Of a stretch of DNA of 60,000 nucleotides, positions 1 through 60,000 are shown in pieces. Made by a program: the position numbers and the translations under genes. The DNA is from Botryllus schlosseri (lineage: Eukaryota). Every line of letters starts with the position of its first letter. Within the stretch, counting starts at the first letter, position 1. The stretch is from assembly GCA_051294905.1 (NCBI GenBank), contig CM119371.1, forward strand, positions 27,468,001-27,528,000, given 5' to 3'. Under the pieces are notes generated by a model. That model was not told the origin of the DNA, searched no databases, and saw only the letters and a list, made by a program, of their open reading frames with translations.

Positions 1-1009
1 CTTCTCGAGTGACCTTTTTTTCGATTCATTCATAAAATTTATAGGATGGCTACCGATGATACAATAGCTAAATCAAGCAAAATTGTTGCACCAACTAATC
101 ATGCAACAACTGAAACATGTCTACATGCAGAGATTCTTCATGCAAAAATTGCCTGTGATGTTTTATCGCAATGACGAGCTATTTGGAAGTGAAGACATCG
201 ATTAACGGGCAATATGTATGTGCCCTCAAATTTGTAAGTTCGAGCCTAAATTGAAACGTGTTTTTATGGCAAAATTTGAGTTATTATTTATTCTATTATT
301 TTTGACGGTTGCAACCAAACATTCTTCTTTGGCTGGCCGCAGCTTAAGTTGTATTAAACAACAAGAAAAGTTTGAATACAGTTTTTTGAAAGTATGTCTC
401 ATTGGATCCGGGCCGTGTGCCTTTGGGACCCACCGGGTGGAGGCCTATAATATGTTCGAGAAACAAATTGGTAAAGTCCATAACTATATAGTTTAAAAGT
501 GCCGATATCCATGCATATATGCGCCGTAGGTAGAGCTTGTATGGAAAGTGTTGAGCCAGCAAAAGATCTGCTATTATCGGTGAAAAATTTTATGGCCAGA
601 GATCATATTCCAATTTTCGATCCATAGTTATGAAATCTCCCCTATTTCTCACCAAAATATGACAGTATTGAGCCCGTGTTTCTATATTTATCACAGTGAG
701 CGCGAGGCGATATGAAAGTGGATATTATTTTGATTCGACTGATACCAATGTTACGAATGCGCCGTCACAAAAGAGTGATTTCATCGCCGAAAGCCACCAC
801 TTTATCTACTTACACCTCAAGCGGTTACGCTCCGAATTATTTTCTCTCCTTATTAAAGGAATCCTAATATTGCGTCCACACTTTAGATGCTGTGAAATAT
901 AAACTGTAGTTGAGAGATACGTTTGAATCCGTTTTATGAGTGTAATCTCTAATTATTTCGTGAGTACAAATGTACGTATCTGCAGTATCGTTAGTGATTT
1001 GTGTTTGAC
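1..1009 (+). mobile_element. Partial copy of the TA-TSD TIR element, with degenerate right end and the same ~370-bp extension as in the 37209-38646 copy
   Basis: Colinear with ~37525-38526 (+) and with part of 44249-45209 (-). A degenerate right TIR 'gatccatagttatgaaatctccccta' lies at ~619-644. The left end is outside the window. Confidence 0.8.
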
Positions 1010-1766
1010 GTGAAAATGAGTGTTCCAACTTTGTATGTAGCTTCTCACGAGGACCTGTAAATCTACCTTCTTCAACTAGTAGACCGAGTAATTTTCTTGC
1101 CTTCTTGTAGTGTAGACATAGCTTGAAAATCTCTGGTTTTATACTTAACATGGAATAGACATCTTCAAACTTTTAAACCAACATAGTGATAACTGTCCTC
1201 ATTATTGGCCTCGTTCACGCTGCATTTACTGAATCAAACTATGCACTTACCAGCTATTCGATTCCTGGAATCGTCGTCTGTCGTTTGCACACGCGACGGC
1301 AGTTCACGTTGCAGACCCGCGGGAAAGAATTTCAGAGGCGGCTGAACTGCAACCTTCTTCCGGCCTGGATTGAGATTGTTTTCAGTGTTCGCACGGTAAT
1401 GCACGGATTCAAATTATACGAGGACATGGGGGAAATTAGCAAATCAGAACAGTAGTTTTTTCGGCCTCTTGATTCTACAGAAGACATGCGCAACTGACCG
1501 CACGGAGATTGCCCGCCAATGACGAAATCTACTTCTGAAACTATTCGATTTACTGCTACCACAGAAGTAGGATTTGTTGATTCTATTCGAGTTGAAAACG
1601 CTAACTACTTCGATCATCTTTTCCATAACCACGCCATCTCGCCCGGTCAAAATATATTTAAAATGAATCAACACGCGAGTCTGGACACTGGACAGCTTTA
1701 GTGCGGCAGATGGAAGGACTATTTTTTGCGAGTGAGACGATAAACAAGCGCACATGTTACCGATAA
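1010..1766 (-). pseudogene. Decayed exon with RRM-like repeats (death-fold/RRM family paralog)
   Basis: Acceptor ctaacttaacag| then (V)IGNMCACLSSHS..RVLIHFK, aligning with (V)ITIHGRLSSTV at 25704. After a frameshift it reads NPCITVRTLKT..LQFSRL..A*FDSVNAA..IKPEIFKLCLHYKK. Stops and a frameshift are present. Confidence 0.5.
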
Positions 1767-1801
1767 CTGTTAAGTTAGAGTTCGAATTATTGAGCACCGA
1801 C

Positions 1802-1945
1802 CGTGGTTATTATGAGGAGCTAGCTCCTCTTTTGTCAGCGTCTCGTATCCGGGACAGCGTTCAAGGGGTGTCGCGCGCTCCCGTTCCGAAGTAGACCGGT
1901 GACTTGTCGGACTGGATTCGCAAGCCAGAACTTTATCGCGGGACC
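1802..1945 (-). pseudogene. Phase 1-1 linker exon (GSRDKVLACESSPTSHRSTSERERATPLERCPGYETLTKEELAPHNNH)
   Basis: tcttcag| acceptor, 144 nt open, candidate |gtcggt donor, then 35 nt to the next acceptor. Confidence 0.4.
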
Positions 1946-1987
1946 CTGAAGATAACCAGATGCGGTTAATGCAGACAGGCTCGATAC

Positions 1988-2913
1988 CAGTGTTGGGATG
2001 ACTCGAGTCATGACTTCACTCGAGTCAGACTCGAGTCACCTTTTTCGAATGACTTGACTTGACTCGAGTCACTTTGCTACAATGACTTGACTTGACTTGA
2101 CTCGGCGTATCAGAAATATGGATTGACTCGCGACTCCGAGCAAAATTCACGAGTCAATTTCGAGTCATCTAATAATCGGTGTCGATAAAGATCACTGAAT
2201 CTTGCATATGTTCGGATTGTTCGCGAAACGCTGGTGTAGCCGTGAGCGCGACCAATCATTTGATGATCGTGCGTTTTACTGAGCCTCCATTGTTTCCTCA
2301 CAAATCAACTGACAGCAAACGAAGTGATCGAAGCTTACAGCTTACGTTGTCGTAAACTAGTATAGTAAAGTATTTAATCTGTTTTTTTTACCTTAACCAA
2401 ACCTCTTGTTTTATTGAAATTGAATTCGAATATAGTTTATATAGTCCTCAACCATTGGCACAGGCTCGGATTGTATCATATCGATTTGTAAATGGGTAAT
2501 GTATTGCATCATATCAATTCATATCTATCCTCTATTTAGGCTGGTAACTATAAACTGTGGTCTAGCGGTTCTACGTATCTGTGAGCGATACAGCGTCTTC
2601 TTGCGTGAATATTAAACTCTATATTCGTTCATCGGTTCAAAATCAATGACCTCTCAATCTGTTTTTCAGACAGCTTTTAAAATGCAATGACGTTATCATG
2701 CCTCGTGCTTCGAAAAGGCAACTGGACTTGAATTGTTACTTGACTCGTGACTTGACTTGACTTGACTCGACTTGACTCGAGCCACCTCCAAAAATCGAGT
2801 GACTTGACTCGAGTCACTTTTGAAAATCGATTGACTTGACTTGACTCGAGTCAAAATGGGCAATGACTTGAAATGACTCGTGACTCGAAGGTAGTGACTT
2901 GATCCCAACTCTG
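1988..2913. mobile_element. hAT MITE with GACTCGAGTC/GACTT subterminal repeats
   Basis: TIRs CAGTGTTGGGAT / ATCCCAACTCTG. Perfect 8-bp TSD ctcgatac at 1980-1987 and 2914-2921. Confidence 0.92.
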
Positions 2914-3988
2914 CTCGATACAGACATTGAAGTAGCATTTACGCTGTAATTGGAAACTATATTGAAACTAGATATTAGGGTTTCAAAGACCCGTGTAAAA
3001 TCCGACAAATGTATAAATCAAATGAAGGGCTTGAAAATTATCACGGTTGTAGTTAGTAGAAGTAGTAACGGGAGGTAACCATATTTTAGAACCCGAAAAT
3101 AGGACACTTTTTTGAAGTTTCAATAGGAGAAATATATAGGGGAAGTTTATAAAGATAATGCTCATCGCCGGGTAGGTTGGCTAGGATAAGAACAGGTCAA
3201 CTTCCTACGCCGGTACCTTAGAACCGGGTTCCGTTCAGTTGACCTTCTTTACTCCCGCGGCAGTTACAGAAAAAGCCGATTTGCACGTGTACTTCGGAGT
3301 GAATTTACCTTTTTAGTTGGGACTTTTTAGTTATTTCCGTATGTTAATCTAATACACGAAACAAAGCAAAAAAGGACTGGTTGCGGATAAAGATAGCATG
3401 TGGATGTCCTCGGGGGAACGGTTTAGTATTACAGAAAAAAAGGGAAGAATCCTCTCAAACGAGGTACGGTATATAAGAATTGGTCGTGATGTGCCATACT
3501 TCTAGCGGTAAATTAGGTTATTCGCAGGGAATCACACGTGATTATTACCGACCTGCGTCTTTCTTTTAAAAAGTACTTGAATGGGTTTACCCTGGTAATG
3601 TTTTTAGACCTTGTCCACTTTTGTTTCCGCAAACTACTTACTTTTTACGTTCTGGATTTGGTGAAGCGGAAAGTTTAGTTTTTCCATGTGTTTGCATCAC
3701 TTTGGTGATAACACATGGGCGAAACCGTGCTTATGGCACGGTAATTGCAGTGCCATTGACCATTGTGCGTATGTCGGGAAGAGGCAATCTACAGTTTCGA
3801 AGTGTAGACTACTCATCCCTCAATCAACTGCTAAGTATGCGACATATATGCCAAATCCATTTCCTCGAACTACTTTGGAACTATCATGTCTTTCATCGTC
3901 TATTCCCACTCGAATAATATTGACATGTTTCGGAAATAAGTACTTCTAGTTGTAATTTTACTTCTACTAGCGTACTATCCGACTATAC

Positions 3989-4978
3989 CAGGGGCGGGCA
4001 ACATACGGCCCGCGACGGGATTTTGTCCGGCCCGCGGACGGTTTCCCGTCTAACATGATAATGTGGCCCGCGGCCCAGTCTGCCGAGATTCCTCAGTACT
4101 TGCTTAAACGTGAAATTGTAGTGACTGTGTGTTATTTTATACGTGTGTGCTCACTGCGCAACGTGCGAGAGTATAGCTTACGCGTAAGTTCGGCATTTAT
4201 CATGTACTAAACCCTAAAGAATTGATATATTGGTAAATCTGGGGCATCGAGCTTATCGAACTCCTTGAAATCTTAGTTAAGGATTGCACCATAGTGTCAT
4301 ATATGCTGTGGACACAAGCATATCTCACGGCACAGTGAAATTGGTCGACGTCAGCCTTTCCATTTGGCTAAAGGCAATTTGGCAGCGATAACGTAACTAT
4401 GCCATCTGAGCAGCTCAGGAGCAAGTGCGCACGAGAGTGAGAGTGTGAATGCTCAATCCGTTGCGCAACAACGGCCAATACCCTTGAGGTTTGCACTGCT
4501 CTCACTTGCTCCCAGATGGTATCGTCGCGCCACAATACCAAACTCCGTTACAATGCAACATTCGAGGCTGATTTTGAGGAGTTCCAGGACCGCGAGCCGA
4601 ATACAATTTATATTTTCGCAATCCGTACCTCGGTAGCTTTCGATTGATACCCGTTTTGTTAAATTTCTCGTTCGGCAAGCTGGTCAAGATAGGACAATTT
4701 GATTGCACCGTGTGTGAATCGATCAGAGAGAAGCAGACAAGGCGGCGTCGGCATGACAATTCTGTTCTCAAATCTGCAATCTGCATTGTCTTCGTCATTA
4801 TCGGCGAGAAATGGCTTTGAAGTGACACTGCTGTCGTCAAAAGACATTCATTAAATACGATTTATTGCTTGTATATGTGGATAAATGGGCGTAGAATGTA
4901 TCGATTCAGCAATCCGGCCCGCCAAGTACCTAATTTTCCTATATCCGGCCCGCCGACTGGAGAAGTTGCCCGCCCCTG
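3989..4978. mobile_element. hAT (Buster/Charlie-like) MITE
   Basis: TIRs CAGGGGCGGGCAAC / GTTGCCCGCCCCTG, GGCCCGC subterminal motifs, perfect TSD gactatac. Confidence 0.93.
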
Positions 4979-5163
4979 GACTATACCTTCACCACCACTC
5001 TTGTGTAAAATATATCATAAGACGCTTTGAAATATTACTGTTTGATGAAGCATTATTCTTGCTTACAGCACTATTACATAAACAGTATCCAGACCTTTAT
5101 GCTCAGTCTCAATCCTGGGTACGTTGGGAAAAGAATAGATCTTCGTATTCAGTTGAAACTCAC

Positions 5164-5353
5164 ATGCTAAATCTCGTGGTGCGTCGTGGTCAGCGCCTTT
5201 CGGATCAATAGCTTCCCGGGATTTCATACGCCGCAGTTCGTATTCAGCTACCAGGTTCATGTGAACCCGAGTCATTTCGCGAATATCGGTATCTGAAATA
5301 TATGACTTTAAATCGATTAAATGAATCAGAAACGCAGATATCTCAATCGCCAT
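5164..5353 (-). pseudogene. Truncated death effector domain (DED)-like exon
   Basis: MAIEISAFLIHLIDLKSYISDTDIREMTRVHMNLVAEYELRRMKSREAI aligns without gaps to the N-terminal half of the FADD-type DED pattern. It ends in phase-1 donor |gtgagt, followed by a 49-nt intron to cccag. Confidence 0.55.
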
Positions 5354-5844
5354 GTAGTCATATATGTTGCCCGTTGAGAGATCGCGCTATTGCGTCATGG
5401 AAGATAGTTCTATTTTCATCGGCTCCTTCCCTGTGTTTGGATGCGAAGTGATCATAAACTTGACCAAGTCGTGTCACTATAGCTCGCCATGCTATCCCGG
5501 AGAGTCGAGCATCTAACAAGAAGCAGTGAATACAAATTTACAAGCGAGTGCTTGTATCCATCCCGTTAGCTTATACCAATGCGGTCAGTAAGGAATGAAT
5601 TCAATATTTTCAGGACACTAGGCCTAGACAGTAGATTGTGCTAACTAGCAGCACCTATTCTGGTGAATATGTTTTAGTCTACTCCCATTTTTATATGATT
5701 TTGTCTAATCCAAACACTTCGTACATTCAAGATTCAGTAAAGTGGAAAGCAGTTTTGCGACAAGTTTGCATAGCAACTTCTGCAATTTCGCGAGTAGATC
5801 GCTCCCTCGACTCTATGCTACCCAAACACTGTGTACATGTACAG

Positions 5845-7405
5845 CAGGGGTGGGCAATTATTTTCATCCGCCGTCCAAATGAGAAGCAGAAAATATGTTG
5901 GCGGGTCGAGAAATTTTAGCTGTATTCTCCAGCGTATTGATTTTATTTTTTAATTGAAAGCTTTGCCCTCAGACCAGACCCATCAGGATGCATGTTTTCA
6001 CCACTAATCCTGAGCGAGATTTCTTATGTACACTAATTGGCAACGTTGTACGGCCTAATCGCGCGAAGCGCGGAATTTTTCCATGTTTCATGGTTCAATC
6101 GGTCGATAATATTGGTAATTGCATACATATAGCTATATTTTTCAAATCTCTTTCAGCCCTCGTACTAAGTTTTACCGCTAGAGCAGAGTGAGGTGCTGTC
6201 ATGGAAATAATATTCGAGAGTGGTTCTTGGTATAATTACTTTGACGTTGCATGTTAGTATTTCGTGACCTCCCGTCTGCTATGTGAAAAGATATTGAAAT
6301 CACCAAAGCGTACCAAACTAAAAGACCCACACGATTCCCAATGGATATTTCCTTACTGGAAAATATTGCCTATGGACAATTGGACATCGTGGTTTTTGAT
6401 CAACATGGGAGCAGTCCTTTTGGGCCAAGGCTTTCTCGCTGTCGAGCTTTTATTTAGTTAATTTGATCAACAGTTGAAATTGGACTGCCTTCTCAGAATC
6501 CCGTCTTGGCCTAAACTTCATATATCTTGGTACGTCGTGGCGCGGTAATGACTGACGCCAAAATACAAATTCTATAAGCATTGATCTCGAAATCGAGCCC
6601 AATACCGCAAGAAAAATTTGAAAGAAGTTGCATAAATTTTTAAAAAATACTCTATAATTTATGGTCATTCACTAAATAATTTTGGGCGTCCAAGCTCGCC
6701 CACCGAGCTCGGGTTTGGGGTGCGGCAGTTACGGTCTTGGGAGGTCTTGGGAATGCTTTAAAGCTTATTGTCTTGGTAACTAGTTTCCGAGAAGTGTGCA
6801 GCTTGCCGAAATGGCCTTGTTATTAATCCAAGCTTGCAGTTATTCCGAAATTGGCCGTCCCTTGATCTAGTGTTGGACCTATGTATTCGTGTTTTTGTCA
6901 TGGAACCGACTTGAATAATACTCTTTGAACACTGCGACCTGCTTGGCATTAACTACTTAAAAAGACTGGTAGTAAATATTTAGTCCTCCGAACCATCTTT
7001 GAATTTCAACTTTGGTCTTTCTTTTTCGACATCCGTTATGGGTGGTGATATACTCAAGAGAAATCACGGGCAGTGAACGACTTGTTAAGGGAACACAGAC
7101 CGTGCAATTCGTAATGTGACAATGGCAACAAAGAAGGTTTGATGACTTGTTGTGACTTTAATTGTAACGGCATAATTTGCTACATTAACTTTACTTTTGA
7201 ATCTCGATCGGGCACGTGAGGTACGTATAGGCTGCGTAATCGCGGCATGTTAATGAACAGGCTTGATAGTAAACGAATTTCCGATTCAGTTTATACATCC
7301 TATGGTTTTAGTCCACGCAAAAACATTAAAAAGTATCTTCAATTTCAAGCAATCTTTCGCGGGCCGCACAGAATAGCTCCGCGGGACGCATTTGGCCCAG
7401 GCCTG
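5845..7405. mobile_element. Degenerate hAT element with truncated right end
   Basis: Left TIR CAGGGGTGGGCAA. Right subterminal motifs gcgggccgcac...gcgggacgcatttggccc at ~7357-7400. No right TIR or TSD. Confidence 0.6.
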
Positions 7406-7733
7406 GTGTTTTAGAACGTAATTTACCGTCCTGTGATATCAATGTTCATCTTACGTCATTACTGTAACTGTTGCACTGGTTACAATGTACATACAAACAG
7501 TATCATGGACACTGGAAGAGCTACGAAGGCCATTGAACAATATCAATGCAATTCGACATTTGATAGAATAATCAAGTGTGTCTATGAAACAGAATATTCA
7601 TTATTTCTTCCTAATAAAAGTCTGCAGTCATTATTAAGTTATTGGTTTAATTAAGACTATGCCTTGCGAAAACTTCAATAGATTTGCATATAATATGCGG
7701 TATATAAAATATTATATTAAAGTTTGCATATAC

Positions 7734-7808
7734 TTTTGAGTTCCATGGTTCTGTCGCTACCGGCGTTGTCGAGTTGATTTGATTTCTGAAGGTGTATCGT
7801 TCCACAAA
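7734..7808 (-). pseudogene. Small phase 1-1 exon (CGTIHLQKSNQLDNAGSDRTMELK)
   Basis: aaatag| acceptor, |gtatat donor, 75 nt. Also open in the unit-2 copy (~14315-14389). Resembles DQVEVENVGMKRTL near 29130-29170. Confidence 0.4.
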
Positions 7809-8020
7809 CTATTTTGAAGCTACAGCTAAAACAGATGTGAACCTCCTCTTCATGACAGACAGATGAAGAGGACAGGCATACGGGTAGTTAGATTTTCCAT
7901 GTCCTAACGATAAAGAGAGAAACGAAATATGAAATGCACAAAGAATTTGTTCTAGTTCGGCTACGTGGGAACGACAGGTGTCTGATTTGTCAAAGCTGGA
8001 AATGGTCTATCATCACTTAC

Positions 8021-8128
8021 CGAGCTTTCTGCACGCTGATCTTAGATTTTGAAAAGTCTTGTCATGACAGGTAACGGGTAACGCAGGAAGCTTTCTCCTC
8101 CGTCCTGAACCGAGACTGCTATTATCAA
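8021..8128 (-). pseudogene. Phase 1-1 exon (DNSSLGSGRRRKLPALPVTCHDKTFQNLRSACRKL)
   Basis: ttttcag| acceptor and |gtaagt donor, 108 nt. The copy at 14594-14701 is open in the same frame but its acceptor is mutated to GG. Confidence 0.45.
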
Positions 8129-8417
8129 CTGAAAATGTTAAATCCCATCTGCCCGATAACCAGACTCTACTACATATTTGGCGCCGTAACAAGCGTTTTT
8201 AACCATCCCATATCAAGAATGTGGAACCAATATTCAGAAATTCATTCGCGGCATGAAGGAAGCCCAGCAGAGGCTCCGTCATATAACAATAAAACAAGAC
8301 ATAGACGCAATTAGTGATTAAGATGTGACTTTTCATCAGGTAAACTTGAATGTAAATTTCCAGAAAAAGTTACTAAATTTCAAATGTGCCGTCTTGTCCC
8401 TTACGATTGATCTAATC

Positions 8418-9712
8418 CAGTGGTTCCCAACCTTTTTCCTCCTGCGTACCATTTCGAGGTTTTATGCAGTGCTCGTGTACCACCTAGCGAAATTACGCGC
8501 GCCGAAGGCGTTCAAAAACGTTTCCACCGGATTGAGCTGCCGAAGGCAGCGAAACAGAAAATAAACTGCCGATTTAAGGTGCAGTATATGATTTCTGTAG
8601 TGGATCCATTTGGAATTCTTGTGTTCAATTACATTAAAACGGAATTTGGTTAGGTAAGAATCCCAATGTTTTGCGACTAGATCTCTTCCCCGTAGGCCAG
8701 GGGTGGCCAACCTTTTTGCCATTCGCGGCCGCATTTCAACTATACTCATACAGCCCACGGCCGCATTCCAGGGCATAGTCGTAATTAGCTATTGGCGGAC
8801 GCCAAATGCCTACGTTAGAGTGTCTATGTCCATTTCTTATGAATTCCGGACTGATCTACATAATCATATAGACTTGTTATACGCACCGAAATCGCGAGTG
8901 GTCACGTGGTCACCTGGTCACTGGTGATGTTATGGGACGGCAGGCGTCGCTGCGCCAAGCGCGAAATTTTTTTCAGATTTACTATTGAATTTCGTGATTA
9001 ATATTATTAGCCTTACATATTACTATCAAACATTTAACCTTTCTCAGCCCATGGATGTGGTCAGATTCACCGGTAGAGTTGATGGAGGGGGTGTTTTCGA
9101 AAATTTAGGGCAAGTTATAAATGATGATGCATCTTCGGGTGGGCCAATTGTTATTAGCACTTTGCTGCATGCTGTTATTCCTTGACCTCCCATCGGGATT
9201 GTTGGTATAGTGAGGTGTACACGATTCCGAGTTGGTATTTCTATACGGAGCACATCATTTTTCTCTACTCTTCGAATCTGAAATGTGGGGCTCTAATTCC
9301 GAAGAGCCCTCTACTATATTAAAATCGAAAAATAAAGACACATTGAATCGCGCGCAGCGTGAAGAAAATTTCAAGATTAATTAAAATCTATCAAGAAATC
9401 GGGAGTCAATTCGTAAATTCAAATTGCATGTCGACGGCCGCCAACACATGCTAATTAAATTACGTGTCCAAAGCCGCACAAATTACCTTCTATGGCCGCA
9501 TGTGGCCGCAGAGCTGTATCCACTCCTGCCGTAGGCCGTCATTGGTGAGATTGTCCCTACGCACGACGATGACGGCTTAAAAAAACTTAAAGTCAACCCC
9601 ACCTGGACTAATACCACCCTTCGGTCGAAACAAAACAGCATCTACTCGCGTACCACCTGGAAGACCTTCGCGTACCACTAGTGGTACGCGTACCACAGGT
9701 TGGGAACCACGG
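8418..9712. mobile_element. hAT MITE (CAGTGGTTCCCAAC family) hosting a nested MITE
   Basis: TIRs CAGTGGTTCCCAACCT / AGGTTGGGAACCACGG, perfect TSD atctaatc, absent from duplicate unit 2. Confidence 0.92.
8698..9528. mobile_element. Nested hAT MITE
   Basis: CAGGGGTGG ... CCACTCCTG termini, perfect TSD ccgtaggc. Confidence 0.88.
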
Positions 9713-10119
9713 ATCTAATCAGATTCATCGTCTACATTAAAAGTCACGTGGAATTTTATTGCTAATATATAATGAGGCTGGAACAATTGAACTTAGTTGT
9801 GATAATTCTACTTATAATGCGACACGTATGACAACAAATAAAACACATTGTCATGGTTGGACTTAAAACGAGAAAAATCATTGCAAATAACAATCAGGTA
9901 TAACTTACTATTACGTGACGTTTAAAATTATAACTTTACTTATACGAGAGGGATACACTGTTGACACAAATGATGAATTTAATGCGCGACCTTCTTGTGA
10001 CAAATGACTGCTTTTGTTGACATAGACTGAAATGACGAATCGCGAACATGCAAGTCTCTCAACTCGAGAACAGAAAAATGAAACAAATTGAGACCCTCTG
10101 ACCAGTTGAGAGAACTTAC

Positions 10120-10990
10120 CTCTATGGATAGTTGGTACAAGGCAATTTAAATTGCTATTTTGACATGATGACGATGCCATTTGTGGGATTTTACCAAAAA
10201 CATCTGGCTTTGCATTAACGCCAACTACAACGGGATTTTAAATATCTAGCATTAGTAAATATGCCCAAGTCACCAAAACGTATGTGACAAGAGCTTTTAC
10301 ACCTACATGATTCATCATATTTGTTCCATGCTATCTTTATAGGATCAAGCTGAGGTTATCATTTACGGAATCCTTTTAATCTTTGGCATTACTCGAAGTA
10401 GGTGACGCCTATTACTTAACTGGTTACGTTGTTAGGACATGTCCACTGCTACCGCAACCTTCCACTTGCTTTTTTGATTCAAAACAGGTATAAAGTAGAT
10501 TAGGGGTATCGTTACATCGTCTTGCCAACTGGGCAACTTAACCCACGGCAACTGATTTTACTTTCGAAAATTACAGATATCTAGGTAATGTCGGTCATCA
10601 TTTTACGCCGATGGCGAAGACGCACATTGTGGTTTCCAAAGCCGTCACGTGAAATTACGTACTAGAATTATGCGAGTCCTCGACAATATCTACATCAAAT
10701 TACTAGCTTGAGCAATTTCCAGACATTCGTGTTTTAACCTGTCGGTTAAAGTAGTTTCGACATGTCTTAAAAGTCGCTCCCTCTCTCAAAACTTGAGTAT
10801 AATATATTAATATACCGACATCACTTCTACATTTACTGGAGTGGAAGCGTTCAGTAGTTTAACCCCCTCTGACAGTGAGATAGGCGCGGGATCGATTACT
10901 TTGTTCAGATATACATGTCGATGACTTAGATTATGTGCCTATTGTACCTTTCATTTAACTTTATAAGCATAGCAAAGTGCCAAGGATGGC
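10120..10990 (-). pseudogene. Decayed RRM-like coding remnant (unit 1)
   Basis: One frame reads CVFAIGVK**PTLPRYL*FSKVKSV..NLLYTCFESKKQVEGCGSSGHVL, an RRM-like beta1/alpha1/beta3/alpha2 pattern with several stops. Confidence 0.45.
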
Positions 10991-11001
10991 TATGTAAAGA
11001 G

Positions 11002-12143
11002 TAGTGGCACCCCCTTTCAAAAATTGCCCGAGTCTGGCGCCCCCCTCTATTTTAAGGACTCTAGTAAAAACAATGGGCAAGTGGTCGAAGTCCACTTTCG
11101 GGTTGGGGCTTTACTATTATACCACTCGACTAATTAACGGTATAATTGTATGTGCTATTCTCGGGATCAAATCCAGGTTGTTATAACAACCATCGGGTAA
11201 CGCCTACGGGCTCATGCATTTGGTTCGAGATTGATATACAAATCCCGAATTCCACTCTGCGATTGGCAATACGGGGAGGTTAATTGTATTCGGTTTTGTT
11301 TTATTGCTTTGTGTGACTACTAAATCTACTGAGAATGTGGTAGAGATTTGCTCACATTAAATTTAGTCCTGCACCAAGCTCTCAACTCCAACATGAATGG
11401 GGATATAACAACACTAAGCATTATCATCCTTTATGATACGATGAAGAAATATTCTGACGATTTAATTTTGTAGCTTTCAAATACAAGTATATTTAGTTAA
11501 TTATTTGGGCCAAAAACCTTCGAAACATGTACAAAGGGCATCACTCTCAAAGGTTGTACAGTAGCCTACAGTGCCTTTTCGATTTCGACACGCAGTCCGC
11601 TGAAGGACAAAATACCTAGTTCAAAATATTTTGTGGAAAATAACCCAAGCTATCAGTGTCAGTATCAGTTTATTATTATTTTCATCATTTAAAAACAGCA
11701 CAAAACTGCGATACGATGAAAAGATAGGAAGATGTCGAAACGTCCTGGAGTGGATGCCGTGATGGGAGTGTTATAGCGGGGAATTGGCAATCCAAAAGTA
11801 CGCCAAATTCATTTTACATTAGTTAAAATAAACCCACTGCATTCATGGAAACGTGGTCGCTGATTATTTCGCGATGAGCGCATCGAAAAACGTTAAGATT
11901 TGGCAGATTTTTTCGAATGTTAGTTTACCATGCGAACTCCGGGATATGTACAGCTGTTATTCTACTATGATAATCCTATGTCCTTATACACCATCTACTG
12001 CGAGGCCATTTTTCATCACCCCCCCCCATTACCGCTCCTCTAAGCCAAGCGCCCCCCATGTCGCCCCCTGAGCGTTTTCCCCCCATCAAATACCAAATCG
12101 GCCCCCGGGGGGAGGGTGCCGGAGACAAGGTTAAGAACAACTG
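11002..12143. mobile_element. Old hAT MITE with damaged left end
   Basis: Insertion relative to unit 2 (empty site gtctagag at ~16162). Right TIR GGTTAAGAACAACTG, GCCCCCC subterminal motifs, degenerate TSD. Confidence 0.75.
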
Positions 12144-13072
12144 GGCTAGTGTTTTGAATTATAGATCACTGACCGTAGTTACTGTCGAACAAGTTCTGCT
12201 CTTCTTCGGACGGCGTCACGTTCCAAGAATAGCTGGATTGCGATACTGTGCTATCACCACGTTCCCGGGTAGAAGGTAGAGATGACATTTTAATCCATAC
12301 TTCCTCGCCATTGCCTTAATGTAACAACATTCTTCAGGATGATATACGCGTCTACTTCAAACGCATCCTCGGGACTGCTAATGGCGTTGCATAGAGGCGC
12401 AACTTCCGAGCATATATAGCGGTTACGGTGGCGCAGGAGCTGCATCCACCGGCTAATATGATAGTTAGAAGTACCGTGATCCATTTGAACACATTTACTT
12501 GATAAATTCTGCAATATAAAAAGTTATTCACTTGGTAAACTTCAGGAGAATTTGTAGGATCTGTATAATGCATTTGTGACAATTAGATGGAACACGATGG
12601 TGTTAAAAAATATATTCCACGATGAAAATTGATTACACTCATACAATATAAGGTCATTGAAGGGTTCACAGTAGAGCAGAAATACATATGTTACGATTAA
12701 GAAGATTAACTAGATTAGAAGATTACAAATTAACATGTGAGTGCTTGTATCTAGCCCGCTAACTTACCAATGCGGTCGGTAAGGAATGAATTCTACATTT
12801 TCAGGATATCACAGTAGGTTGTGCTAACTAGTAGCACTTACTCTGGTGGTTATACTTTAGTCTACATCCAATTTTTATTTGCATTTTTGCCTAATCCAAA
12901 GACTTTCTGCATAAAGATTTAGTGAAGTGGATAGCAGTTTTGCATAGCAAGTTTGCATAGCATCTTTTAATAGTTGACATTCAGTGTTCATTACTCGCAA
13001 ATGTGCATCTTGCTACTTGCTATTTCACGAGTGAATCACTCCCTCAACTCCTAACACTATGCGACCCAAACA

Positions 13073-13384
13073 CTATACAGTATGTGACGCATCGACATAA
13101 TCTTCATTTTGAAACGAAATACTTTTCATAACTCTCAGTAGCGATTTACACGTTAGTAGCATCTCGACATCGATTGGAAAGAGCAAATACAACAGGTCTT
13201 TGACTTTATATCCATAGCAATACCCCTGCTCTAGCTTTAGTAGCAACGCCAAGGCTGTAATGACTCGAATCGTGTCTTGAAATCTTGGTGGATGTGTCTT
13301 GATTCCAGTCATTTTCTTAAACATGGAAGCTGATCGGACCAGACTTGAAGAAATGAGGAAATACAGTGCTTCTTTGGGAAACAA
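13073..13384 (-). pseudogene. DED-like open reading frame or exon
   Basis: LYFLISSSLVRS..ITALALLLKLEQGY..KVKDLLYLLFPIDVEMLL matches the DED helix pattern (TALDL..LE..G....L..LL..I...LL). No internal stop. Confidence 0.5.
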
Positions 13385-13524
13385 AAAGGGATGTGAAGTT
13401 TTATTACAAGCATTTGATCATACAAAGTCAACTTTCAAGCACCTCAACGAACTCAAAAAATAAATTTAACGCGTAATAACTCAGCTATGTTTCGATATTG
13501 CATAAATATGGATCGCGGCGACAA

Positions 13525-13809
13525 TCAGGTTCGTAAAGTGGCCCTTCGCCCATTTTGAGTTGGTGACGCCTGATGACTATGCAACTCAGTAAACGTGACT
13601 AGTTTAGCACGTCTTTTCCGCAACTTATCCAACCATCTAACCTTGGAAATAGCGAAAAACTCCAACTCACCCTCACATGACACTTCCCGTGAAACGTGCA
13701 CTGGAGTGAACGCCAAATTATCTCCTGGACACCAGTCAGCACCAGCCAAGCGGGCCCCAACGCACTCTGTAAGATATTTGAAAGAGTTTTGTAGTGTTGA
13801 AGCGGACAC
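13525..13809 (-). pseudogene. Death-fold (death domain-like) remnant
   Basis: SFKYLTECVGARLAGADW..NLAFTPV..KLRKRRAKLVTFTELHS, similar to the 52018-52320 translation. Confidence 0.4.
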
Positions 13810-15329
13810 TATATCTTCTACTATGGTGGTTTTTAACTAGTGATCCTTGTCAACTTCTGACTGGCTGCCAAATATATATCAATTATAAACCTCTTTTGGG
13901 AAATGCGAGGAACTAAAGACTTGTACATTTAAGACACAAAACGTCAAATTTGCGACTGATGTAAAATTTTAGAACGTAATTTACCGTCCTGTGATATTTA
14001 TTCTCTGCTTTGGCGGCCTCATCTCACGTTATTACTGTAAATGTTGTACAGAACTGTTTAGAATCGACATACAAACAGTATTATGGAGACTGGACAGCTA
14101 CGAAGGCCGTTGTTAATATCAACGCAATTCGACATTTGATTGAATGATACTGAATGATCAAGTATGTCTATGAAACAGAAAAATCATTTCTTCCCAATGA
14201 AAATCTACAATCATTACCAAGTTATTTATTTGATTAAATTTCGCAATGCGGAAACTTCAATATAATTTCATATATTATGTGTGATATAAAATATTATATT
14301 GAAGTTTCTATATACTTTCGAGTTCCATAGTTCTCTCGCTACCGGCGTTGTCGACTTGATTTGATTTCTGACGGTGTATCGATTCACAATCTATGTTGAA
14401 GCTACAGCTAAAACAGATGTGAACCTCTTCTTCATGACAGACACATGAACACGACAGGCATACAGGTAGTGAGATTTTTCATGTCAAAGAGGAAACGAAA
14501 TTTGAAATTCACAAAGTGTTTGTTCTAGTTCTGCGATATGGGAAGGACAGGTGTGTGAATTGTCAACGCCGTAAATAGTCTATTATCACTTACCGAGCTC
14601 TCTGCGCGCTGATCTTTGATTTTCAAGAGTCTCGTCATGGCAGGCAACGGGTAACGCAGGAGGCTTTCTCTTCCGTTCTAAATCAAGATTACTGTTGTCA
14701 ACCGAATAGGCTAAATCACCTCTTCCCGATAACCAGACTCTGCTACCTATTCGGCGGCGTAAAGCCTATTTAAACATCCCATAGCAGGAACGTGGAACTA
14801 ATATCCAGTAATTCGGATTTTGCTCGTGGCACAAAAGAAGCGATTAGTGAATAAGATGTGACTTTTTATCGGGTAAACTTGAATGTAGATATGGAGGTTA
14901 ATGCATTTCAAATCCGCCCTCTTGTCTCGCACACTTAATTCAATCCGACTCAGTCATCATTGGAAGTCAAACCTTTGAATTAGAAGGGAAATGTATTGCC
15001 AGTCTGGAACATCTGAACTTAATTGTGATAATTCTACCTAAAATGCGACACATTTCTCAGTCAGAGATATACATTCTCATCGGTTGACTTAGCGGGAGAA
15101 CAAGAATCATTATAACGAACAATCGGTATCGCTAACTCTTGAGAGACATTCAAAATTATAAATTGAAGAAGACGAGACGTAACACTGTCGACAAAAATGG
15201 GGCAAGGTATTGTGCGACTTTCACGTGATAAATGAATGCTTTTCTTAACGAATCGTAAACATGCGAGTACCTCAACTCGAGAACAGAAAAAGGAAATAAA
15301 TTGAGACGCTTTGCCAAGAAGAATTTACA

Positions 15330-16410
15330 TTATCGATAGTTGGCACCAGGCACTTTAAATTGCTATTTTGACATGATGACGAGGCCGTTTGGGTGATGTT
15401 ACCAAAAACATCAGGCTCTGCGTCGACGCCAGCTACAATGGGATTTTAAATGTCTAGCCTTCGTACATATTCCAAATCAAAGAAACGTATATAATTCATC
15501 ATATTTTGTCCATTCTATCTTGACAGGCTCGAGCAGTTAAGAAATTATTTTGATCATTCGCATTACCCAAAGTAGGTGCTGCCTATAAGTACTACTCACT
15601 CAACTGGTCACTGCTACCGCAGTTTTCCACCTCCCTTTTTAAACTCAATACAGTAGTTCAGGAGTATCGTTACATCATCGTGATGGGTGACACCATCTGG
15701 GAAGCTTCACCACGGGAAACTAAATTTATTTTCGAAAATTGCAGATATACAGGTAGTGCAGTTAATCATTTTACGCCAGTGACGAAGACGCACATTGCAG
15801 GTTCAAAAGTCGTCACGTCCAATTAACTGCTGGAAGTATGCGAGTCCTCGACAATATCTACTTCTTCTGATTACTAGCGTGAGCAATTCTCAGACACCCG
15901 TGTTAGAACTTGTCGTTTCAAGTAGTTCCGACATGTCTTAAAAGTCGTTACCTCTCTTAAAACGTGAGTATTTTACGACGACGTTACTCCTACATTTACT
16001 TGAGTATCAGCATTTACGAGTTTAACCACCTCTGACAGTGAGATAGGCATGTTAACGATTCCACAGTTCAGATAAACATGTCGAACACCGACATAGATTA
16101 ATTGCCTAGGGTCACTTGCATTCAAGCTTTATAAGCATAGCGAAGTGCCAAGGATGTCTATGTCTAGAGCTTTGAATTCTAGATCACTGACCGTAGTTCC
16201 TCTCCAACACTCTCTGCTCTTCGTTGGATGACGTCACGTTGCAAGAATAGCTGGATTGCGATACTGTGCCGTCACCACGTTCCCGGGTAGAAGGCCGAGA
16301 TGACATTGATTCGCAAATCAATATTTTTTCGCGATTCCCTTAATGTAGCAACATTCTTCAGTATGATGAAGGGGTCTACTTCACACGCATCTTCGGGACT
16401 AACGCGAAAT
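15330..16410 (-). pseudogene. Decayed multi-RRM-like coding remnant (unit 2)
   Basis: DACEVDPFIILKNV.., DPRQLIYVGV.., PAMCVFVTGVK*LTALPVYLQFSKI: long stop-sparse frames. The LQFS[KR] motif is shared with the 1.3-kb copy. Confidence 0.45.
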
Positions 16411-17159
16411 TACTAATGACGTCGCATAAAGGCGCCATTTACTAAAATATAAGTAGTTACGGTGACGCAGGCGCTACATCCAATGGCTTTGATGATGGTT
16501 AGAAGGGACCTATTCGAACACAATTACTTGATAAATTCCTCAATCTAAAAAGTTGTTCACTCGGTAGACTGTAGGATGATTTGTAGGATATGTATAATAC
16601 ATTTGTAGCAATTAGTTTGAACATACGTATTATCAAAGGTAGGAGTCAGCAACGATTTTTGATCTAAGGACCGTTTCAAAATGAAACGCACCGGTGTTCA
16701 AAAACCACAAATATTCTACGTTGAAAATTGATCACACCTCATACAATATAAGGTCATCAAGGGGTTCACAGCAGAGCAGAAATACACATGTGGCGATTAA
16801 GAAGATTAACTTGATCATCTATAAATTTTTATCAATGATCTTGAACACTGTGCAAAAACTGTACGAACGTTTAGCGGACCAGTAACGAGATCCTCGCGGA
16901 CTTTAGTAGGCGTCTCCGCAATGTTGCATATGCCGAAAGATAAGTTTAGCCGATAGCACCAAAATGTTTTCACAATATTCTTAAAGCCAGTTAAGGATTT
17001 GGATCATTACTTTTGTTCTTGAAACGATGCGGTGTAGTGTAAGGAGTCTACAGGGTTCCAAGCATCGGATACGCATACCGACATATAACAGTTACTGTGT
17101 TTTCTAATATAGGTCTGCTTATGGGAATCATATTTATATCGACTGTAGAGCGTATAGAG

Positions 17160-18707
17160 TAGAGGTCTCAAACTCAAATGTGCTCGCGGGCCAATTTCCT
17201 AGGTTTAATGACGCCGCGGGCCACAGCATCAATAATAGGGATATTCAGTGTATAATTTACCTGTAGGCCTTATTTCACGGGACCTTGCAGGCATGCATTC
17301 CACAAACATCGTGGGAATGTAATTTACTATTGTACTATTCACGCTTGACACGGAATGAAATCCAATTTTCAAGTATTTGAAGAAAATTGCTTTTGTGTCG
17401 AGCATAATTTTTTTAATTAATGAGTTATAGACATCATGCGAGTTATAATATTGCAGCTAGTGGAGTTATAATATTGCTAGTGGAGTTATAACATTGTGAG
17501 GTTATAATATTGCAGCTCGTGGACCTTTGACGTGCCACAATTTCATGTCGAATATTTTAAAATCTACTGAAGATTGGTCTGATATCAGAGCATTTGAGCG
17601 GTGTAGCCTTATCCTGGTGTTGACATTTAGTTGTGATAAGTAGAGGCTATTTTTGCTGTCATTGCCAAAGTCAAATTAAATCAGCGTTAGAGTTTGCCTT
17701 CGAATATTATTGGAACATATCAATAACAACTTAAATATAATCATTGTTGAGCCAGCATTGCTTCTCAACCTTTTTAGCGATCGTACCCTTTGTGCTTTCA
17801 ATAAGATTTCTCGTAGCCCCTGTCAGTTTTCAACACGATTCCTTATTGTACCTATATTAAAATCAGAAATCCCATTAACACAAAATTGCGGCTAGCGCGA
17901 ATTTTCTAGTTGAATAAATTGACCAAGAAAATATTCCACGGCACATAGGCCTAGTTCCACAAGACATCTCGTACACCCGGATGTGGTGCTTCGTACCCCG
18001 ATGGGGTCTACGGACCCTGGTTAAGAGGCCCCGTAATAGAAATGTCCAATCGGCGAGGAATTCATAGGTGTTACAGCTGTAGAGCGTACTACAACGTTAC
18101 TCGCCACCGATAGTAACATGGATAAAGAGAACAAACAACACCCAGCATGTAACCAACCATCGTCACACGGTCAAAGAATACCAATGGTTGACATGCTGAT
18201 TAGATCGCTATATACCCTGGGTAACGTAAGCTACGGCATTTTGATATACTACTATTCCCTATGACAGTTTCAGAGATTGTTGCGTCTGTAGGATTACCAA
18301 GTCGCCGTTCCGAGTCGCAAGTCTTCTGATTTTAAAGTTTGACCCGACTCAACTCGAGTCATTTTCATTTAATCATCCAGTCAACCCGAAATCAAGTAAT
18401 TTTACGAGAAGGTCGAAACTAACCAAATCACAATTTTCAATCACGAATCCTCAACATGTTTTATCATCATGAACTAGAATTGTGACGTACTAGCTGATCT
18501 TCGACCGCATGGTAGCTTTTGAAAATGATGTGATAGTTGAGTTTGTTCAGTTTCCTGTGATTTTTATACTAGTTTTATCGTGAACTTTGAGTTCTTATAT
18601 CTAAAAAGAAATATGGCACTTGAATATATTGTTGAATACTTGAAATTCCCAAATGCCGTCGCGGGCTGCACGAAATGCTCTCGCGGGCCGCGTGTTTGAG
18701 ACCTCTG
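17160..18707 (+). mobile_element. Composite hAT non-autonomous element (copy 1)
   Basis: TIRs (T)AGAGGTCTCAAAC / GTTTGAGACCTCTG, perfect TSD gtatagag. Homologous over its length to 45300-47452 in inverted orientation. Confidence 0.92.
17440..17521. repeat. Short tandem repeat (~20-23 bp, about 4 copies, core gagttataatattg)
   Basis: Directly visible in the sequence. Confidence 0.8.
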
Positions 18708-19368
18708 GTATAGAGGTTGAAAGTCGTATCATCAGTCGGCGTAGTATCACCAAGGTGGCCATAACATATACGTGAATGTTTAAAACACGCAAACCACAAA
18801 ATGGAATCAGTCACACCTATCCATGCATCAGATATAGGATCAGAGACATAGTAATTCGCAGAGTTGTAATGACTCGAGTCATGACTCGACTCGAGTCGCG
18901 ATTTTTTTGTGACTCGACTTGACTCGAGTCATTTTCTTGAAATGGGAAAATGACTCGACTCGACACGAGTCAATATTTGGATTGACTCGACTCGAGTCAA
19001 TATTTGGATTGACTCGACTTGCACTCGAGTCATTACGCATGACTCGACCCAAGTCATTGTCTTGGCTTATTTTATATGACTCGAAGACGAATAAAAATCG
19101 CGAATCGTAATGGCTAGATCAACGCATCTGACGAATTCTGCCGACATCGCTATTTGTCACCACTGCTCACCTTCGTTGCACTTAGTCTGATACAATAGGC
19201 CGTAAAAACAACAGACACTGATACCCAAAACCCCCAGACCCTATAGCAATGCATTACATCCCAGTGATGAAGAGGTAATAAATCCCCCGCAATCAAAGTA
19301 CCGTACTCAAGACTTTTCAATTATACAAGCAAAGACGCAAGTCCAAAGTTCAAATTAGAGTCAATGCA

Positions 19369-19629
19369 ATGACTCAGATGATCACTTACTTGGAAGAGAC
19401 TGATAAACTCATGTGTAGATTTGAAGGCGATGATTATTTGCATTTTTGGGCGACTAGAAAGAATGAGTATCCAACGCTCTTCTGTGAGGTTGAAAAATGC
19501 TTGTCAATTCCTGCATCCAGCGCACCAGTGGAAAGTGTATTCAGTAAATGTGGATGTATTCTAAGGCCATGCCGCTTTAATATATCTGAGGATCTTGTAT
19601 TTTTGAAGTGTAACTCATCATTGATTTGA
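19369..19629 (+). pseudogene. hAT transposase C-terminal dimerisation domain remnant (Ac/ZBED-like)
   Basis: LHFWATRKNEYPTL..KCLSIPASSAPVESVFSKCGCILRPCR..LVFLKCN is the canonical hAT dimerisation motif. Confidence 0.9.
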
Positions 19630-19742
19630 TCTGCAGTCTGTGAAAACACACAATACCCTCCGTCCATTTGACGTTTTATTAGGTATGTGCATTGTGCACT
19701 TGAGTAATAATGAATGGCTAATGTTGTGTGATGTTTGTACAG

Positions 19743-20222
19743 TAGGGCTGTTCAAAAATAACTTTTTTTTTTTATTTTTACTTGATGGCTACTTGATAAA
19801 ATTGTTAGTTGTTCATTAAAAGAACACTGAATCTGGTTAATTTTAAAGAAAGCAGAATCAATGATATGAGAAGAAACACACACTGAATCCGATTATTGAG
19901 AATTTAGTAGAAATTTCGTATATATTACATACTAGTGTAAGCCGACAATTTTTTCATATCCAAAATATCCTACTCTGATAACTTCGCTTGTTCTTGTTGG
20001 AATTGAGCCAAATTTGCTATGAATCATATTTTTACACAATCTAACAATATCGTGAGGTAGCCAGTAAAATTCGAAAATCTCTATCGTAATTAATCCAAAA
20101 TTTTCACCCAGAGCATTACTTTCTACCGGTCGGAATTGAGCCAAATTTGAGTTTTTTTTTAGGCAATCCAACAATTCTAAGAAGTAGCCGGAAAATTGGA
20201 AAAAATGTCTTTTAACAGCCCC
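19743..20222. mobile_element. Probable nested TIR element (TAGGGCTGTT family)
   Basis: TAGGGCTGTTCAAAA ... TTTTAACAGCCCCA, internal gaattgagccaaattt repeats, TSD not evident. Confidence 0.5.
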
Positions 20223-21329
20223 AATTATTTTTCCAAATGCCGTAACTGCGATGAAGTCTTAAATCAATTAGGAAAACCTTTGGTAATATCAAAAGGTATC
20301 TGTTTTTTGTCACTGCACGTGCACGCTGCATGCACGCTTCTACAGCATGCTGGTCTGGTGAAAATACCCCTACATAAACATGCATCTGTTGATTCTCTAT
20401 CACCTTATTTGTCGACGTGCATTCGTAGGTTCTCTATCAGATAGTATGTAGACTTTAATTCGTTGGTTCTCAATCAGCTATTTGTGAGCTGTCGTCGATG
20501 TGGTCGTAATAGAAACTGAATGCTTGTATTTGTGATGTATCAGACTGACAAGACATATATTTGATTTTAAGTTCTAAGATTAGTAAAGTTATCATATTGG
20601 CGGCCTGTCTCGTCTATCTGTAGCATCGGTAAACGAGGCCAGGAACTGTCCGTAATCTACCTAAATATACATGTGCCAAGACTCTGGTAGGGACAAAATA
20701 TGCATGTTTGGCAAGCAAGGAATTCGATATCACCCAAGCAGGATTGAAAACATTGGATGAACATGACTTCAATACTGTGACTTGGACTCGGACTCGAGTC
20801 ATAACACTATGACTCGGACTTGACCCGGTAAACGGTGACTTGGACTCGGACTCGACTCGGTGATGAATTGAAAATGACTCGACTTGACTCGAGTCAAAAC
20901 CAAAAAAGTCAGATCGACTCGTGACTCTGAACCATGTGACTTGGTTACAACCTTGGTAATTTGGATGTGCAAAATTCGAGTACAAGTTTAGAATCAATCC
21001 CCCAATGTCACATTCATCTAAACCTCATTATCGGACTCGCATTTGTTGGTCTTGTATGAAGGGTTCTGAGACTTGGGCCATGATCCCTATAGGGGTCCGT
21101 GAACTCGTTTTAGGGGCCCACGAATGGAAAATGTTGAATTGCATCCAGAAAATACTGATGGAGTTGAGCTTGATGGGATGACTTTTCCCCATTATTTTAG
21201 TTATCGGCTTTTGGAATGTTCGGCAGGGGGTGGGGTGCACAAGCAATCGCTCAAAGAAAGGCCTCCGCGAACAAAAAATGTTGAAGAACCCCAGATATAG
21301 CGCGCGACTTCGGTCTTCCAGCAGTGGAA

Positions 21330-22488
21330 GTTATATCGACCTCCATTCATGACTCCGCGTTCGGAAACAAATACAATGTAACGTAGGAGCACTCACTTGC
21401 AACATCTCGAGACGCCCTACAAACAACGTCTTTCGGTTTCCGTGAATCATCTACTTTCAGCGGCGACTTGCTTGCACGGTGCAGATTCTTCATAATCCTT
21501 GATATCCCCCGAAAACCTGTATTCATGTGTAAACAGTCAATGCTGGATCAATTCAATCGCTCATCAATGCCGAGATTTCCAAGAGAAATCCATCTACTCA
21601 AATTTGAAATCTCTGCCGCCGTGACACAGTTATTAACATCTTACATCTTTTATAAAATCTGTTGTTGAAATAATGGGACGTCACTTTCTACTTGACAAAA
21701 ACCCAAAATAAAGAAAAAGAGAGTGTGAATCTGATAACTTCTTGTGTAGAAATAATTTTTAATACAAACCACCGGATTGTTCACGAGTATACATGCATTG
21801 TCAAAACAAAGCTTTAGAGCAGGCGCTCTTAAAGTTAAGTCCGCAGAGTAGACTAGTTTACAGGGTATACGAAAGGTGATTATTGAAACCACAACTATTA
21901 AACCAAATAATACTAGAAAACCTACGTTTTATTTTGACATACGTCGTTTATTTAGACTTATTTACAGATCTCACCGTAGGTCGTTACCTAGTCCTCGAGT
22001 GGATTTTCAGGACACAAATAGATCGGATGGCAACCTGATTAGGACTGCGCGAAAGTGCTGATACCTTTATAGTCATCAGCTTCATGCAATTCGCGGATAT
22101 GAGATGAACGGAAGCGCCCAAACATTTAGGGGTCCGCGCTCGATAAAATATCAAAAAACACATTTCCATGGAGAGGCGTATACAACCGCATAAATTGACA
22201 TACCCATGTTGGTCTAAGTAAGAAGTACTGATCAAGTGCTACTAACCAGAGGTGACCTCAACATAGTCGGCGTTGGTATATAAATGAAGTAAGTAAAAGT
22301 CATGCAGTATATTTCGACTCTATTTCAAGAAGTAACGATTCCCAGAAATGTGTCAAAACTACTTCAAGTAGAAGTAAAAATGAGAAATTGAAAATTACTG
22401 AAATTGTTTAGTTTTAGAATTTTGATTCGGTCTGGATTGACGTACGTTCCATAGCCGACCCGAGGTCTCCATTTACGAATATGACCAT
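21330..22488 (-). pseudogene. Decayed multi-RRM-like coding region (continues 25422-25704 across the hAT insertion)
   Basis: MVIFVNGDL.., CFLIFY..VHLISANCMKLMTIKV, RSICVLKIHSRT, VSIITF, NACILVNNPVVCIKN. Stops and frameshifts present. Confidence 0.45.
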
Positions 22489-23984
22489 CAGACATGGGGT
22501 AATCGCGATTAGTAATCGTAATCGATTACGGCGATTACAGCATTTTGAAGTAATCGTAATCGCAATCGATTACATTCGATAAAAATCCGAAGTAATCGTA
22601 ATCGTAATCTACTGCTTCTCATATCTAATCGATTTGTTTGTAAAAAAACTATTACTTTTTGTTTGTACAAGGACTATGACATAAACTGAATATTCGTGAA
22701 CAAGAATGAGAGAATATACCACGTTAGCGTTAGCCCAAACGTCTGTTTTCAAACGCCACTGACTCATTATTACGGCAGAAGTATTAGCTCCGCTCGTCAT
22801 TGCGTAACAAGTATCCACACATAGTAAAGAGACATGCGATGGACATTGTAATGTGATTGTAAGAACACCTCCCGTGGTGTATATCAGGTTATCAATAAAC
22901 TACAGAAGCCGCTACCTCGCAGCAGGATATTGATCACCACTCTGCCTATAGTTTCAAATAGTAACTTATGTATTAATGTTTGGTTGTGCTTAGTTAAACG
23001 CAGTTTACAATTTCTGCTTGGCGAGCATGAGGCCTACGTACGCACGTGCACCTGACGAAGATTCGGAATTTTGTACTCGTGGAATAAGACATTGCAGTTT
23101 CCACAACGAAGCATTACAAATAAACAGCTGCTGATATATATCATAACCGAGCCGTGCTTAGCCGTTTCTCGTAATAGCAGCTCGCTGTATATGTATTAAG
23201 TTGAAGGCAGAATTTTTATGTTAACCATATCTTATTCTCATATAACTACTTGAAACGGGCGTAAATCGTTATTTCACAGTTCGTTACTTAGCATTTGGAC
23301 CTGCCGCCATAACCATCCGCTTATATAGCCTGCCATGTTAGCGTGGGTTGTAGCTAGAATCAGCAATTCGGCCAAAACATCAATTCCCCTGTCCAACCGT
23401 TCGTCAATTTTCAAAAGTGAATTTCGTCAATAATATTGGTAATTGCATTATATTACTATTATAACCTCTCTGAGCCCGAGTGTCAGATTTACCTGTAAAG
23501 CTGGGGTACGTAATTCATATTCATAGCATCTGGTATGTTGTTATAATTACTGTATGTTGTTAATTCGCGACCTCCAGTCCGTTGTATAATCACAAGATAT
23601 TGTACTCGCCCAAACGTAGCAGACTAAAAGAATATCTTTTGTGAGACGCACACACAAATTGTCATGGCTTTATTCTTTTGTGGATGCGCCGGGTGACATT
23701 TGCATTGTGGGCCCAGATTGGAAGGACAGGAGTTATTAGTCCCGCCCACTCAGCGCGGCTATTGACAATGGACGAATACCTTAAGTTTCGGCCATGGTAT
23801 TTCTTTGGTATCACATCCCGTGGAGTTGCGTGTTGGCCGAAACTGCATATGTGTTTTGGTGTGTTGTGGGATCGTGGCGCGGTAATGACCGGCTACGAAA
23901 TGCCCGTTCCCATAAAATATAGCCTATGTATGTTTTTTCTTGATGGGAAGAGGTATGCATTTCAAACCCAGCTATCTACTGGAG

Positions 23985-24918
23985 CAGGGGTCACCAACTG
24001 TTTTGAAACAAAAAGCTACTTCTTGTGTAGTGTGTACTGATTATTGCGACGACCGACGGGTTACCTCGTACTCCCGTCGTTTATCCATGTTCAGTTGGAT
24101 TTCTTCACTTAGAGTAAGACAATCAGAGCACTGGGCCGGGTTTCCGCCCCTTACCAAGAAAATAAAACGCTCACTCGCAGGGACTCACACCAGCTCCTCC
24201 AAGCTCAGTTGCGTTGCTGCAGTGCGCGCAGAAGCGCCGATCTCCGCGTCTAGACTCGGGAATATTAACTATATAGGTTCCCGTTGAGCCGCCGCGTGGG
24301 CGAAGACAAGCAATGCCCCGAGCGACTGCGTTCGTATGTTCCTTGGCGTCGGCCGACCCATGTTCAACTGCTGCTCATATGAAACGAGCTTCAACTATCA
24401 AATCTCTCATTTGGATATTTGCTACAGCGCAGTGGTGGCAATACGAACGGGGGAGCCTGGGCGAGACTTACCGGGGGCCCCCCTATAAGTATATATCCGT
24501 AACTTATGGGGGGCTTGGCCCCCCAGACTCCTCTTTCGCATCTGTTATTATTATCTATCTATCAAGGTTTGGCCAGGTGCTGGATTCGGCCATGTCTATT
24601 TTTTCATGTGTGCAAAGATACACGACTTTAAAACTAAGTAATTTTACCGCATGCAGAGACGTGATGATTATCAGGATATGGTACTTTTCTAACAAATGCA
24701 GAGATTTGATGATGATTGACACATCTGTACGGAATCCTATTCTTGCCTTACACGGAGTTCCATGTTTATTCGTTATTATCCTTGAAAAAAGCGCATAATC
24801 CAAATAAGGGAGCCCTTCGGCCAGCCCCCCCTGGTGACCGACCACCTCGCCCACCCCAAAAGCCACCACTACTACAGCAACCGCGGGCGACTTATTTGGT
24901 CCGCGTTGGTGACCCCTG
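23985..24918. mobile_element. Nested hAT MITE
   Basis: CAGGGGTCACCAAC / GTTGGTGACCCCTG, TSD tactggag/taatagag (6/8). Confidence 0.85.
24430..24871. mobile_element. Doubly nested TIR element with 8-bp TSD
   Basis: CAGTGGTGGC / GCCACCACTA, TSD ctacagcg/ctacagca. Confidence 0.8.
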
Positions 24919-25421
24919 TAATAGAGATATTTGAATCGCAAAGCTCGAAAAACATTTACAAGAATTAATTAAATTCTCGAAAATGCTCTATAATATATGT
25001 TGGTTTACGAAATACTTTTGAGTCCCCTTCGAGCACGCTCCCCACTCTATTAAGGAATTTGGGGCGCGGCAGGTAAAGACCTGGCAATAATGCAAATCGT
25101 TGGATGCGATAAATCATCCACTATAAAGTTGGGCAATTGATATATTATGACGTAATAAGCAAATGACGCATGATGAAGAAAGTTGATATCTCATTAAGCC
25201 TTTTCATCGCAATCCTTGCATTGTCTTCCCATATATCATTTAAGATTATAGTCCTAAGCAAAACAAATGTAATCGTGAGTAATCGTGATTACTTTTTCAA
25301 TGTAATCGTAATCGTAATCGACTACTCCCTGATTTTGCTGTAATCGTAATCGTAATCGCGTGATTCCGAAGTAATCGTAATCGCAATCGATTACATTCAT
25401 AAAGTAATCCCCCCATGTCTG

Positions 25422-25704
25422 ATGACCATAATACCACTACAATTTGATACGATTTTAGAAAATACACGCAGTTACCGTGATCCTTGGGGCATGGATGGGT
25501 CATCTATTGACTATGACAAATTGATTCATAAACGTGCTGGCAACATCTCAAAACTATATCTATTTTCGAAATCCAAAGTCTCTAAGGTAAGTAGTTTGGC
25601 TTCAGATAACTGATCATTAAAAGTGGAAGCATCAAAAATACACCACTCAAGTGCGTTCGTAAGAAATGCTACAGTTGATGACAACCGACCATGAATAGTG
25701 ATCA
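25422..25704 (-). pseudogene. First RRM-like exon segment ('X')
   Basis: ttgtag| acceptor in phase 1, reading (V)ITIHGRLSSTVAFLTNALEWCIF..TLDFENRYSFEML, followed by stops. Confidence 0.45.
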
Positions 25705-25787
25705 CTACAAGTTTGTGTCAGGGGTCTTCATTGATTATCGTACGAACGGGGCGAAATAGGCGAGCCTATATTCAAGCATTAGCTCAC

Positions 25788-26057
25788 CCCATCTCGAACG
25801 CCTCTGTGAGCAGTCCAACATATCTGGAATAGGTTCCGGTGACGAATCCCCGAATGTCGCAACGTCGCTATTCGGACTGAGCAATTCCGTCATTGCATCG
25901 GGCAAATCCATATCGTCAGCTATCTGTGCTTCTCGGCGGCGATGAGCGCCTCCCGCTGCGACACCCAGCGCGCGGTTTCTCTCTCTTCGCTCCTTCACAT
26001 CGCGAACCGCCTCAAGCCAGGAGGCTGGTGTCGGTTGATCAACATGAGCCCATCTGT
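25788..26057 (-). CDS. Open phase 1-1 exon 'A' (low-complexity linker, unknown family)
   Basis: ttttccag| acceptor, 270 nt open, |gtgagc donor. Paralog of 34871-35143. Functional status unknown. Confidence 0.5.
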
Positions 26058-26576
26058 CTGGAAAATAGCGGTTTACTATTCGTTATTGTCTTTACAGTCG
26101 AACGGATCCATTCCGTCGGTGATACATAATGAGATTATGAATAACCTGAGCTGAATAGGCTTGGTCAAGGTCTACACTACACGCTGTACAAATTGTAGCG
26201 TTCAAGTCAATAAAAGTGAAACATTTTTGCAACCTGCATTTCATTTGTATCTTATGGGGTTGCATTTAAAACAAACGCTGTTTCGAAACACTTCGTTTGA
26301 TGTTTCAAACAAAGATCTTTTTTAAAAAAAATGTTTTTTCAAGTTGTAGAATTATGTCATAATTGTGTAAATACTTTCCAAAAATCATGTTAAGGAAAGC
26401 AAAGGACGTAGTTTATTTTTGTCCTGGATGTTTTTGCGGCATATACACCGACTCTTGATATACATACACACGATCTGAGCATATGCGTACCACACGAGTG
26501 CATGATGTTCACATGCCGCGGGAAAGAGAAGTGCAGATATAGCTTTCACGGCTTTCTGCTACCCAATGGCGTAAAG

Positions 26577-26640
26577 CAGGGGACTCAAACTCAAATGGCG
26601 TCGCGGGCCAAATTCAAGCCTTCAAATCACTTTCATGGGG
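26577..26640. mobile_element. hAT left-end fragment
   Basis: CAGGGGACTCAAACTCAAATGGCGTCGCGGGCC, similar to the left end at 52591. Confidence 0.6.
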
Positions 26641-27451
26641 TGAACAAAATATTTTGATTTTTTTATAATAATTCTTATATAATAAATTGAAACTTTGTTC
26701 TCCTGTAGCAATGCGGCTACTGGCTGGAATTGAACCACATTTGGTTTGTAGGCTTAAATTAGGTAATCTACCAATTTTATAAAGTAGCCAGTACAATTTA
26801 TGAAAAAAGTCATTTTAGAACACCCCAGTGTACACTGAACAGAACAGAGATGTAGTTGAACGTATTTACGTTCAACTCGTATTTAAACTAATGCTTACTG
26901 GACTATAATGGACGAGGTGAACATCAACTTGGGAGCATTTTCCATAACCTGCTAATTCGCATCGACTGCGTTCATTGAATTTATTCAGAAAAGGAAGGAT
27001 TGGCAACAGTTCCTAACTATTACGGCAATGAAGTAAAAGTACTCAACACATTCGATTGGATGTCACAAGGTTCTTGTGAAGATCAATGTGCCACTTGTCT
27101 GATATATTTTCATAAGGTAAATTCAAAGGAGCTACAGAATCTCAGATTTTCAATTAACTGTGGAATAGCATAGGTAAATTCTTATAATGAAAATCAGAAC
27201 CCATATTGACAACGGTTCTTATATTACTTGAGATGCATAATCTATTCATCAAATTAACACATTCTATAGAATTCACCTCATTTATTTTCTGATATCGTTG
27301 CTAATCTTGGTCTTATGCCAGGGGCGGGAAACTTCTCCGGTCGATGGGCCTGATATTGGAGAATGAAGTACTTGGCGGGCGGCCATACATACATCAAGCA
27401 CCCATGTATCCAACTACACAGGGAATACGTCGTATTTAATGTAGTTCAAAG

Positions 27452-28241
27452 CAGTGGTTCTCAACCGCCGGTCCGTGACGTCGTTCCTGCCAGTCCACCA
27501 CGTATATTACAATTTCATACCTTAATTTCAATATGCAATGTGGAAGGCTTCGTCCATTGATAAAATGAAAAATCAAATTTCAAACTGATTCAGAACTTCG
27601 TGAGGTCACATTAAGGCTGGAAACGTGTTCGATTAGACTTATAGTTCAAGACGTGTCATTTGACGACATGTGAGCGACAAACACAGAACAGATACGAGCT
27701 GACTCTTCGCTAGACAGCGCAGTTTGCGCGATCATTCGTTTTCGATTTTGCAAATGAGCATAAATCATAGCGTATTTGATATATTTTCAACATTTTTCAA
27801 TTTCTTTTCGCGCTTGGCGCGATTTAGTGTCACTAAATGTCTTGAAATACGCATTACTTATATAAAATAGGCATTTCGGCGTCAGCCATTACCGCGACAC
27901 GACGCACCAACACATAATGAAGTTTTGGCTATCATGGGACTCCGAAAGGTGTGCCAAAAATTCCGCAGCGAGAAAACCGATTCAGTCATGAATGATCGAT
28001 AATTTTCGCTATTGGCGCGATTAAGCTACATAAACTCTCTGCTTCCATCGAGTAGAATGAATATGCTCATAAGTACATGTGAAAACATCCATCCGACTGT
28101 AGGGTCTAGGGGCGAAGCCCCCGGAAGTTTGGCTTATGGCGCAGTGTGGGCCCAAGACCAACGTATTTGGGGTGGGCTGACGAAGTGTTTTTTCGATCCG
28201 GATTAGCGGCTCGCCGGTATAGTTGCTGATGCATTACCCTG
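27452..28241. mobile_element. Decayed hAT MITE
   Basis: Left TIR CAGTGGTTCTCAACC, internal module shared with ~6505-6570 and ~23830-23905, degenerate right end. Confidence 0.5.
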
Positions 28242-28764
28242 ATATAAATACTTGTAATGCAGCACTAGAATATTTTTGATGCCTGGTTATAGTGGGACCA
28301 ATTTCATTAAGAGCTAACAAATACTTGTGGCTGGTTTAGTGGTACCGATACACTTTTGTTTGGTAATAATAAAATTTGGAATTTACAAACCATAATCAGA
28401 TAGTTTTCCATAAGTTGTAATGATTTGCGTTGATCATATTTTCTGCTAATGGACGTAGCCTATGAATTTGATTCCATGCCCCTGTCACGAAAATTTAAGA
28501 CACTAAATGATATTTTGTTATCACTATCCCAATGCATCGTTTTCATTCCCATGTTTGAGTGAGTTGTATGATATTTGTAGTGAGTTTGCTCTGAATCATT
28601 TGCGATGTTCGTGATTTCATGGACTATTCCGGAAACGGTATCAACTGCTGATTTTTCAATTTATGAAACCCTGTCACAGCAGGACTGACAGACGAAATAC
28701 CAATCATATGGTAACTTTACTATTCTTAGAAGTTACAATGAAATGTTGGTCTTGCCACCCCATA

Positions 28765-28957
28765 GTATCAAGTCATAAGACTTGTTCGAGTCATGCACAA
28801 TGTCTCGAGTCCAAGTCGAATCTATACACAAATTGAATCGGATCCAGTCCATTCATTTGACGCATTTGAAAAATTGAGACGAGTCAAGTCGAGTCACCAG
28901 AGAATCGCGAATCGCGTCGCACTCGAGTCGAGGTATGCCTCGGTCATTACAACCCTG
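28765..28957 (-). mobile_element. Terminal fragment of a GACTCGAGTC-family hAT MITE
   Basis: Reverse-oriented left end ending GTCATTACAACCCTG. Confidence 0.75.
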
Positions 28958-29317
28958 CTCGCAGATACTGCTGGCGTTATCACAGTGACTGAATATGGAT
29001 TTGAAGATTCTACTTATCTGTAGTGCCATAGCCATTATGAGACGCCTGTCAATATTCATTTATCAAATTCGATAGTAGCCTATCCGTGTTTGCGACCCTG
29101 GGGAGCACGGACTTTTTGAAACTATATACCAGAGTTCTTTTCATGCCTACATTTTCTACTTCGACTTGGTCAAGGCTTGATATGTGCTGGAAATTGCAAC
29201 TTATACATGTAATGGAGTAGAAAGTTACAGCTTCGTATCTACTTTGAGTTCTAATCCTGACTACTTTGACCACCTATTTTGATAGATCACATCGTGCAAC
29301 TCATTACGTTTACTTAC

Positions 29318-29620
29318 TTGGGTCTATGTTTTCGGACACCGGTCTTTTGGACTCTGCATGGTGGCGAGGCTCGTCGTGACTAATCGATGGGGGTAGAGGC
29401 AGAGATTTCGGTCTGTCTACCGTGGCATTTTGACGAGCTAGACGCCGATTGATCTTTCGGCCGACTGCCTCATTATCGACGTTGTCACAAGCGGTAGTTG
29501 TTGGTTCTGTTGAAATGCAACGGCGATTAGTAGGGATCGACAACATCCAGTGCCTATAGGTGATTTTATTCCGAATATCGAGTATTAGGCTTCGAGCTCG
29601 GTATGGAGCATGTGGGTATG
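29318..29620 (-). pseudogene. Exon 'B' paralog (YRHWM..ISTEPTTTACDNVDNEAVGRKIN..HDEPRHH..)
   Basis: Open frame, phase-1 |gtaagt donor, synonymous third-position differences versus 34572-34783. The 5' boundary is uncertain. Confidence 0.55.
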
Positions 29621-30113
29621 GCTTATTTTGAAGTTATAAGAGACTGGAACATGTGATAGGTTCACATACAGTTGACGCCGGTGAATAAGGACACGTTGGT
29701 TCCACTCTTTTTTGCTGAATTAAACCGCTTTTTTCGAATTGGCAGAAAATGAATTGTTCCTTTCATGGCCATGCGTAAAGGCAGTCAAAACCATAATGTT
29801 GCGGTTATAAATGAACCTCAACTGCGCTACCGTGGCAAGGATCGCAAAAACCGCTCCAGACTACTACATTTGGGTTTCTTGCATTACATTGTACCGTATT
29901 TCGATAACGGATGCTTTAGCAAAAACAATATCACGGTGCAATACAGACGCGATTAAAATAGTACAATAATTCTCAACACACTTACGCATGCAGCAACGGC
30001 AGAAACGAGATTTTCACCTAATATAAGTACACCACCAAGCACTAGGAATTACTGAAAAAAGAATTTAACCCGACGGAAAATAATATACGGAATTCTAATA
30101 ATGCTCTATAGCA

Positions 30114-30502
30114 CAGTGCTTCCCAACGTGGGCGATATCGCCCCACAGGGCGCGATTTGTCGGTCTAGGGGGGCGAAAATGACGAAGGGGGCGATAGGGG
30201 GGCGAAAATGGACAAAGGAGGCGACGGGGGGTGAAAATAGCGAAGGGGGCGATGACGCGTTAATACGGCTATTTTGGAGTCAAGTCGGAGAAATGACCTT
30301 TTTTTTAATCAACCCACGAAGATTCAGTTGCAAAAGTGTAAAATTCGACGTCGAGGCGAAAAGTTGACCTTTTTTTAGTCAACCCGCTTGTGATTACAGT
30401 TTGTATACCGATTTTTCGGTTCACAAAATTTGGGGAGCGATGATTAGCGTTGAGCTTAGCGTAAAAAGGGGACGATGAGTCGAAAAAGGTTGGGAACCAC
30501 TG
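30114..30502. mobile_element. hAT MITE
   Basis: CAGTGCTTCCCAAC / GTTGGGAACCACTG, GGGGCGA repeats, degenerate TSD. Confidence 0.8.
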
Positions 30503-30657
30503 CAACAGAAGGCTGGATCCACAAGGCACAATGCTTCCGTGACCTTACGTTTGTGATACGGCTGTGGCTGAAGGTAGGCTCAAAGTTAAATAACTAACGG
30601 TTCCACAAGTTCGTCAACACCAGATTCCACACTCAACGTACTATCAGGGAATTGTGA

Positions 30658-30820
30658 ACCTGTATCCGAATGAACGGGAGCTTATATTCCGCTCCCGAGC
30701 ATTTTGGAATTGAGAACCTGTGTCCGCATCGACAGGAGCTTTTGTTCCGCTCCGGAACATTTTGGCGGTATAAAGCAGTTGCCCGGATTACTATGTATCC
30801 GAATTAGGGGAAATCGACTG
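30658..30820 (-). mobile_element. pogo/Tigger-like MITE end fragment
   Basis: Terminus reads TA-CAGTCGATTTCCCCTAATTCGGATAC on the minus strand, with a ~60-bp internal direct repeat. Partner end not seen. Confidence 0.5.
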
Positions 30821-31339
30821 TATGTACTTTTATGCGGCCACACAGAAAGCAATGCCAATTCTGGTGCGCTTGTCATGAACTTGATATTTATTCGTAAATA
30901 GGCTACATATTTCGTTGCACTTTGTGCCGTCCGACTGATCGGAAATAATTGTAACTCGAAATTCCTGCTACTTCATGGCTTGATTTCTTTTGTAAGGGAC
31001 AAATGAGGGACTGATAAGCGTGGTCCCAAACGGATTTGGTTAACAGACGATAGCAAATGAGGGGAAAATGTCGCCAAGAATTAGGGGGACACAAAATTGT
31101 CTCCCAATTTCTTTTCGTCCCCCAACTGCTACAAAAATAAGTACGATTGTCTCCCAAAGTAGCCTAATAGGTAGGCCTAAATATATATATGTGTGTGTGT
31201 TCTCTCGGAATCACATGCGGGGAGCAATTTTTGACAATGTAGCTACATCTAGAAAATGATCTCACCCATACTCATTGTCCCCCACCGGGCAGCGTGTCCT
31301 GGTGCCCACGTAACGAGTTCGCTGCCAGTGAAGCTCCAT

Positions 31340-31960
31340 TGCTCATTCTCGACTTCTGTGCAAAATATATGTGTTGAAACTCTTTTTAAAATATACTTCG
31401 ACTTACATTCAGAACATCTTATTAGTAAAAGCTGCTTACCTTTCCTTATTTTGTAATTTGGAAAGTAGACGGTAGTTTAGGGATATCTGTGCATCACGTT
31501 CGTGAGTGATTTTGTCACAACGGGCGATATAGCCCAGAATGCTGTCAAGCCATTTATTTGTAGAACTTCCAAGCCATTCACTTCCTAGCCCTCACGAAGT
31601 AGTTTACATATCAAAGCAGTATCCATACTACGGTGACTAATTAGTAATTATATATCTGAATGCGGTATACTTAGTTGTATTGTCATTGTTCAGTTCAACT
31701 TAATAGGGCATATTCAATTTGCGAATTATCTAGTAGACGGCGACACGACGGACCAGGAGCCCAGAATAACCTCTGCGTTTTCCATGTCATGAATGCTCGA
31801 GAAAATGCCGGGTACTAATATTAAAACAGTTTTATTTTTGAATGTGTCAGGCTTGGGTCGCGAAATGCCACTAAAAACTAGAATTTGGGTAGCGCTCTGG
31901 AAAGTTAAAGAACCAGTGGCATAGAAGATGATTCCAGTTTTGTCGCGATTGACATCAACT
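31340..31960 (-). pseudogene. RRM-like remnant
   Basis: TGSLTFQSATQIL..NKTVLILVPGIFSSIHDMENAEVIL.., with stops downstream. Confidence 0.4.
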
Positions 31961-31964
31961 AGCT

Positions 31965-33524
31965 CAGTGGTTCCCAACCTTTTTCATCTCCTGCCTCCCT
32001 TGGCCGAAATTTGAGCCAAAATTCCCCCCTCAGGAGAAATCTGCCAATGATTAAAAAAGGTCATTTTTACCGCTCAAACACTTGTTGACCGAAGAATAAG
32101 ACGGGCGGTACAGAGTGTTTGTTTCTAGCAGGGCTGTAACAACACTTTGCAGACCTCCAAAAACAATGGTCTTGGTCCTAATCAAACATATTCTGGAAGG
32201 CTTGACTCAACAGACCCCCACACTTCCATTTGTGTGTTTCGGCTTACCATACACCAATCGCTAATATAACTGCTGTGAAAAATCAGTATGCATAAATTTA
32301 CTGGTCTCGCGATTTTTTTCTCAAGTTTGCGTATGCATTTGGACAATAATATTGGTGCTTTCATACATAGCAGGATTGACCAGACTCGAGTCACCATTTT
32401 CTGAACAATCGACTTGACTCGAGTCATTTTTTTCAAAATAGGGAAAAGATTCGACTCGAGTAGACACAATCTGTGTATTGACTCGACTTGTGCTCGAGTC
32501 ATTGTGCATGACTCGAACCAAGCCATATGACTCGAGACTATAAGACGGCCTAGCTAGACCGACACTCCATTGTAATTTCGAAGAACAGTAAAGTGGCCTT
32601 CGTGTTGGAATTTCGTATATTGGTCATGGTACTTGAAAATGCGACAAGAAACTGCTCGAAGTGAGGAAAATTAGTATAGTATGAATCAAAATCATTCAAT
32701 ATCACCAAAAAGAGTTATAAAAAGTGGGTTTAACAAGACTACAACTGGAAACTGAGCAGTCAACACAATGACTTAGACTCGGACTCGGGTCATAATACAA
32801 TGACTCGGACTTGACCATCTGCTAGGTGACTTGGACTTGACTAAATGTTGAATTGAAAATGACTCGACTTGACTCGAGTAAAAACTATGAAAGTGAGATT
32901 GACTTGTGACCCGGAGCCTCGTGACTTGGTTACAGCCCTGATATATAACATATAAGTGATCATATTTCCTGCTGGAGCTCATTGAAAGTTAGGACACCCA
33001 CTCCGTTTCAGCAACATTGCACCAAGTTTACCATGTATTTTTTCCGTTGGGTAGCTGCTCACTAAAAATAAAGCAAGGCTAGCGATCTCTTTGACTTGAA
33101 TCGATGACGTTGGAATATTCAGTCACTGTCTGAAAATGTTGACTTGAAAATATAAGATAAATACTTTCATTAGAGGCTTTGTTGTGATAGATTCGGCAAG
33201 ACATTTACTCGCTTAGAACATGTTTGATTGAGAGTCCGTCGCTGTCCTACAAAATTGTCTTGCAAACTGCAGCACATCAGAACTAGTTTAAAAAACAACA
33301 AGGGGGAATTCGTATGCGAGAAAGAGATTTCAAATAGCATTTGAACATACTTTCAGTAAAAAACAGAAATAAGGAGCATACATTTGGATATAACTGGTTG
33401 ACTACATGACAGTTCGGACATGAGCAATTTGAGAAATCCGTTACAATTATAAAGTGGTATTCCTCCCTAAAAATTGCAAAATTCCCCCACAAGGGGGGAA
33501 TTCCTCCCCGGTTGGGAACCACTG
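31965..33524. mobile_element. hAT MITE (CAGTGGTTCCCAAC family) with nested insertion
   Basis: TIRs at 31965 and 33524, with a second similar end at 33938. TSDs do not match, so the pairing is uncertain. Confidence 0.6.
32371..32940 (+). mobile_element. GACTCGAGTC-family hAT MITE
   Basis: Right TIR GTTACAGCCCTG, left CAGGATTG, TSD atacatag/atatataa. Confidence 0.85.
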
Positions 33525-33544
33525 GCCTATGCTATTAAAAGAAC

Positions 33545-33850
33545 TTGAAACTAAATAAATATCTAATTTCATTTGTAACGAGCCTGGATGTGCTATTAAT
33601 TAGCGAGTCCATGATTTCCCTCGAGTACATGTTCAGGAATACGAGCTCTTATTGCAACAAATCAGGATATTTTCTATTACTACGTTTCGTGATCGATGGT
33701 GTACAAATGAATAAAAACAGTTGCTGGACGTCACGTGTTGCTATCCACGTGATTCTTGCGAATCGGAGGCACTGATAACATGAATTGCTGAAGTGTGAAT
33801 GAGATATCGCTCGGCATTTCTAAACGAACTTTATTAAAGGAGAACTATAA
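33545..33850 (-). pseudogene. RRM-like remnant
   Basis: NKVRLEMPSDISFTLQQFML..TVFIHLY.. and VVIENI(fs)PDLLQ*ELVFLNMY..RYLFSFK. Confidence 0.35.
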
Positions 33851-33941
33851 AGATCTTTTTCAAAAGTGAGTCTATTCCCCACCAGAAATCTCGAAATTCC
33901 CCACCAGTGGGGAATTCCCCACCGTTTGGGATCCACTGTTC

Positions 33942-34326
33942 TAGGGCTACCATGCGTCCTCTTCAAGAGGATTTGTCCGCTTTTCGAATTTTTACAAAGT
34001 GTCTTTGGAGGATGGCCAAATGTCCTCTTTTTGAGAATTTTGGTTAAATATAGGGAAAATTAGACTGACATGCAGTAAATCAGCACTGAAGTAACGCTCC
34101 GACGGCTATTTCGGGAGCAGAGCCGGAAAGTTTTATAGTCAACCAACTAATAATGTGAAAGAAAAGCTGTCTTTTGGGAGCTGAGCCGGAAAGTTGACGT
34201 TTTTTCTAGTCAACCGACCACAAAGTGCCGACAATTCACCATATTTTTTCAAGATTGCCCTTCGGTATCGCAAGTCTGAAAAGTTTTAAAAAGCTATTTT
34301 CGGATTTCCGAAATGTGATAACCCTA
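33942..34326. mobile_element. hAT MITE, TAGGGTTACCA family
   Basis: TAGGGCTACCATGCGTCC ... GATAACCCTA, homologous to 58609-59431. Confidence 0.8.
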
Positions 34327-34571
34327 GCATATATAAATTGCAAAGTCTCTAGTAGCCAACTTCGAACATCTGCTAAAGGTATTTACTGAGTGAACCTATC
34401 CAATACTTGACTACCTTCGGGTGTTAATATTTCCCTCCACTTGTAATATGTTTTGATATGTAATGAAATATAACTGACATTTATTTGACCGAGAAATTGA
34501 CGGCGCTATTTCTAAATTTTTTAGTACCTCTTATGATTGATCGTATGCAGCAACTCACATTGATTACTTAC

Positions 34572-34783
34572 TTTGCTCTCTATTTTCGGAGTCATGGACT
34601 TCGTACGGGGTGTGGTAGCGAGGAACGTCGGGACCAAACGACGAAAATACCAGAAGACTTGTAGGTCTGTTTGCATTGTTATTTTGATCAGCTCGACTAC
34701 TATTGTTGTTTCGATTGGCGTCCTCATCATTTCGGTCGTCGCAGGCTGTGGTTGTTGGTTCTGTTGAATTGGCAAGGCCCTCA
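34572..34783 (-). pseudogene. Exon 'B' paralog, 5'-shortened (EGLANSTEPTTTACDDRNDEDANRNNN..)
   Basis: ttctag| acceptor and |gtaagt donor. The conserved frame is out of phase with upstream exon A. Confidence 0.55.
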
Positions 34784-34870
34784 CTAGAACTTGTGTACTA
34801 GCGTGCGACGATAAGAAATCCATGCCAGTTATGCGTTGCATGACAATACCTACCTATTTTTCGAACATAC

Positions 34871-35143
34871 CTATTTCACTGCACGTTGAGCCGTCCAACA
34901 AATCAGGTAAATCAGGTTTAAGTTCCGGTGAGAAGTTCTCGGCGGCCGTATCTTCGCTTCTCGGCCTTGGCAATCCCAGCTCTAAATCTATCGACGGATA
35001 CTGAACCATCCGTGCTTCCGGGTGGCCATGCGCGCCTGCCGGTGTATCATTTCTGCTGCTGTGCGTCTCTACCGGATTAGCCACCATAGGTGATGGTGAT
35101 GGTGGCACCAGGACAGTGGGAACCCATTGGCCAGTGTCACGGT
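34871..35143 (-). CDS. Open phase 1-1 exon 'A' paralog
   Basis: tttctag| acceptor, 273 nt open, |gtatgt donor. AGAHGHPEA..SPELKPDLPDLLDGS compared with GGAHRRREA..SPEPIPDMLDCS. Confidence 0.5.
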
Positions 35144-36180
35144 CTAGAAATAGCGGTTTACTAATCTTTACAGTGTATCGTTATTAAGGCTGGTCCCAAT
35201 GATTCGAGTAATAATTCTAATGGTGGTCCTGTACTTCATTGTAATTAAACGTTAATTTATCAGAATAAGGCAGTAAGCAGGTAAACCGATTGTTCGTATA
35301 TCACCGTACAAACGGCGTACCTATATACGTAATTTGTTTTGGTACAACAAAAGATACTTTCGTACGTTCTCGGGTAGAAAGTGTCTGTCCTGAAAGTACA
35401 TTCTCGGGTAAAAAGTGTCTGTCCTCGCTAAGTATATTGCCGAGAATAGGGAAAGAACGTTCAACAGCAGTAAATATTGGCTGGCTACACTGAAGTCGTG
35501 TGTACAGTGTACACTGCTTGTGACACACCGTGTTCCTTTGTTCTGACAATGTTGTCTACAATACCATTCAATGCCCAAGTAGTCTGGTTTCAGTTAGGAT
35601 AGTCATTGCGGTACGCTGACCTCTTGACCATAACACCATGTCAACATATTTATTTAATTTGACCGTCTACAACGGTAGGCATATAATGTCGGCTACAAGC
35701 TGTAAAATATTAAATGATAAATAAGTCCTCGGACAGTGCAAAATCTACGACACATACGAAATGCAGGGATCAAAATTTACTTTGTACACAATTGACAATT
35801 TTAGACCTAACGTTACAAGTTTGACTCATTTTGACATGTAAAAAAATGGCCCTACTTATAGTAGGCTATGTCACAGGCTACCGTTTGGTATTACTTTGCT
35901 GTAAAGACATGGCTCAGAATGCCTATTGCTGGTTCACGGCTTCCCGAATAGAAGGTCGCTGAAATCGCTGAATGTTGTTCTTTTCGAAACAGATAGACGG
36001 CTTTCAAAATCCATTGCGAAATTTTAATGGTTCGAAAGAATATGTAAATGTTAGAAAAACATGTCTCAACTTTGCTAGAGATGATCTGTTCTGTGGTTAC
36101 GGTAGTCCGATAACGGGTACGATAGGGACGGGATGGATAAATTACTTCTCATGTAGCATGATGACATACATGCTCACAGC

Positions 36181-36596
36181 TAGGGCTGCATCCAAACCAA
36201 ATCGTTGTTCAAAACGCTTTGCTTAAAACATGGTTTAAACAAAACCTTAAAAAATTGTGTTTTTTTCAAGTTGCATAAATATGCCATAATTGTGTAAATA
36301 CTTTAAAAAAACCTGTATGAGCCTACGGACGATTGCCACCCGATATAGCCTACGTATACCATATGGGATGGATAGAACCCACGAATTAACAGGTTTAAAA
36401 GCTATAGTATGTAGATATTTCGTCAAATAGTTTTATTCACCCGTTATTTTCAATTGTCAATGTCAATCCACTATGACGTCACAATTGAGTATTCGTGACG
36501 TCATGGCTTAAAATAAAATAAAAACACATGTTTCAAACCAGGGCCTCGTTTTAAACATGTTTGATTCAAATTTATTTTTGTTTTATACGCTCCCTA
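36181..36596. mobile_element. TAGGG-terminus MITE with AAAC/GTTT repeats
   Basis: TAGGGCTGCAT ... ATACGCTCCCTA. A related left part lies at ~26255-26390. Confidence 0.65.
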
Positions 36597-36731
36597 CTCG
36601 CTTGTTTTGAACACTGAAGTATCCATGTACTATATGTATAGAATATTTCAATTACTACAATCGCGTGTGATAAGGTGACGACGTGATTCGTGCAATTTAT
36701 ATTCTGGCTATAGCGATAAAATGGTTCTTAC

Positions 36732-36821
36732 CTAAACGCATCGTCTTCCGCCGGGTACCAGCTCCCGGTACCGGCGTATTGTCATCGCTTCTATTCCAGT
36801 TCCCGCGATGATCTGCGCGCC
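36732..36821 (-). CDS. Open phase 1-1 exon (RADHRGNWNRSDDNTPVPGAGTRRKTMRL)
   Basis: cttacacag| acceptor, |gtaaga donor, 90 nt, GC-richer than its flanks. Confidence 0.5.
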   Translation of the reverse strand, partial: GAQIIAGTGIEAMTIRRYRELVPGGRRCV

Positions 36822-36879
36822 CTGTGTAAGATATTCGTATTCACAACACGTCATAGGCGATCAGTAACGAAGTACTTAT

Positions 36880-37170
36880 GCCTTCTTTTCATACTTAATT
36901 ATGCTTTGCCCACTTGCTCTCCTTACTCAATAGGATATAATTTCAATTACCCCACCTCCACACACAATAGTTTATCAGGAGAAACTGTCTACTTTTAATA
37001 CTGTTAATACTGTAAAGTAGAAGGTAGTCTTGGGATATTTGGCATGTTTGAAATTGTGTTATCAACGGGACTAATCGGCTCGTTGAAAAATGCTATATAG
37101 GATCATTAGTTATTTAGCGCAATCGTATGAAATCATTCTACAATTCCGTAAGAAAAACGCCTTCAATCAA
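36880..37170 (-). pseudogene. Heavily decayed DED-like remnant
   Basis: VFLTEL*NDF..QDYLL..(fs)VSPDKLLCVEV..(fs)IIKYEKK, ending at a degenerate donor ataagt upstream of the 36821 exon. Confidence 0.3.
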
Positions 37171-37208
37171 CTGCTCAGAGTATTCAACGTTTTGACTACT
37201 GTTAAGTA

Positions 37209-38646
37209 GGGGAGATGTGGTACCGATGGATCACTGGGACCGAAAATACTTGTAAAATTATCCATGATAATTCCATGCTTACAGTCCGTGAACTTGTCTA
37301 CAGTTGCATGATCTCAAATTCTTTCCACGCATACTACCTGTGGGAGTTATGGGGTCTCTGACAGATGTTTTGTTTTTGGGGGGGTCAACACTAAATTGCG
37401 ATCGACGCATACATTTTTCCTTGAACCTTCTTCAACACGAACAAACCCGCAATCCTTTTTATTGTCAAGTGTAGGTCTCGCATCAGGCTTTATAATGGCA
37501 CATATTATTTTATTCAATACCTTCCTTGAGTTGAATTTTTTTCGATTCATGTAAAAAATTCATAGGCTGGGGACCGATGATACAATACCCCAATGAAGCA
37601 AAATAATCAAGCATACTAATCATGCAACAATTGAAACATGCCTACACACCAAAACCCTTTGTAATAATTTCGTGTTTCATGTTTTATCGCCATAACGAGG
37701 TATTTGGAAGTCACAATGCCGATTTACGGGCAATATGCATGTACCCTCAAATTTATAAGATCGAGCCTAAATCGAAACGCAATTTTATGGCAATAATTGA
37801 GTTAATATTAACTGTTTTTTGACGGTTGCGACCAAACATACTCCTTTGTCTTGCTGTAGCCTAGATTATATTACACCGCAAGAAAAGTTGCCACATCTCT
37901 CGGTTGTTTAGAGTATGTCTCGTAGGTCCCCGGGTCGTATGCCTTTGGACCCACCGGGTGGGGACCGATATTACGTTCGAGCAACAAATTTTGAACGTGC
38001 ATAAATATTGTTTAAAAGTGCCGATATCCATGCATATGCGCCATAGATAGAGCTTGTATGAAAGTGTTAAGCCAGAAAAGATCTGCTGTTATCGGCTGAA
38101 GATTTTATGGCCAGTGATCATATTCCAATTATTTATCCATAGTTACGACATCTTCCCTATTTCTCAAAATATGACAGTATTGAACACGTGTTTCTATATT
38201 TCTCACAGCGAGCGCGATGTCATACGAAAGTGGATATTATTGTTATTCGACTGATACCGATGTTATGAATGCGCCGTCACAAAAGAGTAATTTCATCGCC
38301 GAAAGTCACCACTTTGTCTACTTACACCTTACGCGGTTACGCTCCGAACTATTTTCACTCCTTTTTAAGGCAATAGAACTATTGCGTCACACTTTGGATC
38401 CTGTGAAATAGAAACTGTATTTGAGAGATACGTTTGGTTCGAATCCCTTTTATGGGTGTAATATCTAATTATTCCGTGAGTACAAATGCACTTATCTGCA
38501 GTATCGTCAGTGATTTGTGCTTGACGAGCGATAGGTAGAGCATGTATCAAAGTGTTGAGCCAGCCAAAGATCAGCTACTATAGGCTCAACATTTTGGGGC
38601 CAGAGATCATATTCCAATTTTTGATCTATCGGGACCACGTCTCCCC
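37209..38646 (+). mobile_element. TA-TSD TIR element (Tc1/mariner/pogo-like MITE), extended form with two right ends
   Basis: TIR GGGGAGATGTGGTACCGATGGATCA / GATCTATCGGGACCACGTCTCCCC, flanked by GTA..TAC. An internal degenerate right end lies at ~38135-38159. Confidence 0.88.
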
Positions 38647-38973
38647 TACTACTCCAGTACTTTACAACCTTTCATTTCCGACCCATATCAAGTAGTTCCG
38701 GCAAATGATGGCCGGTAAATCGTCCTCTCGCGGTAACTGAAGAAATAATAAATATGCTACTTCTTTGCATTGTCATTAATCATTTTTGGTCAATCGGACG
38801 GATTCTTCTTGTACCCCCTCTTGAAGTTCTGACATGTGTTAGAAACTGTTCCTACGTGTTATGAAGTAGAAATGTGTATCGTTGAATAGACGGCTATTGC
38901 AGTATCAATTCTGACTACTTTCCTCGTCTCTATGCTGATGGAACACATCGTGCAACTCGTAAACAGTGCTTAC

Positions 38974-39320
38974 CCGACTGTATATTTCTTGAGTCCCGTC
39001 TTTCGGACAGAACATGATGAGGCACGTCGTGAACAGTCGATGGGATCGAATCCAGGCTGTCCTTATCGGCCTTTTGATCAGTTCGACCCGTATTGATATT
39101 TCGATTGGCTGCCTCATGATTCCCGGCTTCTAAGGTTAGTGTTGCCAGTTCTGTTGAATTGGCAAGGTCATTACACATGCATCGGTACCATTCTTTCATG
39201 TTACCGACAGAATTCGGCAAAGTATTGCGCGACATTCAGTGCCGATAGTGCAGCTTCAATCAGGAAAGTATCCCCTCAACCATTTTGTCTAACAAAACGA
39301 GGCCTTCCTACCCAACATTT
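38974..39320 (-). pseudogene. Exon 'B' paralog with premature stops
   Basis: LKLHYRH*MS..NDLANSTELATLT..NRNIN..HDVPHH..; phase-1 |gtaagc donor. The TGG of the 29.5-kb copy is TGA here. Confidence 0.55.
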
Positions 39321-39584
39321 CTAGCAGTTATAATTGTGCCACGTCGAACCGCTCGCGCAATGGAGCATCATATTAAGCCAGTTTATTTATCCGTTACTGG
39401 ACCTAAAGTTATACCCGACTCGAAGAGTACCAATATTCCTCGTACTACGTACTCGTTCTATACTGGTAGGAATATAGTTTCAGACTAGATCCTACTTCTA
39501 CTTCTACTTGGTAGTTTTGTAGGCAAATCTGCTTTAGACTTTAGATGCTGTGATGTATAGACTAATTTGGGAGTGCGTTCATAT

Positions 39585-40016
39585 CAGGGTGGGCAACATA
39601 GCGCCAGAAGGATTTCCTGCGGCCCGCTTATACTTTCCTGTCTTACTTAATGTGGGCCGCGGGTCTACATAGCTCTGCGAGGAAACGTCTACGATCATGT
39701 GCATTAACAAGACAAAGCTGCGTTCCAATCTAACTTATGTTCACGTGCAGTAGTCTTTACTAAGGGTTTCTGTTGGACATGGAGCCATTGTTCAATAAAC
39801 TTGTTGACAATGTCGACCACGGATGTCTCAATAATTCAAAATCTATTGAAGTAAGCTACGTTAATAAATTAATTTAAGACAGTTTTTGGACTCTATCGAT
39901 TAAACTTAAAGTGGAATGCAAATACGATTCATTCTTTGTATACAGGTGGATAAATCCGCGATTAATATATCGATTCATAAAGTACTATCGCGAACTGCAG
40001 AAGTTGCCAGCCCCTA
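39585..40016. mobile_element. Decayed hAT MITE of the 3989-4978 family
   Basis: CAGGGTGGGCAAC / GTTGCCAGCCCCTA, TSD gttcatat/ttttatat. Confidence 0.75.
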
Positions 40017-41256
40017 TTTTATATCTACATGAGGGAAATCCTCACACCACCGGAGAAACATAACCCCTATGACAAGATGACGTAATTAAATCTCGAAATT
40101 TGCACCCGTCTGGAATCAATCAATTCGCGTTATCGGCGAAGATGCCCCCACGGAAGTCCCCACGGAAGTCCCCACGGTCAACTGCTAACGGCATGTTTGC
40201 CCTGGGTCATTTCTACTTTTCAAAATATTTTTGTGAGTACTTTCACTCCAAACTTCTACGATGACAACTAGGACCAGCTCTGAACAAGACTGGCAAGACT
40301 GGTTACAGTGACAGTCGTCGTCAAGGCACATACGCTTCCCGATTCAGGTAGGCCCAGGGTTTTTCGAAGTTTGGTTTGGATGACCGCTGAATAGTGTTAA
40401 GGGACCGCAAGTGTTTCATTTAAATACCAAAATAGCGATATTTGCTTAAAATAATTATTTATTAGGTTACTGGGAGTGCACAATCACAGAACAAATTTTA
40501 CAGGGTCTATCTCACGCAACAAAACAGATTCAAAATCCCGTCCCATCCGTGAGCTTCTGCTTCTTATGTTTCTACATGTTAAAACTGGCCAGTATGCGCC
40601 ATAAATCGGAAATAAACATTGACAAGTATCGAAGGTGCATTTTTTTCTGAATAACTCTTTGATTCAGCTGTTAGCTGTACCTCAACTTATTCTTTTTGCC
40701 GGACGTGAACTATTGATCGTCGGTTATATTCTTATTATTGACAAGACATAGCGAGGCGCAATGATTACTTTTGTACTGTAGTTCAACTCCAAATTTTCAA
40801 AAACCGGTGAAGAATTCTGGGGGATTGAAACCCTAAAACACACTGGCTAGTACTATTTCAAAATATACTCGCTCCACAACTTACTTGCAGCAGCATTTAT
40901 TGCAGTTTCGTCGCGAATCAATTCAAAACTGGAAGGCAAGTATGAGGGCATATCACGCGTAGCTGGCAGCGATCTCGTTCTTGGGGAGTAAGAGATGAAT
41001 TCATCTGTAAAATTAAAATGTATATTTCCGGAATTACTGGTGGGTAGAGGTGGGCATCACGATTAGAGTTGAGCCGAACCCTAATTGAGTGTCGGTTACT
41101 GATGGTTCGATTCGTCCATAGTGAGAGCCGATGTGTTCCAGTACGCTCTTTGTTATTTTATAACGAAAACCAATGTTGCTATGCTGTGTAGCCAGTGCAG
41201 TTGGTTTGAAATCTCAAGGTAGCATATAATTCGATAAATGCAGAACAAGGCTGTAC

Positions 41257-41728
41257 CAGGGTCGTAATGACTCGACTCGAGTCAATCTGTGTATGGACTT
41301 GATCTGAACTCTAGTCATTGCGGATGACTCGGAGCAACTCATATGGCTCGCGTCTCAGGCGGCCAAGACCGGCATTTCGCTGTAACCACCATGTTGCTAT
41401 TTCGCTTATCGGTACTGGTACTCGAAAAGACGACCAGACACTGTTGGAAGCGAGGAAAATTTGTATATTTTGAATGCGAAACATCGATTACACCCAACAC
41501 AGTTGGAAAATATGATTTCAACAAGACTTCAAGTCGAAACTGAGCAGTGACCACAATGACTTGGACTCGGACTCAAGTCATAACACCAAGACTCGGACTA
41601 GACATTTTGCTCGGTGACTTGGACTTGAATCGATGCTGAATTGAAAATGACTCGACTCGACTCCGGTCAAAACTATAAAATTGAGATTTACTTGTTACTC
41701 TGAGCGTTATGATTTGGTTACAACCATG
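41257..41728 (+). mobile_element. GACTCGAGTC-family hAT MITE (unit 1 copy)
   Basis: CAGGGTCGTAA / TTACAACCATG, at the same site in all three units. Confidence 0.88.
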
Positions 41729-43593
41729 GGCTAACTATCCACCACCACGGCAGCGACATCTCAGTCAAACAGTTACCGACCTACAGTATTATCTCAAATC
41801 GACTTGACATACTCTCTAATTTGACATCATTTGTATGCACACTGTCTGTAACTGGCATTATTGATCTCGATGCCGCGTTAAAAGTACGTCCCTGGACAGG
41901 ACACCTTACTCTTATGAAGTGATAACGAGTGGTACTATAGACTATAGTTGGTCAACTTCGGAATAGAATCAGTCGATACCACGATTTGGGACCCACAGCT
42001 ATGTATAGCTTATGGGAGCTTCCCCCCAACCCCTCTCACATAGATTATTTCCAATCTTATATCAGTGGGCCATATGCAACGGAATTACGTGATGTGTATA
42101 TGACACTAACTCGGCTTTGAAGCAGGCTTAAATGCAAAATCTGTTGAAGTAAGCTATACAGTAGGTTATTAAATTAATTTAACACGGTTTTTGGACTCTA
42201 TCCTTTAAACTTAAAGTGGAATGGAAATACGATTCATTCATTGTATAGGTGGATAAATCCGCGATTAATATATCGATTCATGAAGTACAATCGCGAACTG
42301 GAGAAGTTGCCAGCCCCTATTTTATATCCACATGTTGAGTGAAATCATCACACCACCGGGGAAACATAACCCCTATGACAAGATGACGTAATTAAATCTC
42401 CAAATTTGCATCCGTTTGGAATCAATCAATTCGCGGTATCGGCGAAGATACTCCCTATCGTTTCAAAGGAAGTCCCCCTCGGTTAGCTGCTAACGGTACG
42501 CTTGCCCCGGGTCATTGCTACTTTTGAAAATATTTTTGTAAGTACTTTCACTAAAAAATTCTATTAGAGAATCAACGATGACAACTCGGACCAGCTCTGA
42601 ACAAGAGTGGCAAGACTGGTTACAGTGACAGTCGTCGTCAAGGCACATACGATATCCGATTCAGGTAGGCCGAGGGTTTTTTAAGGTTTGGTTTGGATGA
42701 CCGCTAAATAGTGTTAAGGGACCGCAAGTGTTTCATTTAAATACCGAAATAGCGATATTTGCTCAAAAGAATTATTTATTAGGTTACTGGAAGTGCACAA
42801 TCACAGAACAAATTTTCCAGGGTCTATCTCACGCGACAAAACAGGTTCAAAATCCCGTCCCATCCGCCAGCTTCTGCTTTTTATATTTCTACACATTAAA
42901 ACTGGTCATTATGCGCCATAAATCGGAAATAAACATCGACAAGTATCGAAGGTGCATTTTATTCTGAATAACTCTTTGATTCAGCTTTTAGCTGTACCTC
43001 CACCTATTCTTTTTGCCGGACGTGAACTATTGCTCGTCGGCTATATTCTTATTGTCGACAAGACATAGCGAGGCGCAATGATTACTTTTGTACTGTAGTT
43101 CATGATTACTTTTGTACTGTAGTTCAACTCCAAATTTTTAAAAACCGCTGAAGAATTCTGGGGGATTGAAACCCTAAAACACACTGGCTAGGCCTATCTC
43201 AAAATATACTCGCTTCACAACTTACTTGCAGCAGAATCTATTGCAGTTTCGTCGCCAATCAATTCAAAATTGGAACGCAAGTATGGGGGCATATCACGCG
43301 TAGGTGGCAGCGATCTCGTTCTTGGGGAGTAAGAGATGAATTCATCTGTAAAATTAAAATGTATATTTCCGGAATTACTGGTGGGTAGAGGTGGGCATCA
43401 CGATTAGAGTTGAGCCGAACCCTAATGGAGAGTCGATTTCTGATGGTTTGATTCGTCCATAGTGAGACCCAGTAGGTACGCTCTTTGTATTTTATAATGA
43501 AAACCAATGTTGATAGGCTGTGTAGCCAGTGCAGTTAGTTTGAAATCTCAATAAGATAGCATATAACTCGATAAATGCAGAACAAGGCTGTAC

Positions 43594-44049
43594 CAGGGTC
43601 GTAATGACTCGACTCGAGTCAATCTGTGTATGGACTAGACTTGATGACTTTGAACAACTCATATAGCCCGCGTCTCAGACCGTCAAGACCGGCATTTCGC
43701 TGTAACCACCATGTTGGTATTTCGCCTATCGGTACTGGTACTCGAAAAGACGACCAGACACTGTTGGAAGCGAGGAAAATTTGTATATTTTAAATGCGAA
43801 CCATTCGATTACACCCAACACAGTTAGAAAATACGATTTCAACAAGACTTCATGTCGAAACTGAGCAGTGACCACAATGACTTGGACTCGAACTCAAGCC
43901 ATAACACCAAGACTCGGACTCGACATTTTGCTCGGTGACTTGGACTTGAATCGATGCTGAATTGAAAATGACTCGACTCGACTCCAGTCAAAACTATAAA
44001 ATTGAGATTTACTTGTTACTCTGAGCGTTATGACTTGGTTACAACCCTG
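43594..44049 (+). mobile_element. GACTCGAGTC-family hAT MITE (unit 2 copy)
   Basis: TIRs as in unit 1, TSD ggctgtac/ggctatat. Confidence 0.88.
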
Positions 44050-44248
44050 GGCTATATCCACCACCACGGCAGCTACATCTCGGTAAAACAGTTAACGACC
44101 TACATTATTATCTCAAATCGCAATGACATACTCTCTAATTTGATATCATTTGTATGCGCACTGTCTGTAACGGGCATTATTGATCTCGATGCCGCATTAA
44201 AAGTGCGTTCCTGGACACCCTACTCTTATGAAGTAATAACGAGTGGTA

Positions 44249-45209
44249 GGGGAGATGTGGTACCGATGGATCAAAAATCGGAAAATGATCGCTGACCCTA
44301 AAATGTTCAGCCGAAAACAGCAGATCTTTTGCTGGCTCAGCACTTTGATACAAGCTCTACCTATCGCGCACATATACATGAATATCCGTCTTCTCAAAAA
44401 ATATTAATGGACGTTCAAAATTTGTTGCTCGAACGTGTCATCGGTCCCCACCCGGTGGGTCCAATGACACACGACCCGGGGACCTATGACACATATACCC
44501 TAAAAAACTCAAACGGGACTGCTTTTCTTTCTCAGTATTATAATCTAAGCTACAGCAAGCCAAAGAAGAATGTTTGGTCGCAACTGTCAAAAAATAGAAT
44601 AAATATTAACTCAAATGTTGTCATAAAATCACGTTTCCATTTAGGCTCGGACTTATAAATTTGAGGGTGCATACATATTGCCTGAAAATTGAGAGTGTGA
44701 CTTCCAAATACCTCGTTATAGCGATAAAACATCATATGCAATTATTACATAAAGATTTTCTATACGTAGGTATGTTTCATTTATTTCGTGACTAGTATGC
44801 TTGATTAATTTGCTTGATTTGGCTATTGTATCATCGGTCCCCACGCTACGAATTTTACACATAAATCGAAAAAAGTCCACTCAAGGAAAGTACTGGAAAA
44901 AATAATAGGTGCCATTATATAGCCTGATACAAGCCCTACACTTCACAATAAAAATGATTGCTGGTTTGTTCGTGTTGAAGGTTACAAAGAAAAATGTATA
45001 TGTCGATCTAAATTTAGTTTACACCCCCTAAAACAAAAATCATCTGTGAGAGACCCCATTGCTCGCGCACGTCGAATTTTTTTGTATGTGAGGAAAGATT
45101 TTGCCAGCATGCAATTGTAGACAAGTTCACGGAGTGCAATCATGGAATTATCATAGAGAATTCTCAAAGTATTTTCGGTCCCAGTGATCCATCGGTACCA
45201 CATCTCCCC
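44249..45209 (-). mobile_element. TA-TSD TIR element, simple 961-bp form
   Basis: Perfect 25-bp TIR GGGGAGATGTGGTACCGATGGATCA. The empty site gagtggTActa in sister units shows TA duplication. Confidence 0.95.
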
Positions 45210-45299
45210 TACTAGACTATAGTTTACTGTTATTGAGTTATAGCGAGTGGTACTAGACTACAGTTGACTCTTATTGAGTTATAACGAGTGGTACTAGAC
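45210..45299. repeat. 41-bp tandem repeat (about 2.2 copies) regenerating the gagtggtactagac site
   Basis: tactagac recurs at 45210, 45251 and 45292. Confidence 0.85.
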
Positions 45300-47452
45300 C
45301 AGAGGTCTCAAACACGCGGCCCGCGGGCCGCATGCGGCCCGCCAGAGCATTATGTGCGGCCCGTGACGACATTTTGGAATTTCAAGTATTCAACAATATA
45401 TTCAAGTGCGATATATCTTTTGTAAGTAGGAGAACTTACATTTCACCCTAAAACTATTATGAAAATCACTGACATCTCACAAACTTTACTATATCACATC
45501 ACTTTTAAATGCTACCATGTGGTAGAAGATCAGCTATTACGTCACATAACTATAGTTCATGACGATAAAACATGACCGGTTGATGATTCGTGACTGAATT
45601 TTGATTTAGTTTGGAGCGACCTTCTTGTAAAATTACTCGATTTCGGATTGATTGGGTAATTGACTCTATAGTTGAGTCGGGTCAAACGTTAAAATCAGAG
45701 GACTTTCGACTCGGAACGGTGACTTGGTAATCCTACGGACGCAACAATCTATGAAACTGCCATGAGAATATTAATATATCAAAAGGTCGTAGCTTGCGTT
45801 GCGTAGGGTATATATAGCTATCTAATCAGGTCGGTATGGCAACCAACCATTGGTATTCTATGGCCCCCGTGACGTATAGTTGATTACATGCTGGGTGTTG
45901 TTTTTTCTCTTTATCGATTTTATTATCGGTGGCGAGTAGGGTAGGTCTAGTAGTACGCTCTACAGCTGTAAAAACCAATGAAGTATTCGCCGATTGGACA
46001 TTTCTATTCCAGGGGTTCTTAACCAGAGTTCGTAGACCCCATCAGGGTACGAAGCACCACATCAGGGTGTGCGAGATGAATTGTGGAATTAGGCCTATAT
46101 GCTGCGCAATATGTTCTTGGTAAATTAATTCAACTTGAAAATAGTATTCGCTCTACGCGCGATTTTATGTCAATGCGCTTTCTGATTTTAATATAGTTAC
46201 CATCAGAAATTGTGTTGAAAATGGACAGGGGCTACGATAAATTTCATTATAAGTACAAGGGGTACGATCGCTAATAAGTAGGGCAAGTTTTTGCAGATTT
46301 TGCAACTTTTTTTACAGCTTCTGGAAGCTTCGTAAATACTCATAATGTATGTAGTATGGTGTTTTAATCTGTTTGGAGGAGTTTAATGTTGCAACTTTTT
46401 GCAACTTTTGTCTATATTTTTCATGCAACTTTTTTCTGCAACTTTTATCAAGTATTGCGCAAAATATGCTATAAAACTATAATAAAGATTAAATTAATGG
46501 ATTTCAAGTGACAGTGCGGCCCACCATAGACGCCGGACGCAGGTATACTGGGTATGCCGTGTTTACCTAGCAATTATTTCGGGTATGCGGCATACCTACT
46601 ATTCCGTTAGTCATGAAACTCCCTGAACTAACTGGCATATTGTGTGAACCCTGTGTAAATAAAAATGTAACCATGATCGATTGAATAGCGAAGGAAGAAA
46701 CGGAACAAGCAGACACCATGCAAATTTTAAAATGCTGGAACCTTTCGAGTATCTCATACCCTCATGATTTCAAAAAATTTTATAAATGCAACGTCTGCAA
46801 CTTTTGTTAAAATTTAAAAAATAAATGCAACTTTCTCCGGTTTTTAGTGCAACAAAAACTTGCCCTACTAATAAAATTAAGAAACAATGCTCAATAATGA
46901 TTATATTTAAGTTGTTATTGATATGTTCCAATAATAATCGAAGGCAAAATCTAACGCTGATTTAATTTGAAGTTGGCAATGACAATACCAATAGCCTATA
47001 CTTATCACAACTTTATCAAAACCAGGATTAGGCTACACCGCTCAAATGTCTGATATCAGATCATTCTTCAGTAGATTTTAAAATATTCTACATAAAATTG
47101 TGGCACGTCAAAGGTTCACTAATTACAATTTATAACCCGACAGTTTTACGATGTCATGATGCGAACTCTCGTATGATGTCTATATAACTCATTAATTAAA
47201 AAATTATGCCCGGCACAGAAGCAATTTTATTCAAATATTTGAAACTGTGATTTTTTCCGTGTCAAGCATGAATAATGCAATCGTAAATTAAATTTCCACG
47301 ATTTGTTTGTGGAATGCCTGTCTGCAAGGTCCCGTCAAATAAGACCTACTTGGAAATTATACATTGAATATCCCTATTATTGATGCTGCAGCCCGCGGCG
47401 TCATCAAAAACCTGAAAATGGCCCGCGAGCACATTTGAGTTTGAGACCTCTG
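45300..47452 (-). mobile_element. Composite hAT non-autonomous element (copy 2)
   Basis: TIRs CAGAGGTCTCAAAC, perfect TSD tactagac, absent from units 1 and 3. Confidence 0.95.
46279..46867. mobile_element. Nested hAT MITE with TGCAACTTTT repeats
   Basis: TAGGGCAAGTTTTTG / CAAAAACTTGCCCTA, TSD ctaataag/ctaataaa, absent from the 17160-18707 copy. Confidence 0.9.
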
Positions 47453-48379
47453 TACTAGACTATAGTTGACTAACTTCGGAATAAAATCAGTCGATAACAC
47501 CATTTGGGGCCCTACAGGTATGTAATAGCTTATGGGGCCTTCCCCCACCCCCTCTCACATCTATTATTTCCAATTTAATATCAGTGGGCCATATGCAACG
47601 GAATTACGTGATGCGTTAAGGACACTAACACGGCTTTGAAGCAGGCTTAAATGCAAAATCTATTGAAGTAAGCTATACAGTACGTTAATAAATTAATTTA
47701 ACACCGTTTATGGACTCTATCCTTTAAAACTTAAAGTGGAATGTAAATACGATTCATTCTTTGTATAGGTCGATAAATCCGCGATTAATACATTGATTCA
47801 TGAAGTACTATCGAGAATTGGAGAAGTTGCCAGACCCTATTTTATATCCACAGGATGAGTGAAATCATCACACCACCGGGGAAACATAACCCCTATGACA
47901 AGATGACGGAATTAAATCTCCAAATTATTACCCGTCTGGAATCAATCAATTCGCGTTATCGGCGAAGATGCCCCCTATCGTTTCAAAGGAAGTCCCCACG
48001 GTCAACTGCTAACGGTATGTTTTTCCCGGGTCATTGCTACTTTACAAAATATTTTTGTTAGTACTTTCACTCAAAAATTCTACTAGAGAATCAACGATGA
48101 CAACTCGAACCAGCTCTGAACAAGACTGGCAAGACTTGTTAAAGTGACAGTCGTTGTCAAGGCACATATGCTACCCGATTCAGGTAGACCCAGGGTTTTT
48201 TAAGGTTTGGTTTGGATGACCGCTGAATAGTGTTAGTGTTTCATTTAAATACCAAAATAGCCATATTTGCTGAAACAAATTATTTATTAGGTTACTGGGA
48301 GTGCACAATCACAGAACAAATTTTCCAGGGTCTATATCTCACGCAACAAAACATATTCAAAATCCCGTCCCATCCGCCA

Positions 48380-49750
48380 GCTTCTGCTTCTTATGTTTCT
48401 ACACGTTAAAACTGGTCAGTATGCACCATAAATCGGAAATAAATATGGACAAGTATTGAAGGTGCATTTTTTTCTGAATAACTCTTTGATTCAGCTGTTA
48501 GCTGTACCTCCACTTTTTCTTTTTTCCGGATGTGAACTATTGATCGTTGGCGATATTCTTATTACCGATTAGACATAGCGAGACACAATAATTACTTTTG
48601 TACTGCATTTCAAGTCCACATTTTCGAAAACCGCGGAAGAATTCTGGGGGATTGAAACCTTAAAACACACTGGCTAGGCCTATCTCAAAATATACTCGCA
48701 TCACAACTTACTTGCAGCAGCATTTATTGCAGTTTCGTCACCAATCAATTCAAAACAAGGAGGTAAGTATGGGAGCATATCACGCGTAGGTGGCAGCGAT
48801 CTTGTTCTTGGGCGGTAATAGATGAATTCATCTGTACAATTAAAATGTATATTTCCGGAATCATTGGTGGGTAGAGGTGGGCATCACGATTAGAGTTGAG
48901 TCGAACCCTAATGGAGTGTCGATTTCTGATGTTTCTATTCGTCCATAGTGAGAGCCGATGTGTTCCAGTACGCTCTTTATTATTTTATAACGTAAACCAA
49001 TGTTGCTATGCTGTGTAGCCAGTGCAGTTGGTTTGAATCTCAATAAGGTAGCATATAATTCGATAAATGCAGAACAAGGCTGTACCAGGGTCGTAATGAC
49101 TCGACTCGAGTCAATCTGTGTATGGACTAGACTTGGACTCGAGTCATTGCCGATGACTCGGAACAACTCATATGATGGCTCGCGTCTCAGGCGGTCAAGA
49201 CCGACATTTCACTGTAACCGCCATGTTGGTATTTCGCCCATCGGTACTGGTACTCGAAAAGGCGACCAGACACTGTTGGATACGAGAAAAATTAGTATAT
49301 TTTAAATGAGAACCATTCGATTACACCCAACACAGTTAGAAAATATGATTTTAACAAGACTTCAAGAGTTGAAACTGAGCAGTGACCACAATGACTGGGA
49401 CTCGGACTTAAGTCATAATACCAAGACTCGGACTCGACCTTTTACTCGGTGACTTGGACTTGGATCGATGCTGAATTGAAAATGACTCGACTCGACTCCA
49501 GTGAAAACTATAAAAGTGAGTTTTACTTGTTACTCTGAGCGTTATGACTTGGTTACAACCCTGGGCTATATCCATCACCACAGCGACATCTCGGTCAGAC
49601 AGTTACCGACCTACAGTATTATCTCAAATCGCAATGACATACTCTATAATTTGACATCATTTGTATGCAGACCGTCTGTAACTGGCATTGTTGACCTCGA
49701 TGCCGCGTTAAAAGTACCTCCCTGTACAGGACACCTTACTCTTATGAAGT
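48380..49750 (-). pseudogene. RRM-like remnant inside the triplicated unit (also in units 1 and 2), interrupted by the GACTC MITE
   Basis: RS(I/T)MPVTD..TNDVKLESMSLRFEIIL.. continues past the MITE into PCSAFIEL; later NAPSILV..AEAGG. Many stops. Confidence 0.35.
49086..49563 (+). mobile_element. GACTCGAGTC-family hAT MITE (unit 3 copy)
   Basis: TIRs and TSD as in unit 2. Confidence 0.88.
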
Positions 49751-51312
49751 GATAACGAGTGGTACTACTAGACCATAATTGACTAACTTCGGAATAGAAT
49801 CAGTCGATACCACGATTGGGGGCCCTATAGGTATGTAATAGCTTATGGGGGCTTCCCCCACCCCCTCTCACATCTATTATTTCCAATTTAATAGCAGTGG
49901 GCCATATGCAATGGAATTACGTGATGTGTATATATGACACTAACACGGCTTTGAAGCATGCTTTAATGTTGATTTTTTTAGCTCCTGAGCCTTCTCTTAT
50001 CCTACATTATCAAATTATTAAAGAAGTTACCTAGTTATCTATAGCTCATGTTCTCATATGGCATGCAGCATGAAAAAATAATATAGCGATACAACTACTG
50101 CATGCTAAATAGACCACATTAGTTGGAAACGCTATATCGGCTCATATTAGTAACACATTAGTAACAAACCAGTACACCACGTCAAGGTTTGAACCGAAGC
50201 GCTGGATTGAGCCATATCTATTATTGCATGATTGCAAAGATAGAACACATCAAAATCAAGTAGGCCTACCTCTAACGTATGCACTGCAGTGACTTGATGA
50301 TATGAGGACATATAAACATGAAATTTTCTACAACTAAACTTTGATCGCTGGTGAATTGACTAAAAAAGTCATTGTTTCGGCATGGCTTCCAAAAGATCTG
50401 TCTCCACGTATAATCGGTGGAAGTTTGCCCTTTTTAGTCAGCTTTTGAGGCAGATCCAGAACAATCTGTTTAACGTGCCGATTAGTTATATATAAATCTG
50501 GTAAATGGTAACATCCCTTCATCCCCTTCGTACACTTTTTCGCCTATTGCACCCCCCATCCTTCATTATGTTTGCCATCCAGTTTCTCAAAATCGTTGTG
50601 AACCACTGTGCTATGTTATATCTCGTGTATGATGTGCAACGATGTCATATCTTAGCACAGGGGTGCGCAAACCTTTCTACAATGGGGACAGATATATCAC
50701 AAATGCCATGAAACTACGGCTTTCTGTATAGTTGGTGGAGGGTCCACTAGACATTCTAGTAGTCGAAACCCTACAATCGCATTGGAAATGGCGATGGCGA
50801 AACTCAATTCATTCGAATGCGATATCGGAATCGCCAAAGCAATAGCAAATACCGGGTAGCGCGAAAATAATTCCAAGTCATCGAATATATTTTAGCAAAA
50901 GGTTCATGTGGAAATTCGCCATATGTTAATTCGTGTGAAGTTAGTGCCGTATGGGCTCGTAACATAACCAATCTAGCTACATGAGAAACCCATAGCCGCA
51001 GACTCTTTGCCATTGGGACTTCTTGCGAAAGTTTGAACGTTTTCAACGGGTGACGACATCTGACACATATCCACCGTATACATAACCGCGTCAACGGCTA
51101 CCATCATAGCAAACTGAAACGTGCGGTACACGCAATATAAGCTTGATATACCTCATGAAAGTTGATATCACAACGGATTATTGATGATAACGGGTCTTCC
51201 GCCGCGGAAAAACCCGCAGTGAATGACATAAAATATTGCTCTGTGCATACATATACATGGATATTGAGAAAGGGACAGGGATATTCGCTTCAAATAGAAT
51301 ACGTGTACTTAC

Positions 51313-51655
51313 CTGACGAGTAAGTATCGTCAGACATTGGATATTCTGCCATGGCGTCGTCAATGCCCCCACAAATTCTCACGAAAGCACGCAGTACGTT
51401 AAATAAAATAAGTTAATGCCTCTTTCAGCAAAAGAATAACCGTCAACTCTCAACTCCGTGACATCTCACATAGTTCAGGGGACATAAAAACATCGATAGA
51501 GAGTTGGTCTGTGAGTTCGACAGTCGATAACTTCCTTCGTCAGTTATACAAATGTTTGTGTATACCTGATGTCTGTCTAGTGTCTAGTTGTGATCCTTCC
51601 ATGGAATTGTCCTCACTCAACTAACGATAATTTAGAAATTTTCCCTCTGTCACGA
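51313..51655 (-). pseudogene. Decayed full-length DED-like exon
   Basis: DTRQTSGIHKHLY (compare DIREMTRVHMNLV at 5.3 kb)..RRKLSTVE..IDVF..LLKEALTYFI*R. Ends in |gtaagt, with a ~72-nt intron to cacag at 51241. Confidence 0.45.
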
Positions 51656-52017
51656 AGGTAAACTAAGCCTCATTTATGTAGCAACATATTAGTATCAAGC
51701 CACCTGCATAGAATAACAACGCACGTTGAGGTGCACCGATCGGCTTGTCTGGACAAAACGGCAGGCACACGATCAGTGATGCTATAAACGGAAAATAATA
51801 ATTAGCCAATGCCGTCTGCGAGTGATGACACAGCTACACGGTATTTAACACCTTTAGCGATCGTGAATGAACGGGGCATTAGGTCAAGGAATGGACGAAG
51901 GTATAAGATACGAAGTCAGATCCTGTCAACCGCAGTCTTGTGTGAGCAAGAGGGTCATGCACTGTTAATACGTGGGCGGGAGACAGGGTGATTTACCAAA
52001 TCTCCACCATAGGTAGA

Positions 52018-52320
52018 CTACCAAATGGTACCAACGATTGCTTTCGCATCTACTTCAATATATGAAAACGAGTAAAATAAACCAAATCTTGTGGAGATAT
52101 ATCCCAGGGCGTGAAGTCGGCTATACTTATGTCCACTAATTTTTCGCATTTTCATGAGCTGTACCGCGAAAACGGTATCCATTCTACCCCGGAGGCATAT
52201 CTCAATAACAATGGGTGTACCTTACTCTTGTTCACCCACTGGGGTGAGCGTAAAGGCAAGACTGCGTAACACAAAGCAGCGTCTGTCTGATTTGCACTCT
52301 AAGCTATGGCGGAAATCGAC
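52018..52320 (-). pseudogene. Death-fold-like remnant
   Basis: DFRHSLECKSDRR..SLAFTLTPV..KMRKISGHKYSRLHAL, similar to 13525-13809, with one internal stop. Confidence 0.35.
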
Positions 52321-52590
52321 GATATAAAAGGATCTTCGTTTGCAGTGTGTATCTTATTGCATATCTCAATGCGACTGTCGAGTATGCTCCGCATATGTTA
52401 ACCGGGATGTAAATGACCAAACGGTTCGATATCTAAATTAACCTATACTCGCGGGGATGACAAAGAAATAACTTTTCTTACGCCTGATTTGTCTGCTTGA
52501 CGTTTCTTTCATTGAAATCCAAGCTGCCTACAATCTTAAGAATGTATTCGGAATTGTGGATCGTCAACGTTAACCTTATTATCAGTTAAG

Positions 52591-52670
52591 CAGGGGTGTC
52601 AAACTCAACTTGCGTCGCGGGCCTGATTCAAACCTTCAAACCGCTCGATGGCCGCACCAATCAAATGGTT
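52591..52670. mobile_element. hAT left end
   Basis: CAGGGGTGTCAAACTCAACTTGCGTCGCGGGCC. Partner end uncertain. Confidence 0.65.
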
Positions 52671-53429
52671 CCAATATGTTTCTTAAAAATGCACGCCCCA
52701 GCTTTTCGCTTGATTACTTTATTATCACTCCTGTATACATAGGCTAATAATATATTTAATTACATTACGTATTCTAGCAACAATTTTATTAGCAAACAAC
52801 GGAAGTTTTTGGCAGAAATTCGAAGATTCGTAATTTGAATTTAACCCCTAAAACACTGACTATAACGACGGAATAAGTTAGCAGACATATATGCTCCCTT
52901 TGTTTTAGTGTTAATCTGGTTTTAACTCTGGGTAAGCGTTGTGAATAATACAAGAGATTTAACTGTAAACGAGGACTTTAGAATTTGGCCCATTATCATT
53001 CATCGTGATTCGGATTTCTCTGTCTAACTATGGGACCTTTTGAATTAGAAATTGATACAGCAGTGTGACTAAATAGATTTGAATTACACTATTTTGTAAC
53101 TAGTATGTTCTTCAAGAGACCTGCGTATAACAGTTTCGTTCTATTTTTTTTGCCTCGCGAATAACTACTTTTGTGCGCATTGTTACTGAACTCAGTGTGT
53201 GTGTCTTTGAGTTTTAGGAATTGGACGTCAGTGTCACCAACTTGTTCCTGATGGAGACTAGAGTGAAACCATAACACCTTTGTCGAATAAATATAACGTG
53301 GCCTATGATCTTGAAATTTGCTGCTTTGTGGGAAGTATTTCTTACTATAATATTTCAAAATTTGGTAAAAATGTACTGAATTATACACGACACTCCAATC
53401 TACTCAGAATTGCTCGGTGGGCTGTATGT

Positions 53430-54077
53430 TTAACACCCCTGTTGAAGACATATATATTTTTGAATTAGCAAGTTCATGTATAAGTTTAACAAACAAGAAG
53501 TTCCAAATTCCCTTGTAAACTACTTTGAATACTGCATGCATATACACAACTACGGTACTCGATCTAAGAGCTCTTCCAACCTATTTATGTCTGGTTCTGA
53601 CAATGCTTTTCCTCCCTTGAAGCGTGCTGGAATCGATGTGTGGAATAAATTGCCCCCGCGACTGAAAAGTATGAGTTTTCCGTCATTCAAGGCGGAATTC
53701 CTTGACTTACTTCTCAGTAAGTACTAATCGCCATCGGATGTATTCCCCATGTACTATTGCATTAAGGCATCCACTGTGTACTTCGTTGTTGCTTTTCTAT
53801 TTTCATTTTTTTTTACACACCACCATAACTAGTAAGCATGGGTGTATGTATCTATCTATTCTATAAACTTGTTTCTAATCTCCTAGGTTCCGGCTTGACA
53901 TGAAGATCGTGAGGATCATATCGCCGGCACCCGTCTATACCGTTATAGTGCCAGTTACACACTATTATCACTGTGTATGTGTTGCTGCTATTACTGTGTG
54001 TTTTTTTGTTGTTGTTTTGTTATGAGTATTGTTTATTCCGGTTGACGAAGAAATAAATCTCTCTCTCTCTCTCTCTC
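53430..54077 (+). mobile_element. 5'-truncated CR1/L2-group LINE 3' end
   Basis: ORF2 C-terminus EDIY.FELA(fs)FMYK..HIHNYGTRS..GIDVWNKLP..SFK, then 3' UTR, AATAAA and a (TC)n tail at ~54058-54077. Confidence 0.85.
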
Positions 54078-54889
54078 TTTCCCTGAGTGAAGGTTTTCCA
54101 TAACGGAGTAGATCTGATTTTTACGAGTTATATTTCGCCTACATATACTATCTACTGCGTGTTTCCGTTTTTAGAATACTTCTTACTAACGTCTAATATT
54201 TCTAAACAAACTATATACTTTTTACACTTTGGAATTTGTTTAAGTTAGGGTTACCATAATTCAGCAACCCAAATTCCGGACACTCTTTAGCGCCCACTGG
54301 TGGATTTCAAAATGAGTTATGACGTCACACTAGCAAAGCTTTGCTCATAGACCAGAGGTGGTCACGATCCGGTTCAGGAGTATGTGGCTGTGTGTGTTTT
54401 ATAATCGGGACCGAAAGCTCATGTTTTCAGCCTCCTCCCACCCAAATAAGCAATGATTTTGAGCCCACACTATAGGGCAGGGGTTCTCAACTTCGCATGT
54501 ACAACGGGCCGCATTTTACCCGCAAAAGACGCTGCGGGCCGCAAAACATTATTATCAAGTATTTGTGAGCTTCTATCAAATTTAGGGTACGGGAGCCTAT
54601 TTATTAGTCGTATACGGGCGTCTAGTCCATTTTTATGCATTTCAAATCATTAATGGACAGCGTTCGTAAGTTTTCAATCGCTGTTTTTTGTGAGAATATG
54701 TATCTTCCGGCGTTGCAAGTAAATCACTACATGGAGCGTGCACTGCATTCATTTCCAAGTCGGTATATGTACCTTATTATTATTATTACACACGGTATTG
54801 CTGTGACGCTTATCGCCGTTTAGGCCTTGTGCGTCACAACACATGCACTTTTTTTGCTACAACAGAGGCCACTATCACTTTGAGCTTTC

Positions 54890-55250
54890 GGTGAGATGAG
54901 AAGAAGTCTGGCGTTTCGGGGTCATTTCAGAGCAAACCAATTAACCCATGTCTTTTCCTTCCATGGCTGGAACCCTCCACCGATAGTTACAGAAGTCAGC
55001 TTTGTCAAGTTGATGTTTTTCGCTGGCCACCTCCCCTCGTTTGCCATGCCAGCATTTCTTCTGCAAATATGTCCACTCTGATAAAATGCACCAAGAAAAT
55101 TAGCTTTGCAATGCCTGTGAAGTCGGTGGATTCGTCCAATGCTAGGCTAAGGTAGTATATGCAGCAACGTGTTTGAGAACATGCGATAAAATGTCGACTG
55201 GCTACTCTTCTGGTCACGGTTGAATCGGACAACTTTAGCTGCAAAATTTG
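54890..55250 (-). pseudogene. hAT transposase remnant (Buster/SPIN/GTF2IRD2-like)
   Basis: LSDSTVTRRV..LSLALDESTDFTGIAKLIFLVHFI..EEML..(fs)KLTSVT..GLIGLL. Confidence 0.88.
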
Positions 55251-55277
55251 TCAGGCAATGTTGTCCTTGCTGCTAAG

Positions 55278-55457
55278 CAGTTTTCCCTCTAATTTTTGAC
55301 GAGTCTGCGCACACTCGCCAAATTACTGCGCAGACCCTTGGACAACCGTGCGTAAAGACTATGAAAAAGGACATCATTTCAGGTTAAGATTTTCTGTGCG
55401 CACGGATCGTGTCAGCACTGCGCATTTGCGCACGTGCCCAGCTTGGAGGACACATTG
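55278..55457. mobile_element. 180-bp hAT MITE with TGCGCA repeats
   Basis: CAGTTTTCCCTCTAA / TTGGAGGACACATTG, perfect TSD ctgctaag. Confidence 0.88.
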
Positions 55458-56834
55458 CTGCTAAGTCCTGGAAACAGCGAATACTCAGTATGTTAAAGTA
55501 TTAGTACAGCACAGTATGTTAAAGTATTAGTGAAATCACACTATCTCTAGCAGATTTCTTGGGTTTAGCGATATTACAAAGCGTCTGTAACGTCGTCGGC
55601 AATTTTATTAATTCCTCGAACTATGGATTACTGGGCTTGACGCATGGGTAGTTACGTTTTTTCTAAGATCAGGTGATAGGTAACCTAGAATAAACTTTAG
55701 TGGTATCGTTTTAAGCTTCTACGCTTCGTTACGACAACTGTTCTTTGACAAATATGACAATTATATGCAGCCGCACACTGCTGACAAAGTCGCCACGCAG
55801 AGAAAATCTGTGCCGCACACAAAAAAAGCCGATGTGATGACCTTTCTTTTAGTCGTTAAGCACCGTTGTCCAAGGGAGCACGCGATGAGTTGGTGAGTCC
55901 GCGCAAACTATTGAAAAATTAAAGGTCCATACCAATACTGATTCAGAACGATAACAATATAAACTCGAGAACATATCAAGAGACCAGAACACGTCAAATA
56001 ATGGGTATTCAAACGAAACAGCGTCGGTGCGATAAGAGAGCTAAGTAGCTAAATTATTATGCAACAATGCTGGGCCAATAGTTATTGCGTTCGTAATGAA
56101 AGAGGCCACGGGCCGCCAAATGAACCTCTGCGGGCCGCGGGTTGAGAACCCCTGCTACAGGGTAATCGATGCCACTTCTGGGGGAAGGGGGGTGCTTGCT
56201 ATATGAATTTGGTTTCTATAAGCATCTGGTCGTTAAACTATTTGAATGAATTCTGTCAATAATATTGGTCGTTCCATATATTACTATATAGATACATCTC
56301 TCCGCCCACATGATCAGAGTTAGCGGTAGAGCTGGTGGAGGATAATGAGTTCGAAAATACAGGGAGCGTAATTGCACATCGTTAAGTCATGTTCATGTCC
56401 TACCGATAAGATTGTTTATCAGCCTTATGCCGGTGTGCAGCACGGAGCTTTATAAACACCCCACATCGGGTGGTTTCCAACTTTTTATGGTCGCGACTCC
56501 ATATCCAATTTGAAAATATTCCATGGCCCAGATCAAAATTTGACGAGCTCATTACTAAAAGAAGTCAGCACCTTTGCTGAGATTTACTCACGGGCTAATT
56601 TGGGTGCTGATTACGTTCAACATATTCGCAAACTCCAGAATAAAGGCAAACGACCCCCCCCCCCCCCCAATCCCATTTGGAACCACTATCTTTGGAAGAT
56701 GCATTTACACCGCCTTAACGATCTCTAGTGATATACCGTTCTCCTATAACTGCGATTACAATTAGGCTCATTCCAGTAAATGAAGGTTGTTTTAATTTAT
56801 ATTTTATTGCAGTTTTTGCGAGGGTGGTAGTCTC

Positions 56835-57798
56835 TGGGGATGGTGTGAACCTCTGAAAGGTTCAGGTTCGTGTGAACGTGAACCTTTTTGAAAGGTTCTG
56901 TGTGAACACGAACGTGAACCTCATGACGTCACGGCACGTCATATTGCTAATTTCAACCCCATATTTCAATTAGGTGATTGACCAATGCCCATATTAATCT
57001 ACTGTATACGATACCACCGAGCGACGACTCGGGGCCACATAATAGCTCAGTACTTAAGTACATATTGCATCTGAAACATCGCCAAATGTATCAACTGGGG
57101 CAATCAAATGATATAATAATCCCATAAGATCAGTATCTTGCGTCGCTTTGCCAACAATTTCGACCTGATCGGACAATGTATTCGGCGTCTGAGTATTGCC
57201 ACATGGATATTGAGCAGAGTGTAAAATCGGTTTCTATACTTGCTACCGATTAACAAGTTATACAGCAGTATAGCCAACACCCCAGTCGCACGGATTTGGT
57301 TTTTATGATACAGTATGCATATGTAGTCAAGATTGACCCCGTACGCCTGCTAGATTTTTACATCAGAAGACGATATCAATCTCATTGATTGGTTGAATAA
57401 GGACCATTTGCTGACAAAATACCGTGTATTTCGCTCCTGATATCATGTGATTACGGATCAAGCTCACAGCACAGAGACACTAAATATGCACCAACGGAAA
57501 GCTGGATATTTCGAGCAAACTTTGGTTACAATACAAGTAAATATTTGAGATTGTCAAGGGCATGCTCGTTTAGTGTTGAATGTTTATGCTGCCAGCTCCA
57601 TGCATAGAGTGGCCCGCAGTTGAAAGTCAATAAATTTGAACCAAAGATGCTATAGTGAAGTGAAAATTGCAATAGAGTATATATGAAAAAGTTTCACAGT
57701 GCCGAACCTAGCAAGGTTCTGTTGTGAACGCGAACCTCAAATTTTCCGAGGTTCACACACAGAACGTGAACGTGAACCTCACGTTCACACCATCGCTA
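56835..57798. mobile_element. hAT MITE with GTGAAC subterminal repeats
   Basis: TGGGGATGGTGTGAAC / GTTCACACCATCGCTA, perfect TSD gtagtctc. Confidence 0.92.
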
Positions 57799-58476
57799 GT
57801 AGTCTCCATATTAAAATCAATAAATGTGACAGTGAATCGCGCGCTACGCGAAGAAAAACATCATGCATCAGCATAAATATTCCTTTAAAATATTGTTTTT
57901 ATGCTGATTTACGAAAAAATTATGAGCTTACGTTACGTCTTCAAAATTCCGGACATATAGCATATTTTAGAAATTCGTCCCGGACGCTAGTTTGAACAGT
58001 GAAATTCCGGACATGTCCGGGAAATTCCGGACGTATGGCAACCCTAGTTTAAGTAGACAGCAGTTCTGGATATGCCTGCATCGCTTTTATCAGCGAAATC
58101 GCATTGGCAGCAAGGCGAGAGAGAATCTTTATCTCCGTTATGAAAATATTTTACAAAATTGCAATTATATGTAGTGTCATTGGGACCTTTTGCATTAGTC
58201 ACGAAGCCGCATCCTGTAATTTCGAAAGTGGACAACTCCTGTCTTCATTTTATAGTTATAGTTGAAGTAGAGTTGCTAAATTTGCTTGTACGTATACTAT
58301 GTGCGTACATGTGTATGAACACTCATCACTTTGGCCACCCCTGATTATAAATAGCAGCTCGAACCGAACACATTAGTACGCGGATGATGCAGGTATGGCT
58401 GTGATCTCATGTCGATTCTCTTTTCGTTGTGATATGATGAATGTTGCATACGCTTGATGGTTGATCCGTACCTATA

Positions 58477-59431
58477 TAGGGTTACCATACGTCCTCTTTT
58501 TTGAAAATTCGGTTGTATACAGGTTGAAATTCGACTGAGATATAGGAAATCACGTTCCGGAGGGTATTTCGGAGTTGAGCCAATACGTTGATGGATGATC
58601 CGTAACTGTAGGTTTACCATAGGGCTTGGCAAAATCGAGTACCGGAGTGATTCGATTCTGAATCACATATTATGCTTCGATTCGAGTCGAATATTTGAGT
58701 ACCACTCATTATGACGCGATAACAGAATTTAATGAGACAAGGTTCAAATATGTACTTCTTAATTACCACAAAAAATACCATGCCTGTGATCCGTCACAAT
58801 AAAGATACTTTGGTATTTTCGACCATACCGATTTCAAAGCACTGTGTGACGGTGTTGTGGAATGATCAAGACTAAGTAAATGTGTTATTTCTAGTGGCGT
58901 TCTTAGCTTTTACTATGTTTTGTATGCTGCGATACGGCCTGTCAACGTGTCAAGGCTACGACTGTGGAAAATAGTATCGTAACTTCAATCCACGTTGATA
59001 AATTAACGCTCTGTGGCGAGGAGCGTAAAATTTCAGTACTCGAAAAAATCGTCATTTACTATTCGACTCGAATCATGAAAATTAATACTCGATTCAGATT
59101 CGAGTACTCGAAACATTGTGCCCAGTCCTATAGTTACCATACGTCCTCTTTTAAGAGGATTTGTCTTCTTTTTTTTGAATTTTTTGAAAGTTTCCTCGGA
59201 GGACGCCCGAATGTCCTCTTTTTCGAGAATTAGTTCCCTTTTTAAAATTTAGGTTAGATGCAGGCTAAAATTCGACTGAGATATAGAATATCACGTTCCG
59301 GCAGGTATTTTGGGAGTTGACCACAAAGTCGGGCAAAACTTACCATTTTTCCGGATTTCACTCCAGTATTGTAAGTCCGAAAATTTCGAAAAAGGGTCTT
59401 CTTTTCCGATTTCCAAAATATGGTAACCCTA
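58477..59431. mobile_element. TAGGGTTACCA-family MITE with duplicated left end
   Basis: Left TIRs at 58477 and 58609, right TIR TATGGTAACCCTA. Confidence 0.8.
58620..59130. mobile_element. hAT MITE (TCGA/GATTC repeats) inserted into another element's TIR
   Basis: TAGGGCTTGGCA / TGCCCAGTCCTA, flanked by duplicated ttacca. Confidence 0.8.
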
Positions 59432-59434
59432 AGT

Positions 59435-59500
59435 CAGGGGTGTCAAACATACGGCCAGGGGTGTCAAACATACGGCTCGCAAAACGATTTCACTTGACAT
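59435..59500. mobile_element. hAT left end with a tandemly doubled 21-bp terminus
   Basis: CAGGGGTGTCAAACATACGGC occurs twice (59435 and 59456). Confidence 0.75.
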
Positions 59501-60000
59501 GCGAAGCAATTCTAAGTAGATTGAAAAATCCTTATATTATCAAGCAGACTTGTATTAAATGTTGAGATCTTTTTGTATGAATTACTATCAAATAATCCCT
59601 CAAGACAGCAAGTGTCGAGCATTTTTATTGGGCCACATTATAACTAGCTGAATGCGGTGTTGTGGTTTCACTCTAGTCAACACTATAGGAGCAAGACGTT
59701 GATATTGACACCCAATTTCGAGAAGGCAAAAAGTGTACACCGAGTTCAGAGTTTTATGAAAAATTGAACAATACGTAGTTATTCGCAGAAGCGAATATGA
59801 CGATGACTACAGCCTTTATATGCAGCTTACATGGAGAATATCTCAGTTACACAAAATTTCCATTCAAATATCTGTGGTTGCATTGCTCCGTCACTTCCGA
59901 CTCAAAACGTTACCAGCTTCCAGAAAACTCGGAATCGAGATTTAATATTAATCTACCTAATTCCAACGTCCGCGTTTACAGTTAAACATCTTGTATTAAT

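Follow-up and report, generated by a model that had tools for sequence, protein, structure and literature searches.

Many modular genes of metazoans are built from symmetrical phase 1-1 exons, which spread by exon duplication and shuffling, while RRM arrays are the architecture of PARP14, PARP10 and NMI-type proteins. Here we analyse a stretch of 60,000 nucleotides from Botryllus schlosseri (C1:27468001-27528000; hereafter the window), in which minus-strand death-fold modules, linker exons and RRM-like repeats had previously been predicted from the letters alone. The probable reading of our results, which we prefer without regarding it as secure, is that the window contains part of an orphan repeated-exon gene family with a probably disordered product, derived from a duplicated and transposon-rich locus.

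A search of the whole genome (495 Mb) showed that a large duplicated block, confined to this C1 locus, is present in three copies, of which the window is one. From 14.4 to 53.4 kb the window is colinear to two blocks lying upstream on the same chromosome, at identities of 70-93%, and 41% of the window has a second copy inside the window itself, so that the recurrence of modules noted earlier is real. Exon comparisons below refer to upstream unit I (C1:27.353-27.385 Mb) and upstream unit II (C1:27.432-27.443 Mb). The gene content was read differently in the original prediction, which had counted 5-7 mostly dead gene copies; the DNA is instead one of three block copies in which exons are repeated internally, and those exons that are well supported have open frames and are not dead. 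Two duplicated segments were delimited at the DNA level:

39833-42134, 42131-44248 and 47650-49968, no strand assigned: three copies of a 2.3-kb DNA unit, 88-89% identical to each other
51492..53441, no strand assigned: block containing the supposed death-fold module at 52.3-52.0 kb, with two upstream copies at 92-93% identity

Each upstream block has one copy of the 2.3-kb unit (39833..49968), and both of its strands show similar conserved open frames. The region 48.3-49.8 kb sits in this unit, which is present three times in the window. In the block at 51492..53441, which matched no Pfam family, the conserved open runs measured 62 and 56 codons for the minus strand, much as for the plus strand (59 and 50 codons).

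Transposons are dense throughout the window, and the segments 1981-2921, 3989-4978, 5840-7398, 8762-9678 and 18859-20000 are high-copy across the genome. The Dimer_Tnp_hAT domain was the sole Pfam match above the cut-off in the whole window. The elements described individually were:

1981..2921, no strand assigned: high-copy MITE-like element, with dozens of copies of 90-95% identity on many chromosomes
5840..7398, no strand assigned: high-copy repeat, with copies on C16, C11, C8, C7 and C5 of 87-90% identity
19282..19626, plus strand: hAT transposase remnant (Dimer_Tnp_hAT, 35.3 bits, cut-off 21.4)

We suggest that the window belongs, as one copy, to a segmental-duplication array that spans about 200 kb, is unique to C1:27.33-27.53 Mb and has been heavily invaded by transposons.

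Within this array we distinguished four minus-strand exon types (Y, A/B, L and D), each in 3-8 copies, and a weaker candidate (E1). Seven of the nine sites predicted as linker exons proved to be exon-like segments, but the one at 1.9 kb gave no BLASTP alignment with the 14.7-kb exon. The copies in the window are as follows, with the previously predicted module in brackets:

38972..39166, minus strand: Y-type exon, copy Y'' (39.3-kb linker), donor GTAAGC aligned
34872..35144, minus strand: A/B-type exon, copy B (35.1-kb linker), acceptor tttctag, donor gtatgt
34570..34773, minus strand: Y-type exon, copy Y' (34.7-kb linker), open frame, dN/dS given below
29316..29513, minus strand: Y-type exon, copy Y (29.5-kb linker), donor GTAAGT conserved
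25789..26058, minus strand: A/B-type exon, copy A (26.0-kb linker), acceptor ttccag, donor gtgagc
14592..14762, minus strand: L exon (14.7-kb linker), three copies open, donor GTAAGT conserved
8019..8189, minus strand: L exon, second copy (8.1-kb linker), open frame, donor as in the 14.7-kb copy
5093..5293, minus strand: D exon (death-fold-like module at 5.35-5.16 kb), acceptor tcag, AG/GT donor conserved
15332..15445, minus strand: E1, weaker exon candidate of 38 codons (within the RRM-like module at 16.4-15.3 kb)
10121..10237, minus strand: E1, second copy, weaker candidate (RRM-like module at 10.9-10.1 kb)

Genome-wide protein searches confined the Y, A/B and D copies to C1:27.33-27.51 Mb, and in DNA and protein searches with Y, A/B, D and E1, no dispersed copies of these four were present outside this interval in the whole genome. 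The Y exon has seven copies genome-wide, every one with an open frame, and the paralogues of copy A are on C1 only. The D exon has three copies, all on C1, and the other two share 78% and 51% amino-acid identity with the copy in the window. The 38-codon frame of E1 is open in three copies; its GTAAGT donor occurs in two and has been lost from the copy at 15332..15445.

The coding frame contained no stops in about 1,445 codons from 20 exon copies, as compared to 2-39 stops per type in each other frame, although such counts overstate the significance because the exon copies are not independent. By type, the numbers were 0 stops in 470 codons of seven Y copies (14, 39, 22, 19 and 14 in the other five frames), 0 in 603 codons of seven A/B copies (21, 36, 21, 10 and 27), 0 in 171 codons of L (7, 19, 20, 5 and 2) and 0 in about 202 codons of D (15, 22, 4, 9 and 6). 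Some nearly open frames also occur on the opposite strand, for example at 25882-26096 on the plus strand and in one reverse frame of L with 2 stops only. In the block with A/B and Y, conserved open runs in register extended to 87 and 77 codons at most for the minus strand versus 48 for the plus strand, whereas in most blocks the runs were similar on the two strands.

The insertions and deletions within the A/B exons were 3, 9, 12, 12 and 12 nt, and for both A/B and Y the indels are multiples of three inside the exons but not outside. Copy B has inner indels of 3 and 9 nt and a 1-nt indel just beyond the donor, copy A has three inner 12-nt indels and outer indels of 5, 1 and 7 nt, and copy Y has an inner 3-nt indel and 2-nt indels upstream of the acceptor. 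At the D exon, one 1-nt indel lies 3' of the proposed AG/GT donor. Conserved splice sites comprised acceptors together with GTAAGT, GTATGT or GTGAGC donors; both sites of copy B are conserved in three copies, and GC replaces GT at the donor in two copies of Y. DNA identity between the Y subfamilies is only 65-68%, and the splice dinucleotides are kept even between copies that are just 65% identical.

Both the A/B and the D exons combine a phase-1 acceptor with a phase-1 donor and are divisible by three in length, so that the reading frame would survive the gain, loss or skipping of a copy. The acceptor phase of the Y exon is a misfit to this scheme, and the phase-1 donor of B fits no acceptor of the adjacent Y exon in the conserved frame of the latter. 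For this putative gene family, no start, end or exon chain of a full model was found.

The dN/dS values ranged from 0.14 to 1.31, and 5 of the 17 pairs had one-sided p<0.05, uncorrected; four of these had values of 0.14-0.5 (p 0.006-0.03) and the fifth a value of 0.41 (p 0.047). The lowest value, 0.14 (p 0.006), was obtained for the unit I copy of Y versus the unit II copy; the values were 0.45-0.48 (p 0.03) for the 34.7-kb copy of Y in the window versus the upstream copies and 0.49 (p 0.02) for the A exon. The values for L were 0.41-0.54. Selection was weak or absent in other pairs: comparisons of the window copy of B with the upstream copies yielded 0.83-0.86, and those of the 29.4-kb and 39.1-kb copies of Y with the unit I copy 0.90 and 1.02, respectively, while A versus B yielded 1.31. 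This spread (0.14-1.3), along with the loss of an A/B-type exon at about 29.75 kb of the window that is kept in upstream unit I, supports in outline the earlier idea of a fast-evolving paralogous minus-strand set whose copies are gained and lost.

We propose that D, L, A/B, Y and, more weakly, E1 are current or recent protein-coding exons, from a gene or small family of restricted taxonomic range that would have expanded as single exons and whole segments were duplicated in tandem. The product would most likely be modular and intrinsically disordered, under weak and uneven constraint. The exons encode hydrophilic pieces with a high content of Ser, Pro, Thr, Asn, Asp and Arg and without predicted secondary structure. 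For the A/B exon, an AlphaFold model from a 7-row alignment likewise contained no secondary structure (pLDDT 59, pTM 0.13). The exon family had no homologues in large protein collections, no Pfam family and no predicted fold. A stretch reading STEPTTTA is conserved in Y; from composition of this kind one might guess, with low confidence, at a linker-like and possibly glycosylated product.

A more specific version of this interpretation is that the locus encodes a functional, lineage-restricted family with a long, modular and disordered, possibly glycosylated protein, in which frame-neutral exons vary in number, evolution is fast, as one would expect of a locus for self/non-self recognition or for variation of immune surfaces, and expression is restricted to a particular cell type or condition outside those sampled. 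We regard this as possible but doubtful.

It is rather unlikely that nothing here is coding and that the open frames have survived by chance in remnants of old repeats and in low-copy segmental duplicates that evolve neutrally. Several dN/dS values are indeed near 1, homologues are lacking, and in most blocks the two strands hardly differ in their conserved open runs. ORF statistics point the same way: similarities between ORFs without a DNA-level match (E<0.01) numbered 17 on the plus and 16 on the minus strand, and the codon-position test gave nothing significant, either per ORF (minimum p 0.0025 among 2254 tests, strands alike) or in sliding windows (best p 1.2e-4 among 2147 windows). The assertion that most of the remaining DNA translates on the minus strand did not hold, with 122 ORFs of at least 60 aa on the minus versus 136 on the plus strand; those of at least 100 aa numbered 24 and 14, respectively, as compared to 10+-3 and 8+-2.5 in Markov shuffles.

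Expression was surveyed over positions 1-20000 of the window in four bulk RNA-seq runs from the same species, using 6-13% of each run. No GT..AG joint was listed in the four runs over this interval, and nearly all reads fell on transposon parts and continued into unlike sequence, as at positions 1988 and 2913 of the element at 1981..2921. Depth was 0-0.03 in the four runs for the 14.7-kb L exon, 0-0.11 for E1 at 15332..15445 and 0 for E1 at 10121..10237. In the bin that includes the 8.1-kb L exon the depth reached 0.91, with variant reads around 8476, and in the bin of the D exon 1.87, with variant reads at 4867-4930. The absence of spliced RNA over 1-20 kb also fits a non-coding locus. On the other hand, such a locus would hardly account for stop-free frames in all 20 exon copies, for the in-frame indels, for splice dinucleotides retained at low identity or for the five pairs with low dN/dS, and we continue to favour an orphan exon family.

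That the exons are not a host family but were captured, or are carried as cargo, by a mobile or virus-like element of low copy number seems improbable. The region is transposon-dense, and directly next to the upstream unit is a Polinton/Maverick-like element with an A32-type ATPase, a weak match to type-B polymerase and an rve integrase that has a chromodomain; however, the copies are all local and colinear in large duplicated blocks, with none dispersed, and the exons have introns with canonical splice sites.

The domain assignments of the original prediction were examined with profiles. Of 287 ORFs on the minus strand (44 aa or longer), none matched Death, DED or RRM at E<=0.05, none of the 17 exon copies did so at E<=0.1, and RRM_1 (PF00076) had no match in the 287 minus-strand and 148 plus-strand ORFs. 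The genome is rich in Death domains (PF00531), with 106 matches, but none is located in C1:27.33-27.56 Mb; the three DED (PF01335) matches are located on C11 and C12, with C1 having none (4/4 candidates scored). A Death profile built from 12 distinct Death sequences of the same genome yielded a best E of 1.3 when run unfiltered against 2116 window ORFs, and none of the predicted modules was among the best 20 rows. The 5.35-5.16 kb module is a truly conserved and helix-prone exon (D), but its identity as a death fold found no support: it matched neither a Pfam family nor a PDB sequence, the Atlas offered no lead, and the best E of its profile against PDB sequences was 0.79, with no death-fold chain among the hits. 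Neither a death-fold nor an RRM lead was obtained from the Atlas. Two further supposed death-fold modules are unique ORFs:

13528-13836 and 13076-13417, minus strand: two unique ORFs within 13076..13836

These have no other copy in the whole genome, no Pfam family, an RNA depth of 0 and a single, spurious hit among 1.84 billion proteins. The AlphaFold model of 13528-13836 from a single sequence consisted of two long low-confidence helices (pLDDT 57) and not of a six-helix bundle.

Nor did the modules resemble each other. The best of the 15 pairs among the six death-fold modules had an E of 0.006, versus 0.025 in the plus-strand control. Among the RRM-like modules, only 16.4-15.3 versus 10.9-10.1 kb was significant, and this pair is a 73%-identical DNA duplicate; the likeness of 1.2-1.8 to 15.5-16.2 kb gave a Smith-Waterman score of 22, against 20.7+-2.3 in shuffles. 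The three RRM copies placed at 49.7-48.4 kb were not recovered, with no internal direct repeat in 48.3-49.8 kb. The quoted motifs are present on the minus strand where they had been reported (CVFVTGVK at 15769-15792 and LQFSK at 15730-15744; CITVRTLK at 1380-1403 and LQFSR at 1338-1352; LKLHYRH at 39239-39259 and LCLHYKK at 1101-1121), but the segments that bear them contain stops and their mutual similarity is insignificant.

A death-fold/RRM protein is very unlikely since there is no profile match, the modules are dissimilar and the Death and DED matches of the genome are elsewhere; with 5-7 mostly dead, fast-evolving copies of a death-fold plus RRM-array gene, possibly nucleic-acid sensors, being the least probable of the explanations, this reading is largely refuted on the grounds that it had itself named, namely profile matches and similarity among distant modules. 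Had it been real, this architecture would have marked a striking family of immune sensors; its absence should end follow-up of that idea. The case also calls for caution in method, as motif reading of translated, repeat-rich DNA can find real exons yet misname them. The orphan exon family, by contrast, is a testable case of frame-neutral exon repeats and segmental duplication building lineage-specific genes.

Compared with known systems, the locus resembles death-fold adaptors (FADD, caspase-8 prodomains) only in that some modules have a similar size (about 65-100 aa) and a helix-prone sequence; it differs in that no profile matches, the supposed copies are dissimilar and no six-helix model was obtained. 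Its likeness to the RRM arrays of PARP14, PARP10 and NMI-type proteins is confined to hydrophobic motifs of a few residues (for example C[VI]xVx[GT][VL]K), and RRM_1, macro, PARP, WWE and NID domains are absent from both strands of the window. With the modular phase 1-1 genes the A/B and D exons share their phase, lengths in multiples of three and 3-8 recurrences, although the pieces match no EGF, Ig, sushi or other known shuffled domain and the acceptor phase of Y falls outside the 1-1 scheme. The locus is also like orphan gene families in duplication arrays, with which it shares restriction to one locus, lack of homologues, fast evolution, gain and loss of copies and predicted disorder.

We compared the window, which corresponds to C1:27468001-27528000, with 130 kb of upstream and 30 kb of downstream flanking sequence and searched for further copies in the genome (495 Mb in 219 contigs). 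The GC content is about 40% throughout, and 41% of the window has a second copy inside it, including the segment at 14.0-16.8 kb, which is repeated by 7.4-12.7 kb. An upstream block at C1:27.353-27.385 Mb, here referred to as unit I, is colinear with window 14.4-53.4 kb at 70-93% identity, a second block at 27.432-27.443 Mb (unit II) is partly colinear with the same segment, and C1:27.331-27.335 Mb matches window 1.5-5.4 kb. Copies of segments other than the high-copy transposons were found only nearby on the same chromosome. As judged from sequence comparison, the colinearity with the upstream units and the restriction of copies to the neighbourhood identify the window as one unit of a locus-specific duplication array, which extends past C1:27.331 Mb. 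The 5-7 dead gene copies of the original prediction found no support. The transposon-related features are as follows.

Transposon-related features of the window
1981-2921, 3989-4978, 5840-7398, 8762-9678 and 18859-20000: high-copy elements
19282-19626, plus strand: hAT remnant, the sole Pfam match above its cut-off on either strand of the window

Other repeated sequences were also observed. A 2.3-kb unit is present in three copies at 39833-49968 with 88-89% identity, two of them adjacent and the third 3.4 kb beyond them. Every copy carries a member of a MITE-like family (about 470 bp) that is also found at 20769-20958 and 32445-32940. Segment 24277-24968, in a relatively GC-rich patch (0.449 for 24001-26000), holds the window's longest ORFs, which overlap on the two strands (173 aa, plus; 137 aa, minus); neither belongs to a Pfam family, and the patch has an inverted copy, 80% identical, about 56 kb downstream. 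An 87-aa ORF at 53464-53724 on the plus strand aligns over 88 aa with a 273-aa ORF of unit I (28% identity, E = 4e-7); both are probably remnants of one retroelement-type ORF, judged by resemblance to the C-terminal regions of such ORFs rather than by a family match.

Alignments of the paralogous copies delineated five types of putative minus-strand exons, three of which (A/B, Y and L) had been described as linkers.

Candidate exon types
34872-35144 and 25789-26058, plus upstream copies, minus strand: A/B exon, from the paralogue alignment (copy B at 35.0 kb, copy A at 26.0 kb)
29316-29513, 34570-34773 and 38972-39166, plus four upstream copies, minus strand: Y exon
14592-14762 and 8019-8189, plus one upstream copy, minus strand: L exon
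5093-5293, minus strand: D exon, originally predicted as a death-fold module at 5.35-5.16 kb
15332-15445 and 10121-10237, minus strand: E1, a weaker candidate

For the A/B exon, the frame test took in five upstream copies, including a tandem pair, and the coding frame contained no stops in 603 codons as compared to 10-36 in the other frames. Indels inside this exon were 3, 9, 12, 12 and 12 nt long, while those just outside it measured 1, 5 and 7 nt; the pyrimidine-rich AG acceptor was conserved and the donor was GTATGT, GTGAGC or GTAAGC. The Y exon occurs at exactly seven places in the genome, all with an open frame (0 stops in 470 codons versus 14-39 in the other frames), and DNA identity between its subfamilies is only about 65%; its predicted donors in the window lie at about 29316, 34572 and 38972. 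No stops were found in the 171 codons of the L exon, at the end of which GTAAGT is conserved. The D exon has two upstream copies, at amino-acid identities of 78% and 51%; its acceptor and AG/GT donor are conserved, and its coding frame is open (0 stops versus 4-22 in the other frames). The stop table for E1 comprised one copy only. Across exon pairs, dN/dS values ranged from 0.14 to 1.31. The alignments give phase 1-1 for the A/B and D exons and phase 1 for the L and Y donors, with the Y acceptor out of step, and the exons did not chain into one gene model. At about 29.75 kb (29732-29773), the window lacks about 317 bp of unit I (C1:27366043-27366360) that hold an intact A/B-type exon, tandemly duplicated in unit I; the two paralogous units differ here by the presence or absence of an exon-sized segment.

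None of the 17 exon copies matched a Pfam family. Searches against longer proteins yielded 217 candidates for the B exon, none of them at E <= 0.01, and no match among 8000 scored for the Y alignment; ORF 1447-1806 had four candidates and no match among proteins of similar length, and the D profile reached at best E = 0.79 against PDB sequences. In the ESM Atlas, the first matches for the B and D ORFs scored 0.88; the recognition scores (2016 and 1822) stayed under the 2300 mark, and neither ORF gave a lead. The exons encode hydrophilic sequences of low complexity, and the AlphaFold model of the A/B exon has no secondary structure. ORF 13076-13417 is unique in the genome. Likewise, ORF 13528-13836 has no paralogue in the genome, and its predicted model consists of two helices at low confidence. 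Its single HMMER match among 1.84 billion representatives (E = 6.4e-5) was to a bacterial protein in which the Listeria-Bacteroides repeat occurs 31 times; we consider this match spurious because one 25-residue stretch was aligned many times to the repeats.

The window had been predicted to encode death-fold domains and RRM arrays. The minus strand has 287 stop-to-stop ORFs of 44 aa or more, all of which were scanned against Pfam. Fifteen had some match at E <= 0.05, where about 14 are expected by chance; none of these matches reached its curated cut-off. Death, DED and RRM were absent among them, and these labels found no support. On the plus strand, the hAT domain alone passed its cut-off among 148 ORFs of at least 57 aa. 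An exon-by-exon scan recovered 106 Death matches over the cut-off genome-wide, none of them in C1:27.33-27.56 Mb, and three DED matches, none of them on C1. When 12 distinct Death domains of the same genome were combined into a profile and this was run unfiltered against the 2116 ORFs of the window that reach 20 aa, no E was lower than 1.3, and the best 20 rows included none of the predicted modules. Many of the genomic Death matches come from nearly identical ORFs, about 100 aa long, that form inverted pairs about 10 kb apart on many chromosomes (e.g. C4:20656892 plus and 20667428 minus; C5:25440527 minus and 25450416 plus), as if a repeated element carried a Death-domain ORF in each arm.

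Comparisons among the predicted modules yielded only weak or DNA-duplicate pairs. The best of the 15 pairs among the six death-fold modules had an E of 0.006 (plus-strand control, 0.025), and the one significant pair out of 21 for the seven RRM-like modules was a DNA duplicate of 73% identity (15001-16169 and 9775-11001), with equally many weak matches on the plus strand. The distant motif pair at 1.3 and 15.7 kb was no better than shuffles at the DNA level, the L exon did not align to the 1.9-kb ORF, and three-way comparison of the RRM-like block gave exon candidates that were short on either strand. The supposed three copies at 49.7-48.4 kb contain no internal repeats; the segment lies within the 2.3-kb unit found three times in the window. 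The recurrence noted originally is real, and several true exon-like modules had been picked; the domain labels and the paralogy between modules were not upheld.

We also examined coding signals across the whole window. ORFs reaching 100 aa were in moderate excess (24 minus and 14 plus, versus 10 ± 3 and 8 ± 2.5 in shuffles), with similar total ORF counts on the two strands. ORF pairs lacking a DNA-level match numbered 6, 16 and 72 on the minus strand and 1, 17 and 67 on the plus strand at E < 1e-3, 1e-2 and 0.1 (reversed-sequence controls: 0, 1 and 40; 0, 2 and 40), the weak similarities being strand-symmetric. Tests of substitution periodicity and codon position gave nothing significant, and the exons supported later did not stand out.

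Reads from four bulk RNA-seq runs of the same species were aligned to window 1-20000, with about 1.1-1.9 billion letters, or 6-13% of the run, taken from each. Reads piled up on transposon parts only, depth being 0 in 10006-10672 and 0-0.11 over 12007-16675. Bin 8005-8671, which covers the 8.1-kb L exon, reached a depth of 0.91 and had variant reads near 8476; bin 4670-5336, covering the D exon, reached 1.87 and had variant reads at 4867-4930. Reads with a partial fit made up 550 of 552, 220 of 220, 413 of 416 and 1053 of 1054 in the four runs, and none of the six joints listed had GT..AG ends.

The main rival explanation is neutral duplicated DNA with frames open by chance; we consider it unlikely. 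We favour, with some reservation, an orphan family of repeated exons, restricted to this locus and encoding a probably disordered protein. The family sits in a transposon-rich segmental-duplication array, its RNA so far unseen in the 1-20 kb covered. Upstream of the window, at C1:27.338-27.352 Mb, an element of about 13 kb on the plus strand adjoins the L exon of unit I. Its ORFs are long and intact, one of 1306 aa with a weak match to type-B DNA polymerase, others for an A32-type packaging ATPase and a chromodomain-bearing rve integrase. The polymerase, tentative as its match is, the A32-type ATPase and the rve integrase make up a gene set like that of Polinton/Maverick elements.
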